A stretch of DNA of 64,000 nt from Candidatus Melainabacteria bacterium 17Bon1m (GTDB taxonomy: Bacteria > Cyanobacteriota > Vampirovibrionia > Obscuribacterales > Obscuribacteraceae): the NCBI GenBank assembly GCA_032128875.1, contig JAVLKG010000007.1:64001-128000 (forward strand), given 5' to 3'. The notes under the pieces are model-generated. The model was not told where the DNA came from, searched no databases, and worked only from the letters and a program-made list of their open reading frames with translations. Shown here in pieces: positions 1-64,000 of the stretch (positions are counted from its first letter, which is position 1; every line of letters starts with the position of its first letter). The position numbers and the translations under genes were made by a program.

Positions 1-406
1 GATTCGTAGCTGTTTTAGTATCGATTTAGATGTGCATTATAGATCTTCGAGAAATATCTCGCGCTGAATTTTCACCCAAATTCAAAGACTATCAAACCAC
101 ATGAAAACCAAAGCCCATCATGCTTTCCCAGCGTCGACCAAAAGTGATCCTAATGAACATCTGATGGCTATGTCGTTGCAGGAAATGCAAAATTCTTGTT
201 GGAGCAAAACAAACCGCCTCATCATAATTTCCGCGAAACGCAAAACTGATGGCACTCTACGATCACCTAATCATCATTGTTTGAACGTGAGGTCGAAAAA
301 GAATTTTTCGAATTTGCAGGCCAAATCTATTGTGTATTAGATTATGCGGTGTTAGTATTCCGTCTTGTGGGTTGGGATGAGTATTTCCACTAAGGAGGAA
401 ATCCGA

Positions 407-814
407 ATGAACCGAGCTGAGCTCGTTGAAAATGTAGCTAAGACCACAGGTCAAGCTAAGTCTGAAGTGACCAGAACTCTTTCTGCCTTCATTCACACAA
501 TCACTGGCGCTCTTTCCAAAGGCGACAAGGTAACCCTCGTCGGCTTCGGAACTTTCGAACGTCGCAATCGTAAAGCACGTACCGGCCGTAACCCGAGAAC
601 TCTTGCTCCGTTGAAAATCGCAGCAGCACGCGTTCCCGCTTTCCGCGCAGGTAAGGAACTCAAGGACATCGTAAATGGCCGCGCTAAGCAACCAACTTTG
701 GTTCTTGCTAAGCCGAAAGCTGCTAAGCCTGTTAAGAAGGCAGCTGCTAAGCCAGCTAAGAAAGCCGCTAAGCCAGCCAAAAAGGCAGCAAAAAAGGGCG
801 GTAAGAGAAGATAA
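407..814 (+). CDS. hup: HU family DNA-binding protein with Lys/Ala/Pro-rich C-terminal tail
   Basis: MNRAELVENVA...VTLVGFGTF...ARTGRNPRT...VPAFRAGKELK is the HU/IHF signature; SD AAGGAGG at 392-398 supports ATG 407. Confidence 0.95.
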   Translation: MNRAELVENVAKTTGQAKSEVTRTLSAFIHTITGALSKGDKVTLVGFGTFERRNRKARTGRNPRTLAPLKIAAARVPAFRAGKELKDIVNGRAKQPTLVLAKPKAAKPVKKAAAKPAKKAAKPAKKAAKKGGKRR

Positions 815-881
815 GCCTTCTCGATCTGAACCCTACGTATTAAATGGATTAGGTAAGGTAAGGATCATCTCAACCACTTCG

Positions 882-917
882 AAGGGCGCAGGACTTAGGT
901 TCTGCGCTTTTTCATTT
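882..917 (+). terminator. Intrinsic terminator after hup
   Basis: AAGGGCGCAGGA-loop-TTCTGCGCTTT stem followed by T-rich tract. Confidence 0.7.
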
Positions 918-1019
918 GTGGGAAACTTTGGGAAACGTGGAGAAAATTGATTGTGCTTTTCTACTGTGCGAAAAATTTTTCGCGCCACCCAACTACCCTC
1001 AAATCGGCATATGGCCTTT

Positions 1020-1183
1020 TACTCCGAAAAATCTGAAATTTCGGAGTAGCAAATTCCCGAAGTTCAAACGCACCAAAGGTTTCGAGCGATTTGAACATTC
1101 AAACGCAAAATTGTCCGCAACGCGCCGCCATTACACGTTTTACAGACTTGCCCACTCCGAAAAATTCCGAGTTTTCGGAGTGG
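1020..1183. promoter_or_regulatory. Two copies of an ACTCCGAAA...TTTCGGAGT inverted repeat (candidate operators)
   Basis: TACTCCGAAA-N9-TTTCGGAGTA at 1020-1048 and CCACTCCGAAAA-N8-TTTTCGGAGTGG at 1152-1183. Confidence 0.5.
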
Positions 1184-1282
1184 ATGGAGAGTGCTGAATT
1201 GAGACAGCTATTTTCTATGAGCTGAATTACAATCGATCTCTAACAGAATTTGCCGAACTCCCTTTTGCAGGATTTGAACTCA

Positions 1283-2158
1283 ATGAGTGATGGTAATCAG
1301 GCGCAGTCTAACTTCGACAATATCTGCATTGCGATGCCTTGCAGCGTGGACTGGAACGAAATGAAAGGCGACAACAAAGCTCGTCTCTGTGGCGGCTGCA
1401 ATAAAAATGTCTACAACCTCTCTGAAATGAGCAGAAAGGAAGTGGAGGAAGTGCTTTCGGGACCAACACTTCCCTGTATTCAGATTACTCGAACCGATGA
1501 AGGCAAAATCGTCACGAAAGAACAACCGAATTCGATTCGATACTTTTGGTCCTATGGAAAAACTGCCGTAAGCGCAATCCTGTCGTTGTTTGCGACCCTG
1601 GCGCCACAATGGGCATCAGCGGCTGACGAAAAAAACAAACTAATGCTTCGCGGAAAACCAGCGGTGATAACTCCACAGATCAAACAACAAACAGCGCAAC
1701 CCGTCACTCCTCTACCACCCGGTGTTCCAATCTATGTGCCGCGGAATCAAGGCACTACAGCCTTTTGGCCATCTTCAATAACAGGTTTGGGTTTCACCAG
1801 TGATGATCTGCCTCTGACTATTTCCGAGAAATTTTCTCCAGAACAATTCAAAGCTGTTGATAGACAAACGCTCTCTCTAAAATCTGTGCCGACTCAACTT
1901 GATAAAGAAGCATGGGAGTTGTTTTTCAAAGCTAGAAAACTTCATCTGAAGGCATCGATGCATGCCGTCAATAAGGAGCTTGAAAAAGCACTTCGCGATT
2001 GTCAAGAATCACACAAAATCTATCAGCTTGCTCTTGAGCAGATCGCGAGAGGAAGGCATGACGCTGCTTTTGCCGCCTTCGTCTATCAAGAACAAAACAA
2101 AACCACACAGATAGAATTACAGTGTCGGCAGTGTTTGAATCTTCCGCAGGCAAAGTAG
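1283..2158 (+). CDS. Hypothetical protein with N-terminal Cys-rich motif and internal hydrophobic segment
   Basis: Long ORF; PCSVDWNEMKGDNKARLCGGCNKNVYNLS motif; hydrophobic AVSAILSLFATLAPQWASA; start 1283 (ATG) or 1250 uncertain. Confidence 0.75.
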   Translation: MSDGNQAQSNFDNICIAMPCSVDWNEMKGDNKARLCGGCNKNVYNLSEMSRKEVEEVLSGPTLPCIQITRTDEGKIVTKEQPNSIRYFWSYGKTAVSAILSLFATLAPQWASAADEKNKLMLRGKPAVITPQIKQQTAQPVTPLPPGVPIYVPRNQGTTAFWPSSITGLGFTSDDLPLTISEKFSPEQFKAVDRQTLSLKSVPTQLDKEAWELFFKARKLHLKASMHAVNKELEKALRDCQESHKIYQLALEQIARGRHDAAFAAFVYQEQNKTTQIELQCRQCLNLPQAK

Positions 2159-2167
2159 GAGCGAAAG

Positions 2168-2217
2168 GACAGAGAAACGATGCAGCGACAGAGAAACGAT
2201 GCGACGACAGAGAAGCG
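2168..2217. repeat. 19-bp tandem repeat (about 2.6 copies)
   Basis: GACAGAGAAACGATGCAGC / GACAGAGAAACGATGCGAC / GACAGAGAAGCG. Confidence 0.8.
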
Positions 2218-2304
2218 CGCTGAACGGAACGATACTTTTTGATCGACTATTCCGATCATTTAGGAACTTCGACAGGATGACCTTGTCGGACAGGCATCTA
2301 TATT

Positions 2305-3411
2305 TTGGCGGAGGACACATCTGTGTTTCAAAACAAACTCGTATTGCTGGGAATCGGCGCAACTGTCTTAAATGCTGCAACAACAGTGAATCGCATGTTG
2401 CGGCGCATTGATTTCAAAGACAAAGTGGTCGTAATCACAGGTGGAAGCAGGGGACTTGGCTTAGTGCTTGCTCGCAGACTGGCGAAAGAAAACGCCAAGC
2501 TGGTTCTGCTCGCGCGCGACAACGAAGAATTAGAACTAGCAAAACAGCAATTGGAAGACAAAGACGCGATGGTGCGGACTTTTCAGTGTGACGTGACGGT
2601 TCAAAACGAAATAGAAGAGACGCTTGCGAAAGTCATCGAAGAAATGGGTGCTATTGACATCTTAATCAATAACGCGGGTGTTATTCAGGTCGGACCACAA
2701 GAGTCCATGACCACCGATGACTACCGAAATGCGCTTGACAGTCACTTCTGGGCGCCACTGTACGCGGCTTTGGCAGTAATTCCACACATGAAAGAAAGGA
2801 AGTTCGGTCGCATAGTGAACATTGCGTCAATCGGCGGAAAGATAAGCGTGCCGCATCTTTTGCCATACAACGCGAGCAAATTCGCTTTAGCGGGGCTTTC
2901 GGAAGGTCTCCGGTATGAACTGATGCCGGACAATGTTTTCGTCACTACAGTGTGCCCAGGCTTGATGCGTACCGGAAGTCATGTGAACGCCAAGTTCAAA
3001 GGGCAACACAAACTAGAATATGCTCTTTTCAGCACGATGAACTCCCTGCCATTTTTGTCGGCAAATGCAGAGCGCGCTGCCGCAGAAATTATCGACGCGT
3101 GCAGATTTGGTGATGCCGAATTGATCATCACGATGCCTGCAAAGCTCGCGACCAAATTCAAAGCACTTTTCCCAGAAACCACAGCCGAAGCGCTGGGAGC
3201 CATCAGTCGTTTCCTTCCGAAGAAAGGAGAAAATGGAAACGAGCTTAAGAGCGGGAAGGAAAGTCAAAGCGAACTTTCGCCCAATGCCTTTACATATCTG
3301 GCTGACAAAGCGGTTCTCAAAAACAATGAGGATAAAGTAGCTGCGAAAGAAGCCGCAACATCAGGTAGTAATGGGAGCGGAAACGGTGATGGAAACGAGC
3401 ATCACGAGTAA
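2305..3411 (+). CDS. SDR family NAD(P)-dependent oxidoreductase
   Basis: TGGSRGLG, NNAG and YNASK motifs; N-terminal hydrophobic anchor. Confidence 0.92.
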   Translation: MAEDTSVFQNKLVLLGIGATVLNAATTVNRMLRRIDFKDKVVVITGGSRGLGLVLARRLAKENAKLVLLARDNEELELAKQQLEDKDAMVRTFQCDVTVQNEIEETLAKVIEEMGAIDILINNAGVIQVGPQESMTTDDYRNALDSHFWAPLYAALAVIPHMKERKFGRIVNIASIGGKISVPHLLPYNASKFALAGLSEGLRYELMPDNVFVTTVCPGLMRTGSHVNAKFKGQHKLEYALFSTMNSLPFLSANAERAAAEIIDACRFGDAELIITMPAKLATKFKALFPETTAEALGAISRFLPKKGENGNELKSGKESQSELSPNAFTYLADKAVLKNNEDKVAAKEAATSGSNGSGNGDGNEHHE

Positions 3412-3427
3412 CTTGTAGAAAGCGGGC

Positions 3428-3570
3428 CGGAGCGCCGCCATCTTGGCGGCTTCGAATGCGTCCATAAATGCAGTTATAAATGCCGGCTGGAAGCCGGCGC
3501 TCTCATTGAAGAACGGTCGACGCATGGCGTCCTACAGTAAAAAACCGGGCGAGGCATGTCCTCGCCCCTA
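3428..3570. repeat. Cluster of REP-like palindromes between convergent genes
   Basis: GCCGCCATCTTGGCGGC, GCCGGCTGGAAGCCGGCGCTC, GACGCATGGCGTCCTAC, GGGCGAGGCATGTCCTCGCCCCTA. Confidence 0.7.
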
Positions 3571-5412
3571 TTTTGATTCGAGACTGAACCAAAAAACAGA
3601 ACCGCCGCCGTCTGCATCGCGAACGCCTATTGAGCCGCCGTGCTGCAAGACAATGGCTTTGCAGATTGCCAGGCCAAGACCAAAGCCGAGTTTTGAATCG
3701 CGCTTTTTGTCGGCTTGTTTGTAGCGTTCGAAAATGGAATTCTTCTTTGAAGTGGGAACACCTGGTCCTTGGTCGGCAACTTCAATAATTACGCGCCCAT
3801 CTTCAGTCTTGTTTGAGAGTCGGATCTCCCCACCTTCAGGTGAATATTTCACCGCATTCGATACCAAGTTCATAAGCACTTCTTGAATATAACCGCGGTC
3901 AGCAAACACTGACTGGCTCTCGACTTTGTTCACAATATCGAGCTTTTTGCTTTCCAACTGAGGTGCAATTATTGAAGCGACCTCTTTAGTCAGGTCAGAA
4001 ATGTCAATCTTTTCTTGACTTAGTTCGATATCGCTTGTCGCTATTTGCTCGATTTTCAACACACGATTCACCAGCTCCAGAAGCACGGACGCGCTCTTCA
4101 ATGCAACTTCCAAGCGATCCCGTGTTTCTTTCGCCAAAGCACCATGGGCTCCCTTCAGCTCCAACTGCAAGACACCGCTGATAGTACCAAGCGGAGTGCG
4201 CATGTCGTGACTTATCATAGACAGGAAATCCGACCTTGCTTGTTTCAGACGATAAGATTCTGTTTCGTCAGCAACAACAGTAAGGTACTTTTTCTCCGCT
4301 TCCGCCCCAAAAGAAACAGTTGAAACCTTGACTGGAACTAATTCCTTCTCTGGTGTCAAAGCGAAAAGATCCATTGGAGTGCTTCCAGTCTCGCGCGCAA
4401 GCACAGTAATGAAATTGGTTCGATTTTCAGAATTGAGCTGAAAGAGTTTTGAAAGTTTTTGCTCGTGAAAATAGTTCAAATCAATGTTGAAAAAATCACG
4501 CGCAAACTTATTGATAGATTCTACTCTGCCTTCAGAATCAGTGATGAACAGTGCCGATGGAAGTGCATCGATTACTGTCTGCAAACTGTCGCGCGACTTC
4601 GCGACCTGTTGCATCATTTCCAATTGCGCCTGCCGACCGGCCTCAAGATTTTCAGCCATTGAGCGAAAGCTTTCGTCCAACTCGCCCAGTTCGTCTTCGG
4701 ATTTGGCAGTAGGCAGAAGCGGCTGATGATCAGCCAATCGCTTGTAATTTTCTTGAATAGAGCGAACGCGTCGCACGATTGTTTGCGTAACGTACACGGC
4801 AAAAATGACAGAGATTAGCGAGTTGATTAACAACGCTAAATCGAACACGTTTCGCAACTTGGAACGTGACGCATTCTCAGCAATGACGCCGGTTTCCACA
4901 GCGACCTTCGCCTTGCGATCGATCTCTCGCAATGTTTCAACCATAGCAAGCATGGCGCGTTTCACACGTTGGTTTCGCTCCAGGTCTTCAAAAAACGAAC
5001 CAAACTGATTTTCCTTATCAGGCCTAAAGTCAGACTCCTTCAGAGAATGCAGCAGCTCAGCGTAAAGAAAATGGATCTTCGATGCACCAGCAGGATTGTT
5101 CAATTTATTGGTCAGCAAGGACTCCAGTTCTTCAACATCTTTCGCCATGCGCTCCATGTAGAGCTCATGCTCCTGCTTATCCTTTTCGCTGTGAAACATC
5201 TTGTACTGCATGAGCCCCTGCAGCGCGAATACTTCATTGGTGATGATACTGTTCGCGGTACTGGCTTCAGCCCGTCTGGCGTCTAGCTCTTCGACTTGGC
5301 GCTCAAGTGTTTTCACTTGGCTTTGTGTTTCGGAATACAGGTAAACGTTGACTGCAAGCGGCACAAGAGCAGCGAGCCAGAGCTTATGCGAGAGGGTCAG
5401 TTTTGCAGCCAT
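3568..5412 (-). CDS. Sensor histidine kinase (TM-periplasmic-TM-HAMP-PAS-HisKA-HATPase)
   Basis: SHDMRTPL H-box, NLVSNAVKYS N-box, DQGPG, GFGLGLAIC; two hydrophobic segments; ATG 5412. Confidence 0.93.
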   Translation of the reverse strand: MAAKLTLSHKLWLAALVPLAVNVYLYSETQSQVKTLERQVEELDARRAEASTANSIITNEVFALQGLMQYKMFHSEKDKQEHELYMERMAKDVEELESLLTNKLNNPAGASKIHFLYAELLHSLKESDFRPDKENQFGSFFEDLERNQRVKRAMLAMVETLREIDRKAKVAVETGVIAENASRSKLRNVFDLALLINSLISVIFAVYVTQTIVRRVRSIQENYKRLADHQPLLPTAKSEDELGELDESFRSMAENLEAGRQAQLEMMQQVAKSRDSLQTVIDALPSALFITDSEGRVESINKFARDFFNIDLNYFHEQKLSKLFQLNSENRTNFITVLARETGSTPMDLFALTPEKELVPVKVSTVSFGAEAEKKYLTVVADETESYRLKQARSDFLSMISHDMRTPLGTISGVLQLELKGAHGALAKETRDRLEVALKSASVLLELVNRVLKIEQIATSDIELSQEKIDISDLTKEVASIIAPQLESKKLDIVNKVESQSVFADRGYIQEVLMNLVSNAVKYSPEGGEIRLSNKTEDGRVIIEVADQGPGVPTSKKNSIFERYKQADKKRDSKLGFGLGLAICKAIVLQHGGSIGVRDADGGGSVFWFSLESK

Positions 5413-5497
5413 TTGTCCCTTTCGTACAAATTCGGATCGGCATTGGATCGGCTTTAGTGCAGGAAAAGTGCCTAAAGCTACGATAACAGAGTTCAAA

Positions 5498-5677
5498 ACC
5501 GGGCGACGCTATGGGTCGCCCCTACGAAAACGGAAAACCGGGGCGCATGCAATGCGCCCCCACGAAAGACAAAAACCGGGGCGCATGCAATGCGCCCCCA
5601 CGAAAGACAAAAACCGGGGCGCATGCAATGCGCCCCCACGAAAAACGGAAAACCAGGGCGCATGCAACGCGCCCACG
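5498..5677. repeat. Tandem array of REP-like palindromes, 38-bp period
   Basis: GGGGCGCATGCAATGCGCCCCCACG at 5540, 5578, 5616 plus degenerate first and last copies, with near-identical A-rich linkers. Confidence 0.85.
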
Positions 5678-5940
5678 CCCCAGCTGAACAGATCATCACT
5701 GCGCCAACCGTATATGCGCTAGCGATGCTAATTTTAGGCGGTTTCTAAGATGTGACTAAAGCCCGATTGTCAAGCGGCTCGATAGCACCACAATGTCGCC
5801 AAATTTCGGGTTTCCATTACCCCAAATAAAGCTCATTTAAGTACTTCTATTGGCTAAGTGTTCAGTGATTACAAAAACTTATATGCCTGTAATCGCACGG
5901 CCTGTTCATTTACGACGTGCGCGACATTAGAGTCTATGGC

Positions 5941-6185
5941 ACCACCCTCTTTACTTCACACGGAAACAACCAAATAACTTCTCTATCGTTCAACTTCTAG
6001 ACATCAACGTCGCCCGGACTTAAGGCCGTAGTTAACGCTCTTCTGAGCGAAGACAACGACTTTCAATCCGGGCTTTTAGATCTCCTGCGGACCACGCCCC
6101 GTTTCCACCTCCGACCTAGCGCAACAGGCGACAGGCTCAGGTGGGTAGCGACGTTGTTCCTGCATCGGAGAAAGGAGACCTGAAT
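5941..6185 (+). promoter_or_regulatory. Structured 5' leader of mgtC-family gene
   Basis: G-poor tract (4 G in 5941-6000), long hairpins 6012-6073 and 6081-6171, the second abutting SD AAAGGAG. Confidence 0.5.
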
Positions 6186-6863
6186 ATGCTCAGTAACCTG
6201 TTCACTGATATCATGGCCAACCCCATCGTGCAGCAGATGCACACGTACATGCCGCATGTTTTGCTGGCAATTGCGTTGGGTGCTGGTATCGGACTCGAGC
6301 GCCGTCATCACAACAAGATCGCCGGTGTTCGTACCCATTTGCTCGTCTGCGTGAGCTCTTGCATCATCACGCTGATGGGCGCACTGATCGTCAAAGCGGC
6401 AGGCATCGGAGACGCCACCCGAATTGCCGGACAAATTCTGCCTGCTCTGGGCTTCATCGGAATGGGCGTGATCAGTCGCAAAGGCTGGACGACTTCCGGT
6501 GTCACCACGGCGGCAACGATTCTCTTCACTGCCGGCGTCGGCATCATGCTGGGTTACGGATACTTTTCTCCGGCCGTCGTCGTGTCCATTGTGACCATGA
6601 CGATGGTTCAGCTCAGCTACTGGATTTTCCCCAACACCGACAGCTGGCATGGGTTGCGGGTCGTTTGTCCGGAGGAGCACTTCCATGAGGTCCGCAAACT
6701 CTTCGGCGAGCGCGCCAAGCTGGAGAGTCTCTCCAAGAACAACGGCAATTGTTCTTTCCTCCTGCTGGCCGAGCTGAGCACCGATGAAATCGATGACCTC
6801 ATCGCGCAGCAGGTGCACAACCCTCACATCATCACGATCGAGCTCGCTGAGGCGAAGGAATAA
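6186..6863 (+). CDS. mgtC: MgtC/SapB family membrane protein
   Basis: LGAGIGLER...AGVRTHLLV...DATRIAGQI...GFIGMGVI...GVTTAATI motifs; SD upstream of ATG 6186. Confidence 0.9.
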   Translation: MLSNLFTDIMANPIVQQMHTYMPHVLLAIALGAGIGLERRHHNKIAGVRTHLLVCVSSCIITLMGALIVKAAGIGDATRIAGQILPALGFIGMGVISRKGWTTSGVTTAATILFTAGVGIMLGYGYFSPAVVVSIVTMTMVQLSYWIFPNTDSWHGLRVVCPEEHFHEVRKLFGERAKLESLSKNNGNCSFLLLAELSTDEIDDLIAQQVHNPHIITIELAEAKE

Positions 6864-6960
6864 CCTCGCTCTTCTGTAGTCGAAACAGTGCCCGGACGTC
6901 CTGCGGCTGAGCTTTTGCTCCGTCGCCGGCGTCCGCAGGCACGCAACTTACGAGCAACAA

Positions 6961-7572
6961 ATGAGCCTGAAATCCAAACTGATCGCAGCATTGCTTGCAG
7001 CACTGCTGGTATTCTCAGGTGGCGTCTACACTGGGTATCGCATCCAGCCGGCGCCCATGCAGGGGCAACTCGAGACGGTTTTCACGCCGTACGAGGATGG
7101 TCTGCAAGCCTACCTGCGCTTCCTCGATCGCGCGGAAAAATCCGTGCATATCGCCGTCTACACCTTCACCGACCCGCGCATCTACGACAAGCTCCTGGAG
7201 CTGCATGCGCGTGGGGTGAAGGACATCCACATCTTGATCGACCTCTCGCAAACGCGCGGCTGGTCGGGAGATGACATCGAGAAAGGCATCGGTCGCCTGC
7301 GAGCAGCGGGTATCGAAGTCGTGATCGGGACTTCCGAAAAGAGCAACCAGATCATGCACTCGAAGTACACCATCGTCGATGGTGTCTGGGTCGAAGACGG
7401 CAGCTGGAACTACACCAAGCTCGCCAACAAGCAAGCCAATTACCTGAACTTCAGCTACGACTCAAGGCGTGGCGCGTTGTTCATGGCCAACTGGCAGCGC
7501 ATGTATGTCTTCATGAAAGCGCAGCAAGACGCGCGTGATGCGGCTGAGAAAACCGCACCCCGCAAGCGCTGA
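6961..7572 (+). CDS. Single-domain phospholipase D/Nuc-like protein with signal peptide or N-terminal anchor
   Basis: HSKYTIVD (HxKxxxxD) followed by GSWN; AEKSVHIAVYTFTD; hydrophobic N-terminus. Confidence 0.9.
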   Translation: MSLKSKLIAALLAALLVFSGGVYTGYRIQPAPMQGQLETVFTPYEDGLQAYLRFLDRAEKSVHIAVYTFTDPRIYDKLLELHARGVKDIHILIDLSQTRGWSGDDIEKGIGRLRAAGIEVVIGTSEKSNQIMHSKYTIVDGVWVEDGSWNYTKLANKQANYLNFSYDSRRGALFMANWQRMYVFMKAQQDARDAAEKTAPRKR

Positions 7573-7602
7573 AGCGTATAAGCACTGTTAAAACAGGAGT
7601 TT

Positions 7603-7836
7603 GTGATGAAACAAAACAACAAACGCGGTCGATTCGACTTCAAGGTCGGCGACCGTGTCGAGATCACGCGCAAGGACATTGCCTGGGGATCTCGCAAGAA
7701 ACAGCGCTACGGCTACGTCACTGGCATAGACGGCGCCTACCACTACGTGCGCCCGCTGTGGTGGAAGCAAGACGAAGTCTTCGAGCTGTACGCCGGAGAG
7801 ATTCGTCACGCGCCACTCAAGAAGAAGAAGGGCTAA
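7603..7836 (+). CDS. Small basic KOW/SH3-like protein
   Basis: FKVGDRVEITR...YGYVTGIDG; SD AGGAG at 7595; codon style matches neighbours. Confidence 0.7.
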   Translation: MMKQNNKRGRFDFKVGDRVEITRKDIAWGSRKKQRYGYVTGIDGAYHYVRPLWWKQDEVFELYAGEIRHAPLKKKKG

Positions 7837-8070
7837 GCATCAGGGACGCGAGCGTTCGCGTTCTTTCCTCAAGCCGCGGCGCCAGCAAGTGCCCAGTGCG
7901 ACCGTCTTTGAGGTTCATGGCCTGTGTCTTTTACGCGCGCTTCGAGCGTGCGGGATACAGGCCGATTTTCATGACTCAGAGGGCGAGAAAGAAAAGAATC
8001 GCTCTCGCAGAGGAAACCACACCGCAGGAGATGGCACTCTTCACTGCGCGCCGGTTTCTGGAGTCTCTTC

Positions 8071-8982
8071 ATGCGACCACGCAAAATCACTATCGTTTTC
8101 AATCCGAAGGGCGGCTCGGCTAAGGTCAACACCGTGACCCAGCTCGCTCAAATCTTCCGCTCTCTCGGCATCGAGACGACTGTTGTTCATACCACCGCAG
8201 AGCCGGGCTCCGCGACAAAACTGGCTCGTCAGGCTGCGCTTGACGGTGCCAATGTCGTGATTCCGTTCGGCGGCGACGGCACTGTTCGTGCTGTGGCTGA
8301 GGGCCTCATCGGCACCGAAGCCGTGCTCGCGGTCTTCCCCGGCGGCACCGGCAACTTGTTTGCCCGGTCGTTCTACGCCAACCCGACCGTCGAGCAGTTC
8401 GCCGACATGGTGGTCAACGGCACTCCCCAGCCCATCGACATGGTCAAACTCGCCTACAGCGATGCGGCCGGTCAGGAGCACACGCAGTATCAGCTCGTGG
8501 CGCTCGGTCTGGGCAAGGTGTCGGATGCGATTTCGGAAGCGAATCCCTTCTTCAAGCGCATGTTCGGGAAGCTCGCTTATGTGGCGCGCGTCATCCGTGC
8601 CTGCCTCTCTCCCAACCCGCTGCGCTTCCGCCTCACGGCGAACGGCAAGGTTCGCGACAGCAGCGCGGCGGCGGTGTTCGTCCTCAATGTGACACCACCG
8701 ATGATGTCAGCACTGAGCCGGGGCGTTTCCGCTTCGGACGGGTTGCTCGACGTCGTCGTCATCAGCGGCGTGAACACCTGGCAGTTGATCGGCTTTGCCT
8801 GCGCAATGAGCTTCGGCCGTCCCGAAGGCAGCCGTCACTACCACAAGTTCCGCACCGAGGAGCTGACGATCGAATCTTCGGGACCAGTTATCCCGAACAT
8901 CGACGGCGACTCCGGCAAGCCCACGCAGTCCTTGCGCGTCACCAACGTCAAGGGCGCAATCAAGGCGATTCTCAGCTACTGA
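8071..8982 (+). CDS. Diacylglycerol/lipid kinase family protein (YegS/DgkB-like)
   Basis: VFNPKGG, GGDGT, PGGTGNLFAR, DGLLDV and NIDGD motifs. Confidence 0.92.
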   Translation: MRPRKITIVFNPKGGSAKVNTVTQLAQIFRSLGIETTVVHTTAEPGSATKLARQAALDGANVVIPFGGDGTVRAVAEGLIGTEAVLAVFPGGTGNLFARSFYANPTVEQFADMVVNGTPQPIDMVKLAYSDAAGQEHTQYQLVALGLGKVSDAISEANPFFKRMFGKLAYVARVIRACLSPNPLRFRLTANGKVRDSSAAAVFVLNVTPPMMSALSRGVSASDGLLDVVVISGVNTWQLIGFACAMSFGRPEGSRHYHKFRTEELTIESSGPVIPNIDGDSGKPTQSLRVTNVKGAIKAILSY

Positions 8983-9114
8983 GTGTCGCAAGGCGGAATG
9001 CGTCCTAACGCGTTCTTGCCAACAATGTCCATTCTTCACCGCGCAAGCACCGGCTCTGATTCGCTCAGAGTCCGGTTCTTCGCACAAATACTCCAACTCT
9101 GGAGGTACCAAACT

Positions 9115-10041
9115 GTGAATATCGAAAACATTCTGGCCGTGCTGGCAGACCACTGGGTCTGGCTGGCAGTCGTGCTGGCAGTCGCTACTCTCGGGCTGTA
9201 CGTCGCCAAACGCTACAGCTTCTGGAAGGGCGAAGCCAAAAAGTTGCTGGATGGCGGCTATCTGCCGGCCCCGCCGACTTTTCTGGCGCGCCTCTTCTTC
9301 GCCATGGCTACCAGGTTGATTGTCTTCCTGGTCGTCGGGCCCGTGAAGGTCGTTGGTCGTAAGAACGCCCGCTATGACGGCAGGCTCTTGATCGCACCCA
9401 ACCACACTTTCCAAATGGACTTTGCGGTGACGCGTACGGCTCTGCCGTGCCACTACACGCAAATCGCCAAACAGGCTGAAGTGCAGGGCGCGCGCGCCAT
9501 CTTCGCTGCCTGGGTCGGCACCATCGCCGCCAAGGTCGAAGGCGGTTCGGCAAAACCCGGTCAGGGTGCGGCAGTCGTTAAGGCAGCCGCCAACTACCTG
9601 GCTTCGCGCTCCGACACCCGCCTGCTGCTCTTCCCGCAGGGCAAGCTCGTTTACGACAACGTGCTGCGCCCCGAGGACTTCCGTACGGGAGCGGCTCGCA
9701 CCATGGCTCTGGCTGTCAAACAGCTGGGCACGGACGAGTCTGTTGCACTCCTTCCTGTCGGGCTTCACTACAAGCGCGATCCGAAGCACGCCTCGCTGTT
9801 CCAGCGTGCGGTCGGAGCAATCGCGCGCGTCATACCACCCCTCAAGAAGTTCCGCACGTGGGCTGATGTGACGAAGAACCCCGATGGTTCGAAGAACGTC
9901 AACAAGTTCCGCAATTACGGCGCCACCGTCGTGATCGGGGAGCCCATCCCGTTTTCCTCACTGCCCGAAGATCCCCATGAATGCTCGCAGTTCATGCGAG
10001 CCAAGATTCAGGAGTTGCTGGATCAAGCTGAAAAGCTGTAA
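9115..10041 (+). CDS. Lysophospholipid acyltransferase (PlsC/LPLAT family)
   Basis: NHTFQMD (HX4D), LFPQG, VVIGEPI; N-terminal TM; GTG 9115 with SD GGAGG at 9101. Confidence 0.85.
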   Translation: MNIENILAVLADHWVWLAVVLAVATLGLYVAKRYSFWKGEAKKLLDGGYLPAPPTFLARLFFAMATRLIVFLVVGPVKVVGRKNARYDGRLLIAPNHTFQMDFAVTRTALPCHYTQIAKQAEVQGARAIFAAWVGTIAAKVEGGSAKPGQGAAVVKAAANYLASRSDTRLLLFPQGKLVYDNVLRPEDFRTGAARTMALAVKQLGTDESVALLPVGLHYKRDPKHASLFQRAVGAIARVIPPLKKFRTWADVTKNPDGSKNVNKFRNYGATVVIGEPIPFSSLPEDPHECSQFMRAKIQELLDQAEKL

Positions 10042-10084
10042 TTCAGCAGCCCTGCTTCTTGCTAGATAGCAAGGAATCAGGACT

Positions 10085-10915
10085 ATGAGTATCTCAATCA
10101 TCATCGCGATTGCTGCGGTGAGCCTAGTGGCGCTCAGCCTGGTGTGGAAGTATGCGGTGACTCCGCGCGTAAAGCGCTGGAAAGAGTACACCAAGCAGCT
10201 TGCCACCTGCGGGTATCTGGCGCCTCCGCCGACGGACAAAGGGCTGCGTGGACTGCAGCGTTTCTCGCGGTTCATGACCTTCCTCCAGGTCGGCAAAATT
10301 CAGGTTGTTGGGCGGGAAAACCTGGACTCAGTGCCAGGTCCGTTCATGTACTCGTCGAACCATCCCTTCGGTGTTGACGTGGCGGTAATCCCGCTCGTCA
10401 TCAACCGGAAGGCTCGCTACATGGCGCACGAAACCGTGTTCACTTTCGCAGGTGGACTGGGCGCGCACATCGTCGGGCCGTGGGGTGCCTTCGTTGCACA
10501 TGACAGCATCCGCGATGGCGGTGTGCGTGCTCGTGCCGCTGCGACGAAGGTTTTGACGACGGGGCAGAATCTCGTCCTTCTGCCTGAAGGTCTCACCAAC
10601 ATGGAACCAACCATGTTGCCGTTCAAGGACGGCGCAGTTCGTATCATCAAGCAAGCCGCGAAGGAACTGGGTCGCGACGTGTGGATCATGCCTGCTTACA
10701 TGCGCTACGGGGCTTACCCGGGCAAGTGGATTCAGAAGCTCCCGCGTCCGATTCAGTACACCCTGACGATGCTGCTCTTCCCGTTCTACCGCCGCGGCGT
10801 CAAGGTCGTGATCGGCAAGCCGATTGCAGCCAGCCAGTTCTCGGCGGATGACGCGGAAGCGACTCTGCAGCTTCGCGCTGCCATCGAGGCTCTCGACCCG
10901 AAAACGGTCAAGTAA
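10085..10915 (+). CDS. Lysophospholipid acyltransferase (PlsC/LPLAT family)
   Basis: NHPFGVD (HX4D), LPEG, PFKDGA, VVIGKPI; N-terminal TM. Confidence 0.9.
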   Translation: MSISIIIAIAAVSLVALSLVWKYAVTPRVKRWKEYTKQLATCGYLAPPPTDKGLRGLQRFSRFMTFLQVGKIQVVGRENLDSVPGPFMYSSNHPFGVDVAVIPLVINRKARYMAHETVFTFAGGLGAHIVGPWGAFVAHDSIRDGGVRARAAATKVLTTGQNLVLLPEGLTNMEPTMLPFKDGAVRIIKQAAKELGRDVWIMPAYMRYGAYPGKWIQKLPRPIQYTLTMLLFPFYRRGVKVVIGKPIAASQFSADDAEATLQLRAAIEALDPKTVK

Positions 10916-11005
10916 GAGAGCAAACATCCACAACTTCCCAGGCCGGGGCACGTTGAAGCGACCTATACGGCGACTCTTCGTGCCCCGGTTCTTTCTAGGA
11001 CAAAT

Positions 11006-11329
11006 ATGCGCAAATTCGGAAACCTGCTGTACTGGGTGGCTTTCGCCATCGGTGCAGTCTTCCTCGTGGGCTCGACTTTCCCGCAAGCGCCGACCGGCGC
11101 CGCCTCGGGATTCCACGCCCTGATAGCATTCGGTGCCGCGTTCCTGCTGTCGGTCTTCGAAAAGGGCAACAAGACTGCCCTCCAGAAGATCTTCCTGGCA
11201 GCGTTCGGCGCCTTCGCAACCGGCGCAATCGCATACAGCCTTGGCTGGATCGGTTTTGTCGGCGCCTGCCTCAGCATGTTCATGGTCGCCACCATGAAGC
11301 TGGACGGCGGCGACCGAGACGCTGGTTAA
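11006..11329 (+). CDS. Small multi-pass membrane protein
   Basis: About four hydrophobic segments; SD AGGA; codon style matches cluster. Confidence 0.75.
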   Translation: MRKFGNLLYWVAFAIGAVFLVGSTFPQAPTGAASGFHALIAFGAAFLLSVFEKGNKTALQKIFLAAFGAFATGAIAYSLGWIGFVGACLSMFMVATMKLDGGDRDAG

Positions 11330-11456
11330 CACCGGCGCCTTGCATGTTCTCAAACTACAGCGAAAGCTAGGTGGAGGCGACCGGATCTGAAGTCGGAAAC
11401 GATGGAAGGTCCTGTCGCTTTTCACTTTCTTTGGAGTATCGAAAGGACTAAATGCC

Positions 11457-13283
11457 ATGAGACCCTCAACACTAACGGCCACTGACACGCTGCAGACGAC
11501 GTCAGGCGATGCCCTCGGATATCAACGCCCGCAATTGAGACGCGCATTCTGGCAGTCTCTCAACGGGCTCTGGCAGTTTTCTATCGACCGCGACAATACT
11601 CGCACCCAACCGAATCAGGTCGCGTTCGACCAACAGATCACGGTGCCTTTCGCACCCGAAACAGAAGCGAGCGGCATCAACGACACCGGTCTCTACCGGC
11701 GCGTCTGGTACCGCCGGCGGTTCACAGCTCCGCGCCTTACCAGAGGCGAACGGCTGCTCATCCACTTCGGTGCCGTCGACTACGCTGCGAAGGTCTGGAT
11801 CAACGGCAAGCCCGCCGCCGAACATGAAGGCGGATACACGCCCTTCTCCATCGATGCCACCGACTTTCTCAAGCGCGGCAACGCTGAGCAGGAAATTGTC
11901 GTGCGCGCCGACGACGACCCATTCGATCTTTCCAAACCGCGCGGCAAACAAGACTGGGAGCTGAACGCTCACTCGATCTGGTATCCGCGCACAACGGGCA
12001 TCTGGCAGCCGGTCTGGCTGGAAAAGGTGCCGCAGACCCATATCGTGGCGATCAAATGGACCTCGTCCGTCGAACGCTTCGAAATCGGTCTCACCGTGAC
12101 GCTTTCGGAAGCAACGCGCCCGGGCTCTCGCTTGAGCGTCAAGCTGGAAGCCGACGGGAAGACTCTGGTCGATGACACCTACACCGTGAGCGAAGCGGAA
12201 GCGAATCAGCACGAGCTGTCGCGACGCATCAGCATTCCGGACGGCGGCATCGACGACATTCGTGCGCGCCTGCTCTGGAGCGTTCACAACCCCAAGCTGA
12301 TCGACGCTCACCTGGTTCTTTCCGAACCCGGCGCCAAAAGCGAAAAGTCAGCCGACCGCGTGGAGAGCTACGCCTCGATTCGTTCGATCGAAGTGCAGCG
12401 TAATCGCTTCTGCGTGAACGATCGCCCAGAAACGCTACGCCTCGTTCTCAACCAGGGCTACTGGGAAAAGACAGGCATGACGCCTCCTGACGATGCGGCT
12501 CTGCAGAAGGACATTGAACTGATCAAGTCGATGGGCTTCAACGGCGTGCGCATGCACCAGAAGATCGAATGCCCGCGGTTTCTCTACTGGGCGGACAAGC
12601 TCGGGCTCTACGTCTGGGAAGAAATGCCCAGCGCTTACGCCTACAGCGATAAGACCGTCGAGCGCGTCAGTTCGCAGTGGATCGAAGCCATCAAGCGCGA
12701 TGCGAGCCATCCTTGCATCGTTGCCTGGGTGCCGATCAACGAGTCCTGGGGCGTGCCAAGCCTGTCTCAGGTCGATGCGCAGAGGCGCTTTGTCGCCTCC
12801 ATGTATCACCTGACCAAGTCGCTAGACTCCTCGCGACCGGTCATCGGCAACGATGGATGGGAGATGGTGGAAACAGACATCATCGCCATTCACGACTACC
12901 ACCACAACCCGGATGTACTGGAGGAGCGGTATCGTAATGATGCTGCCACCATCGAGCGCACGCTGCGCTTGGAACGTCCCGGACACCGCCTGCTTTTGCT
13001 CGAAGGGCTGCAGCACGACGAGCGTCCGCTCATGCTTACCGAATTCGGCGGCATCAAGCTGTCCGCAGACGAGTCGGCATGGGGCTATTCGGTGGCACGC
13101 AACGAGGAAGAGCTCAAGCAGCTCTATCTTCGATTGATGACTGCCATCAATCGCCTGCCAATCCTGGCGGGGTTCTGCTACACGCAGTTCACCGACACCT
13201 ACCAGGAAGCAAACGGGCTGGTGAAGATGGACCGCACGCCGAAGTTCGACCTCGAGGAAATGAAACGCGCCACCCGCGGCTAA
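11457..13283 (+). CDS. Glycoside hydrolase family 2 (beta-galactosidase/glucuronidase-like)
   Basis: SLNGLWQF, IHFGAVDY, HEGGYTPF, GIWQPVWLE, MGFNGVRMHQK, WVPINESWG, TEFGG, GFCYTQFTD. Confidence 0.92.
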   Translation: MRPSTLTATDTLQTTSGDALGYQRPQLRRAFWQSLNGLWQFSIDRDNTRTQPNQVAFDQQITVPFAPETEASGINDTGLYRRVWYRRRFTAPRLTRGERLLIHFGAVDYAAKVWINGKPAAEHEGGYTPFSIDATDFLKRGNAEQEIVVRADDDPFDLSKPRGKQDWELNAHSIWYPRTTGIWQPVWLEKVPQTHIVAIKWTSSVERFEIGLTVTLSEATRPGSRLSVKLEADGKTLVDDTYTVSEAEANQHELSRRISIPDGGIDDIRARLLWSVHNPKLIDAHLVLSEPGAKSEKSADRVESYASIRSIEVQRNRFCVNDRPETLRLVLNQGYWEKTGMTPPDDAALQKDIELIKSMGFNGVRMHQKIECPRFLYWADKLGLYVWEEMPSAYAYSDKTVERVSSQWIEAIKRDASHPCIVAWVPINESWGVPSLSQVDAQRRFVASMYHLTKSLDSSRPVIGNDGWEMVETDIIAIHDYHHNPDVLEERYRNDAATIERTLRLERPGHRLLLLEGLQHDERPLMLTEFGGIKLSADESAWGYSVARNEEELKQLYLRLMTAINRLPILAGFCYTQFTDTYQEANGLVKMDRTPKFDLEEMKRATRG

Positions 13284-13411
13284 CGCTGGAGGCTCGCATC
13301 ACTCGAGGCTTTAGCCTCAATGGAAGGACTGGGCGCAACCCCAATCCTTCCATTTTTTTCGGCACTTTATACTATACGTTTCAGTATCTCCAAATCTGCT
13401 AAACTCCTATC

Positions 13412-14170
13412 GTGCTTACTTTTCACGTCATTACGCTATTTCCCGATTTGCTCACCACCTACACAGGCGTGAGCGTGATTGGGCGCGGCATAAAAGCTGA
13501 GCGACTAGCGGTTAAAACCTACAATCCACGCGATTTTTGCGCCGACAAGTACAAAAAAGTCGATGATACGCCTTATGGTGGCGGCGCCGGCATGGTTTTA
13601 AAGCCAGAGCCATTCTTCGCTGCATACGAGTCGATTTGCAAGGCTGTTGGAGATGATGAAAAACAGCGTGCAATGCCTGTTTTACTCATGAGTCCGCAGG
13701 GACAACCATTCAAGCAAGCAACAGCGCAAAGCCTGTCTGAGCAAACGGACATCGCGATAATCTGCGGTCATTATGAGGGTTTTGATGAGCGCATCAGAAC
13801 CATCGCCACGCAAGAAATCTGCATTGGCGACTATATTCTCACCGGTGGCGAGCTGGCCTCTCTCGTTGTTATAGACGCGGTCGGCAGGCTTATTCCGGGT
13901 GTACTTGGCAAAATCGCATCAGTGCACGATGAGTCGTTTTCCGATGGCATTCTCGAGGCTCCCCAATACACTAAGCCGCCAGAGTTTAGAGGCATGGAAG
14001 TGCCGGAGATTCTTCGAGGCGGAGACCACAAAGCCATAACGACCTGGCGCCGCAAACAGGCGTTATTGAGAACAATGAAACGCCGCCCGGACTTGTTGGA
14101 AAAAGCGGAATTATCAGCTGCTGACCGCAAACTTCTCGATGAGATTGAATTAGAACTCGAGGGTAACTAA
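13412..14170 (+). CDS. trmD: tRNA (guanine-N1)-methyltransferase TrmD
   Basis: VDDTPYGGGAGMV, CGHYEGFDERI, IGDYILTGGE, PQYTKP. Confidence 0.97.
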   Translation: MLTFHVITLFPDLLTTYTGVSVIGRGIKAERLAVKTYNPRDFCADKYKKVDDTPYGGGAGMVLKPEPFFAAYESICKAVGDDEKQRAMPVLLMSPQGQPFKQATAQSLSEQTDIAIICGHYEGFDERIRTIATQEICIGDYILTGGELASLVVIDAVGRLIPGVLGKIASVHDESFSDGILEAPQYTKPPEFRGMEVPEILRGGDHKAITTWRRKQALLRTMKRRPDLLEKAELSAADRKLLDEIELELEGN

Positions 14171-14238
14171 AGAGCTTCAACGAGCCGCATAGTGGCTTTC
14201 CGGGTATAACATCTCGGGGTTCGGGCTTTGCCGTAATC

Positions 14239-16623
14239 ATGGATCAGGACAATAAACTCGATTCAAAACTAAGAGTTGCCGACAATGCACGCATGCAATG
14301 TCCAAAGTGCAAGGCGCTCTATGCGAGCAACGTTGCATTTTGCACGACCGACGGAACCAAGCTTGAGAAAAGCGAGACTTCAAGCGCAACCTCAGCCGTA
14401 TTCGCGGAAAAATACGAAATACTGAATGAAATCGGCAGTGGTGGCATGGGCACGGTTTATCGTGTCCGCCAAATAATGATCAATAAAATCTGCGCTCTCA
14501 AAGTAATTCCAGCCGACTCACTCAATGATGTGTTGATTAGCCGTTTTCAGCGTGAAGCAAAAATGATGGCGTCACTCGACCATGTAAATCTCGGACGTGT
14601 TTTTGACTTCGGTATTTTCCAAAATCAACCATACATGGTAATGGAATATGTCGATGGAATACCGCTCAACAAGCAGATCTCCGAAGGCGTGTTGCAACCG
14701 GAAGAAGCAATCGACATTTTCGGACAAGTACTGGAAGCCTTAGCGCATGCGCATAAGAAAAACGTTTTACACAGGGATGTAAAACCAAGCAATATCATGA
14801 TTATGCAGTTAAATCCGAACGCTCAATCAGAGACATCTCGTGTGCGTCGAGCAATACTTCTAGACTTCGGTATCGCCAAAAAATTTGACACAGAGGAAGA
14901 TGCGAGCATAGCCGAGAAGAGCAAAACACAAGCTCTGACTCGCACCGGTGAAATGATCGGAAGTCCTCTCTACATGAGCCCCGAACAAGCTCACGGAGAA
15001 AAAATGACAGAGCGCTCGGATTTATACAGCGTCGGTTGCTCTCTCTTCGAATCTCTAACAGGAACACCCCCGTTCGTCGGAAAATCAACTGTCGACACTC
15101 TCATTCTGCATATGGAAAAGCCGGCACCCACCCTGAAAGAAGCCTCGCTGGGCAAGGACTTTCCAGCAGGACTAGAACGAGTGGTCCATACGCTGTTGGC
15201 AAAAAATCCTCAAGACCGCTATCAATCAGCAGACGAAGCGAGACGCGCTCTAGCTCTTTGTCTTACAAGCGGCGCCGAAGCATTGGAACCATCCTCAGTC
15301 AAACCTCAACATGCTATTAGTCCCAAACTTATGTTGTTGGGCGCTATGTCAGTGATCGCAACAATTTCAATCGTTGCCTATCTAACAACCCAAGGAGAAC
15401 ATTCACTGAGAAAGTCTGCATTACCACCTGAAGGTGCTGATGCCATCCAACTGGACAAGACAGCGATTGCAGTCGTCAACGGAATTTTCACAGAAGACGA
15501 AAAGAAGCAAAAACTCAAGCGCCAGAAAAGCAAGGAAGATTCGGATACCGATGAAGATGAGTACGAGGACGACGAAAACCCAATCCAATATAAATTAGAA
15601 GACGAAAAACTTTTGAGCGCTGAAAAGATAATCGGCAACGAAAGAGTGCTCACGTTGCGCGGAAGAAAGCTCAGCAGCGAAGACGTTCGCCTGATTGAAC
15701 AGAACAAAAACATTCAAGTGCTGGGCTTGGTAAGCGCAACTTATCCCCATGAGATGCTGGGCCGTCTGTCCAGCAAGGTACGAGTATTGCGCCTTTCCGA
15801 CACTAACTTGACTGATGATGACCTAAAACTTGTCGGTAAAAATATTTATCTCAATGTCCTTCTGACTAACGCAAACCCTGTTACCAACAAAGGGCTTAGA
15901 CATCTGACTCAATTAAGGTTTCTCTGGCTGTTGGACATAGGCAACACTCAAATTGACGCCACTGGAATTCGTGAACTCAGGCAATTACCAAGCCTGGCTC
16001 AGCTTTCGGTAAAAAACAGCATCTTGATGGACGACGACGCTGCCAGAGAAATTTCAGCACTGGTTGGACTACGCTCACTCAACATGAGTCAAACCAAGGT
16101 AAGCGGCAAAGGTATCTCTCAATTGGCTCATATACCAATGCTTGTTACTCTCTTCCTGGTATCAAACAGGCTCGGGTCCAAGGATTTGGCTGGATTGAAA
16201 GATTGCATCGGGCTGAAGACTTTGGTATTAACGCACAATAAAATTTCCGGTGACGGGCTGAAATATCTTCTGCCACTCAAACACTTGGTCAGTCTTGATC
16301 TAGACCGCAATCCAATCACCGATGAAGGCACAAGTCACTTACTGAAAATGCAGCAACTTCAACATCTGAATATATCTGCCACCAAACTGTCCAAGCAAGG
16401 TGTCATGCGCCTTTCCGCGCTGCCTAACTTGAAGGAGATTTTTGTGCGAAACGTCGACGAAATTGACGAAACTTTCGCTCATGAGTTTCTGACCCGTTGC
16501 AAATCGTGCGACAAATTCGTCTACTTGAGACCGAAAGGCGCAGAATATACCCGCAAAGAATGGTTTTTGGACGAGAAGAGAAAGCAGCACGAGCAGAACG
16601 AAAGCGCTCCCAGCGTCGAATAA
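14239..16623 (+). CDS. Ser/Thr protein kinase: Zn-ribbon, kinase, TM, LRR ectodomain
   Basis: CPKC...CTTDG; IGSGGMGTVY, HRDVKPSN, DFG, GSPLYMSPEQ; TM segment; LxxLxLxxT/N repeats. Confidence 0.95.
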   Translation: MDQDNKLDSKLRVADNARMQCPKCKALYASNVAFCTTDGTKLEKSETSSATSAVFAEKYEILNEIGSGGMGTVYRVRQIMINKICALKVIPADSLNDVLISRFQREAKMMASLDHVNLGRVFDFGIFQNQPYMVMEYVDGIPLNKQISEGVLQPEEAIDIFGQVLEALAHAHKKNVLHRDVKPSNIMIMQLNPNAQSETSRVRRAILLDFGIAKKFDTEEDASIAEKSKTQALTRTGEMIGSPLYMSPEQAHGEKMTERSDLYSVGCSLFESLTGTPPFVGKSTVDTLILHMEKPAPTLKEASLGKDFPAGLERVVHTLLAKNPQDRYQSADEARRALALCLTSGAEALEPSSVKPQHAISPKLMLLGAMSVIATISIVAYLTTQGEHSLRKSALPPEGADAIQLDKTAIAVVNGIFTEDEKKQKLKRQKSKEDSDTDEDEYEDDENPIQYKLEDEKLLSAEKIIGNERVLTLRGRKLSSEDVRLIEQNKNIQVLGLVSATYPHEMLGRLSSKVRVLRLSDTNLTDDDLKLVGKNIYLNVLLTNANPVTNKGLRHLTQLRFLWLLDIGNTQIDATGIRELRQLPSLAQLSVKNSILMDDDAAREISALVGLRSLNMSQTKVSGKGISQLAHIPMLVTLFLVSNRLGSKDLAGLKDCIGLKTLVLTHNKISGDGLKYLLPLKHLVSLDLDRNPITDEGTSHLLKMQQLQHLNISATKLSKQGVMRLSALPNLKEIFVRNVDEIDETFAHEFLTRCKSCDKFVYLRPKGAEYTRKEWFLDEKRKQHEQNESAPSVE

Positions 16624-16703
16624 ATTTACCTCGAATTGCACATAGCACAATATCCCTGTATGCCCATGGGCGCGGGGTATAAGAACTATGGGGGTGAATT
16701 CGA

Positions 16704-18935
16704 ATGGAGCAGGATAAAACTGCACACCTGCGATCGGACCAAGAAGAAACATCGCTGCGCAAGTGTCCACAATGCGACACCATATTCAGCGCCATTACAT
16801 ACTGCCCAAATGACGGCACCAAGCTTGAATCTCACCACGCAGAAGGAATCGGCAGTGTCCTTTTCGCGGACAAATATCAGGTTATCGAAGAAATCGGCAA
16901 AGGCGGGATGGGCACAGTATACCGGGTCAAGCAGGTTTTGCTCGACAAGATTTTTGCACTCAAAGTAATTCCTTCCCATTACCTCAACGAACAGCTTGCC
17001 GTGCGCTTCCAGAGAGAGGCGCGTACTATGGCTTCGCTGGATCACCCCAACCTCGCTCGAATCTCGGACTTCGGGATCTGGCTCAATCAGCCGTTTATGG
17101 TCATGGAGTACATAGACGGCAACTCCCTTTCCAAACTGATTTCCGAGCGTGTAATACCACCAGCACAAGCGGTGGAGTTATTCTCACAAGTTTTGGACGG
17201 GCTCACTCATGCTCATGAGAGAGGCGTTCTGCACAGAGATATCAAACCGAGCAACATTATGATTCAGAGCGAAAACGGCGTTAATAAAGCAGTTTTGCTC
17301 GATTTCGGAATTGCAAAAAAGATTGACTCGCAAGATGGAGTTGTTTCAACTCAAGCACTTACACGTACCGGTGAAATGATTGGAAGCCCGCTTTACATGA
17401 GCCCCGAGCAGGCGCGCGGAGACAAGCTAACGGAGCGATCTGATCTATACAGCCTTGGCTGCGCAATGTTTGAAAGTTTGACAGGAACACCACCATTCGT
17501 CGGCAAGACAGCGGTGGAAACCTTCTTCTTGCACATCGAGCAAACGCCCCCGACATTAAAAGAAGCCGCTCTCGGACGCGAATTCACCCCTGGGTTAGAA
17601 ACAGTAATCAGAAAACTGCTCGCCAAAAATCCGGACGACCGCTTCGTTTCAGCAGAAGAGCTGAAGCATGCTCTGGCTCTTTGTTTGCACAGCGAGCCCA
17701 TCCATCGAGAAGTAAAAATCGAGACAATCAAGAAAAAGACTACACCGATTCTGCCCATCGCAATTCTCGCAATCACCTCGATTATCCTTGTAAGCATCGT
17801 GGGTTTGCTCTTAGAACAAGGCGAAAAAACCTCGAAATTGCAAGCCAAGAAGCTGACCTTGCCTCCGGATCCGGCGATCAGGCTATTACCACTAGAAATT
17901 CCGAATGAAGTAATCAACAATGACAATGAAATCTCGCTTCACGCTGAAGCGAACAGAAACGGGCGTGTGACCAGAGGGAATGGCACTCTGATTCTCGACA
18001 GACAAATCATAGACGAGCGCGCTGCTGATGAAATCTCTCACAATCAAAGCTTACAAAAGCTGGGGATAAATTACAGCACTTTTCCAAAACACATGCTTTC
18101 AAACCTGCCGCGCAGGCTTGACTATCTGGAACTGATAGGGTCAGGACTCACCAGTGAAGACTTCAAGGCGATTGCGAAGAACAGGAGCATTCGCGAGCTC
18201 AACGTGCGAGTCAACGCCGTCGATGCGAGGTGCATCCAAAACCTTGCAGGCATGCCCAATTTGGAAGTACTTGATCTCAACGGCACACATATTGACGCAG
18301 CGGCATTGAAGGAATTAAAACTTCTCGAGAATTTGCGCGGGCTGGTTCTATCAGACAATGAGCTTATCGACGACCAGGCAATTATTCCCATAGCTTATCT
18401 GAAGAGTCTTGAATGGCTCGACATCAGCAATACGCGCGTCACTCCAAGAGGGTTGAAAACCCTATCTCGTCTGGAGAATTTAAAAAAGTTAGGCGTGAAA
18501 AAATTAGCACTAGCCGACGACGATGTTCAGGTATTGAACAATTTCAAAAATATAAAAGTACTCAAACTGGCAGGCAATTCGATCTCTTCAGAAGGATTTG
18601 AAACGCTCAAACCAACACCAATTTACACAGAACTCGACCTGAGCGAAACCTTGCTGGAAGACGATGCAGCCCCACATCTACTGAAATTCAAAAATCTAAA
18701 TTCCTTGCACATTTCGAAGACGAGAATAGCTGCAAGCGGTTTTCTCACTCTGCACAAACTGCCACTCACAGCGATATGGTGCAAGAAATGCAACATTTCC
18801 ATCAATCAGGCATACGAGTTTCTCGATAAATGCCCAACCTGCCAAGTCGTGTACTACACCCACAACGATGACGATGCTTTCACGCGCGAAGACTATCTGC
18901 GCGAAAAGGCAAAATTGTTACGTTCCAAACGCTAA
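16704..18935 (+). CDS. Ser/Thr protein kinase: Zn-ribbon, kinase, TM, LRR ectodomain (tandem paralog)
   Basis: CPQC...CPNDG; IGKGGMGTVY, HRDIKPSN, DFG; TM ILPIAILAITSIILVSIVGLLL; LRRs. Confidence 0.95.
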   Translation: MEQDKTAHLRSDQEETSLRKCPQCDTIFSAITYCPNDGTKLESHHAEGIGSVLFADKYQVIEEIGKGGMGTVYRVKQVLLDKIFALKVIPSHYLNEQLAVRFQREARTMASLDHPNLARISDFGIWLNQPFMVMEYIDGNSLSKLISERVIPPAQAVELFSQVLDGLTHAHERGVLHRDIKPSNIMIQSENGVNKAVLLDFGIAKKIDSQDGVVSTQALTRTGEMIGSPLYMSPEQARGDKLTERSDLYSLGCAMFESLTGTPPFVGKTAVETFFLHIEQTPPTLKEAALGREFTPGLETVIRKLLAKNPDDRFVSAEELKHALALCLHSEPIHREVKIETIKKKTTPILPIAILAITSIILVSIVGLLLEQGEKTSKLQAKKLTLPPDPAIRLLPLEIPNEVINNDNEISLHAEANRNGRVTRGNGTLILDRQIIDERAADEISHNQSLQKLGINYSTFPKHMLSNLPRRLDYLELIGSGLTSEDFKAIAKNRSIRELNVRVNAVDARCIQNLAGMPNLEVLDLNGTHIDAAALKELKLLENLRGLVLSDNELIDDQAIIPIAYLKSLEWLDISNTRVTPRGLKTLSRLENLKKLGVKKLALADDDVQVLNNFKNIKVLKLAGNSISSEGFETLKPTPIYTELDLSETLLEDDAAPHLLKFKNLNSLHISKTRIAASGFLTLHKLPLTAIWCKKCNISINQAYEFLDKCPTCQVVYYTHNDDDAFTREDYLREKAKLLRSKR

Positions 18936-18995
18936 TCAGCGCGCTCTTTGCCTTTACGTCAATGAAAATCGTTTGCCTCTAACCTGTCAGCGCGT

Positions 18996-20318
18996 TTACG
19001 CGGGCTCTTGCGCCTGAGAAGAAGCCTGCGGCTGTTTCCACCTGCGCATGATGTACAGAGTTCCAGCAATTACAAGAATGAGATTCTGCAGCAGAACAGG
19101 AAATGTCCGAATCTGTGTTCCAAAAATCGACAAATTGAAAGTGATGAAACTGACAAGCGGATACAACAACATTGTCATGCACCAAACCCTATAGGCCGGG
19201 TCTTTCTCTTTCATAACGAGCGCTGGGCTGACGGAAGGAATTGTCAAAATTGCAGCGACAGCCAGCAAAAGACAATCGTGAATATGCAGATGCGGTCCCA
19301 AGAAGAGCGCAATCGCAATGGTCACTGCCATTACCCAGTTGTGCAGCTCCGGCATTTTTGCAGACTTAACCCACAGCCAGGCGCTGAGAATAAGCCCCAC
19401 TATCATGCTGACTGTTCCGAACGTTAAGACAAGTTGGGTGGTCGGCAGATGAAGTATGTCGTACATCACGAGCGCTCTAATGTTCACCTGCTCCTCCGGG
19501 GAAATCCCTGTGAAATGCGGAGAAAGATAGACCTGCGAAACGTAGTGCACATAGTCGGGCACGCTATGCATGCCATATCTAAACAGGCTCCAGGCAAATA
19601 ATGCCGAAGCAATTGGTATTGCCGTGGCAAAAACTTTCCACTGCCGCAAAACCAAAATGGGAATCACGAGAAAGAGCGCGTAGTGAGGCTTTGTAATGCC
19701 TATCAAACCGAGCAACACACCCGTGAGCAATTGCCTTTTCTCGAAAAAACTCCAACAATAAAGCGACACAAGCGACAGACCAAAAAAAGAATATTGTCCC
19801 GATCTGAAGGCCATGAGCGCAGGAGTATTGGCGATCAAAGCGACCATAACTGCCAAACGATCGATTTTGCTAAAACGCTTTTGCGCCCAAATAAGCGCTG
19901 CTGAGCCGAGCAAGCCCAAAATCATCGAAGAGAATATCCAGACAGAATAGGCATTACCGAGCGAGAGCAAGCTCAACGGCGCGATAAGAAGATAAAACGT
20001 CGGAGGATAGGGAACCGAAAATGCGATGTCGGTATGCGCTGGAGCGACAATCTGATTGAGTACCGCAAGCTGCGAAGTGAGGCTGTACAAGTCTCCGCCT
20101 GCAAAACCCAACTTCGCTGCTTCGTAATAGCCAACGAAGTCGGACAATCGAAGCGACCCTTCCCCTTTCATAATCAGATCAGGTGGCGAGGTGGCGAAAA
20201 AGAAAAGAACATTGCCGGCCCACGCAAGGATCATCGAGAAATAAGCAAATTGAATTTTGGACGGTTGAAAATCGTTTTTCTTCCCGCTGGGCTTCCCCTC
20301 AGCAGTATCAACTTGCAT
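18996..20318 (-). CDS. Glycosyltransferase family 87 (DUF2029-like) polytopic membrane protein
   Basis: DFVGYYEAA, YPPTF, GQYS, KPH, PHLHIHD motifs; many TM helices. Confidence 0.85.
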   Translation of the reverse strand: MQVDTAEGKPSGKKNDFQPSKIQFAYFSMILAWAGNVLFFFATSPPDLIMKGEGSLRLSDFVGYYEAAKLGFAGGDLYSLTSQLAVLNQIVAPAHTDIAFSVPYPPTFYLLIAPLSLLSLGNAYSVWIFSSMILGLLGSAALIWAQKRFSKIDRLAVMVALIANTPALMAFRSGQYSFFGLSLVSLYCWSFFEKRQLLTGVLLGLIGITKPHYALFLVIPILVLRQWKVFATAIPIASALFAWSLFRYGMHSVPDYVHYVSQVYLSPHFTGISPEEQVNIRALVMYDILHLPTTQLVLTFGTVSMIVGLILSAWLWVKSAKMPELHNWVMAVTIAIALFLGPHLHIHDCLLLAVAAILTIPSVSPALVMKEKDPAYRVWCMTMLLYPLVSFITFNLSIFGTQIRTFPVLLQNLILVIAGTLYIMRRWKQPQASSQAQEPA

Positions 20319-20514
20319 TCTGCGCAGTTCCTCGCTCCATGTGAAAGGCTGCTCTTTCCCCTGCCACCGTTAATGATGGCACAATTTCGAAAAGACAGAT
20401 AATCAATGCGCTGTTTTAGCTAGGTACATATTACTGAAACCCAGTTATAATGCTGCGTGGCAAGCCCTACGCTCGTATATCGTACAGCTATCAAAGAATA
20501 GCCAAGGAGTAGCA

Positions 20515-21231
20515 ATGCAGATTCACCCACTCGTCCCTATGCGCAAGGCTGCTGATCTTTTGGGTGTTGAGAAAGACCAGCTCAAAGCAAAATTAGTCTC
20601 TGGAGAAATCAGAGGAGAGCAAAGACGAGTCGGCTCCAAGGACAAATGGTTTGTGTACGCAGGCGAAGTCAGCAATCGCATTGATACCGAACGCCTGCCC
20701 GAACTGATGAGACGCACTGACGGACAGTTAGCTCTGGAAGTCGAGACTGTGCTGGAGCCCGATCCAGCGACATTAGAGAACCTAGACACTTTCTTCGAAG
20801 AAGCACGGGAAGAATTGGCTACCCAAGCAGTGCAAAACATCGAAGTGACGCAGGCATCTGCGATGACAAATTCCGATGCCGCTGCAATCACGAACGAAGT
20901 CAAAGCAGGTTTGCCTGCAACTACCGAGTACAATCACATTTTTGAGTCTCTGACAGTCGTCTTCGCGCAGCGCCTTTCCGACGAATATCAGAAGGTTTTG
21001 ACAGCAGAACAAAAGGCAAAAACCGCCGAAACCCGCGTCAAAGCCGCAGAGCAAAGAGCCAAAGCATACGAAGAAAACATCAAGCGCCTTGAAGTTCAAA
21101 GAGACGAAGCGCAGTATTTGGTGGATGAAAGAAACTCAGCAATCGCCGAGATGGAAGCTCAAGTACGGGAATTGCAGCAGCAATTGACGGCGAAAAAACC
21201 GACTTTCTGGCAGAAATTCTTCGGAGTCTAG
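20515..21231 (+). CDS. HTH + coiled-coil protein with C-terminal amphipathic tail
   Basis: MRKAADLLGV...G N-terminus; heptad-rich C-terminal half; ends KKPTFWQKFFGV; SD AAGGAG; TATAAT at 20446. Confidence 0.8.
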   Translation: MQIHPLVPMRKAADLLGVEKDQLKAKLVSGEIRGEQRRVGSKDKWFVYAGEVSNRIDTERLPELMRRTDGQLALEVETVLEPDPATLENLDTFFEEAREELATQAVQNIEVTQASAMTNSDAAAITNEVKAGLPATTEYNHIFESLTVVFAQRLSDEYQKVLTAEQKAKTAETRVKAAEQRAKAYEENIKRLEVQRDEAQYLVDERNSAIAEMEAQVRELQQQLTAKKPTFWQKFFGV

Positions 21232-21473
21232 CCGAGGACGAAGGCGAGATTCAGAGCCGGCACGAAGATGACGGCGATCACGACCTCCCCCACCGACGGA
21301 ACAGGCGCAAACCAACTACCGACCATCGTAGCACCAGCAAGAAAAAAACAAATGGAAGCGCCCGCTAAAATGCACAGGCTGGACGCTGCCATTTGTTCCA
21401 ATAGGGTGCTGAAATGTCTTTTCCCGCCATTTGGAGTTACCCAAAGCCTGCCAAAAGTGAACGCGCGGTCCAA
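21228..21473 (-). CDS. Possible small membrane protein
   Basis: Two hydrophobic stretches; start uncertain, no clear SD. Confidence 0.3.
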   Translation of the reverse strand: MDRAFTFGRLWVTPNGGKRHFSTLLEQMAASSLCILAGASICFFLAGATMVGSWFAPVPSVGEVVIAVIFVPALNLAFVLG

Positions 21474-21768
21474 TTCAATTGTCGGAGTTTGCTTGCCGCA
21501 ATCGGAATTGGAACTATGGGTCAGGGTTTTGGGAATTCTCCAAGGGGTCGGGAAAAGATGCTTTTAGCATAGGCGTCGCGAGTTCAGAAATCTGCAGAAA
21601 ACCGCTGCAAATACAGAGAATCAACGATTGTGACTGACGCAAATCTGGCGTTCTTAACGCAAAATGCACTGCAACAGTGTTTCACGACAAGCTATCGCAC
21701 ACTACAAACCGCAGCATTAGCGTTCTTTACGCACTGCGATATGACTGTCTTTTCTATTCATCAAAGAG

Positions 21769-22147
21769 TGAAGTAACGCATAAGCCGGGTTCTGTGTTCG
21801 ACTGTCATCTCTCTGGGAATGTGGTCTCCCACACCCTCTAGCGGCATCGGCAACTTGGGGTGACGGGCCGCCACTTTCCCAAGCTATACCTTCGCCTTGC
21901 ACCTTCAGCGGGGTTTACCTAGCCAAGGCCTCTCGACCTTGCTGGTGCGCTCTTACCGCACCGTTGCACCCTTACCAGATCAGCGATCTTCACTTTCGCT
22001 CAGACCACTCACGAACTGGCGGTCATCATTTCTGTGGCACTATCCTCACGCTCACGCGCACTGGGAATTACCCAGCAACCAGCCCTGCGGTGCCCGGACT
22101 TTCCTCACTTCACCTTGCGGTGAAGCGCGACAGTCTGCGCTACTTCA
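21769..22147 (-). ncRNA. rnpB: RNase P RNA (bacterial class A, cyanobacterial-like)
   Basis: Minus strand carries GAGGAAAGTCCGGGC, AGTGCCACAGAAA, GGTAAACCCC and ACAGAACCCGGCTTA; P1 TGAAGTAGCGCA/TGCGTTACTTCA closes the ends. Confidence 0.97.
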
Positions 22148-22153
22148 AGAGCC

Positions 22154-22159
22154 ATTATA
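22154..22159 (-). promoter_or_regulatory. -10 box of rnpB promoter
   Basis: TATAAT on minus strand 6 nt upstream of the predicted 5' end. Confidence 0.65.
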
Positions 22160-22172
22160 TGGCATTTTGTAA

Positions 22173-22222
22173 GAGCGGCGCATGCGCCGCCCTGGCAGGG
22201 AGCCGCATGCCGCTCCCCTACG
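22173..22222. repeat. REP-like doublet
   Basis: GCGGCGCATGCGCCGC and GGGAGCCGCATGCCGCTCCCCTAC. Confidence 0.7.
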
Positions 22223-22921
22223 AACGTTGCCGATGCGGCTCCCTTACGACCATTGCGGGCAACAAAAGTGACAAGTGTCTGAACTCGCCGATGCGCCTCG
22301 CTAGCTGTAAGCGATGTGGTCTGCAGCCTCGAAATTGGTTCACGCAATAGGACTTGGCTCGCAAGGGCGCGTTTGGTTCGCGAGGGTGCGATCAGAAACG
22401 CCTTGTGTGACTCGCGGGAATGGTTTCGGGTGAAAATCCCCTTGTTGCGAATCGAGCGAAGCTCGACCAATGTTAAGGGTTTGGCGCCAGTTCGGCCAGG
22501 ATTTCGAACCAAACCTAGCGCAACCTAGCGCTTCAGAAGATGCCACCTGTGGGGGTTTCCCGTCCGCCCATAATTCAATACTAGTGAGAGCCAAAGCCCG
22601 CTCAAAGGGGCAAAAGCCTTTGTACTGCTCCTGTTTATAGATTCAAGACCGTTATTTTCCCGGAAAAATGCCGTTCTTCCGCTAGCTCGGTAACCGAAAC
22701 ATTTGGTTGCTTTTCCCCTTGGCGACCTTCTAGGGTCGACTTATCCACCTTTTAATCCTTTCTGCACAGAGAAGATTCAGTCCCTTAAACCCCTTGCGAT
22801 TCCTCCTTCTTCGAACTTAGACGTCCCGCGCGGGATGTCGGAAGGAGTATTTGCATTGGAATGGGGGGTGGTTCAGTCATGCCCACTGGAACGGGCTTCA
22901 AAAATATCCGTAAGGAGAAGT

Positions 22922-24469
22922 ATGAAAAACATGAATGACACAACCTCTAACGTGTCCGTTCTCGCGAACGGCACCAACTCCAACGTCGACAGCAGCGCTA
23001 GCCAGCCGCTGTCTTTCGAAGCCCTGCTCGCCGCCTATGACGTTCCGCGCCCGGTCGCGTACGGTCAGGTCGTGAAGGGCACCATCCTTCCTGTCGGTGA
23101 CAACGCGCACTTCTACGTGGCCATCGGCCAGAAGTCGGACGCGCTGCTGCCCAAGAAGGACGCTGGCGAACTCAAGGCCGGTGACGAAGCCGAGTTCCTC
23201 GTGGTCTCCGACGGCGAAGACGACGAGTTCACCATGCTCTCGTTCACTCGCCTCCAGCACCAGCGCGAAGTCGAAGGAGCCTGGTCCGCGCTCCTGCAGC
23301 TCGTTGCCTCTGGCGATGTCACGGAAGTGACCGTCATCGGCGTCGAGAAGCGCAAGGACGATGACCGCATCTCCGGCGTGAAGGCTTCCTTCCGTGGGCT
23401 GCTCAAGGGCTTCATTCCGCTGTCGCTCGTCCAGGGCTCGGTGGATAGTCTCATCGGGTCGTCCATCCCGGTCAAGGTGCTCAAGGCGGAAGACAAAGGC
23501 CGCTTCAGCAACATCCTCTTCAGCAACAAGGCTGCCAACGAAGCTCTCGTCGGCAACGCCATCGCCGACCTCTCGGAAGGCACGGTGGTGACGGGCACGG
23601 TCACGAAGATCATGCTCGAGAAGAAGGATGCGCGCAACGAAGGCGCTCCGCGTCGCGAAACCGGTGTGCTGGTTGAGTTCCAGCCCGGCGTCAGTGGTTT
23701 CGTGCACAAGAGCAACATCAGCGACTCGCGTGGCGTCAAGCCCAGCGATGTGCTGAAGCTCGGGCAGGTCGTGCAGGTGAAGATCATCAGCATCGACACC
23801 GAGTCGCAGCGCATCTCGCTGAGTTACAAGGATGTGGAAGCCAACCGCGAGGCGATTGCCGCGCAGCAGGCTGACGCCATCCGCAACCAGCTCGGCTCGC
23901 TGACCGCCGGCGACAAGCTGACCGGTCGCGTGAAGCGCGTGCTGCTCGAGCGCGAAACCAACCCGTCCGCCGAGAAGCGCGAGCTCGGTGCGATCGTGGT
24001 GCTGCCCAACGGCACCGAGGCGTTCTTGCACCGCAACGAGTGCTCCGACAGCCGCCTGGTCTCCATCTCTCACCTGATGAAGGTGGGCGACGAGATCCTC
24101 GTCGAGGTGAAGTTCGTCGACCTGGAAGCCGGTCGCGTTCAGCTCAGCTACAAGAAAGTGGCGGAGAACAAGGAGCGCGTGCAGTCCGTGTCGGACGAGC
24201 TGAAGAGCTCGTTCCGCTCCGGTCTCAAGGTCGGTGACCGCCGCAACGGCACCGTGGCTCGCGTCGTGCCCTTCGGTGTGTTCGTCCGCATCGGCGGCGG
24301 CATCGAAGCGCTGCTCCACGTCAGCGAAATCACCAGCGACCGCTCCCGCCAGGAAGCGGAACTCGCTGCGTTCAAGACGGGCACTCCGTTGGACGTGGTG
24401 ATCTCGAAGACCGAGGAGGACAAGGGTCACACGAAGGTGTGGGTCTCCCTCGCGCCGGAACAGGCCTAA
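22922..24469 (+). CDS. Ribosomal protein S1-like protein with five S1 RNA-binding domains
   Basis: GQVVKGTI...IGQKSDALLP; GFIPLS; GFVHKSNIS...RISLSYK; AFLHRNECS; PFGVFVRIGGGIEALLHVSEI; SD TAAGGAG at 22911. Confidence 0.88.
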   Translation: MKNMNDTTSNVSVLANGTNSNVDSSASQPLSFEALLAAYDVPRPVAYGQVVKGTILPVGDNAHFYVAIGQKSDALLPKKDAGELKAGDEAEFLVVSDGEDDEFTMLSFTRLQHQREVEGAWSALLQLVASGDVTEVTVIGVEKRKDDDRISGVKASFRGLLKGFIPLSLVQGSVDSLIGSSIPVKVLKAEDKGRFSNILFSNKAANEALVGNAIADLSEGTVVTGTVTKIMLEKKDARNEGAPRRETGVLVEFQPGVSGFVHKSNISDSRGVKPSDVLKLGQVVQVKIISIDTESQRISLSYKDVEANREAIAAQQADAIRNQLGSLTAGDKLTGRVKRVLLERETNPSAEKRELGAIVVLPNGTEAFLHRNECSDSRLVSISHLMKVGDEILVEVKFVDLEAGRVQLSYKKVAENKERVQSVSDELKSSFRSGLKVGDRRNGTVARVVPFGVFVRIGGGIEALLHVSEITSDRSRQEAELAAFKTGTPLDVVISKTEEDKGHTKVWVSLAPEQA

Positions 24470-24530
24470 CCGCCTGGGAATTCTCCTCTGCTGCTGAGAA
24501 GCATCAGGGCTGAGTTCCGGGAGTGGGATT

Positions 24531-24560
24531 GGAGGCTTCGGCCTCCTTTCCTTCTCCTTT
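24531..24560 (+). terminator. Intrinsic terminator after S1-like gene
   Basis: GGAGGC-TTCG-GCCTCC followed by pyrimidine tract. Confidence 0.75.
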
Positions 24561-25006
24561 TGTCCGGCTTTCTACTACACGAGAACGTAGGCCAATGTGT
24601 TCGCGCCAGTGATGGCAAGCACAAAACAGCTCCGTCCAGGTACAGCGAAAAACTCGAGAATTTCGCTGCATATGGGCGCGCTCGTTTATGCCTGTGAGGA
24701 CCCGCCTGTTTTAGCCGCGCCACCCTGACAACCGGATTCGTTACACCGCTAGTCTTGAAAGTCCCATATCTGGCGCCCTAAGTTTCTAATCCCTATTCTC
24801 TTTTCTTGATTCAGGAATCAAATCTTTCAGCCTCAATAATTGCTTGCCCAAAGCACTCTCACGCCCGTTTCTTTAGCGCTCCTGATGCGCGCGGCGTGCA
24901 ACTGCTTGTGGACTAAGAGGCACTGTCGGCTCCCTGGCTCGGTTTGCGGACAACAATCCAGCGAACTGAAGAACAGGCGCTGAGCCAATGACTACGGAAC
25001 ACTGAC

Positions 25007-25720
25007 ATGAAAACCATGACCGAAGTTGGAATCATGGGCGGTACGTTCAACCCAATGCACATTCGTGAATTGGCTGTTGCGCAGTTTGCCCTCGAACAGC
25101 ATGGTCTCGCCAAGGTGATTTTCGTTCCCAATGGCACGCCTCCGCACAAGAAAGTCGACGTCTTGGACCGCGAAAGCAGGTTTGAGATGGTCAAAGCGGG
25201 CGTCCGGGACAATCCCCTTTTCGAGGCTTCTCGTATCGAAATCGACCGCCCCGGAATCACCTGGACGATCGACACTCTCAAGCGGTTGAAAGAACAGCTC
25301 GGCGACAACGTCCGGCTCAATTTCATCTGCGGCGAAGACGTCATAGACAACCTGGTTCGCTATGACCGGCGCGCAGAGTTTCTCGGACTGGTGAGGCTTC
25401 TCATCTCTCCCCGCGCCAGTGAAGACGCTCAGAAGGCGCTGATCACCTGGCGTGCAACATTGCCAGAGGCGCAGATCGAGCTGATTGACTGCCCACCCAG
25501 CGGCATCAGCAGCACGCTCGTGCGCAAATGGATCCGCGCCGGCAAGTCAATCCGCTACGTGGTGCCTGCCGGAGTCGCTGAAATCCTCGAGCGCAAGGGA
25601 CACTACAAGAGCGAGATTCCTGCCGAAACCACAGCAGAAGCCGCGTTCGGAGGTCGTCAGTTTCACATCACTACTCTCAGGGTCAGCGGTCGCAGGCGAC
25701 CGTTGGCGCAAAAGAAGTAG
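25007..25720 (+). CDS. nadD: Nicotinate-nucleotide adenylyltransferase (NadD) family, HxGH motif altered
   Basis: GIMGGTFNPMH, FVPNGTPPHK, TIDTL, FICGED, ISSTLVR, SIRYVVP. Confidence 0.82.
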   Translation: MKTMTEVGIMGGTFNPMHIRELAVAQFALEQHGLAKVIFVPNGTPPHKKVDVLDRESRFEMVKAGVRDNPLFEASRIEIDRPGITWTIDTLKRLKEQLGDNVRLNFICGEDVIDNLVRYDRRAEFLGLVRLLISPRASEDAQKALITWRATLPEAQIELIDCPPSGISSTLVRKWIRAGKSIRYVVPAGVAEILERKGHYKSEIPAETTAEAAFGGRQFHITTLRVSGRRRPLAQKK

Positions 25721-25929
25721 GCGGAACCACGGCTCGATAAAACACCAGCTGCGAAGCAGATACTTAGTTGACTCGTCTTGAATGGCTTCCACAGCCTTTC
25801 TCCGACGAGTCAACTTTTTCGCCGGCTTATACTAAAGTTTATAATAAATCAGAGCATCGCAGCAGATTTTCGGTACCACATACGGTGCCGCAATGATGCC
25901 AGCGAATCGCAACTGGATTCAAATATCGA

Positions 25930-26985
25930 TCAAGAGTCTTCAGCCGAAATTTCGTCCACGAGCTTTTTGATGCCGACTATCGAAGTTTCATCGCAGTCTA
26001 TCTCTTCAACCTGTCGCAGGCATTTGTAAGACTCCTCATAGTTTCCATCAAGAGCTTCCGCTCTCGACATATGCAGCCAGGCGTTTACGTAATACGGGTT
26101 TATGTCGATTGCCTTGCGCAGAATCTTCTTTGCTTTACCTACATCACCCAGCTGAATAAAGAGACAGCCAAGATTTCCATAAGGCCATTCAAAGTCGGGA
26201 TACTCTGCAATCAAGGCTTCGAATGTCTCTCTGGCGCCATTCTCGTCGCCACTGCAGAATTGATTGAAGCCATGAATATTCGTCTGCTCTGCGACAAGTG
26301 GGACTGGATGGCGCGGAATTTTGGTTCTTAAATAGGACGCAGCCAGCTTGCCGGACTCGCCATCCGGTTCGATTTCTATTGCAAAAGCGAGTGCATCGCG
26401 GGCTTGTTCGGTCCATCCTATTTCTTTGTACTTCAATCCCAACTCGTAATACTCGGCAGCAGTCAAACCTTCCGGAACATCAAGCGGCGGCGGATCGGAG
26501 TTTTTCAATTCCGTCATTGATTCCAAAAGCTTGTTCAAATACTGGTCTACTTCGCTCTCAGCCACTCCCAGAGCGATCAACTGTTTCCTTATCTCCGCCT
26601 CGGCGTCTCCGTCAGAATCTAAACCCGCTGTAGATTGGAGCGGCCCAGCGTCATAATCAGCATCATCGGTCGCTGCCTTACGCCAGAGCTTTAACAAATT
26701 GAGGCTGAACTTCAGACTCTCGGTCATGGCGCCATCATTATCAGCTTCTTTGCCCTTCTCAGGATCTTCAGCAGAAGCCAGCGCACGCCTCATTTCACTG
26801 GACCGAGTCAAGGCTTCGACAGCCTGCTTCTGGCAGCCCATGAGCATATACAATGCGCCAAGCCGTTTATAGCCCTTAGACGTCAATCCTTCTGGCACTT
26901 CTCTGGGAGGCAGCGGCATGTTTTTACTCGGTGGATTCCAAAGCGACAAACCCAATATCAGGCAAACCAGCTCGCTCCTAAACAT
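25930..26985 (-). CDS. TPR-repeat protein
   Basis: YYELGLKY...A, WPYGNLG, KAIDINPYYVNAW TPR patterns. Confidence 0.85.
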   Translation of the reverse strand: MFRSELVCLILGLSLWNPPSKNMPLPPREVPEGLTSKGYKRLGALYMLMGCQKQAVEALTRSSEMRRALASAEDPEKGKEADNDGAMTESLKFSLNLLKLWRKAATDDADYDAGPLQSTAGLDSDGDAEAEIRKQLIALGVAESEVDQYLNKLLESMTELKNSDPPPLDVPEGLTAAEYYELGLKYKEIGWTEQARDALAFAIEIEPDGESGKLAASYLRTKIPRHPVPLVAEQTNIHGFNQFCSGDENGARETFEALIAEYPDFEWPYGNLGCLFIQLGDVGKAKKILRKAIDINPYYVNAWLHMSRAEALDGNYEESYKCLRQVEEIDCDETSIVGIKKLVDEISAEDS

Positions 26986-27098
26986 GAAAGATTAAGCGAC
27001 TGAATCTGCTCGCACAGATCACATTTACCCAGTTCGCCTTTCTATAACTATGCAATTTAAGGACATTACCAAAAGTTCTGAAAGAAACATTCAAAATA

Positions 27099-27124
27099 CA
27101 AAAATGGCACCGCATTCGGTGCCA
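27099..27124 (-). terminator. Intrinsic terminator
   Basis: TGGCACCG-AATG-CGGTGCCA then TTTTT on minus strand. Confidence 0.7.
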
Positions 27125-27165
27125 CAAACAGTTTCAATCCAAGCGAATCTAAAAGAGAAAAACGC

Positions 27166-27516
27166 CTAGAAAATGGTCATTTCAAAACCGTACGCCAGAG
27201 CAGCGTTGTAATCTTCCTCGCTAAAACCATCGCAACTTTTCGCCAGCTCATCGACGAAAACCCGCTCTTTATCAGGAAGTTCGAACTCAGCGCCTGGAGG
27301 ATTTTCAGTCGTCCACTGGAAAACAAGCTTGCAAGCTTTGTCGAATAGGGCTTCCACCCGGGTGTAAGCAGACACATATTGTGGATCAGAATAGCCAGGA
27401 ATCCTTTCCTTCAATTTAGGCAACAGATTCTTATCCAGACGGCTCTTTTCGCTGAAAAGCTCAACAGCTCCCTGCAGGAGAAGTTTTTCGTCTGCGTCTG
27501 TTTCCGTTTGCTTCAT
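27166..27516 (-). CDS. Hypothetical protein
   Basis: 116-aa ORF followed by a terminator. Confidence 0.75.
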   Translation of the reverse strand: MKQTETDADEKLLLQGAVELFSEKSRLDKNLLPKLKERIPGYSDPQYVSAYTRVEALFDKACKLVFQWTTENPPGAEFELPDKERVFVDELAKSCDGFSEEDYNAALAYGFEMTIF

Positions 27517-27758
27517 TACAAGATCTCTGTCCGTCTAGGCAGGAAATCGAGGGCTATTTACCCTCACATCCGACAAGCTTTTATGAGGATCATCTTCCCC
27601 AGAAAGGTATCGATTTATCCCATTAGCGCCTTGCTGAACACAAACTATCACAGTCTAGCCGCGAGCGCCTACCTCGATTTCGAAATTCTCGCAGAAAAGA
27701 GTACCTGTTGAAATCGGCTGCCCCATCACTTATGACACGTTTTAGTAGAAGCAGGTGG

Positions 27759-29613
27759 CCTGAATTATTCATGGACGGGGGATTTTGACTTCTGTGAAAT
27801 ACCCTAAGCCCGCATGCCAGCGGCTTAGTGGCGAAATGAGAGATTGATCAGAATTAAAGCAAAAAAGGCTTTTAAAGAATGGAAAAGGCTCCGAGAACAG
27901 CTCAGAATGCGTGGTTACGAAGCAACACATTTTCAGCTGGAAGGAGCCATTTCTGTGAAAAAGTCTATCGCGAATCCCCGAGTTTCACAACTGAAACTGG
28001 ATTTACTTCCGGTGAAGCCCGTAGTGTTGGGCTTTGAAGGGGAGGACGTGAGTGGAAACGGGGGGTTGCTCTTGGCTGGGCAACTGGAAAAGGCGACTGG
28101 ATTTCTAAAACAGGCAGCTGATCAGTTAGATGACCATCGTACAAGTTCGCTGATCAAGCACAATCTCTTTGAAGAAGTCGCTCAGCGGGTCTTTCAAATC
28201 GTAGCCGGTTTTGCTGCGTGTTCGGACAGCGACGTCATGCGGAATGATCCTGCACTAAAAATGGCTGTGGGACGAGATCCGCTGAGTGGGGAGGCACTCG
28301 CATCGCAGCCAAGCCACTGCCGTTTGGAAAACGGACGCACTTTTAAGGAGCTCTATCGGCTTAGCCAGTGGCTCATCGATTACTACATTCAGAGTCATCG
28401 AAAACCGCCCAAGCACTTGTTTCTGGATTTTGACGGTAGCGCGATTGAAACGCATGGAATGCAGCTAAACGCCTTCTACCGTGGCGGTCCGTACAAGAAA
28501 AACATGTATTTCCCGTTATTCGTATTTGATCAAAATGGCTGGTTGTTAGTCGCAGCCCTGCGTCCGGGAGATCAGGGTGAAATTGAATTGGCGTTACCAG
28601 TGTTGAAAAAACTAGTTAAACGATTGCGGAAAACCTGGCCCCAAGTTCGAATTACGGTGAGGGCAGATGGTGCATTCACGAGCAACGAATTCTACAAATG
28701 GATGGATGAGAACAACGTTCAGTACGTGCTCGGAATCAAAGAAAACCATGCGTTAGCAATCGAGACCAAGTACCTTCGGAGGGAGACAGAGAAAAAGTTC
28801 AAACGAAAACTAGATGAGCCGATGTTCAAAGGAAAGGCTGGAGACAAGCGGAAAAACGCGGCTCAGAAAGAATTGCGATCGATTGTTAACAAAGAGGAGC
28901 GCGGCAGGAAATTGAAGGAGTCGGAAGCCCGCCGAGTCCGATCCTTTGGAGATTTCAGATACGGTGCTAGAAGTTGGGACAAAGAAAGACGCGTAATCGC
29001 GAGATGTGATTACACTGACAAAGGGCTTGAAATGCGCTATATCGTGACGAACATTTCGCATCTGACAGCTCGAGAAATCTACGAAGACATTTATTGCAAG
29101 CGGGCCTTGGCGGAATTGGGAATCAAGAACATCAAAGAAACCAGGTGTACAAGACTTAGCTGCAGCCAGTTCAAAGCAAACATGTTTCGCCTGCTCTTGC
29201 ATGCGATGGTCTACGTGGTCATGCACCAGATTCGAATCAAACTAGCAACACCTAGAATGAGTTTTGAACAGCTTCGCCGGCGCTTTGTGAATGTCGCGCT
29301 GCGGGTGCAGGAATGCAGAAAAGAAGTTTGGGTAACAATATCCAAGAGCTATCACGCAGCAAAAGAGTTTCGACTAGTTGCAAAACGGCTTGGAATGTCA
29401 CCTCACTAAAACTGTGACTTGTATTTCTTTTGGCCGACACGCGGGCAGCCGCAATGGAAGGAAAACTATTTCCGCCCGTTCCGCCTGGCGTTTCGCATGT
29501 TGAAAGGGACTTTTGCAGGGTCGGAACGCCGGTTCAAAGTGCCGAATCACTACATTGCAAGCCAATCCTCATTCAAAATCCCACCCGACAACTATATGTA
29601 TGAATAGAGCAGG
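27759..29613 (+). mobile_element. IS1380-family insertion sequence, 1855 bp
   Basis: Terminal IRs CCTGAATTATTCAT (27759-72) and ATGAATAGAGCAGG (29600-13); 4-bp GTGG duplication at 27755-58 and 29614-17. Confidence 0.9.
27955..29409 (+). CDS. IS1380-family DDE transposase
   Basis: SGNGGLLL, LASQPS..RLEN, LDFDGS, VRADGAF, YCKRALAELGIK, FKANMFRLLL; GTG 27955 with SD AAGGAG. Confidence 0.93.
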   Translation: MKKSIANPRVSQLKLDLLPVKPVVLGFEGEDVSGNGGLLLAGQLEKATGFLKQAADQLDDHRTSSLIKHNLFEEVAQRVFQIVAGFAACSDSDVMRNDPALKMAVGRDPLSGEALASQPSHCRLENGRTFKELYRLSQWLIDYYIQSHRKPPKHLFLDFDGSAIETHGMQLNAFYRGGPYKKNMYFPLFVFDQNGWLLVAALRPGDQGEIELALPVLKKLVKRLRKTWPQVRITVRADGAFTSNEFYKWMDENNVQYVLGIKENHALAIETKYLRRETEKKFKRKLDEPMFKGKAGDKRKNAAQKELRSIVNKEERGRKLKESEARRVRSFGDFRYGARSWDKERRVIARCDYTDKGLEMRYIVTNISHLTAREIYEDIYCKRALAELGIKNIKETRCTRLSCSQFKANMFRLLLHAMVYVVMHQIRIKLATPRMSFEQLRRRFVNVALRVQECRKEVWVTISKSYHAAKEFRLVAKRLGMSPH

Positions 29614-29621
29614 GTGGAAAA

Positions 29622-29667
29622 CGAGAAAAGAGAGGAGGAGAAAAATTTCTCCCCCTCTCCTTCTCGC
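29622..29667 (-). terminator. Terminator-like hairpin downstream of DUF4139-like gene
   Basis: CGAGAA..GAGAGG.GGAGAAA / TTTCTCC.CCTCTC..TTCTCG inverted repeat, followed by T-run on minus strand. Confidence 0.65.
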
Positions 29668-29737
29668 GCACGTTATCTAATCAACAACCGATGCGAAACG
29701 GCTGCTGGTTAGGTTGGTGCCTGAGCCGATGAGCGGC

Positions 29738-31390
29738 TTAGTTGATCTTCCAGCGGATGCCGTAGCCGATGGTGACCTGGCCGTTGGCCGGGACGTCGAC
29801 GGTGAAGGTGCCGCTGTTCTCGCTGTCGGTGATCAGCTCGTGGGTCTTGTCGAGGAAGCTGTAGCCGTGCGGCAACTGCTCCTGGACGATGACCTGGACC
29901 GGCGTGTCCTTGAAGTTGTAGACCGTGATCTCGCGCTGCTCCTCGCGGAAGCGCGGCTTCGGCTCCTTCTTCGCCTGCTTACCGGCGCCTTCGGCGACTT
30001 CCTGACGCCGACGCGCATGCTCACCGGGAGTGCCGACGCGCGGGCCGCCCTGGACGGACATACCCATGGTCATGCGCGGACCACCTTCGAAACCGCCTTC
30101 AAAACCGCCTTCGCTGGCGACTTCGTGCTGCGGATAGACGTGGCCGCCCTCCGGAACCGGCTCGACCACGGGCTCCTTCTCCTCGGGGTCCTGATGGAAG
30201 GACACCAGGCGGCGCGCACCCTTCACGTCGGACGACGGAGTGGTGAGCTCGAGCTTGAACGCCTCGCCCTTGGCGACGGCGCCGATGTGGAGCTGCGGGT
30301 CGGTCTTCTGGTACTTGCCGGTGGAATCCGGCTGGAAGACAGCGACTTCGCCGGCGGGAAGAGCGATGCCGAGGTTGTTGTCCTTGTCGTTGCGCAGACG
30401 CAGACGCACGAAGACGGGCAGCTTGCGGTCGTCTTCCTCGTTGGCGGCGAGCTGGTAGTGGTAGGCAGCCGGCAGGTAGAACTCGGCCTTCACCGGCACG
30501 TCCTTGGCGACGACCAGGTAGGGGCGCTTCGTCTCGCCGTTCTTCAGCGTCAGCTTCTCGGGCAGAACGTAGATCTTCTGTTCGCCGACGGAACCGACTT
30601 CGGCGTTGTCCGCGTAGTCAGCGGCACCGCCGAAGGAAGCCGCGGCAGCCATCGGCTGCATGGCGGACTCGAGGCCTTGAGCGCGCATGCGGCCGCGGCC
30701 ACCACCACGCGAGGTGTTGTGCGCAGCCAGCAGCTTCAGCTGGGCGTCATCGAAGTCGGCGCCGGTCTGGTTGGTCAGCTTGACGCGGCAGCGCAGCTTG
30801 GTCACGGTACCGGTCTTGTCGTCGTAGAACACCGCGTAACGCGGCGCCCACGAGAGACCGCCGGTCTCGTACATGGAATTGAGCAGGTAGACGCCGGATT
30901 CGGCAGTCGTGGGCTCGAGCGAGAGCGACGGAGTGGCGCTCAGGCCATCGGGGATCGATTCGAGCTCGAACTTCTGCGTGAGCGGAAGCACCTGGATGCC
31001 GTTGGCGTCCTCGATGACGAGCTGGTTGCCGAGCACGAAGCGAAGCGTGCCGGTGGTGCGAATCTGACCCTGAGAGGTCTGCTCGAGAAGCGTGATCTTG
31101 CGGCCGACCGCCTTCTGCAGCAGAGCTGCCGAGGAGAGGTTCGCCGGCTTGAAGCTGTCGGGACCGAGCTTGAAAGCACCGGGGCCGGAGACGTCGGAGA
31201 CCTCGAAGGAGTCCTCGACGAAGTTCTGGGGCAGTCCCTCGAGCTGGATGGTCACCTTGCCCTTGGGCAGCTCGACCTCGCGCGACTCGTGGACGACGGC
31301 ATCACCGGATTGGTAGACGGTGAGTTCGACAGACGTGGGCTTCTCGGAACGGACGACCTGTCCGTCATTCTTCGTAAGCGAAGTGCTCAT
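29738..31390 (-). CDS. DUF4139/DUF4140-like domain protein
   Basis: VELTVYQSGDAVVHESREVELPKG, YETGGLSWAPRY, NQTGADFDDAQLKLLA, LGIALPAGEVAVF; ATG 31390. Confidence 0.82.
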   Translation of the reverse strand: MSTSLTKNDGQVVRSEKPTSVELTVYQSGDAVVHESREVELPKGKVTIQLEGLPQNFVEDSFEVSDVSGPGAFKLGPDSFKPANLSSAALLQKAVGRKITLLEQTSQGQIRTTGTLRFVLGNQLVIEDANGIQVLPLTQKFELESIPDGLSATPSLSLEPTTAESGVYLLNSMYETGGLSWAPRYAVFYDDKTGTVTKLRCRVKLTNQTGADFDDAQLKLLAAHNTSRGGGRGRMRAQGLESAMQPMAAAASFGGAADYADNAEVGSVGEQKIYVLPEKLTLKNGETKRPYLVVAKDVPVKAEFYLPAAYHYQLAANEEDDRKLPVFVRLRLRNDKDNNLGIALPAGEVAVFQPDSTGKYQKTDPQLHIGAVAKGEAFKLELTTPSSDVKGARRLVSFHQDPEEKEPVVEPVPEGGHVYPQHEVASEGGFEGGFEGGPRMTMGMSVQGGPRVGTPGEHARRRQEVAEGAGKQAKKEPKPRFREEQREITVYNFKDTPVQVIVQEQLPHGYSFLDKTHELITDSENSGTFTVDVPANGQVTIGYGIRWKIN

Positions 31391-31650
31391 GTGTTTACTT
31401 TTCCTTGCTTGCAGAGTGGACGTCTCCACTCAGGCTGGACCTTGGGTGTGACTTGCAGAATCGCAAGCCGGTGTAGGGAAGCAAGAATGCCTGACCACCC
31501 GCCTCGTAACACTCTCTCCGACCACGTGTTGCAAACCGACATGTGACATCCCTAGCCACCCTTGGGTGGGTTGGATGTTTATCGAGTTCAACTGCGCTGG
31601 AAAAGAGTGTCGGGTGGTATCAGGCAAAAATAGATGGGAATACGAGGTAC
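31391..31650 (-). promoter_or_regulatory. Highly structured 5' leader (two multi-branched domains)
   Basis: Stems 31488-31501/31611-31626 and 31404-31410/31479-31485 enclosing nested hairpins. Confidence 0.55.
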
Positions 31651-32056
31651 GCCCACCCTAACAATCGCGATGATTCAGTTGCCATGGAGAAACGTCCAAT
31701 GTTTTACAAACGGCAATCATAAGAAGCGCACGGGCACCCGCAAATCTAATGATCACGGCATCAGCACGTGGAGTTGATTCCAAGAGGTGCGACAAATTTA
31801 GGTTTTCGCAATTGCCAAGCGATCGCGCGAGATACGAAAGGATGATGCAAAGCAGCACATACTGGTATGAGACGCGGCAATACCGGTCTGGCTGCAAAGT
31901 GCTAGCGCAAACTTTTGCACCGGCCGCGCACTTTCACGTCAAGTTCACGAAGCCTGCTGTTATATAGTCCTGTCAGCCCCTTCGATTTGGCAGCCCTATA
32001 TCCGACCAGACCATTTGTCTGGTCTCCTGCCACGCCGTTACTAAGACAACACTTGC

Positions 32057-32557
32057 ATGACAGCCCCCCAAGCCCCACTTGCACCGCCACCCCCATTGGC
32101 GAGTTTGAACGAAGACCAGTCGAGATCGACTGCAGGTCTTGATTCACCGCCTCTTCAAACAGAAGAAAACAGATTGAACGGCGCCGATGTCCTGGCCGGA
32201 CTCAATCAAAATGCGCCTCCCGATGAATATTGGGAAGACGAAATTCCTCGCGAGGACGCAGCAGCAACCAGTGACGCTGCGCTAGAAGCCACTCCTGAAG
32301 CCGATTCAAAACCAAAGAAATACGATTTCTTCGGTCATGTCCATGACATTGCTTACAGCGCAAACGCAGAAAAGACAGGCCCGGACTTCAAAGCGATGGA
32401 AAGGGAAATGGTCGACAAAAACCTGCTGCCGGTTTTTGCAATTTCAGAAAGTTTTTCCCCACCGCCTCTTTTCGCTTTAAACAGTGGACAAGACAGGACT
32501 CAAAAGTCGCTCAATCACTACCGCGACAAATATTTTGAACTGAAAGCACAAGCCTAG
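32057..32557 (+). CDS. Hypothetical acidic, Pro-rich protein
   Basis: 166-aa ORF filling the space before a convergent gene. Confidence 0.6.
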   Translation: MTAPQAPLAPPPPLASLNEDQSRSTAGLDSPPLQTEENRLNGADVLAGLNQNAPPDEYWEDEIPREDAAATSDAALEATPEADSKPKKYDFFGHVHDIAYSANAEKTGPDFKAMEREMVDKNLLPVFAISESFSPPPLFALNSGQDRTQKSLNHYRDKYFELKAQA

Positions 32558-32625
32558 TATAAAAAACGGAAGAGTGCCGCGCCACCATCTGCGGTGCACG
32601 ACCTGCAGGTAATGGCGGAAAAACC

Positions 32626-33417
32626 CTAACGTTTTACAGCCTTGAGAATGAGCTTATCGTCTGTGTAGGAGATGGGTTTTCCATCTTTGATTTCAATTGC
32701 ATAGTGCTCTTTCGCTACATCAGGAGCCTGTAAAAACATTGCGCGCACTTGCTCTTTCAATTCAGACGAACAACCGGAATTGGACATCCACTCTTCGATG
32801 CTATGCGTTTTTCGATAGAGTTCGCTGCGCACAACACGCAGCCCAGAATGAATCAACATGCGCCGCCACTCTCGTTTTGTGTAAGCGCGAATGTGGGTAG
32901 GATCGCGCAGCTTCTCCAACGAATTGACGAATCTGTCGAGCCGCTTCGATTGCGGAGAGATACTGTCTTCAAGGATAAACGCGCCACCAGGCTTAAGCAC
33001 ACGCGCAATCTCGTCGACCGCCTTCTGGATGTCCAGAAAGTGATGAGGCGCAATTCGGCAGGTCACAGCGTCGAATGTGTTGTCTGAAAAGTTAAGCGCT
33101 TCTACATCGACAACTACCGCATCTGTGTTGGATAGCCCCTTTGAAGCAAACAGCTTCTTTGTCTGCTCAATCATCTCCGGCGAAAGATCCGAGGCTGTCA
33201 CATGTTCGACATTAGGTGCAATCGTGGCTGCTGTATGTCCAGCACCGGTTGCAACATCTAAAACACGCATGTGGGGCTGCGCTTCCAGATAAGCGAGGAC
33301 AATCTGAAGATCGGAACCCAGTGCGTGAGTCTTACTCATCGCATATTTTTCGGCGTTTGAGCCAAACTGGCGTTTTACATCATCTTTAGTGGTAGTCATG
33401 TGCGCCCCCAATTCCAT
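32626..33417 (-). CDS. Class I SAM-dependent methyltransferase
   Basis: VLDVATGAGH, FDAVTCRIAPHHF, RVLKPGG, LRDPTH. Confidence 0.92.
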   Translation of the reverse strand: MELGAHMTTTKDDVKRQFGSNAEKYAMSKTHALGSDLQIVLAYLEAQPHMRVLDVATGAGHTAATIAPNVEHVTASDLSPEMIEQTKKLFASKGLSNTDAVVVDVEALNFSDNTFDAVTCRIAPHHFLDIQKAVDEIARVLKPGGAFILEDSISPQSKRLDRFVNSLEKLRDPTHIRAYTKREWRRMLIHSGLRVVRSELYRKTHSIEEWMSNSGCSSELKEQVRAMFLQAPDVAKEHYAIEIKDGKPISYTDDKLILKAVKR

Positions 33418-33456
33418 ATTGAAAGGATAGCTGATTGTTGCAAGTAGTCGTGGCCG

Positions 33457-33506
33457 CAGGGGAGGCGCATGCGCCTCCCTGAGCAGGAGACTGCACGCGG
33501 CGCTCT
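33457..33506. repeat. REP-like palindrome
   Basis: GGGAGGCGCATGCGCCTCCC plus degenerate partner. Confidence 0.65.
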
Positions 33507-33564
33507 ATTCCGCAAAATTCAGCACCTGTTACGAGTTTCTATAGTATCAATCATGCCAAAGCAG

Positions 33565-33601
33565 AAAAGCGGGAGAGAGTATTGAGCACTCTCCCCCGTT
33601 T
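33565..33601 (-). terminator. Terminator of patatin-thiolase-fadJ unit
   Basis: CGGGAGAGAGT-loop-ACTCTCCCCCG inverted repeat, followed by T-run on minus strand. Confidence 0.7.
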
Positions 33602-33671
33602 CCTGCCGGACGATGCAACGAATGTCTGTCAGAGACAGACTAGGCTGATCGACGATCAACCTAGACCTGCA

Positions 33672-35843
33672 TCAGTCCTGATAGAACGCCTGACCGCGAG
33701 CGGCCATGTCCTTGATGAGCTGGCAAGGCGCGTAGTTTTCACCCGCAACCTTGGACAGCATCTCGAGCTTCTGGTGCACGACCTTGATGCCCACGCTGTC
33801 GGCGTAGCGCAGCGGACCACCCAGGAAGGGCGGGAAGCCGGTGCCGAAGATCATGGCGAGATCGAGCGTGCGCGGATCGGACACGATGCCCGACTCCAGA
33901 ACGCGCGCCGCCTCGTTGACCATGGCGAGCGCCAGACGATCCTGAATCTCACCACGCTGCTTCTTGACCGGCTGCGCAGTGACCCAGGCCTGGACCTTCG
34001 GGTTGATGCCGGCGCGCTTGCCCTCGGCGTAGGCGTAGATGCCCTCGCCGCCCTTCTTGCCGACCAGCTTCGCCTCGTCGACCTTCTTGAGGATGGTCGG
34101 GGGGTTCAGACGGTCGCCGAAGGCGTTGTGCAGAACGCGCGCGACGTGACCGGCAACATCCAGCCCGACTTCGTCGAGCAGGGTGAGCGGACCCATCGGC
34201 ATGCCGAAGGACTGCATCGTCTTCTCGATGTCCTCAGCCGCAACGCCCTGCTCGAGCAGCCGAACGGCTTCCAGCAGGTAGGGCGTGAGGATGGCGTTGA
34301 CGATGAAGCCGGCACGGTCGAGACAGAAGACCGTGGTCTTGCCCAGCTTGAGCGAGAACTCCTGAGCCGAAGCCGCAGCCGCGTCAGAAGTGGTGTCGCC
34401 GTAGATGATCTCGACGAGAGGCATCTTGTGCACCGGGTTGAAGAAGTGCACGCCCACGACGAGTTCGGGGTTGCGAGCGCCGGACGCCATCTCGCTGATG
34501 GACAGCGAAGACGTGTTGGTCGCGAAGATGAACGGCTTCTTGATGACCTTTTCCAGGTCGGCCAGCACGATCTTCTTCACCTTCATCACTTCGACGACGG
34601 CTTCGATCACCATGTCGCAGTCAGCCATGTCGGCGTAGTCGAGCGTGCCGTGGACGGCAGCCAGACGCGAAGCACCTTCGGTGGCCGAGAGCTTCTTCTT
34701 AGCGACCAGACCATCGAACAGTCCCTTCACGGTCGCCATGCCGGCGTCCAGAGCTTCCTGTTTGATGTCCTTGAGCACGACGTCGTAGCCGGCGTAGGCA
34801 GCCGCCTGAGCGATGCCCGCGCCCATGACGCCAGCGCCGATGACGCCGACCTTCTTGATCTTGAGAGCCGGTGCCGCGTTGTTGCGCGCCTTCTTCGACT
34901 CGGTCTGAGCGAAGAAAATGTTCACCAGGTTCTTGGACACGGCGCTGACAGCCAGGCGCCCGAAAGCGCGCGACTCAGCTTCGTAGGCGCCGGCGCGATC
35001 GGCCTTGTTGCCGACTGCTTTCACGGCGACCTTCAGGGCGTCGACGGGAGCCGGGTACTTGCCGCGAGTCTCCTTCATCACACCAGCCATCGCAGCCTTG
35101 AACACAAGGGCGCGACCGGCAGCGGTGTTGGTGAGGAAGTTCTCGACGGCGCGCACCTTCATGGGCTTCACATAGCGCTTCACCTTGCCGGTGAGAGCGA
35201 TCTGCTCAGCACGCTCCAGGAGCGACGCTTCCTCGACAGTCTCGTCGACCAGACCGAGCCGCCACGCCTTGTGCGCGTCAGCGGTGGCGCCGGTCAGAAG
35301 ACCGCCCCAGCCGATGCCCTTGGGCAGGAACGGAAGGGGCGGCAGGACCGCCGAGGGAAGACCGATCAGGCGAGGCAGGCGAACGGTGCCGCCCCAGCCG
35401 GGGATGAAGCCGAGCTTCACTTCCGGCAGACCGATGGCGGTCTTGGGATGGTTGGAGGCGATGCGGTAGTGGCACGCGAGAGACATCTCGGTGCCGCCTC
35501 CGAGGCAGATGCCGTTGATGGCGACGACGACGCGGAAAGGCATCTTCTCGATCTTCGAGAAGATTTCCTTGCCGACGTTGCTCGCGTCATAGGCGGCTTT
35601 GGCGGTCTGATTCTGGACCGCCTGGATCTCTTCGATGTTAGCGCCGAACACGAAATTGTCGGGCTTACCGGAGTGGATAACCATGCCCTTAACGGCTTTG
35701 TCGCTGGCAGCCTGATCGAGACATGCGATCAGGTCCCGGAGCACCCGCTCGGACAGCAAGTTGTACTTGCTGTCCGGCAGGTCCAGGGTCACCAACGCCA
35801 CGCCGCTATTGAGCATCTTCATGGTCACAGCTGGCTTAGTCAT
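33672..35843 (-). CDS. fadJ: Fatty acid oxidation complex alpha subunit (enoyl-CoA hydratase / 3-hydroxyacyl-CoA dehydrogenase)
   Basis: CLGGGTE, GLPEVKLGFIPGWGGT, GAGVMGAGIA, IEAVVE, TNTSSL, HFFNPV, GMPMGP, GTGFPPF. Confidence 0.93.
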   Translation of the reverse strand: MTKPAVTMKMLNSGVALVTLDLPDSKYNLLSERVLRDLIACLDQAASDKAVKGMVIHSGKPDNFVFGANIEEIQAVQNQTAKAAYDASNVGKEIFSKIEKMPFRVVVAINGICLGGGTEMSLACHYRIASNHPKTAIGLPEVKLGFIPGWGGTVRLPRLIGLPSAVLPPLPFLPKGIGWGGLLTGATADAHKAWRLGLVDETVEEASLLERAEQIALTGKVKRYVKPMKVRAVENFLTNTAAGRALVFKAAMAGVMKETRGKYPAPVDALKVAVKAVGNKADRAGAYEAESRAFGRLAVSAVSKNLVNIFFAQTESKKARNNAAPALKIKKVGVIGAGVMGAGIAQAAAYAGYDVVLKDIKQEALDAGMATVKGLFDGLVAKKKLSATEGASRLAAVHGTLDYADMADCDMVIEAVVEVMKVKKIVLADLEKVIKKPFIFATNTSSLSISEMASGARNPELVVGVHFFNPVHKMPLVEIIYGDTTSDAAAASAQEFSLKLGKTTVFCLDRAGFIVNAILTPYLLEAVRLLEQGVAAEDIEKTMQSFGMPMGPLTLLDEVGLDVAGHVARVLHNAFGDRLNPPTILKKVDEAKLVGKKGGEGIYAYAEGKRAGINPKVQAWVTAQPVKKQRGEIQDRLALAMVNEAARVLESGIVSDPRTLDLAMIFGTGFPPFLGGPLRYADSVGIKVVHQKLEMLSKVAGENYAPCQLIKDMAARGQAFYQD

Positions 35844-35913
35844 AGGTTCCTCGTTTTTGTTTTGGAACTTGGAAGTAGGGAACGAGTTTGCAACTCAACG
35901 AGTGATGAGATGC

Positions 35914-37164
35914 TCACGCCGACGGGTTTTCGATCAGGGTCGCGATGCCCATACCGCCGCCGATGCAGAGTGCAGCGATGCCGCGCTTCTTGCCCTGACG
36001 CTTCAGCTCGTGAGCGAGCGTCAGCAGAACGCGAGCGCCGGACATGCCGATCGGGTGACCGAGGGCGATGGCGCCACCGTTCACGTTGACCTTGTTGCGG
36101 TCCAGACCAAGCAGCTTCTCGCAGGCCAGGTACTGGGCGGCGAAGGCTTCGTTGATCTCGATGAGGTCGATGTCGGCGATGGTCAGATTGTTCGCGGCGA
36201 GAAGCTTGTTGATGGCTTCCACCGGACCAATGCCCATCTGTTCGTGGTCGACGCCGGCAACCGCGTGGTCGACGAGCAGCGCGAGCGGCTCGACGCCAAG
36301 CTCGGCAACCTTCTCGTCAGACGCGACCAGCAGCGCGCAGGCACCGTCATTGATACCAGAGCTATTGCCAGCGGTGATGTCCTGAGTCTTCAGAACACCG
36401 CCCAGGCTGTTGAGCTTCTCCAGGGTGGTGCCACCCGGATTGCGCTCGGACTTGACGCCGCGAGCGTGCTCGTCACGGCTGAAGAAGCCGCGGCCGGTCT
36501 CGATGGGCTCAATTTCCACATCGAAGCGTCCGGACGTGATGGCCGCATGCGCGCGCTCCTGAGAGCGATACGCGTAGGCATCGGCGTCTGCACGCGCGAT
36601 CTGATAGGTGTTGGCCAGGCGCTGAGCCGTGCCGGACATGTAGACGGTCTTCATGTCCCAGATGAGCTTCAGAGGCGCCAGACCGTTGTCGGCCAGCGCG
36701 ATGACAGGGCGGGGGCCCTGCGGCTTGATCCACTTGCTGAACCACTTCACGATGGGTCCAGACCAGCGGAGGCTGCCGGGGAGTTGGTAAGGGATGGTGG
36801 ACATGGACTCGGCGCCGACGGCAAGCACGAGGTCAGCCTTTCCCAGCCAGATCTTTTCAGCGGCGTTGTTCGCGGCTTCCATGCCGGAACCACACTGACG
36901 CTGAACAGTCACAGCGGGAACGGAGTCAGGCACGCCCGCGAGCTGCGCAGAGACACGACCAGTGTTGGGCGTGTAGGACGACTGGTAGCCGTGACCCATG
37001 ATCACCGCGTCCACTGCGGACGGGTTGACCTTGGACCGGCGCAGAACGCCCTTGATCACATGCGCTGCAAGCGTGTCGACAGTGACCGATCGCAGAGATT
37101 TGCCGAACGAGCCAATCGGAGTCCGAACACCAGAGATGAGCCAGGCATTTTTCTTGGCTGTCAT
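35914..37164 (-). CDS. Acetyl-CoA C-acyltransferase (thiolase, FadA/FadI-like)
   Basis: RTPIG, QRQCGSG, NDGA, NEAFA, GHPIGMSG, CIGGG; SD AGGAG before ATG 37164. Confidence 0.95.
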   Translation of the reverse strand: MTAKKNAWLISGVRTPIGSFGKSLRSVTVDTLAAHVIKGVLRRSKVNPSAVDAVIMGHGYQSSYTPNTGRVSAQLAGVPDSVPAVTVQRQCGSGMEAANNAAEKIWLGKADLVLAVGAESMSTIPYQLPGSLRWSGPIVKWFSKWIKPQGPRPVIALADNGLAPLKLIWDMKTVYMSGTAQRLANTYQIARADADAYAYRSQERAHAAITSGRFDVEIEPIETGRGFFSRDEHARGVKSERNPGGTTLEKLNSLGGVLKTQDITAGNSSGINDGACALLVASDEKVAELGVEPLALLVDHAVAGVDHEQMGIGPVEAINKLLAANNLTIADIDLIEINEAFAAQYLACEKLLGLDRNKVNVNGGAIALGHPIGMSGARVLLTLAHELKRQGKKRGIAALCIGGGMGIATLIENPSA

Positions 37165-37325
37165 TGTTTTTCTCCTAGTAGACTCTTGCAGGAGGGCACC
37201 CGTGACAACGAGTCGCCGAGCGCCCTCCAGCAGGTTTGCCAAGCGAAGAAGTCGCTTGACTGATTTAGCTTAGCAGTAACGAGATCGCCTTGGTGTGCGT
37301 TTGAACCAGACCTTTCGGCTAGTTC

Positions 37326-38411
37326 TTAGTACAGCCCGTGCTTGGCCATCAGCTCATCGGTCATCGCAGCAAGCGTGCCTTCCTGAGCGTCGGTGCAGAC
37401 GAACTGAATCTCCTTGAAGCGCTCGGCGATCTCGTTCGCCCGCGCCAGGTTGTCACCGGCAAGTACACCGCTGGCAGTGAGTGCCGGCAGCGAACCCATG
37501 AAGCCCGCCATGACCGCTTGCCACTTCTGGTCGCGCGTGAGCGTGAACTGAAGCGAGCGGAAGTTCATGGCAGTCGGTGTTGCGAGCATGAGCCCACCCT
37601 CGCCGGTCAGGTCTTCCTGGTCCGGCGGGATGCACTCATCACCGCAGATGGTCTTCCACAGCTTGTAGATGCGGCGCGACCACTTCGACGAGTCATCGCC
37701 GACGTCCATCGCCACAATCTTGTTGCGGGAAGCACCGAAGAACGTCTGCACGAGACCGACAGGGCAGCGCCCTTCCGGACCCATTGCACCGTCGTGAAGA
37801 AGCACGTCCTCGAAAGGCACAGCGTCGATCACACCCGGAACAGCGCACGAACCGCGAACGGCGATGCCGAGCGGACCGGGCTTGTCCGAGAGCTGGATGA
37901 TGTTGCCATCTTCCTTGTGCTCGTAGATGCCGTGATCAGTGAAGACGTAGCGCGAACGACCGGCGACAGCCATCGTCCAGTAGCCCTTGGGCCAGCCGGA
38001 TTCGGTGACATTGTCGCCCGCCTTCTTAGCGAGGTCTTCGAGGAAAGTGCCGAGTTTCTCCGAGCTCATCACGCCCTTCACCGGACGAGTCTTCTCGTAC
38101 CGGCGCTGCATGAAGTAAGCGAAGATAATCTTGAAGATGCCGGAATGGCGAGTCAGCTTCTCGGCGAAATCGAGGTCAAGAGCGAGGTGAGTCAGCTCCT
38201 TTGCGTCCATTCCGAGAGCGAGAAGCGCGGTGGGGATGGAACCGCCGCTGATGCCGCCCATGGAGTGGAACTTCTTTTGCCCAGCGACGCTGAGAGCCAA
38301 GACAGTTCCAGTCCCGGCGAGGATAGCCCGCGACCCGCCGCTGCCACAGACAAGATGCAGTGACGGCGTATCGAGGTTGCGAGCACCAGAGTCATTATTT
38401 TGCGTTGTCAT
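37326..38411 (-). CDS. Patatin-like phospholipase
   Basis: GSGGSRA oxyanion loop, GISGG nucleophile elbow, SCAVPG, HDGA. Confidence 0.85.
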   Translation of the reverse strand: MTTQNNDSGARNLDTPSLHLVCGSGGSRAILAGTGTVLALSVAGQKKFHSMGGISGGSIPTALLALGMDAKELTHLALDLDFAEKLTRHSGIFKIIFAYFMQRRYEKTRPVKGVMSSEKLGTFLEDLAKKAGDNVTESGWPKGYWTMAVAGRSRYVFTDHGIYEHKEDGNIIQLSDKPGPLGIAVRGSCAVPGVIDAVPFEDVLLHDGAMGPEGRCPVGLVQTFFGASRNKIVAMDVGDDSSKWSRRIYKLWKTICGDECIPPDQEDLTGEGGLMLATPTAMNFRSLQFTLTRDQKWQAVMAGFMGSLPALTASGVLAGDNLARANEIAERFKEIQFVCTDAQEGTLAAMTDELMAKHGLY

Positions 38412-38891
38412 GGTGCGCTCCAATTAGAGGCCGATGTCCGCACCAGAGCAGGGGGGACACTTTTTCTGTTTGAGAGACGGCCTGTCATTTAAGCCAGCCA
38501 AAAATGGCAGGCGTGAAACTTAGACAGAAAGAACAGAGAAGGAATTCGGGTTAGAGGGTGGTGAAAGAAAAAAATGGAAGCGATAAAAGTACTCGTGAAA
38601 TCTAGGAAGTTTGGAGGCCCAATAACAATCGCCTTCTTCAGCCTTTTGGCTTAATAGATCTCATTCAGAGCTACGGATTAACTAGAGTTTGTAATTAGCG
38701 CTGATTTCTTACCTCGAAAAGAAGCCATGAACATGACATCCTCAAAGCGGCAACGAACCTCTTTTCAACTCGACCAAACACACAAAACACGCGCCGTTTA
38801 CCACTCGCTCCGGCTCCGCCAGTGATACCACTCCCTCATGACTTCTAATTGTCAAGACCGCGATGCTAAGCGGTTTTGCTTACAAACGGCC

Positions 38892-38918
38892 GAGCTGTGT
38901 CACAACCGATCACAGCTC
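38892..38918. promoter_or_regulatory. Palindrome in divergent fad promoter region (candidate operator)
   Basis: GAGCTGTG-N11-CACAGCTC. Confidence 0.4.
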
Positions 38919-39287
38919 ACGCCGCTTTGCTAAGTTCGATCGCATCGATCGCTGTTTTCAATGTCAGGCTGCGCACCAAAGCCAATACCACGACTTTTGC
39001 ATGAGCCGTTTCTCTTTTCTTGAACTCTTGAGATAGCGCGAAATGACCTTGTAGTCTGAGACGTTTATTTTGCAACTAATTCGTTTACACGTTCCCGGCT
39101 TCTAACTAAGTCTCCACAGCACTTCTACAGCTCTCCACTCGCTCTTTCGGGAGTGTCGGGGAGCTTTTGCTCTTGAGTTCAGTACAAGCCCGGATCTTGT
39201 CTCAACCAAATCTAGCCACAGCTCAGAACTTTAGCTCCTGAGCTCATTCTGCGTTCCCTTTCAACGAAACGCACCAAGGAGTTATAC

Positions 39288-41186
39288 ATGGCATCACAAG
39301 AAACACTGATCCATCGCTTCTGGCGCCACGTCTTCGAGAAATCTCACCGTCCCGCCTTCCTCGTGAAGAACCGGCGACCGCTTGGTGAGCCAATCTTGAT
39401 TGGCGGTGGTCCAATGCATGCTCCGCATGTCTATGTTCCGAAACGCGAGCCTTACGTTGCGCTTACTTTCGAGGACGCTGGCGTGCTCGTTGCGGAAATC
39501 GTGAACTTCCTTCGCCAGTGCGGCTTCAAGCGCGGCGATAAGGCAGCCATCCTGGCTTGGAACAAACCCGAATGGGTTTGGACGGATCTCGCGATCCAGA
39601 CCATGGGCGGCGTCACGGTTCCCATCTATCCGAACTCGAACGGCGAAGCAGTCGACTACATCCTGGCCAACTCCGGCGCGACCTTCCTTTTCGGTGACAG
39701 CTCCGAGCAGCTCGCCAAGGTCAGCCCCGATGCGCCGGTGAAGAAGTTCCTGCTCAACGAGGCGATCATCAACCTTGCCGACTACGAAGCGCAGGCTCCG
39801 AGCCGCAAGGAATACTCGATTCTGACTCGCAATCTGCTTCTCGAGATCGAGCAAGTGGTCAAAGGCGATCAGCGCAACGCGATTCTGGCCGGCGCTCTGG
39901 CGTCGATCACTCGCAGCGACCCGGCAACCATCATCTACACCTCCGGCTCGACCGGGCGGCCCAAGGGTGTCGTGCTCACGCATGGCAACATTGCCTCCGC
40001 CTGCGAGACCCTGAGTGAGACTGCCTTCCAGTTCAACGAGGAAGACGTCGCGCTCAGCTATCTGCCCCTCGCCCACGTGTACGAGCGAGTGGACGGCAAT
40101 GCGCTCACCCTGTGGAATGCCATCCCGTCTGCGTACTGCTCGCCCGAAGAGGTCGGTGACGTGCTTCCTGTCGTGAAGCCCACCATGCTCATCGGCGTGC
40201 CGGCGGTGTGGCGCAAGATGAAAGACAAGATCGACAAGAAGCTTGTCGCCGAAACCGGCGTCAAGGGCAAGCTTGTCTCCTGGGCACTCAAGCAGAACAA
40301 GCCAGGCTTCTGCCGCTGGCTTGCCGACAAGCTTGTGTTCAAGAAGGTGCGTGCAGGCATGGGCGGGCGCTTGCGCATCGTCATGTCCGGCGGCGCGGCT
40401 ATCTCGTCGGACATCCTCAACTTCTTCAACCTGGTCGGCATCAAGCTTCTGGAAGGTTACGGCATGACCGAAACCTCCGGCGGTGTGATCGTCAACACGC
40501 CCACTGCCAACAAGGTCGGCACCGTGGGCAAGGTCGTCTCCAACGTTCTCATCAAGGTCGTTCCGCGCGAAGCCGACCTGGACAAGCCGAACACCGGCGT
40601 GCTCTGGATGAAGAACAAGTACGAGCACGGTCCGATCTTCGGCGGCTACCTCGGTCTGCCGGAAGAGAACGCCAAGTCGTTCGACGCGGAGGGCTACTTC
40701 TGCTCGGGTGACGTCGTGCAGATCGTCGACGGTGACTACGTTGCCATCCGCGGTCGCGCCAAGCGGCAGTTCAAGACGGACCAGGGCAAGTACGTTTCGC
40801 CGGACGACGTCGAGAAGGCGTTCGACGGCGAGTCAATCGTGGGCTTCATGGTCCCGATCGGCGACGGTCTGCCGTTCGTCTCGGCACTCGTCTTCGTCAA
40901 CCAGCTCACAGCCAAGGATCACCTGAAGGCCAAGGGCATCACTGCTCCGTCCGGCCAGGATACCGCGGCATTCTACGCTTCGCATCCGGAGATCGTGCAG
41001 CTGATCGAACAGGCGAAGGAAACCGCCAACAAGAAGCTGCAGCGCTGGGAGACCGTCAAGAAGGTCACCATCCTGCCGGTGGAAGCGACCGTTGCAAACG
41101 GTCTGCTGACGCCGACTCTCAAGATTCGTGCCGAGGAAGCGATGAAACGCTACAAGGCCGAAATCGAGGCGATGTACAAGAAGTAA
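39288..41186 (+). CDS. fadD: Long-chain fatty acid-CoA ligase (AMP-binding)
   Basis: IIYTSGSTGRPKGV, LPLAHVYE, SGGA, EGYGMTET, SGD, TPTLK; SD AAGGAG. Confidence 0.93.
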   Translation: MASQETLIHRFWRHVFEKSHRPAFLVKNRRPLGEPILIGGGPMHAPHVYVPKREPYVALTFEDAGVLVAEIVNFLRQCGFKRGDKAAILAWNKPEWVWTDLAIQTMGGVTVPIYPNSNGEAVDYILANSGATFLFGDSSEQLAKVSPDAPVKKFLLNEAIINLADYEAQAPSRKEYSILTRNLLLEIEQVVKGDQRNAILAGALASITRSDPATIIYTSGSTGRPKGVVLTHGNIASACETLSETAFQFNEEDVALSYLPLAHVYERVDGNALTLWNAIPSAYCSPEEVGDVLPVVKPTMLIGVPAVWRKMKDKIDKKLVAETGVKGKLVSWALKQNKPGFCRWLADKLVFKKVRAGMGGRLRIVMSGGAAISSDILNFFNLVGIKLLEGYGMTETSGGVIVNTPTANKVGTVGKVVSNVLIKVVPREADLDKPNTGVLWMKNKYEHGPIFGGYLGLPEENAKSFDAEGYFCSGDVVQIVDGDYVAIRGRAKRQFKTDQGKYVSPDDVEKAFDGESIVGFMVPIGDGLPFVSALVFVNQLTAKDHLKAKGITAPSGQDTAAFYASHPEIVQLIEQAKETANKKLQRWETVKKVTILPVEATVANGLLTPTLKIRAEEAMKRYKAEIEAMYKK

Positions 41187-41224
41187 TCGCTTCTTTTGTG
41201 TGTGGCACCCATGTGAGAACTTCG

Positions 41225-41278
41225 TAGGCAAGCCGCATGCGGCTTCCTGTTCAGGGCAGCGCCTGCGCTGCCCCTACG
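41225..41278. repeat. REP-like doublet with GTAG/CTAC feet
   Basis: GTAGGCAAGCCGCATGCGGCTT ... GGGCAGCGCCTGCGCTGCCCCTAC. Confidence 0.75.
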
Positions 41279-41374
41279 GGGTTTTCATTGTGGGTGCGGC
41301 ACCCTGTCCTTGCTTGCTGCTAATGCAGATTATTCGAACCGGGCTTTAGGAGCCGGTTCGTAGAGGACAAAATC

Positions 41375-41656
41375 ATGAACACGTTTGCAAGCCTGATTCC
41401 CACCATTATCGTTGTGCTGGTCGTGGCGTTCACTTCCGGAGCAGTTCAGCAGCTCGTGCTGAATCTGTTCAACGTGAACAGCATCGCCAACCCCGGTACT
41501 CAGAAGTTCGTCCGCGCCGCTCTCAACGGTCTCGTCTTCACGGCGATGTTCGCGATCGGCTTCGCCCTCATCGGAAACCCGTACACCCTCGGATCCTTCC
41601 TGATGCTCTGGGTGATCGTCGGCGCCCTCGAGTACATCCTGCCGAGCCGGCGTTAA
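41375..41656 (+). CDS. Small three-TM membrane protein
   Basis: Three hydrophobic segments; SD GAGGA; GC-rich codon style; hairpin CGAACCGG/CCGGTTCG just upstream. Confidence 0.75.
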   Translation: MNTFASLIPTIIVVLVVAFTSGAVQQLVLNLFNVNSIANPGTQKFVRAALNGLVFTAMFAIGFALIGNPYTLGSFLMLWVIVGALEYILPSRR

Positions 41657-41986
41657 TCGTCGCCTCGCGCCTTCCTGCACAACAGGAAGAGCGGGAATAA
41701 AAAAACGCAGCGTCAAAGCGTTCTAGCAGAATTGCTGCTGTAGTTTTTTGTCAGAGTACAGTCCGATTGCCTTTTCCAGGCGTCGCCCTCTGTACTCTGA
41801 TTTTTCCACGCGTCCCTACTAATGCTTTCAGTATCTACTATCACAAAGAGTTTACAAACCGCGTTGTTGAAGGGCATATTTCAATTGGCTCGAGCTAGAA
41901 AAGAAATGCTTTCGGTCAAGAAAAAAGCTCTGGTCAAAACAAAGATCTTTTCCGCAGTTTCAGGCAACACTCATTTTCTTCTCTCG

Positions 41987-44224
41987 ATGCCGCGTCGCAA
42001 CCCCCATACAACCAAAACCATTTCACGCGCTGCAGCATGTATAGCGGCTCTGTTGCTGATACAAGCTTGCGCATCGAGCTGGCAGGTAGCGGCCGACCTA
42101 TATCGCAATGCGCAATCAGCAGAGACGTCCAAAGATCTGAAGAAAGCAGAGCAGCTCTACACTTCGTGCGTCTCTGCCGGATTAGACGCAAGACGAGAGG
42201 ACTATCAACTGGCAGCCCTCAATCGTTTGAGCGATTTGGAAAGGCAGCTAAGCAATCAGTCCAAAGCAAAAGCGTACATGAATCAAGCTGCGACTCTGGC
42301 AGAAAACATCAAGGAGGGTGCAGACAACAACAACGTGATCGACGATTCAAAACTGTTTTCCCTTCCAAAAGAACAGCATATTGCGTTAATGCGGCTTGCT
42401 GACTGGGAATTCGAAGACGGCAACTATATCTCGGCGCGCAAACTATTCGAGAAAGCATCGGCTTTAGAACAGCAATTGCAAATCGATGCCAACTCAAATG
42501 AGTCAGCGTTTTTGCGAATTGCCAGGCTGGATTCGCGCGCTGAAATCGAACACAAGCAAGTCGCATTAGCTATGTCCAAAGATCCATCTGCAGCACTGAT
42601 CCGCGGACCGGCATACGAACACCGCCTGCAAGATCGGCGCAAAATTTTGCACAGGTGGAACGAGATACTCAACCAGTATAGAGCCGACGGCACCGACAGA
42701 AGCGGTAAAGAAGTCCTAAGAATGCTGCAGCTATTGCGCACCACATATGGTTACACAGAACCAGAATTCAGAAGCGCAATGAACTTCGGCGTAAAAACAT
42801 TCCTTTTACATGGACATCCAGACCATGTCGCTTCGATTGTCGAGCAGGATCTACCTCTCTACAAAAACTTCTCGCAAGAGGATTTGGATAACGCGGTGCC
42901 GCAAGCCGTAGATAACGCCACCTGTTACGCACAGGACTTAGTCCTATTGGCAATGATCTACCGGCATCAAGGACGTTTTGAGGAGTCTCTAGGCAAATGC
43001 ATGGAGGCTCAAAAGCTTTCTAAGCAAGTGATTCCGGCCAATTCCTCACTCGAATGGGAACTTGCGCTCGAAACAGCGATTGCTCTCGAGCACAATAATA
43101 GATACGCAGAGGCTGTACCGTATCGCAAACTAGTACTGGCTAAAGCGAATCAAAATGACGTTTCACAATCAAGTTATGCCGATCTCCTGGGCAATTTAGG
43201 AACAGATTATTTCGAGGGTGGAAACAGTGTAGAAGCAGAGGCGGCCTTCAAAGAAGCCATCAGGCTAAAACGAATACAAAAGAGCAAAGAAAGCTTTTCG
43301 TACATTTTATTGGCATATGCAAAAACTCTTTTAGCCCTTGGACGAAACGCCGAAGCGCGCAAAATCCTACTTGAATCAATTCCTGACAGCCAGAAGGAAG
43401 GTGGATTTCAACCCATCCACAATTATTCACTGCTGGTATCAGCTTGTCGGGACATAAATCCCAAGGAAGCGGTGATTTACGGCAAGAAATCGATTGAACT
43501 GATGCGCAAGAATGGCACATACAATCATGACTACATGATGCCGGAAAACTGCGTGAGAGTTGCGGAAATTCAAGTCTGCCACGGACTCTACAAGGACGCA
43601 ATCAAAACACTAGACGAAGGTTATGATTGGCAAAAGTCACATGGAAAAGAACTTACCGCGCATACTGCAGGCATGCTTAACCTGAAGGGCACAGCTTTGC
43701 ACGAGCTAGGGAAGCTCGACGAAGAAGAAGCAACAAGACTCAAGGCGATAGAACTATGCAGGAGATTCAACCCACCGCAACCGGGACCTCTCGCCAGCAC
43801 CTTATTTCAAACCGCATCACGATTGCAGCAGAGATCAAAGTGGGATCAGGCAGAAAAGCTGTACAAAGAAGCGCTTCTTGTCAGTGCTGAAAAGGATAAT
43901 CCTACATGCCGTCAGGTCAGTCTACAGAGCAAGGCGACGTTAGGTGTAATCGCGGCGGTTCACCGAAAAGATACAAAATTGGCAGAGCAATACAAGTCAG
44001 AGATATTGCCGATCGACAAAAAATATTTTTGCAACATCACACACTCCGACATCTCAATGCTCGTCACTGTTGCGGACCTTTGTTTCATTCTGCACGATAA
44101 GAGGAATCTCAAACTTATCATGGATACAGCTCAGTCGATTTATGACAAAGATCCGCAAAAACAGGCTGATCAACTGGAAAGACTGCGGCGACACAGAAAA
44201 ACATACGCTGCGCTTTTGAATTAG
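41987..44224 (+). CDS. TPR-repeat lipoprotein
   Basis: Lipobox-like LIQAC after hydrophobic stretch; many TPR-like helices; start 41987 chosen for signal peptide position. Confidence 0.82.
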   Translation: MPRRNPHTTKTISRAAACIAALLLIQACASSWQVAADLYRNAQSAETSKDLKKAEQLYTSCVSAGLDARREDYQLAALNRLSDLERQLSNQSKAKAYMNQAATLAENIKEGADNNNVIDDSKLFSLPKEQHIALMRLADWEFEDGNYISARKLFEKASALEQQLQIDANSNESAFLRIARLDSRAEIEHKQVALAMSKDPSAALIRGPAYEHRLQDRRKILHRWNEILNQYRADGTDRSGKEVLRMLQLLRTTYGYTEPEFRSAMNFGVKTFLLHGHPDHVASIVEQDLPLYKNFSQEDLDNAVPQAVDNATCYAQDLVLLAMIYRHQGRFEESLGKCMEAQKLSKQVIPANSSLEWELALETAIALEHNNRYAEAVPYRKLVLAKANQNDVSQSSYADLLGNLGTDYFEGGNSVEAEAAFKEAIRLKRIQKSKESFSYILLAYAKTLLALGRNAEARKILLESIPDSQKEGGFQPIHNYSLLVSACRDINPKEAVIYGKKSIELMRKNGTYNHDYMMPENCVRVAEIQVCHGLYKDAIKTLDEGYDWQKSHGKELTAHTAGMLNLKGTALHELGKLDEEEATRLKAIELCRRFNPPQPGPLASTLFQTASRLQQRSKWDQAEKLYKEALLVSAEKDNPTCRQVSLQSKATLGVIAAVHRKDTKLAEQYKSEILPIDKKYFCNITHSDISMLVTVADLCFILHDKRNLKLIMDTAQSIYDKDPQKQADQLERLRRHRKTYAALLN

Positions 44225-44233
44225 AACCAAGTC

Positions 44234-45130
44234 TTATCCAAAGAGCCCGAGCGGATCCAATGCTTTCTTGATCACTTTGTTAGGGTCTTTGAGGTCGGAT
44301 GGTTTAGGAAAAAGTCCCAGAGGATCAGCGACTCTATGTGCTTGATCGAAATTACCACCACTCCACATACCGCTATCGGTTCTTGCGTGCCCGTGATCAT
44401 TGTTGTAATGCTCGCGAGCGCGATATCCCTCACCGGTGCCCCACAGATCTTGTCCTTGATTGATTGAACTGCCATTTTCGTAGCGACCGGTCATTTCATT
44501 GAAATTCGGTGAACCACCAGCATGCACTCTGTCTTCGTCCCGATACATGTGATCGTGAACATGACGCTCATCTTCGCCCGTTCTTGAGTCGCTGAAGTTT
44601 CTTTGTGCTGAATCTATTTCGCCAAGACTCTGTAAGAGTGACTTAATCGCTCCTCTTTCATCACCGTTCTTCAATTGTTTGATTGCTTGTTCGACTTTCT
44701 TGTCGGCATCCCTCACGTCACGACGCCCATCTACCATGTCATCCAAATTCTCCGTAGTAGCGGATGCACCCAGGTGTTTGATGGCGTTCTTGTAGTCACC
44801 GCTGGCGCCGTCCAGGGAATCGTCGCTCTTCTGCAAATCTTTCAGGAGTTTGTTGGTGTCATAATTCCCATCGAGTAATCGGTCAACAACTCTGCTTATC
44901 CTGTTTTCCGCACGAAGCAGATCGCTGTTACCGTCGTTCAATTCACGATTTCCGCGTCTCGAGTTATAGATATCGTTGTCGCCCATATCAATGAAAGTAA
45001 GCTTGCTTTCGTCTGATCTTGGATTGTTTCCACGCCAATTAGAACTATCCCACGCTTGTACTGCGAATTCACTTGTGGCGCTTGATGAGCCGCGTTCTGC
45101 TACGTCAAAAGATTCGCGCTCGGTGGTCAT
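44234..45130 (-). CDS. Hypothetical hydrophilic protein
   Basis: 298-aa ORF with SD-like AGGGG; Asp/Asn/Ser-rich; C-terminal DPLGLF twice. Confidence 0.75.
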   Translation of the reverse strand: MTTERESFDVAERGSSSATSEFAVQAWDSSNWRGNNPRSDESKLTFIDMGDNDIYNSRRGNRELNDGNSDLLRAENRISRVVDRLLDGNYDTNKLLKDLQKSDDSLDGASGDYKNAIKHLGASATTENLDDMVDGRRDVRDADKKVEQAIKQLKNGDERGAIKSLLQSLGEIDSAQRNFSDSRTGEDERHVHDHMYRDEDRVHAGGSPNFNEMTGRYENGSSINQGQDLWGTGEGYRAREHYNNDHGHARTDSGMWSGGNFDQAHRVADPLGLFPKPSDLKDPNKVIKKALDPLGLFG

Positions 45131-45323
45131 TGGAATTACCCCCTAAAAACAGCTAATGCTAGATTTTGTTAGTAAGGTTGCCCGGCTGAAGCGCAAAAGC
45201 AAAGTTAGCGGGTGCAACTATGCAACAGTACGGCGACTAACGTGGCAATTACGTGGCAACCAGCACCGGCAAGACTTTCCGCGCCTTCTTATTGTTATTC
45301 TCTCTGTCGCAAGCTTCTCTTTC

Positions 45324-46082
45324 TCAGCGCTTTTTACCGCTCAAAGGAACAAGCTCGTCCAGAAGTCCGCTGTCTTTCAACTCACCATCGTATTCTGTCA
45401 AAGTACGTTTGTAGCCAGGCGGAATATCCATCGCTTCCAACGGCATCATCTTTTTCTCACACGACAAAGTATCAATAACCACCACATGATTTTTGTTTCT
45501 CGTCACATGGATAAATCGCAAAGGCAGCTTGCCTACCTGCGGGCAGCCACGCAGGCGAGCAATCAAATTGGCAGCAGGTGCAGCGACTTTCAAATCGGAC
45601 GCAATCCAAAAACCGCATATCCGCAGCTCTTCCGGTATGCATTCAAAGCCAGTCTCATATTTTTTGTCCTTACAAGTCGCATCTATCAAGCGTTCGGAGT
45701 TCAGGTTGGCGATTTTGGCTTTCTCCACTGTTTGCCACTTCACCTTTCTCAAATCGCCGCCTTCAAGCAGCATGTAGCGTTGCATCAAAAGGGCCTGAGT
45801 GTTGTTCTTCGAATCAAAATAAGTTCGATTGGACGGGTTTAAGACCACCGCGTTCCACTGAGGCGCGCGTGCAATGGTCACTCGTCCCGCATTTTCTTGA
45901 ACAACCCGCAGAACATTGGCGCCCAGATATAAAGTTTCCAGCCCGCCCTGTCTCGATTTCTGCTTGATCACCAAGACTTCTGAAGCCTTACCTGCTGCAA
46001 AGGCTGGTTGAACAAACGCTATCAACGCCGCTACCGATAAGCAAAAACATGGCAGCAGAAAAACGCGATTGTCGTAGAGCAT
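45324..46082 (-). CDS. Hypothetical exported protein
   Basis: Signal-peptide-like segment ending PAFA; start uncertain (46082 or 46172). Confidence 0.7.
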   Translation of the reverse strand: MLYDNRVFLLPCFCLSVAALIAFVQPAFAAGKASEVLVIKQKSRQGGLETLYLGANVLRVVQENAGRVTIARAPQWNAVVLNPSNRTYFDSKNNTQALLMQRYMLLEGGDLRKVKWQTVEKAKIANLNSERLIDATCKDKKYETGFECIPEELRICGFWIASDLKVAAPAANLIARLRGCPQVGKLPLRFIHVTRNKNHVVVIDTLSCEKKMMPLEAMDIPPGYKRTLTEYDGELKDSGLLDELVPLSGKKR

Positions 46083-46218
46083 TTTAGTCAGTTCTGTAGG
46101 ATTTCGAACAACAAAGTCGCCAACTATCAGACAGACAAATGAAAGACCTATCTGTTTTATACCAAAAGCCAACGAAGTAAGTGTTTAACCATGTGGAATA
46201 TCACTATGAGCACGACTA

Positions 46219-48540
46219 TTGGCTCAAAGAGAGTTCGCATTGAACCGCAAGCAAATCTGCCTTCTCATCACCCTTTCGCTCCTCACGGGTTGCAGCGCAG
46301 ACGGTGTTTCTCAAAAGGAGATGGAGGATTTGGTTAGTCAGGCGCGTGTTGATGCGGCGGCAAAGCAATACGCGGACGCTGAGAAGAAGCTTTTGAAATG
46401 CCTTGAGTATGCCAATAAAGATACGCAACTTTCTATTCGCCTGAAAGTGCTCAACCAGCTTGCAGACTTGGAATCAGAGCAACACAACTCCACGAAGGCA
46501 AAAGAGTACATGCAAACTGCCGGCAATCTTGCCGACGAATATTCGCGTTCTGACCCTTCCGCGTTCACGTCCGCTGAACCGCGACTGCTCAAAGAAGCGA
46601 TCAAAGCCATGATTCGCAGGGCCGATGATTTCGCCGAGTTTGGACGTTATGACGCAGCCCGGTCTTTCTATTTAGGTGCAAGAGAAATGCATCGCGCAGA
46701 CTTGGACCTACCGCCGGAAGACTCTCCGGAAATTCGTCTGCAAAAGCTCCAAGATCGGGTCAGAAGCGAGAAACATGCGATTGAACAAGAAGATGGCTTG
46801 AATGATTCTAAAGATCCTAAGTTTGCGGCTCGGGTGGGAAGAACAGCCGCACGGCGCGCGCTGATGGACCAGATGAAAGTCCTTACGCTGGTGATGATGA
46901 AAAACCCGAACACCGAAACTCTCGACAGGATGTTTCCCATTGTCGAGAAGATTCGCACCGCATATGGTGACCGCGAAAGTGAATACAGAGCGGCGCTGGA
47001 AAACACTGTCAATTTCGGAGCCCTGCACGGACACCGCGAAAAGGCTCTTGCACTGCTCAAATCCGATATGGCACTCTATGAAAACATCGATGTGAATAGG
47101 GCACTCGCAGCGGACACACAAAGTCTCGAGGACTCGACCTTCCTGATTTCAGACCTAGCCAGCTATACAAAGCTGATGATGCATGAAGACAACTACATAG
47201 AGACGCGCAACGCAGCGCTTCGAGGCATAAAACTGGCTGAAGATGTGCGTCATGTCGACTCCGAGAGTTACGCCAATCTGCTCAAAGCGGCAGCGTGGGA
47301 AAGAGAACAGCGAACTCGCTATGAAGAGGCAATTTCCTTCAGGCAACGGCAAATTGCCATGCTCAAGAATTTGAAACTGACCGACGACTACCCCTTCTAC
47401 TATGAAGGTAGACTAGAACTCGGACATGATTTATTAATGGTAGGACGAGCTAAAGACGGGCTTCCAGAGATTGAATATGCAATTTCGCGGCTAAAAGTAA
47501 AGCAACCAAAAGACGAAATTTTAGCTTACGCTTACACAGCGAAAGCAGAGTGCTTGCGCTCGTTAGGCGAACTCCAAAACGCGCGTCAGTGCATGATTGA
47601 TGCTCAAAAACTTTGGGAGTTACGCGGCGGCGTTGAACAGAAATTTGGTTGCTATCGGATTCTCAGCAAAGTGTCCAGAGGATTGAAACGATTCGATGAA
47701 GCGCATCAAGCTGGGTTGAAAGCTCTTCAAAACTGCCAAAAACTCCCCACTGCCCAAAGGCTGAGCGCACTGCCGGACGCCTATCAGGAGCTGGCTCAAA
47801 TCGAGATGGAGCGAAAGCGCTACAAAGAAGCAGAAGCATATGAGCGCAAGGCGCTAGAAGCGCAACTTAAGGTCCAGCCAGAGCCAAGTTTCGCAGCAGC
47901 AGGCATGCTAAATCTAATTGCCCTCGCAGCGACAAATCAGGGAAAACTTGCTGAAGCAGAAGCGCTCCGGCTGCGCGCTGTAAAAATGTGCCGCGACAGC
48001 AAGGAAACTCCGCGGACACCAGAATTGAGCACGCAATTGCAGCTTGCCAATTTTTACGAAACAACCAAACAGAGCGATAAAGCGGAGAAATCGTACAGAG
48101 AGTTTATCTCAGCTACAGAAAAACTCAAAAAACGTGGCGGTGAAGAGATGAAAGACCAATACGCCATTCAATACCTGCGTGCAGCGCGATTAGAGCTCGC
48201 GCAGCTGCTCAGAGACAAGAAGCCGCTGGACTCCAAAAAACTCAAAGACGAATCGCTTCAACAGGCTCCCTCATTGATGACAGCTGACCCAGTGCAGGAC
48301 TGCAATTACTACCTCAAGCTGGGCGACCTTTGTATGAACCTTAGTGACTTTGAAAACGCAGAAAAGGTTTTGCAAGAAGCTGAAAAATTGGCGGGTTCAA
48401 CAAAACCACCCCTTACAGACTGGCAGATTCAAGTTCTATCGCGCAAGAGAGAGCTCTACAAAGCCACCAAGCGCGAGAAATTGGCACAAGGTGCGGCGTC
48501 GGAACTTGAGCGCCTGAAAAACCCCCCAGGAGGTCAATAG
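46219..48540 (+). CDS. TPR-repeat lipoprotein (paralog of 41987-44224)
   Basis: Lipobox LLTGC; shares LN.L.DLE and AGMLNL blocks with the upstream TPR gene. Confidence 0.85.
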   Translation: MAQREFALNRKQICLLITLSLLTGCSADGVSQKEMEDLVSQARVDAAAKQYADAEKKLLKCLEYANKDTQLSIRLKVLNQLADLESEQHNSTKAKEYMQTAGNLADEYSRSDPSAFTSAEPRLLKEAIKAMIRRADDFAEFGRYDAARSFYLGAREMHRADLDLPPEDSPEIRLQKLQDRVRSEKHAIEQEDGLNDSKDPKFAARVGRTAARRALMDQMKVLTLVMMKNPNTETLDRMFPIVEKIRTAYGDRESEYRAALENTVNFGALHGHREKALALLKSDMALYENIDVNRALAADTQSLEDSTFLISDLASYTKLMMHEDNYIETRNAALRGIKLAEDVRHVDSESYANLLKAAAWEREQRTRYEEAISFRQRQIAMLKNLKLTDDYPFYYEGRLELGHDLLMVGRAKDGLPEIEYAISRLKVKQPKDEILAYAYTAKAECLRSLGELQNARQCMIDAQKLWELRGGVEQKFGCYRILSKVSRGLKRFDEAHQAGLKALQNCQKLPTAQRLSALPDAYQELAQIEMERKRYKEAEAYERKALEAQLKVQPEPSFAAAGMLNLIALAATNQGKLAEAEALRLRAVKMCRDSKETPRTPELSTQLQLANFYETTKQSDKAEKSYREFISATEKLKKRGGEEMKDQYAIQYLRAARLELAQLLRDKKPLDSKKLKDESLQQAPSLMTADPVQDCNYYLKLGDLCMNLSDFENAEKVLQEAEKLAGSTKPPLTDWQIQVLSRKRELYKATKREKLAQGAASELERLKNPPGGQ

Positions 48541-48599
48541 ACTTTTCTACTCAGCCATTTGCGGGTAAAGTGATGCAGGGACCAATCAGAAAAGCTTTT

Positions 48600-49901
48600 A
48601 TGAAATTACCAAATTATTGTCGTCGCCAGCTTTTACTGTCTTTGAGTGTGGCGATCTTTGTATACACAACCCTCGCCGGTGCATGCGCGGAAAGCGGTGC
48701 GGCCCAAGAAACACAAAATCTCCTGCGCGCGCGGTTGTTCGAGACATTCTACGTAACGACACGCGCCAACGAAGGCAGCTCGTTCAAGCCTGTCTATGCA
48801 TCCAAGCGAAATTTGGATCTTGGCGGCGGATCACTCGACTACGGCTCTGCTGAAATTGAAAGACCCAATTCCGCCGCAGCGCTGCCTACTTCTGCCAACT
48901 TTCCGCAGTTCAAGCTTAATATGGAAACCGCCGACAAAGACTGGCAAGCAGCGCAGGTTAGGCGGTTTAACAGACTAAGTTTGCCCGACTTTTTAGTCAA
49001 AGTGAAAAACTGGCGTGGACCGATAATGGTGTTTATTCACGGATACGATGAGAGTTTTGACAAAGCATTGAAAGATGCTGCCATGATTGCGTATCAATTC
49101 GATTCTCGCAGCGATGTACCTGTACTGCCAATATGTTTTAGCTGGCCATCCCTCAACAGCAAAGCTGAATATGCCGCAGATGAAGCCAATCTAGAATGGA
49201 GTACGGCAGCATTTTTTGAGTTTCTCGACACTATAAAAGCAGCCAAAGATCCAGGTTCGCCACTAGATATGGTGGCACATAGCATGGGCAATCGCCCGGT
49301 GATTCAATACTGTTTTCAACATCGCAACGACGCACCCAGCTTCCGCAATATCATTCTTTCCGGCGCTGACGTTGATTACCATATGGCCGAATCACGCAAA
49401 AGCGACATCGAATCTGCCGCCGACAGAAGCGTGACAATAATAGTTTCTGACAGAGATGCTCCTCTTATAACGTCACAGCTCCTGCACGGACAACCCCGCC
49501 TTGGACGCCCCATAGATCCTCCAAACGTCCGGGCGGACAAATCAGAATTTCTTAGTTCTTCTTTTTGGTCGCGCCTTACACTCGATGCCAGCACGCTTTG
49601 GCTCCCCAACGCCATCAACATGGACGATGATGTCGTTCGCTGGATCAATAAAAATCCCAGCCTCGGCAAAGAATTCGGCGAAAAAACAATCTTCATCGAC
49701 GTAACTGATCTGGTCAGCGGTGAAATGGGGCATCGCCTTGCGTACCCAGTGATAGCCGGAATTCTGCGTGAAACGCTGGTGCCCCTCAGCGCCACAGCAG
49801 TCTACAAAAGACCTGACAAGCTGACACTCGAGGCAATGGGTGGCAGTCCTCGTTGGCTTTATAGATTTCACAAAATAGACTCCAACAAATTTAGACAATG
49901 A
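48600..49901 (+). CDS. Alpha/beta hydrolase (DUF900-like esterase)
   Basis: FYVTTR, VFIHGY, FSWPS, AHSMG nucleophile elbow, D and H later; signal peptide. Confidence 0.85.
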   Translation: MKLPNYCRRQLLLSLSVAIFVYTTLAGACAESGAAQETQNLLRARLFETFYVTTRANEGSSFKPVYASKRNLDLGGGSLDYGSAEIERPNSAAALPTSANFPQFKLNMETADKDWQAAQVRRFNRLSLPDFLVKVKNWRGPIMVFIHGYDESFDKALKDAAMIAYQFDSRSDVPVLPICFSWPSLNSKAEYAADEANLEWSTAAFFEFLDTIKAAKDPGSPLDMVAHSMGNRPVIQYCFQHRNDAPSFRNIILSGADVDYHMAESRKSDIESAADRSVTIIVSDRDAPLITSQLLHGQPRLGRPIDPPNVRADKSEFLSSSFWSRLTLDASTLWLPNAINMDDDVVRWINKNPSLGKEFGEKTIFIDVTDLVSGEMGHRLAYPVIAGILRETLVPLSATAVYKRPDKLTLEAMGGSPRWLYRFHKIDSNKFRQ

Positions 49902-51478
49902 AAACCACAGCCTGCGCCGTTGCTCTGGTCCTAACCCTCGGTGTTTGTGCTAACGCTGCAATTGCGCGCGCCTATACGACATTCGAAAAGGGTCTCGAAA
50001 AATTCAGTCACAGGCAATTCAAGGAAAGCATTGAGGTTTTCCTGAAAGCCGTCAAAGAAAATCCCCAAGATGCTGATGCTTGGACGTTCTTGGGCAGAGC
50101 TTACATGATGGAAGACAAGTTTCCACAAGCCGTCGACGCCTGCACGAAAGCAATCGAGCTCAACCCTGAAAACGCTCAAGCCTACACGTTTCGCGAGTTT
50201 TGCTATTTCCAAATGAGGCGCTTTCCAGAAGGGCTGGCGGACTCCGAGAAGGCCATTAAGTACTACAAGCCAAACCCGTTTGAGCCATCACTGGTCTGGG
50301 CGCTAGACAACCGCGTTCGCGCTTGCAAAATGATTCGCCGCCCAGACTTAATCGAGCAAGATTTGAACGTTTTGCAGACATACGAAATACTCAACAAAGC
50401 TATCAAACATCGCGAATGGGCACGGCTTGACGATGCGATAAAAACCGTTGACCAGGCGATTAAGAACATGCCGAAAAACGCGGACATGTGGTTTTTCAGA
50501 GGGGTCGTCAATTCGAACAAACGTGACTTCTGGAACGCCGCCGCCGAGTTTTCCAATGCAATTCGGTGCGCACCTGATGCGTGGTTTCTCTATTATTTCC
50601 GTGCCGATGTATATAAACAACTCAATCAAAACAGAGAAGCTGTGCGCGATCTCACAACAATCATCAACGCAAATCCGCGGCTTGCCGCGTATAGGTTTAC
50701 CTGTGAGACTGGACGTTTGCGCGATCAAGGCATTCGTGTCGATGAATCTCCAATTACTATGCAGGACATTTATTATCTGCGCGCTGAATCAAACGCAGAG
50801 CTGGGCAATATTCGCGAAGCAATCGAAGACCTTTCGGAAGCTCTCAAACTCGACCCTTCCGATACCAAAGTGCTGTCTCTTCGCGCTGAATTCGTAAGTG
50901 AAAACGGAAAAGACGACGAGGCAATTAAAGATTTCACCGAAGCGCTCAGGCAAAACCCCACTGATTGGACAAAGCATCAGCAGCGTGGAAACGCTTTTTT
51001 GAAGATCGGGAAAACAAAAGAAGCGATGGATGACTTCACCCAAATCATCAAGCTCAATCCCAAGGAGCCGGGCTCTTATTTGATACGCGCATTAGCGCTC
51101 GACAAAAATGGCGAACACGAAAAGGCTCTCGCTGATTACACACGAGTGATCGAACTTAATCCAAGTGATGACGATGCCTATCTTGCCCGCGCCGTCTGCC
51201 TCCAAGCGTTAAAACGGTACAAAGAAGCGCTCGATGACCTGGATAAGGCGGAAAGCCTGAACCCTGATAACAAGTCAATTGTTATGGCAGAAAAAGCAAA
51301 GCTGTATGTAGAAACTGGACAAGAATCCCTTGCCCGCAGTCAAACAATGCCATTGGACAGTGCTCTGGCAGCCAAAAGACCGAACTACTGGCTGTATGGC
51401 TCGATCGCTTTGGGATTTACACTAATCGGCACGACAGCATTCTTGGTTCGCAGAAAACGAAAAAGCAAAACCAAGTAG
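49898..51478 (+). CDS. TPR-repeat membrane-anchored protein
   Basis: Canonical TPRs (KAIELNPENAQAY); signal peptide; C-terminal TM plus basic tail; ATGA overlap with upstream gene. Confidence 0.9.
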   Translation: MKTTACAVALVLTLGVCANAAIARAYTTFEKGLEKFSHRQFKESIEVFLKAVKENPQDADAWTFLGRAYMMEDKFPQAVDACTKAIELNPENAQAYTFREFCYFQMRRFPEGLADSEKAIKYYKPNPFEPSLVWALDNRVRACKMIRRPDLIEQDLNVLQTYEILNKAIKHREWARLDDAIKTVDQAIKNMPKNADMWFFRGVVNSNKRDFWNAAAEFSNAIRCAPDAWFLYYFRADVYKQLNQNREAVRDLTTIINANPRLAAYRFTCETGRLRDQGIRVDESPITMQDIYYLRAESNAELGNIREAIEDLSEALKLDPSDTKVLSLRAEFVSENGKDDEAIKDFTEALRQNPTDWTKHQQRGNAFLKIGKTKEAMDDFTQIIKLNPKEPGSYLIRALALDKNGEHEKALADYTRVIELNPSDDDAYLARAVCLQALKRYKEALDDLDKAESLNPDNKSIVMAEKAKLYVETGQESLARSQTMPLDSALAAKRPNYWLYGSIALGFTLIGTTAFLVRRKRKSKTK

Positions 51479-51542
51479 AATGCAAAACAGTGTCTGCACA
51501 CAGACCAGATCAGCGAGCATCAAGTATAGGATTTTTGCTTCT

Positions 51543-52100
51543 ATGCACAAGATCGTCGGAATTTCGATAATTGCCCTTCTCGTCACTCTGCTCGGCTGGT
51601 GCCGTTTGGGAGTATTAGCCGCAGACCAAAAGAGCGAGGGTAAATTGCCATTTGACCCGGCGAACGCAAAAGACATCACGCCCGACGCTTTCAAGGGAAT
51701 TCTCAAAGTTTATAAAACCCCCGAGATGAATGCTTCGATGCCTACATATGTGGTCAGAGGGAGCGAATATTTGTCCCTCGGAACTTCATTCGGAGGCGAC
51801 GGAGTGTATTCGGTCATCGCGGCTGACATAAACGGCGACGGGAAGAAGGACTTGGTCTACCTTTACTCCTGGGGCTCCGGATTGCATCGCACAAATATTG
51901 GCGCAGTGGAAGTCGGAGCAAAACTGATCGATCATCAAGCTGCGGACATGCTGATGGATCGAGACGAAGACATCAAGCTGCTTACGGGTAATGGCAAGAT
52001 CACTATTTCAGTCAAAGACAAACCGTATGCAGACCTAGTCCTGCGCGCAGATAAGTCCGGCTCCAAAGTTTTAGTTCTGGAAAAGCGAAACCCAACTTAA
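51543..52100 (+). CDS. Exported hypothetical protein with one FG-GAP/VCBS-like motif
   Basis: ADINGDGKKDLV; signal peptide. Confidence 0.7.
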   Translation: MHKIVGISIIALLVTLLGWCRLGVLAADQKSEGKLPFDPANAKDITPDAFKGILKVYKTPEMNASMPTYVVRGSEYLSLGTSFGGDGVYSVIAADINGDGKKDLVYLYSWGSGLHRTNIGAVEVGAKLIDHQAADMLMDRDEDIKLLTGNGKITISVKDKPYADLVLRADKSGSKVLVLEKRNPT

Positions 52101-52109
52101 AAGCAGTCA

Positions 52110-52427
52110 TTAGTTTTTACTCGTGCAGATCATATAGATGACCGGCTTAGCGCCACGGTTTTCAGCTGCGTGGACTGTTCCTTTAGGCAAATCCAAGGCA
52201 TCACCGGCGGTGACAACAAACTCTTCACCGTCGATGATAAACACTATTTCGCCAGAGTGCACAACGATGTATTCATCGTGAGGATGACTATGCGGGCTGT
52301 AGTAGGCGCCCGGTCCATCTTGCCATGAAAAGATCGAGAAGCCCTCAGATGAGAGCTTCTCGCGCATTTCATTCACGGACTTGCAGTCCGAATATTTGCG
52401 TTGAGCCACAGAGGCCCGACGTTTCAC
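52110..52427 (-). CDS. Cupin domain protein
   Basis: PHSHPHDEYIVVHSG...GDALDLPKGTVHAAEN; directly follows the clpC stop. Confidence 0.88.
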   Translation of the reverse strand: MKRRASVAQRKYSDCKSVNEMREKLSSEGFSIFSWQDGPGAYYSPHSHPHDEYIVVHSGEIVFIIDGEEFVVTAGDALDLPKGTVHAAENRGAKPVIYMICTSKN

Positions 52428-55025
52428 TTAGCCCTTCGAAGCTTTTGCTTCTTCAGACTTATCTTCTTTGTCGGCTTTGTCGGCCTTTTCACCTTTTTCA
52501 GGCTTTTCGGCTTTCTCTGCTTTCTCAGCCTTTTCGGCCTTTTCAGGCTTTTCAGCTTTTTCTGGCTTCACCGATTTTTTCTCGTTCTTTTCAAAACGGA
52601 TAACATCGTTTTCGATCACAGTCTCGATGTAATCGCCTTCTTTGAAGCGACCTTGCAAGACTTGCTCAGCCAGATTGTCTTCCAACAAGCGCTGGATAGC
52701 GCGACGCAGAGGACGTGCACCGTAAGCTGGGTTGTAGCCTTCCTTGGCGATCAAGTCCTTCGACTCGTCGTTGACGAAAAGCTCCATTCCTTGAGCCTTG
52801 ATGCGAGCTCCGAGATCGGCGGACATGATGTCCACGATCTGACGAATTTCTTCGCGAGTGAGCTGTTGGAATACGATGATTTCATCGATACGGTTCAAGA
52901 ATTCCGGTCTGAACGTCTTCTTCATGGCGTCCATGACCAGGTCTTTGATCTTCTTGTACTTCTCTTCCAACTGACCTTCGACTGCCTTGGCTTGGAAACC
53001 GAGAGTCAGTGAGGTTTTGTCGATGAATTGAGCACCGACGTTGGAGGTCATGATGATGATCGTGTTCTTGAAGTCGACCGTTCTGCCCTTACTGTCGGAC
53101 AAGCGACCGTCATCGAGAATTTGCAGCAATACGTTGAATACGTCTGGGTGCGCTTTTTCGATTTCGTCGAAGAGCACTACCGAATACGGTTTGCGACGTA
53201 CTGCTTCGGTGAGCTGACCACCTTCCTGGTAGCCGACGTATCCCGGAGGAGAGCCGATCAATTTGGAAGTAGTGTGGTGCTCCATGAACTCTGACATGTC
53301 GATACGGATAAGCGCATCTTCAGAGCCGAAGAAGTAGCCGGCAAGTGCCTTGGCCAGTTCGGTTTTACCAACACCGGTAGGTCCGGAGAAGATGAATGAA
53401 CCGATCGGGCGCATCGGGTTTTTTAAACCGACACGAGCACGTCTGATGGCTTTGCAAACAGCGGTAACAGCTTCGTCTTGGCCGATGACGCGTTGGTGCA
53501 GAACATCGGACATGTGGAGCAGTTTTTCGGATTCGCCCTCGGTCAATTTCAGCAAAGGAATGCCAGTCCAGGAGCTGACTACGTAAGCAACTTCTTCGGC
53601 AGTTACGATAGGCTTTTCAGTTTCTTGCTTGGCTTTCCATGCAGCTTGAATTTCGCGAATCTTTTCGCTGAGCTTTGTCTCTTGTTCGCGTAGTGAAGCT
53701 GCTTTTTCGAACTCTTGGTTGCGAATTGCCATTTCTTTGTCGCGACGAACTTTTCTCAATTCACGCTCTACTTCTTTGCCTTCAGGCGGCAAGGACGATG
53801 CGCGCAAACGTACACGGGATGAAGCTTCGTCGATCAAGTCGATTGCTTTATCCGGAAGGAAGCGGTCGCTGATGTAACGATCGGAAAGCTTGGATGCTTG
53901 CTCGATAGCTTCATCGGAGATGACCAATCTGTGGTGCTCTTCGTACTTCTGGCGAAGACCGCGCAAGATTTCGATGGTTTCTTCGACCGACGGAGGATCG
54001 ATGATAACCGGCTGGAATCTGCGTTCCAATGCAGCATCGCGTTCGATGTGCTTGCGGTACTCGTCCATTGTGGTGGCGCCGATGCACTGTAGTTCGCCAC
54101 GTGCAAGCGCCGGCTTCAAGATGTTTGCAGCGTCGATAGCACCTTCTGCGGCGCCTGCGCCGATCAGTGTGTGCAATTCGTCAATGACCAGCATTACGTT
54201 GCCGGCAGCGCGAATTTCGTCCATGATCTTCTTCAAGCGCTCTTCGAATTCGCCGCGGTACTTGGTACCAGCGACGAGAAGACCGATATCGAGCATGACG
54301 ATTTTCTTCTCGGACAAAATGTCCGGCACGTCAGCATTAACGATGCGGATTGCAAGACCTTCTGCGATAGCTGTTTTACCAACACCAGGCTCCCCGATGA
54401 GAACTGGGTTGTTCTTGGTACGACGACCAAGGATTTGGATAACGCGCTCGATTTCCTTTTCACGACCGACAACAGGATCGAGTCTGTTTTCCGACGCTGC
54501 TTGAGTCAGGTTGAGACCAAACTCGTCGAGGGTCGGGGTTTTCGATCTGCCGGTCGAGGTGGAAGTACCGCCAGAAGCAGTAGCTGCACCGGACTCTCCG
54601 AGCAATCTAATAACGTGTGAGCGGACCTTTGTGAGGTCTACGCCGAGGTTTTCCAGTACGCGGGCTGCAACACCCTCGCCTTCACGGATGAGACCCAACA
54701 GGAGGTGCTCAGTACCGATGTAGTTGTGTCCAAGCTGACGAGCTTCGTCCCAAGACAACTCGAGCACGCGTTTGGCGCGCGGAGTAAATGGAATTTCAAC
54801 GGCAACGAAACCAGAGCCGCGACCGATGATTTTTTCGACTTCGACGCGAGCGTCTTTCAGATTGACACCCATGGATTTGAGCGTCTTCGCCGCAATACCC
54901 GTTCCCTCTCCGATCAATCCAAGCAAAATCTGCTCGGTACCGACGAAATTGTGACCAAGTCGACGTGCTTCCTCTTGAGCAAGCATGATGACCTTGATGG
55001 CCTTCTCGGTAAACCTTTCAAACAT
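52428..55025 (-). CDS. clpC: ATP-dependent Clp protease ATP-binding subunit ClpC
   Basis: [32 protein letters not shown], two Walker A motifs ([16 protein letters not shown]), UVR domain, LGF loop. Confidence 0.97.
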
Positions 55026-55400
55026 GGCGGGTCGAGCCTCCTGAACTCCGCTAATTAGCGTCCGTAGTATGTTTTTGATGGACGTTTTAAGTGACCTTAT
55101 TCTAACATCAGCATGGGATGAGGGTTGTAAGTCCGCTCCCGTTTTCCTGTGGCTAATTAGACTTGCAAGAAGGTCAAGACCAGACGTTTGTTCCCAAAAC
55201 AGTGATTAATTGGGACTTTGCCTTTTCAAGAACTCTGCGAGCCTGCCACATTAATCATGAGGCGTGGCGGGGGTTATAGCGAAACCCTTTAGGATTATTT
55301 CGCTATACAGCGCATAGAAACCCGCCTATACCAATCGGATCGCCATTTGGCAACCAGCGGCCTTTGCGGTATCCAGTGGGTTACTACCTAAAAGCCGCAA

Positions 55401-55485
55401 GGGCGATGCATGGCATCGCCCCTACAGTATGTTTTGAAATGTCGGCAAGCCGATGGCCTGGTGGGCGCGTGCAAGGCGCCCCGAC
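55401..55485. repeat. REP-like palindromes downstream of topA
   Basis: GGGCGATGCATGGCATCGCCCCTAC and GGGCGCGTGCAAGGCGCCCC. Confidence 0.7.
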
Positions 55486-55492
55486 GAACAGT

Positions 55493-57835
55493 CTACGCGT
55501 GTTTCTCTTCACCCGTGATCGGTTGAGCGAACGTGCATTCCTTGTTGGAGCAAGCGATTTGGTCGCCACGCTTCAATGTTTTGTAGATGAGCATGGTGCC
55601 GCATGATGGGCACTTGTTCGAATTGTTTGGTCCACCAGAGATTACTGGCGGATACCAGTAAGCCGATGTGCACTGATTCTTCGAATACATGCTGCAACCG
55701 TAGAAGATTTTTCCACGACGCGACTTCTTCTCGACAATGTCGCCACCGCACTCTGCGCGCGGGCATTTGACACCGGTGAGTTTGAGAATAGGTCTCTGCT
55801 CGGTGCACTCTTCCTTGGAGCAGGCGAGGTAATCACCGTAGCGACCGTATCTAATCAACATGCTAGCGCCGCAAGTTGTGCACTTTTCTTCCGAAGGTCT
55901 ATCTTCCGGAACAGGGGTTCCTTCCTTGGTGAGCGCGATCTTCGTTGTGCACTCAGGGTACTTGATGCAACCCAAGAATTGACCGAAGCGCGAAGAACGA
56001 ATAGCCATTTGCTCTCCGCAAGCAGGGCACTGCTGATCGCTGAGAATAATGACCTTGTTCATGTTCTCTTCGGCCTTCTTCAGTGTTTCACCGAAGGGCT
56101 GATAGAACTCTTTGAGCATGCCATGCCAGTCGACTTGATCTTCTTCAATCATGTCGAGCTTCTGCTCCATGTCGCGCGTGAAGGTGACATCAACGATGCC
56201 ACTGAAGTGCTCCACGAGCAAGAGGTTGACGGCTTTTCCAAGTTTTGTCGGAACTAGCGTTTTGTTGACGCGCTCAACATATTTGCGATCCACGATTGTG
56301 GTTACAGTCGCTGCGTATGTTGATGGTCTGCCAATACCTTCCTCTTCCAATGTCTTAACCAGACTCGCTTCAGAGAAACGCGGCGGTGGCTGCGTGAAGT
56401 GCTGATTGGGTTTTATGTCTTTCAGCTTCAAGGCTTCGCCTTTGGAAAGTTCTGGCAAACTTTGCGTTTCACCGCTCATTTCACCATCTTCTGCATTTTC
56501 ACTATCGGTTTCAGAAACCGCCGATTTTGTCGGACGGTTATAGACGATGGTGAATCCAGCAAATTTGGTTTCCGTAGCAGATGCACGGAAAACAGCATCA
56601 CCAGCTGAGATTTCAGCGGTACGAGTGAGCAATTCGGCTGCCGACATTTGGCTAGCCATGAATCTTTCCCAAATCAATTTATATAGTTTGAACTGGTCAT
56701 TGCTCAAATACTGCTTGATAGATTCCGGCGAATTTTCAGGAGAGGTCGGACGAATTGCTTCGTGAGCGTCCTGAACATTCTTGGCTTTGCGTGTATATAC
56801 TCTCGGCTTATCCGGGCAATACTCTTTGCCATAGCGATTCTTGATATATTCGAGCGCTTCTTCCTGCGCTGATTCTGCAACACGAGTCGAATCGGTTCTC
56901 ATATATGTGATAAGACCGGTAGCGCCTGCTGCACCGAGCTCCACGCCTTCATAAAGGGTTTGAGCAACTTGCATAGTTTTCTTCACAGCATAACCAAGTG
57001 CCGTTGATGCTTCCCGCTGCAATGTTGAAGTGATGAATGGCGGAGATGGTTGTCTCTGGCTGGTCTTCTCAGTCAGAGAGCTGACTTTGAACTCTTCACT
57101 TTCAATTGCTTTGAGAATTTTGTTGGCAGCTTTTTCGCTGTCAATAATCATCGTATTGGCTGCGGACTTTTCCGATGCAGCAATTACACGTTTGCCGTCG
57201 TACTTATATAAAGGCGCGATAAACGCTTGCTTGGATCTCGAACGTGAAAGTTCGGCTTTGATGGACCAATACTCTTTGGCATCAAAGCTTTCAATTTCCG
57301 CTTCGCGCTCGCAGATCAGGCGCACGGCAACTGATTGCACGCGTCCTGCCGAACGTCCGTTTACTTTTCTCCAGAGAAGCGGACTGATTTTGTAGCCCAC
57401 CAATCTATCCAAAACACGGCGCGCTTGCTGCGCATCTACCAGACGCTTGTCAATTTTGCGCGGTGACTTGATCGCTGCCAGGATGGCGTTCTTTGTGATT
57501 TCGTTAAATTCGATGCGATGTACTTTTTTATTAGGCAATTCCAGAATTTCTGACAAGTGCCAAGCGATGGCCTCACCTTCACGGTCAGGGTCAGGCGCGA
57601 GATAGACTTGTTCTGCCTCGTCGGCCGCCTCTTTGAGCTCTTTTACGATCGGCTCTTTTTCTTTCAGAATCTCATATAAAGGCTCGAAATTCTTGCGCAC
57701 GTTGACGCCTAGCTTATTGCGCGGCAAATCCCGCACGTGACCAACACTGGCTTTTACGTGAAAATCTTTGCCAAGGATTTTTGAAATCGTCTTGGCTTTG
57801 TGCGGAGACTCAACAATAACTAGATATTTCGCCAT
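55493..57835 (-). CDS. topA: DNA topoisomerase I with C-terminal Zn ribbons
   Basis: LVIVESP, DPDREGE, SAGRVQS, LITYMRTDS, DAHEAIRPT, GIGRPSTYA; multiple CxxC ribbons. Confidence 0.97.
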   Translation of the reverse strand: MAKYLVIVESPHKAKTISKILGKDFHVKASVGHVRDLPRNKLGVNVRKNFEPLYEILKEKEPIVKELKEAADEAEQVYLAPDPDREGEAIAWHLSEILELPNKKVHRIEFNEITKNAILAAIKSPRKIDKRLVDAQQARRVLDRLVGYKISPLLWRKVNGRSAGRVQSVAVRLICEREAEIESFDAKEYWSIKAELSRSRSKQAFIAPLYKYDGKRVIAASEKSAANTMIIDSEKAANKILKAIESEEFKVSSLTEKTSQRQPSPPFITSTLQREASTALGYAVKKTMQVAQTLYEGVELGAAGATGLITYMRTDSTRVAESAQEEALEYIKNRYGKEYCPDKPRVYTRKAKNVQDAHEAIRPTSPENSPESIKQYLSNDQFKLYKLIWERFMASQMSAAELLTRTAEISAGDAVFRASATETKFAGFTIVYNRPTKSAVSETDSENAEDGEMSGETQSLPELSKGEALKLKDIKPNQHFTQPPPRFSEASLVKTLEEEGIGRPSTYAATVTTIVDRKYVERVNKTLVPTKLGKAVNLLLVEHFSGIVDVTFTRDMEQKLDMIEEDQVDWHGMLKEFYQPFGETLKKAEENMNKVIILSDQQCPACGEQMAIRSSRFGQFLGCIKYPECTTKIALTKEGTPVPEDRPSEEKCTTCGASMLIRYGRYGDYLACSKEECTEQRPILKLTGVKCPRAECGGDIVEKKSRRGKIFYGCSMYSKNQCTSAYWYPPVISGGPNNSNKCPSCGTMLIYKTLKRGDQIACSNKECTFAQPITGEEKHA

Positions 57836-58054
57836 TTGAAACGCGGCACCTCGGAACTGCAACCTGTCAAGATATGCGGACAGTTCGGTACTATAACACG
57901 GTCGTCAACCCCCCTCTAAAAATCGGCCCAGCCGAAAGGTACCCCAATTTTTGAAAGATGAACACGAATATTTTCTAGTTACACCAAGGGTTTTAAGCAA
58001 AACCACAGGTCGGGATAAAACCCATCTTTTGCAAACCGAAAATTTTGCTCACTT

Positions 58055-58660
58055 TCAGGGCTTCGAGTACATCCCGACAACCTTGTCTAAAACAGCCTTG
58101 GAGACCACGCTAGAACCCGCTAAGAAAGCCATTCTGCCGAGGTCTTCTTCGGGATCTTCTTCTCCATTACGCGCGTCGCTTGAGATCTCGTCACTTTTGT
58201 CGTAAGCGAAACGGATAGTCAGATGGTCCAACTCATCTAGATAGGAGATATGTTCGCCATCGATTTTGATCAATTTGAACAACTCACTCCATTCAATTAC
58301 ACAAACCATCTTTCCATTGATGAACTCGTCCAGCTCCAAGAGAAGCTGATCTCCGAGCGCTTGCGCCTCGCTTTCACTTGACTCGCTCAAACGATATAGA
58401 TCGAGATGGTAAAGAGGAAGTCTTCCTGAATGGTATTCATTCAGCATAGTAAAGGTAGGGCTTTGCACAACTTCTTTGACGCCCAGACCCTGCGCCAGTC
58501 CTTTGACAAACGTGGTTTTGCCAGCGCCGAGCGGACCCTCCAGCGCGATCACACAAGAATCATTTATAGATTTACCGAACAGCTCACCCAGAAGAATAGT
58601 CTTCTGTCTGCCATCCAACTTCAGATTCACTTTCGTTGTCTTCTGTTCACCGGAGCGCAT
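58055..58660 (-). CDS. tsaE: tRNA threonylcarbamoyladenosine biosynthesis ATPase TsaE
   Basis: LEGPLGAGKTTF, SPTFT, HLDLYRL, VIEW. Confidence 0.95.
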   Translation of the reverse strand: MRSGEQKTTKVNLKLDGRQKTILLGELFGKSINDSCVIALEGPLGAGKTTFVKGLAQGLGVKEVVQSPTFTMLNEYHSGRLPLYHLDLYRLSESSESEAQALGDQLLLELDEFINGKMVCVIEWSELFKLIKIDGEHISYLDELDHLTIRFAYDKSDEISSDARNGEEDPEEDLGRMAFLAGSSVVSKAVLDKVVGMYSKP

Positions 58661-59055
58661 CTCGAATTGCGAAGTTCCGGAATAAATAGATGGTCCCAGT
58701 CCCGAACAAGAATGAGTTTTGACCCGGAATGTTCCAGGTGGGGAACCTCCTAAACGGTTTACCGTTTCCTACTTCCTGTTTGTAAGGACTTGCGTCCGCA
58801 GGCTCATAGGTATACGTGGCCATCTCGAGTCGGAACCCCGAATACTCAATTCTGTAGGACAAAACTTTTTGAATTTCTGTCCAAGACTGAGACTAACCGC
58901 ATCATAGAGAAGTGGCTTAGACCTGTCAACAAAGGGTAAAGACAAAGATTTGGCAAGACCCTGAAAGAAAGAATTTTCGTGTTTGCAAAATGCGTTAGAG
59001 CCACCAGTCCCAGTGGCATACCGTAATAATGTGCGGTCGACGCAATTCGTCGGCC

Positions 59056-59697
59056 CTACAGTAACTGCTTAATGCGCTCTTTGTACTTTTCAGTAAGAGT
59101 GCCAACCTCTTTCCGTGCCGGCAACCAATAAGTTTTTCCACCTGGATAGACCGGCTCTTTAACAGCCTTTCCCGCGGTACCCTCACTAATCGTCGGAGTC
59201 ATATTGTTGATTTCGTAAATAGCTTCCAGGGGAATGTCAGAACCGTATTTTTTTTGCGCCACCGCATATAGTGTCTCATCCCAATTTATTGTTACGAATG
59301 AGCGTTGCTTATCATCAGCGCTGCCAGGCTCGCAAACATTGTGTTCATCAGGACTTTCAAGTTGTGGATGCAACTCATCCATCAATGAATAAAACTCTTT
59401 CTCAAGCCTTTCCACTTCAGACCAGGCAGGAAAAACATAAGCGTTCCCGGCAAAATAAACAGGGTCAAGCAGCCTGCGAAGCCCGTTTTCATAGACAACC
59501 GAAGGCTTTAACCCATTCGCTTGAAAAATCGCAGCGATCGGATGTTTTCCCTCATACTTCAATTCGCTCAGTTGCCAGAGTGTTTCGCCACGCTCTACAA
59601 CAACCTCGACGCGCTCATTCTTTCCGCCAAGACGCTTGTCCAGACTCGCTTTCCGGCCGCTGTCATCGGAATTTGGTGTAGTTTTTTTCTCAGACAT
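59056..59697 (-). CDS. Protein with two LysM-like domains
   Basis: VVERGETLWQLS...IFQANGL and INWDETLYAVAQKKYG...IYEINNM; TAATG overlap with upstream gene. Confidence 0.75.
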   Translation of the reverse strand: MSEKKTTPNSDDSGRKASLDKRLGGKNERVEVVVERGETLWQLSELKYEGKHPIAAIFQANGLKPSVVYENGLRRLLDPVYFAGNAYVFPAWSEVERLEKEFYSLMDELHPQLESPDEHNVCEPGSADDKQRSFVTINWDETLYAVAQKKYGSDIPLEAIYEINNMTPTISEGTAGKAVKEPVYPGGKTYWLPARKEVGTLTEKYKERIKQLL

Positions 59698-60860
59698 TAT
59701 TTCTTGTCCAAAACCTTGCCGCTTACAGAATGCTCTGGCTCTTGCTTGGCCGGAACGCCAGTGTCGGTTGGCAGTTTTCCATTCTCGCCCGCGCTTTGAC
59801 CTGCCGGAGGTCCCCCTGGCTCGCCGGTTTCGGCTGCCGGCACATCGGGCGCCTGCGGATATTGGTGCGGACGAATTCGCGCCACGGAGTTGTGAACTTC
59901 CGGCGAAGGGCTTGGCACAACACCGAAGTTTCGCACGTACAAGCCGGTTCCTTCCGCGCGCATTTTCACACGGTCTTTCAGACGGCTAGTTGAAAGCTGG
60001 CTTTCCAAGCTATCAGCGACTTCATCAAGTGCGGCCTGACGATCTTGGCTGTATTGCTTAAATTTCTGCGAACGCTCTTGCGCTTCTGCTCTAATGCGCG
60101 CAGCATCGGCATCAGCCTTCTTACGAATGTCAGCGCAGATTTCTCTACGCCTTTCCATTTCTGTTGCTCGCGCTTGTTCTAGGACAGCGTTAGTTACAAA
60201 CATACCGCCAGTCCCAGTCATGCTGACCAAATTTACAGGAGCGTCCATAATTGCCTTACACTCGGCAATCGCATCATCCAAAATCTTTTTGGCTGCTCCT
60301 TCTCCAGACTTTATGACATTACTTCCAAAGACGTCTGCTGATTGCTTATGGCGACTCTTCTCAAAGTCCGCCTGACGTCGAATGGTGTCAACGGCTCTAT
60401 TCAAATGCTGCGGAGCGTTGTGCGAAATCGTGTCGGAGGGTTGCATCGCTACTTTTCGGGCAACCGGCCTTCGAGCTGCAAACAGTTCTGCATCATTAGG
60501 GACTGCCATTCCGTAACCTAAAAGCGCACGGCGACAATATCCTGAAACCGGGCCAAAAGGATCGAGTCGGTAGGCTGCGTCGTATTCACGTTGCGCATCT
60601 TCATGCCGGTTGAGGTGAACGTAGCAATTCGCCAAATAGTAACGAGAAGTCGCATCATTAGGCGACTTTGACACAGCTCGCTCAAGCGGACCTAACGCCA
60701 TCGAATAACGGCGAGCCTGGAATTGACGCATGCCTTCTTCCAATGGAGCGTTGAGCGCCGCCGCCGAAACCGACTGGACCTGAGCGAATAAAAGAACGCC
60801 GAAAGTTGCAGCAATAATGCCGGAAGATGGCGAAAAAGGTAGTAGTGACCGTTTAGGCAT
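59697..60860 (-). CDS. Exported TPR / coiled-coil protein
   Basis: Signal peptide; SPNDATSRYYLANCY TPR; charged helical middle; start 60860 chosen. Confidence 0.8.
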   Translation of the reverse strand: MPKRSLLPFSPSSGIIAATFGVLLFAQVQSVSAAALNAPLEEGMRQFQARRYSMALGPLERAVSKSPNDATSRYYLANCYVHLNRHEDAQREYDAAYRLDPFGPVSGYCRRALLGYGMAVPNDAELFAARRPVARKVAMQPSDTISHNAPQHLNRAVDTIRRQADFEKSRHKQSADVFGSNVIKSGEGAAKKILDDAIAECKAIMDAPVNLVSMTGTGGMFVTNAVLEQARATEMERRREICADIRKKADADAARIRAEAQERSQKFKQYSQDRQAALDEVADSLESQLSTSRLKDRVKMRAEGTGLYVRNFGVVPSPSPEVHNSVARIRPHQYPQAPDVPAAETGEPGGPPAGQSAGENGKLPTDTGVPAKQEPEHSVSGKVLDKK

Positions 60861-61148
60861 AACCAAGTTGGGCTGATTTAACCGAAGCACTATGTTGTCA
60901 TTATGGCACCGAAGTGCCCAGAACAAAAGTAAAACCGTAAATACCCGAGCGTTAAGGGCGCTCAATTGGTTCGGCCGGTTCGACCTTTCATCGGACTTTT
61001 AGCTGGTTGAGTGACAGACTTGGCACGTAATTAAAAGCAGACGCAATCTAAAAGAGCGATGTTCCCACCTTGGAGATTAGATTTCCCAGGTCGCTGAACT
61101 AGATTTGGTATAAATGCCCGGCGATGAGCAGCGCTTGCCAAATATGGA

Positions 61149-62270
61149 TTATCTGAAATCCAAGAATCCGCGTGTTTTCAACCACCACAAGAGACCGCCA
61201 GACACACACATCATCGCAGCTAGGCAAATGTAGTAACCCCAAGTCAGATGTACTTCGGGAATCTGAAAGTTCATGCCATAAATCCCCGCAATCAAAGTCG
61301 GCGGGAGGAATAGCGTGGCAATAATAGTTAGAATCATGGTCGTTTCGTTCGTGCGCAGACCGAGCCCCGAAACGTACACGTCCATTAGGTTGTAAGACAT
61401 TGAGCGATAGGTTTCGAACATCCTCACCAGCGACATCGCTTCGTCATGACAATATCCTAGTTCTTGCCGCCCCTTCTCAGTAATCACATGGCAGCGGCAG
61501 CGTGACAGCGAAAGCACGACTGTTTCAACAGGCCAGACTGTATTGAGAAAAATCCAAATTACTTGCTGAGCACGATTAATGAGCTGCAGCTCCTGCTTAC
61601 CTGGGTGTTTGATGATGCGGCTTTGAATGGTTTCAAGCTTAGTCCCGCCCACCTTCAATACTTCAATATAGGTATGAATGATGTCTTCAATCAAATGCGC
61701 TGAAAGTCTATCCACAGTGTAGCCTTGCAGGCTCTCAGCACGCGCCATTAGTCGATCCACAGTTACCCCGAATGCTACATCGTGACTAAACTGCCTTGTG
61801 ATAATGACGTGTTCAGTCATAAAGAAATTGATCACTTCAATGGCTTCCACGACCTCACCCACCGACGGGCGCTGCAATGTCCAGAAAAGCCCGTTGTGAA
61901 ACTCATCAAAGAAAGAGCGATGATGAGGCCAACGCAGCAGCTTTTGCTGTTCATCCGACAGATCCATAAACTTGGCCAATTCACGCCAAAACTCGTCGCC
62001 GAGCGTACCAGTAACATGCAGCCAGCAAATTCCGTTTTCGCCGCGGTCAGAGCAAATGTTGTCGAAATCCAAAAATGGTCGAACATTCAGCCCATTCTCA
62101 TTCAACAAATAATATTGAATACGCGGCTCGACTCTATCGGGCAAGCACGGATTCATCTCGAACGTGTTGAAGTCGAACGATTGGCGACCGTGGCTAAAAG
62201 GAAGTTCTTTCATCTGATTCTTGTATGTATCTTGAGATTCCGTCACTAAAGCAAGATAGTAGAATGACAC
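61149..62270 (-). CDS. corA: CorA family Mg2+/Co2+ transporter
   Basis: LTIIATLFLPPTLIAGIYGMNF..PE followed by a second TM; start uncertain (62213 ATG possible). Confidence 0.92.
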   Translation of the reverse strand: MSFYYLALVTESQDTYKNQMKELPFSHGRQSFDFNTFEMNPCLPDRVEPRIQYYLLNENGLNVRPFLDFDNICSDRGENGICWLHVTGTLGDEFWRELAKFMDLSDEQQKLLRWPHHRSFFDEFHNGLFWTLQRPSVGEVVEAIEVINFFMTEHVIITRQFSHDVAFGVTVDRLMARAESLQGYTVDRLSAHLIEDIIHTYIEVLKVGGTKLETIQSRIIKHPGKQELQLINRAQQVIWIFLNTVWPVETVVLSLSRCRCHVITEKGRQELGYCHDEAMSLVRMFETYRSMSYNLMDVYVSGLGLRTNETTMILTIIATLFLPPTLIAGIYGMNFQIPEVHLTWGYYICLAAMMCVSGGLLWWLKTRGFLDFR

Positions 62271-62306
62271 AAAATGACGACTTGGCAGATGGTTTTAGCA
62301 GGACAA

Positions 62307-63203
62307 ATGAGAGTGAAGTTAACTAAGACATTGCGACTAGCTTGCAGTCTGCTCTTGTTGTCCGCCTTGGCGTCCCCATCTACGCACGCGTTTCCCTTCT
62401 TTCACAGAAAGGCGCCGGAAAAACCTGCAGAGGTAGAAACCGCACCAGTGACTCCTTCCGCCGCAAACACTGAAACAGAATCGAGAACGAACAGCAACTT
62501 TGCGCCGGCGGCACCGGCGTTTCGTCCTTACGGTTCAACAACACGTTCTAACAGTTCAATACACCAAAGCCCGACACCCACGGCTTCGACTACTCCCTCG
62601 ACTGCGCCTGCTTATCACCCAATCGAAAGGCGCACGCAGTTCACAGCACCTTCCACCGCGCCTTCATTCGGAGACGGACAAGGGGAGACCCTGCCGACCA
62701 ATGTCCAGCCAACCACTCCTCAACCAGGGCAACAGCAAATTCATAAACCACCGGATGTCCCCGAGCGCCCGCCGATACCGCCACCGCCTGCGGTGCAGGC
62801 TCCTTTGATGATTTTGAACGGTGATCCGACTCCATCTTTGTCGTGGCGTGCCGTGGCGTACAAACTATGGATTACGCCTGAATCACTGCCACCCAAACGT
62901 TCCAAAACACAGAGTTCTTTTCCTTATTCGTCATCAGTAACGATGAAAGCGCTAATCAAAGCTCTTAAGGAAGCAGGGTGGAATACAACCCAATTCAGCG
63001 CCTCTGCGGGTCATTTACTTGCAATAAAAGCAGATCCAGAATCCAACAAATTGAGATTGATTTTCGCCGCTCATCCGGGTGACGGCGGAAATACAGTTGT
63101 GCGAGTCGCGACGGATCCTGATTCGAAGAGCTTCGACAAAAATCAGTTAGAATCAATTCTTTCACGCGCACAAGATATTGCTGCACGCAATGATTTGCTT
63201 TAG
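62307..63203 (+). CDS. Exported Pro/Thr-rich hypothetical protein
   Basis: Signal peptide ending THA; low-complexity linker; folded C-terminal domain. Confidence 0.75.
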   Translation: MRVKLTKTLRLACSLLLLSALASPSTHAFPFFHRKAPEKPAEVETAPVTPSAANTETESRTNSNFAPAAPAFRPYGSTTRSNSSIHQSPTPTASTTPSTAPAYHPIERRTQFTAPSTAPSFGDGQGETLPTNVQPTTPQPGQQQIHKPPDVPERPPIPPPPAVQAPLMILNGDPTPSLSWRAVAYKLWITPESLPPKRSKTQSSFPYSSSVTMKALIKALKEAGWNTTQFSASAGHLLAIKADPESNKLRLIFAAHPGDGGNTVVRVATDPDSKSFDKNQLESILSRAQDIAARNDLL

Positions 63204-63217
63204 GTGGAGAAACTAAA

Positions 63218-63838
63218 TTGACGCCGGATAGAAAACCATTTGTAATTGGCATCACTGGAACAATCGGCTCCGGCAAGTCGACGGTTGGCAGCATTCTAGA
63301 AGAGCTCGGCGTGCCTGTTATCGACACAGACACAATTACCCACAACATTCAAAATAGCGAGAAAGTTAGGCGCGCTGTTGTTGAGCGTTTTGGAAAAAAT
63401 ATACTGAGCGACGATGGAACAGGCAAGATAGACCGCAAAAAACTAGGCGCCTTGGTATTCAAAGATCCCGTCGCCAAGCGCGATCTAGAAGCACTAATAC
63501 ATCCGGCCGTGATTTTAGAGAGTCGACGTTGCGTTGCAGCAAACTCTGACAAACCAATTGTCGCAATACTTGCACCGCTGCTTTTTGAAGCAAAAGTGCA
63601 AGGAGAATACGACGAGATATGGGCGATTGTGGCGAAGGAGGAGGTCCTCCGCGAACGGCTCGCCAAGCGCGACAACCTCAGCAACGAGTTGATTACACAG
63701 AGACTGGCAGCTCAATTGCCGCAGGAAGAGAAAGCACGTTTGTCTTCTGTTGTAATCGACAATTCGACATCACGCGAAGACACGAAGCGCCAGGTTGAGG
63801 TTAATCTTGAAAAACTCAAAGCGGGATTGAAGCGCTGA
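63218..63838 (+). CDS. coaE: Dephospho-CoA kinase
   Basis: IGITGTIGSGKST, IDRKKLG..VF, LIHP, PLLFE, R..AQ, VIDN. Confidence 0.95.
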   Translation: MTPDRKPFVIGITGTIGSGKSTVGSILEELGVPVIDTDTITHNIQNSEKVRRAVVERFGKNILSDDGTGKIDRKKLGALVFKDPVAKRDLEALIHPAVILESRRCVAANSDKPIVAILAPLLFEAKVQGEYDEIWAIVAKEEVLRERLAKRDNLSNELITQRLAAQLPQEEKARLSSVVIDNSTSREDTKRQVEVNLEKLKAGLKR

Positions 63839-63845
63839 CTAACAC

Positions 63846-63998
63846 CTAGTCCAAGATCTTCTTCAACTTGTTGGACCAATGCTTGTCTTTTTGATTTGGT
63901 CCGAAGCCTGAAAGATAGTCTTCCATCGCCTTCTCTGGATCTTGGGAAACATTTTGACCTGCCGAATTAGGCAGCGGGGCACCTTCTGGCACTGGATT
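63846..63998 (-). CDS. 3' end of a CDS running off the window edge
   Basis: Open frame ...DPEKAMEDYLSGFGPNQKDKHWSNKLKKILD* convergent with coaE. Confidence 0.55.
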   Translation of the reverse strand, partial: NPVPEGAPLPNSAGQNVSQDPEKAMEDYLSGFGPNQKDKHWSNKLKKILD

Positions 63999-64000
63999 GG

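Follow-up and report, generated by a model that had tools for sequence, protein, structure and literature searches.

Results

The window and its units

Seven GC-rich units stand out in the window (the whole stretch of 64,000 nucleotides analysed here), where GC over 1 kb reaches 0.57-0.66 as against 0.45-0.51 elsewhere, and gene GC3 is 0.69-0.85 as against 0.45-0.57 for the other genes. A sequence-only reading had described these units as favouring C/G-ending codons and as differing in style from hup (407-814); both measures agree, its spot GC counts are reproduced exactly (40/60 and 42/60 in units, 27/60 and 24/60 in the backbone), and hup has a GC3 of 0.45. By family matches, unit 1 (6186..13283, plus strand, GC3 0.72-0.78, with the same GC3 in the orthologs of relatives G007 and G010) comprises an MgtC-family gene (6186-6863), a PLD-like gene (6961-7572), a DAG-kinase/YegS-like lipid kinase gene (8071-8982), two PlsC-type acyltransferase genes (9115-10041 and 10085-10915), a 108-aa ORF of no family (11006-11329) and a GH2 glycosidase gene (11535-13283). 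It is followed by a backbone-class stretch (13412..22146, GC3 0.48-0.56) holding trmD, two Ser/Thr kinase-LRR genes, a GT87 protein, a 239-aa ORF and, on the minus strand, RNase P RNA (21766-22146), so the GC-rich sector described below includes core genes. Two plus-strand units come next, namely the gene for a 516-aa S1-like RNA-binding protein with several S1 domains (22922..24469, GC3 0.80) and a NadD paralog gene (25007-25720, GC3 0.69), which scores 162.9 bits against a NadD cut-off of 150; the genome has five NadD-like matches, the top score falling on backbone contig C11. A DDE transposase lies at 27907-29409. On the minus strand are a DUF4139/DUF4140 protein gene (29738-31390, GC3 0.85, and 0.80-0.87 in orthologs of four relatives) and a fatty-acid degradation operon (33672..38411, GC3 0.75-0.84) encoding a patatin-like phospholipase (37326-38411), a thiolase (35914-37164) and a FadJ/FadB-type multifunctional enzyme (33672-35843), whose proteins share 97-99% identity with their G007 counterparts, the fourfold divergence being 0.14-0.20. 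A long-chain fatty-acid-CoA ligase (FadD-like) gene (39288-41186, GC3 0.80) and a 94-aa ORF of no family (41375-41656, GC3 0.81), both on the plus strand, complete the series. That neither integrase nor tRNA target accompanies the units is borne out, as the 8 tyrosine recombinase matches of the genome all lie off the mosaic contigs and the window has no tRNA gene, the sole one of its contig being at C7:154479.

The suggestion that the class is enriched in lipid enzymes describes most members in the window (PLD-like, DAG-kinase-like lipid kinase, two acyltransferases, patatin, thiolase, FadJ-like and FadD-like) but not the genome, where functions are broad: 120 GC-class proteins match 101 Pfam families, and the lipid-linked ones among the 25 commonest are patatin (3), acyltransferase (3) and AMP-binding (2). 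The S1-like protein was considered as the rpsA equivalog and rejected, since it scores far under the cut-off of all rpsA models (e.g., 181 vs 624 bits); judged from its sequence it is a paralog. Its gene occurs in 9 of 13 genomes of the genus at 66-100% identity, and shorter S1-like matches on contigs C19 and C3 are ~32-34% identical to the window protein. The paralog had been proposed as a reader of the class, and beyond its own membership we found no link between the two.

A bimodal genome with a GC-rich sector

Gene calls made with a custom script on this 93%-complete metagenome-assembled genome show the two GC3 modes that the sequence-only reading implied, with a main mode at 0.50, a trough at 0.65 and a minor mode at 0.71-0.80. 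Taking as GC class the called genes at or above the trough, 532 of 5707 qualify (~1 in 11). The class looks dispersed inside the window, as had been stated, but not genome-wide, where 505 of the 532 genes fall within 1.42 Mb (18.7% of the assembly); the ~530 genes make up ~200 operon-like units, nearly all of them in this sector, where ordinary genes alternate with them. The window samples a compositional compartment of this Obscuribacterales (Vampirovibrionia) genome, whose lineage is related to the cyanobacteria but does not photosynthesise. GC1 and GC2 are slightly higher in the class, and its amino-acid usage is close to that of the backbone (e.g., Lys 5.6% vs 6.2%).

In at least five other genomes of the genus (G007, G010, G003, G002 and G011) the same genes occupy the same places and have matching GC3, as expected of a class shared with relatives, and a family-level FadJ ortholog of 57% identity still has a GC3 of 0.84. 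Median fourfold divergence is 0.132 in the GC class vs 0.276 in the backbone towards G011 (70 and 93 genes), 0.243 vs 0.551 towards G007 (35 and 28 genes) and 0.384 vs 0.603 towards G010 (10 and 13 genes), so that the fourfold-site rate of the class is about half that of the backbone (about two- to three-fold slower); part of this slowness could stem from reduced mutation in genes that are rarely transcribed. The GC class is neither a recent transfer nor an assembly artefact.

Leaders in the window

The units had been credited with leaders that open on a G-poor tract and continue as hairpins. All G counts at five tracts are reproduced exactly (4/60, 7/60, 5/60, 3/60 on the minus strand and 3/40), 60-nt windows with at most 5 G being only 0.2% of all in the window, and the six named hairpins each outfold dinucleotide shuffles (z -2.6 to -7.4). 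Less general is the architecture as a whole: two of five leaders of ~250 nt beat their shuffles (z -3.56, -2.82, -0.17, -1.28 and +0.42), and a strict tract (40 nt, at most 3 G, at least 70% pyrimidine) precedes 3 of the 10 window GC-class genes whose upstream gap is 150 nt or more.

The unit 1 leader (5941..6185, plus strand) consists of a 5' part poor in G (4 in 5941-6000) and rich in pyrimidines, then a long conserved hairpin and then a UCUCC stretch, the predicted partner of GGAGA in the ribosome-binding region; its z is -3.56, none of 200 shuffles being equally stable, and the alignment of eight genomes contains 32 pairs, 5 of them changed on both sides, with the first ~80 columns unpaired and the block CTCTTTACTTCA invariant. 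Further plus-strand hairpins of unit 1 lie between the MgtC-family and PLD-like genes (6893..6935; -28.8 kcal/mol, z -5.60, complement -23.7) and in the spacer of 498 nt that precedes the lipid-kinase gene (7842-7865 and 7919-7963; z -3.11 and -7.40, sense -12.8 and -30.9 vs antisense -7.9 and -20.7 kcal/mol). In the S1-like gene leader (22700..22921, plus strand, z -2.82) nested helices, among them the hairpin 22820-22839, come after a pyrimidine-rich 5' part; across nine genomes the leader has 88% column identity and 61 pairs, 95.4% of cells being paired, and 6 pairs changed on both sides, a number reached by 1 of 500 shuffles and compared with 1-2 in slid controls. A search of Rfam with this leader matched no family. 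The NadD paralog gene with its upstream region (24781..25720, plus strand) has a strict tract and a hairpin (24935-24987, z -2.56), while over 251 nt its leader does not beat shuffles (z -0.17); the DUF4139/DUF4140 gene with its upstream region (29738..31650, minus strand) carries a strict tract ~207 nt before the ATG. Finally, the divergent control region between patatin and FadD (38412..39287), 83% identical to G007, contains two opposite leaders, one with the patatin tract (38521-38580, minus strand, 3/60 G) and the other with the FadD tract (39101-39140) and hairpin (39129-39165, plus strand, z -2.84); taken as whole ~250-nt stretches, neither beats shuffles.

Leaders and message folding across the genome

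Leaders of the class outfold both shuffles and backbone leaders, as anticipated, the folding z of positions -150 to -1 being -2.34 vs -0.69 (n=120 each, p=1e-11). The excess is genuine but not specific to leaders, for it is shared by mid-gene regions (-1.30 vs -0.37, n=55 each) and 3' ends (-3.85 vs -2.11, n=55 each), and it persists against synonymous-codon shuffles (-1.01 vs -0.33, n=60 each, p=0.0013). On these predictions, class transcripts fold more strongly than their composition, codon usage and encoded protein would call for. As to whether the structure belongs to RNA rather than DNA, the coding strand is more stable than its complement in 6 of 6 named hairpins (e.g., -30.9 vs -20.7 kcal/mol), a comparison biased as a test because these hairpins were pre-selected for G-U pairs, and compensatory pairs occur in two leaders (unit 1 and the S1-like gene); genome-wide, sense and antisense stability of GC-class leaders do not differ significantly (p=0.15), so the claim rests on the two aligned leaders and the six pre-selected hairpins.

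The pyrimidine-rich, G-poor tract is indeed specific to the coding strand: strict tracts lie upstream of 69 of 331 GC-class genes (21%) with 7 mirror cases, as compared with 165 of 2558 backbone genes and 173 mirror cases, and they occur in 41 of 103 divergent promoter regions of the class (40%) vs 83 of 1467 in the backbone. Upstream regions are long and the tract sits ~180 nt before the start codon. Leaders with any other match in the genome number 54 of 271 in the class vs 98 of 400 in the backbone, which indicates unique sequence, and upstream identity to G007 has a median of 0.64 in both classes (23 GC-class and 11 backbone regions). The class upstream regions yielded neither a shared promoter motif nor a common sequence motif that would define the proposed regulon. 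Rho loading at the tracts, also put forward earlier, fares poorly: no Rho RNA-binding domain was found in the 93%-complete genome by a search that was positive in 9 control genomes.

Discussion

Overall, the sequence-only reading is partly supported. We consider that selection at the mRNA level maintains GC-richness and strong folding in the messages of these operons, which code mainly for enzymes, with a probability of roughly 0.5; unusually folded mRNAs, long leaders and a long-kept GC3 together argue for selection on the RNA itself. Expression of the class operons would then be governed largely after transcription: the unpaired pyrimidine-rich 5' end might be the point at which a protein or the 30S subunit enters, and the conserved helices might gate the ribosome-binding site, in one case via anti-SD:SD pairing. 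It is the maintenance of the class, not its origin, that is unusual.

The most serious competitor, although we hold it improbable, is that operons were acquired long ago from high-GC, SD-using donors and drift slowly to the host, their GC-richness and leaders having no function. Such a past would suit a class made of accessory enzymes and extra copies of backbone genes (five NadD-like matches, three full-length FadJ-like genes, the S1 paralog), the slightly raised GC1 and GC2, and a FadJ-type gene that was found in none of 73 genomes sampled from the small-genome family f6 and that shares no more than 42% identity with any other match among 200 genomes sampled across the phylum. Polarised fourfold changes (62 GC-class and 66 backbone genes) give per site 0.173 W>S and 0.093 S>W in the class, hence a GC* of 0.65 (0.62-0.68), which we reason to be biased downwards by parsimony with a GC-rich outgroup; in the backbone the values are 0.2625, 0.247 and 0.515. 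A GC* below the present GC4 of 0.82 is compatible with slow decay, but passive decay under a single mutation regime does not predict that S>W changes are 2.7-fold rarer per site in the class than in backbone genes sharing its contigs. Gene for gene, GC3 is equal in species in which backbone fourfold divergence, at 0.55-0.60, is close to saturation. Host-like amino-acid usage, mosaic contigs without integrase, folding above synonymous-codon shuffles and a GC excess lost in the first five codons and kept in the rest (GC3 0.50 at codons 2-6 against a class gene mean of 0.76) also speak against it. Ancient transfer may well be the origin of the class genes and is compatible with mRNA-level selection; only the lack of maintenance is disfavoured.

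Could a recombination-prone sector instead have had its GC raised by GC-biased gene conversion or regional mutation bias? We regard this as quite unlikely. Restriction of the class to one 1.4-Mb sector, substitutions skewed to W>S and somewhat GC-richer sector spacers (GC* 0.534 vs 0.416 in backbone spacers) would fit, but the boundaries of the class are gene ends, in relatives too, backbone genes 130-170 nt off keep a GC3 of 0.5, and the spacers between class genes (32 regions) have a GC of 0.523, not 0.8. Changes biased to W>S together with such spacers point to selection on coding sequence rather than to either process. Moreover, synonymous divergence is lower, not higher, G-poor tracts survive within units, and the species order fits the divergences in 55 of 61 GC-class genes, only 1 being near-identical to a relative.

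Ordinary translational selection, by which the class would be the most highly expressed genes fitted to the tRNA pool, seems to us just as improbable. Low synonymous rates, strong codon bias, the preference for ATC, TTC, CGC and GGC common to class and ribosomal-protein genes, frequent Shine-Dalgarno cores (79.6% vs 49.0% in the backbone, and 8.1% vs 6.6% at a control position) and ATG starts (92% vs 78%) are what it would bring about. On the other hand, the 24 ribosomal-protein-cluster genes favour codons ending in C/T (GCT/GGT/CGT) with CAA, GAA and TTG, while those favoured by the class end in C and G (CAG, AAG, CTG, GCG), in keeping with the earlier view of a discrete codon class and not expression-linked bias; CAG is preferred although the only tRNA-Gln found has the UUG anticodon (3 copies, no CUG), mosaic contigs hold just 1 of 68 tRNA genes, and the class consists of accessory enzymes rather than core machinery. 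Contigs wrongly joined from two organisms of unlike GC are scarcely conceivable despite a metagenome-assembled bin with 4.5% estimated contamination, because class alternation and junctions are identical in the five independent assemblies from the genus, 16 public runs (20 matching rows, from 11 studies) contain at least half of the words sampled from 20500-29500 with its four class junctions, and contigs C5 and C3 run unbroken from mosaic into pure backbone.

The selectively maintained, folded messages that we favour can be compared with several known systems. Rho utilisation (rut) sites are found in long leaders such as those of Salmonella mgtA and mgtCBR, and like them the tracts are C-rich, G-poor, unpaired stretches of 40-80 nt early in the leader, also before an MgtC-family gene, but in a 93%-complete genome without a detected Rho RNA-binding domain. 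Genomic islands and transferred operons share atypical composition, accessory functions and clustering on the chromosome; the class differs from islands in having no integrases, tRNA targets or mobility genes, in occupying the same sites in the sampled close relatives and in a composition that is maintained, not ameliorating. Bimodal GC3 with a long-lasting GC-rich gene class recalls grass genomes and vertebrate isochores, usually ascribed to region-wide biased gene conversion, whereas in the present genome GC-richness does not extend to the spacers between class genes and boundaries follow genes. Structured 5' leaders gate translation in ribosomal-protein autoregulation (the E. coli rpsA leader) and by anti-SD:SD sequestering; long conserved 5' regions, compensatory helices before the S1-like and MgtC-family genes and the predicted UCUCC-GGAGA pairing of the latter are similar, although the present case matches no Rfam family and is a statistical one over ~270 unrelated leaders. 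Lastly, Medigue and colleagues reportedly distinguished three codon-usage classes within the E. coli genome, and here too the groups are discrete, one of them apart from the expression-linked group; while the atypical class of E. coli is said to be richer in AT, to occur patchily among strains and to be interpreted as recent transfer, the class described here is GC-richer and has genus-wide synteny, slower synonymous sites and an mRNA architecture of its own.

A GC-rich gene class concentrated in one sector of the genome

The genome under study (G000) is a metagenome bin, 93% complete, with an assembly of 7.55 Mb in 35 contigs, in which a home-made two-class codon model called 5707 genes (85% of the assembly). 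Gene starts were refined by a rule combining Shine-Dalgarno and coding scores, which recovered the start coordinates of the sequence-only reading of this DNA; the base counts of that reading were all exact on recount. The seven GC-rich units that it had described in the window stand at 57-66% GC against 45-51% in their surroundings (1-kb steps), and GC3 is 0.69-0.85 in 18 genes of the window and 0.45-0.57 in all others. Genome-wide, the GC3 distribution is bimodal, as two classes of genes would demand, with a main mode at 0.50, a trough at 0.65 and a second mode at 0.71-0.80 (5707 genes). Genes with GC3 >= 0.65, hereafter the GC class, number 532 of 5707 and are arranged in 200 same-strand runs (mean 2.66 genes, maximum 16); the remaining genes are referred to as the backbone. 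The class had been taken as dispersed but at genome scale it occupies a compartment, 505 of its 532 members lying within 1.42 Mb (18.7% of the assembly) made up of contigs C7, C8, C13, C15, C18, C19 and C23 and the first parts of C5, C3 and C12. In this mosaic sector the GC class accounts for about half of all genes, and the large contigs C1, C2, C4 and C6 are nearly free of it. The sector also carries core genes, namely trmD, topoisomerase I, a Clp-family ATPase with ClpB-type domains, RNase P RNA (window 21766-22146, minus strand, 256 bits) and 6S RNA (58687-58898, minus strand, 48.4 bits, just over the gathering score). The window ends in an open frame of 2014 aa with backbone composition and unusually high GC1 (0.67), which runs on the minus strand from 63846 onward and past the window to C7:133887.

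Our literature search found no published report of such a gene class in this lineage; the account of Obscuribacter phosphatis mentions beta-oxidation and a GC content of 49.4%, with no mention of compositional heterogeneity in the part of the text concerned (PMC4040986). In the sister genus (G018), GC3 has one mode, at 0.60-0.65, and a tail (64 ORFs in 100 kb).

Gene content is broader than the window suggested. The sequence-only reading had proposed an enrichment in lipid-scavenging enzymes, which holds for the window, where a patatin-thiolase-FadJ operon (33672-38411, minus strand) and a FadD-like gene (39288-41186, plus strand) form a divergent pair and the first unit (6186-13283, plus strand) is a phospholipid-turnover gene set, but does not extend to the genome at large. 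Among 120 GC-class proteins of the sector, 101 Pfam families were matched, the commonest with three members each (patatin, peptidase S41, MoxR-type AAA, HAD and acyltransferase), and matches also include GH1, serpin, glucoamylase and M16/M24 peptidases. For 120 proteins of the backbone from these contigs, the tally is headed by TPR (8), Ser/Thr kinases with LRR (6), histidine kinases (4), and PAS domains and response regulators (3 each). On these tallies, enzymes of the sector are written in the GC style and its signalling proteins in the ordinary one. Two neighbouring genes of the window (14239-18935) encode Ser/Thr protein kinases with leucine-rich repeats at the C terminus, and the six kinase-LRR proteins just counted belong to the sampled backbone class. 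Several GC-class genes are additional copies of genes that the backbone also has. On contig C8, a 494-aa GC-class frame (C8:3236-4483) holds two tandem NadD-like domains, and the genome has five NadD-like matches.

Conservation of the class across the genus

The host-unlike composition of the units (GC3 0.69-0.85 against 0.45-0.57) would suit a genomic island; neither mobility genes at the borders nor absence from relatives accompanies it. That no integrase or tRNA target flanks the units was borne out: none of the eight tyrosine-recombinase matches of the genome falls on the mosaic contigs, and the window contains no tRNA gene at all. Gene order and gene class match across the stretches compared in four genus relatives (94 kb in G007, 39 kb in G010, 35 kb in G003 and 13 kb in G002). 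Each of the 18 GC-class genes of the window has an ortholog in synteny in G007, and likewise in G010, G003 and G002 where their contigs reach, with GC3 values of matching genes such as 0.72/0.72/0.68, 0.80/0.84/0.82 and 0.85/0.87/0.84 next to backbone neighbours near 0.5. At family level, a FadJ ortholog of 57% identity still has a GC3 of 0.84. Agreement of this kind in gene content, order and class rules out recent transfer or an assembly artefact as the source of the class. As for a donor lineage, a pattern scan returned only Obscuribacterales/Melainabacteria records and Atlas returned generic S1 clusters. A DDE transposase gene of IS type (DDE_Tnp_1_4; 27907-29409), of backbone composition, sits between two GC-class units and is probably a recent insertion, since no equivalent of it is present in the contigs of the four relatives that were compared.

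Synonymous sites and codon choice

In three species pairs, the median fourfold-site divergence of GC-class genes comes to roughly half the backbone value: 0.132 (70 genes) against 0.276 (93 genes) for G011, 0.243 (35 genes) against 0.551 (28 genes) for G007 and 0.384 (10 genes) against 0.603 (13 genes) for G010. Recent exchange does not explain these low values, because divergence follows species order in 55 of 61 GC-class genes, and a near-identical copy in a relative exists for just one. Lowered synonymous divergence is what a codon class under translational selection for high expression would display; however, the preferred codons are not those of the ribosomal-protein genes. The reference set, 24 genes from the C10 ribosomal-protein cluster, favours C- and T-ending codons together with CAA, GAA and TTG, whereas the GC class favours C/G endings (CAG 1.60, AAG 1.60, CTG 2.41; TTG 0.61), so that the two are opposed for Gln, Glu, Lys, TTG/CTG and GCG. 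This agrees with the sequence-only reading, which had argued against simple expression bias from the different style of hup (407-814), whose GC3 is 0.45. Amino-acid usage of the GC class is close to that of the backbone.

Compared with this codon choice, the tRNA complement gives a mixed picture. CAG is preferred, yet only tRNA-Gln(UUG) genes were found in the 93% complete assembly, which has C34 tRNAs for Lys, Glu and Leu(CAG); one of 68 tRNA genes lies on the mosaic contigs, and no specialised tRNAs were found in the sector. Three dense arrays of 5 to 11 tRNA genes each occur on backbone contigs (C1:269233-270141, C3:1007950-1010244 and C4:286272-286734). One of them is possibly a mobile tRNA island, as it lies about 6-8 kb from tyrosine-recombinase matches at C3:999817 and C3:1001144, and tRNA-Sec on C9 may be the integration site of an island, since that gene and the genome's best tyrosine-recombinase match are direct neighbours (C9:265840-267030).

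Changes on the G000 and G011 branches were polarised at fourfold sites by parsimony with G007 as outgroup. In 62 GC-class genes, A/T-to-G/C changes amount to 0.173 per A/T site and the reverse to 0.093 per G/C site, from which an expected GC content (GC*) of 0.65 (0.62-0.68) follows; for 66 backbone genes the rates are 0.2625 and 0.247, and GC* is 0.515 (0.49-0.54). We reason that 0.65 is a lower bound, since with a GC-rich outgroup parsimony takes true A/T-to-G/C changes for their reverse; it is still under the present GC4 of 0.82. Such a substitution bias is also what GC-biased gene conversion or a regional mutation bias would produce, but either process should enrich non-coding DNA of the region as well. 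Spacers between GC-class genes have a GC content of only 0.523 and a GC* of 0.534 (32 regions, 9331 sites), against 0.455 and 0.416 for spacers between backbone genes (17 regions), which speaks against a regional process as the main cause and indicates that the force keeping GC3 near 0.8 targets coding sequence and not the DNA region. The first five codons depart from the whole gene, with a GC3 of 0.50 against 0.76 in the GC class and 0.44 against 0.51 in the backbone.

Start signals, message folding and upstream tracts

The two classes also differ in how their messages begin. A Shine-Dalgarno core at -17 to -4 precedes 79.6% of 530 GC-class genes and 49.0% of 4866 backbone genes (8.1% and 6.6% at a control position), and ATG is the start codon of 92% and 78%, respectively. 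The median gap to a divergent neighbour is 832 nt in the GC class (n=107) against 270 nt in the backbone (n=1789), and co-directional gaps are alike (213 and 228).

Folding was predicted throughout, on samples of 55-120 genes per class. For the 150 nt 5' of the start, in 120 leaders per class drawn from 271 GC-class and 2069 backbone genes with gaps >= 200, the mean z against shuffles is -2.34 in the GC class and -0.69 in the backbone (p=1e-11), with 53% and 14% of leaders below -2, in line with the structured leaders that had been described. The excess extends beyond leaders, to mid-gene segments (-1.30 against -0.37) and 3' flanks (-3.85 against -2.11; 55 each), and mid-gene segments keep it against shuffles that preserve protein and codon usage (-1.01 against -0.33; 60 each, p=0.0013). 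Sense and antisense leader stability do not differ significantly in the GC class genome-wide (p=0.15), and upstream regions of the class are on average no better conserved than those of the backbone. REP or MITE repeats were rejected as the origin of the leader hairpins, since leaders are mostly unique sequence. Repeats of this kind do occur: four tandem copies (period 38) of the GC-rich hairpin GGGGCGCATGCAATGCGCCCC lie at 5540-5674 and look terminator-like, because on the minus strand a T-run follows each copy, and the core of this REP-like repeat has 30 occurrences on 12 contigs, unlinked to the GC class. Another dispersed repeat, a 26-28-nt element at L035:1278-1305 of G011, is matched dozens of times in G007 at 100% identity and is common to both species.

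The G-poor tract on the coding strand, reported earlier from individual leaders, proved to be enriched in the class. In GC-class genes with divergent neighbours, G drops to 0.195-0.22 and T climbs to 0.29-0.31 between -175 and -325; the backbone profile is flat. Under a strict rule (40 nt, at most 3 G, at least 70% pyrimidine, within 400 nt upstream), tracts occur in 69 of 331 GC-class and 165 of 2558 backbone regions with upstream gaps >= 150 nt, against 7 and 173 for the purine-rich mirror; in divergent gaps the counts are 41/103 and 83/1467 (odds ratio 11, p=2e-21). The 3' end of the tract lies at a median of 177 nt 5' of the ATG, and pyrimidine k-mers are asymmetric between strands (e.g. 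ACTCTC, 40 against 13). A dyad search of 271 GC-class and 2071 backbone upstream regions, admittedly crude, recovered tract composition only. TGTTAG (24/331 against 140/2558 regions) and TTCTAG (31 against 176) are not or weakly enriched and neither class- nor strand-specific, and CCACC (93 sense, 95 antisense) has no strand or class specificity; a common upstream motif, as a regulon would have, did not emerge from these crude searches. A sigma-70 scan of the examined leader regions gave no promoter-like site, and its match counts fall below those of shuffles (3 against 6.4, and 2 against 2.5). TATAAT is found upstream of 2/331 GC-class and 164/2558 backbone genes, equally rarely on both strands, a scarcity in the GC class far beyond what a 6-point GC difference predicts. 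The tracts are C-rich and G-poor, and the one in the MgtC leader described below is predicted to be unpaired, as in Rho-dependent leaders, but the Rho loading that had been suggested for them is unlikely, because the Rho RNA-binding domain (PF07497) was absent from this genome (93% complete) in a search that was positive in nine control genomes.

Two leaders and the S1 paralog

The leader of the S1-like gene (22922-24469, plus strand) is conserved at 88% identity over 243 nt in nine genomes, among which the proteins differ by up to 34%. RNAalifold predicts 61 pairs with 95.4% of cells paired; six pairs show changes on both sides, a number reached by 1 of 500 shuffles (slid controls, 1-2), and many U-G/C-G alternations would be mismatched if read on the opposite strand. 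In analogy to the leaders of rpsA, we propose this leader (22700-22921, about 220 nt) as a candidate autoregulatory element. The MgtC leader, heading the first unit and aligned from eight genomes, has 32 predicted pairs, five of them compensatory. Its first ~80 columns are unpaired in the consensus fold and pyrimidine-rich, with an invariant CTCTTTACTTCA block, and an invariant UCUCC is predicted to pair with GGAGA of the ribosome-binding region. In the 64-kb window, Rfam matches only RNase P RNA and 6S RNA, leaving both leaders without a family.

The protein itself is a divergent paralog, as supposed, and not the rpsA equivalog: its best NCBIfam score, 181 bits, falls well short of the cut-off (624), and other rpsA models give 87-164 bits, each under its own cut-off (368-918). 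It carries tandem S1 domains, with three Pfam S1 stretches and up to four matches to NCBIfam S1 models. Orthologs occur in 9 of 13 genus genomes (G000 counted), at 66-100% identity and all GC-rich; G004 and G012 (83-90% complete, short contigs) have the class FadJ at 92-93% identity and no match to the S1 paralog. All sampled words of 20500-29500 occur in contigs of three RNA-Seq runs from one sample, a record of presence only and of neither level nor strand.

Discussion

Taken as a whole, the GC class appears to be under active maintenance: its GC content exceeds that of the genome around it, it is kept gene by gene across the genus, and it is slow in synonymous change. Ancient transfer is a likely origin; it is compatible with selection on the messages and, taken alone, leaves the maintenance unexplained. 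We put at about even odds the reading that selection on the mRNA itself keeps the class, whose messages would be GC-rich and strongly folded, their leaders setting translation and stability. A more ambitious version is improbable in our own estimate: about 9% of genes would form a second physical kind of mRNA, held GC-rich and hyper-structured by selection, with landing pads of single-stranded pyrimidines at the 5' end and with strong Shine-Dalgarno sequences, and a dedicated factor such as the S1-like protein would read or unfold them in a genome-wide post-transcriptional switch, turning on scavenging (lipases, proteases, glycosidases, beta-oxidation) in some state, for instance starvation or prey contact.

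Whatever its cause, the class marks out a compartment of 1.4 Mb in the genome of a lineage that is sister to the photosynthetic cyanobacteria and has been little studied, and the S1-like and MgtC leaders may supply two new cis-regulatory elements. Provided that the cause is selection on the structure or stability of mRNA, these genomes would offer a natural system for asking to what extent bacterial expression programmes are written into synonymous sites and untranslated regions. Odd composition in bacterial genomes is normally taken as the fading trace of gene transfer; should mRNA selection indeed be at work here, GC3 alone ought to be used with caution in calling a transfer recent.
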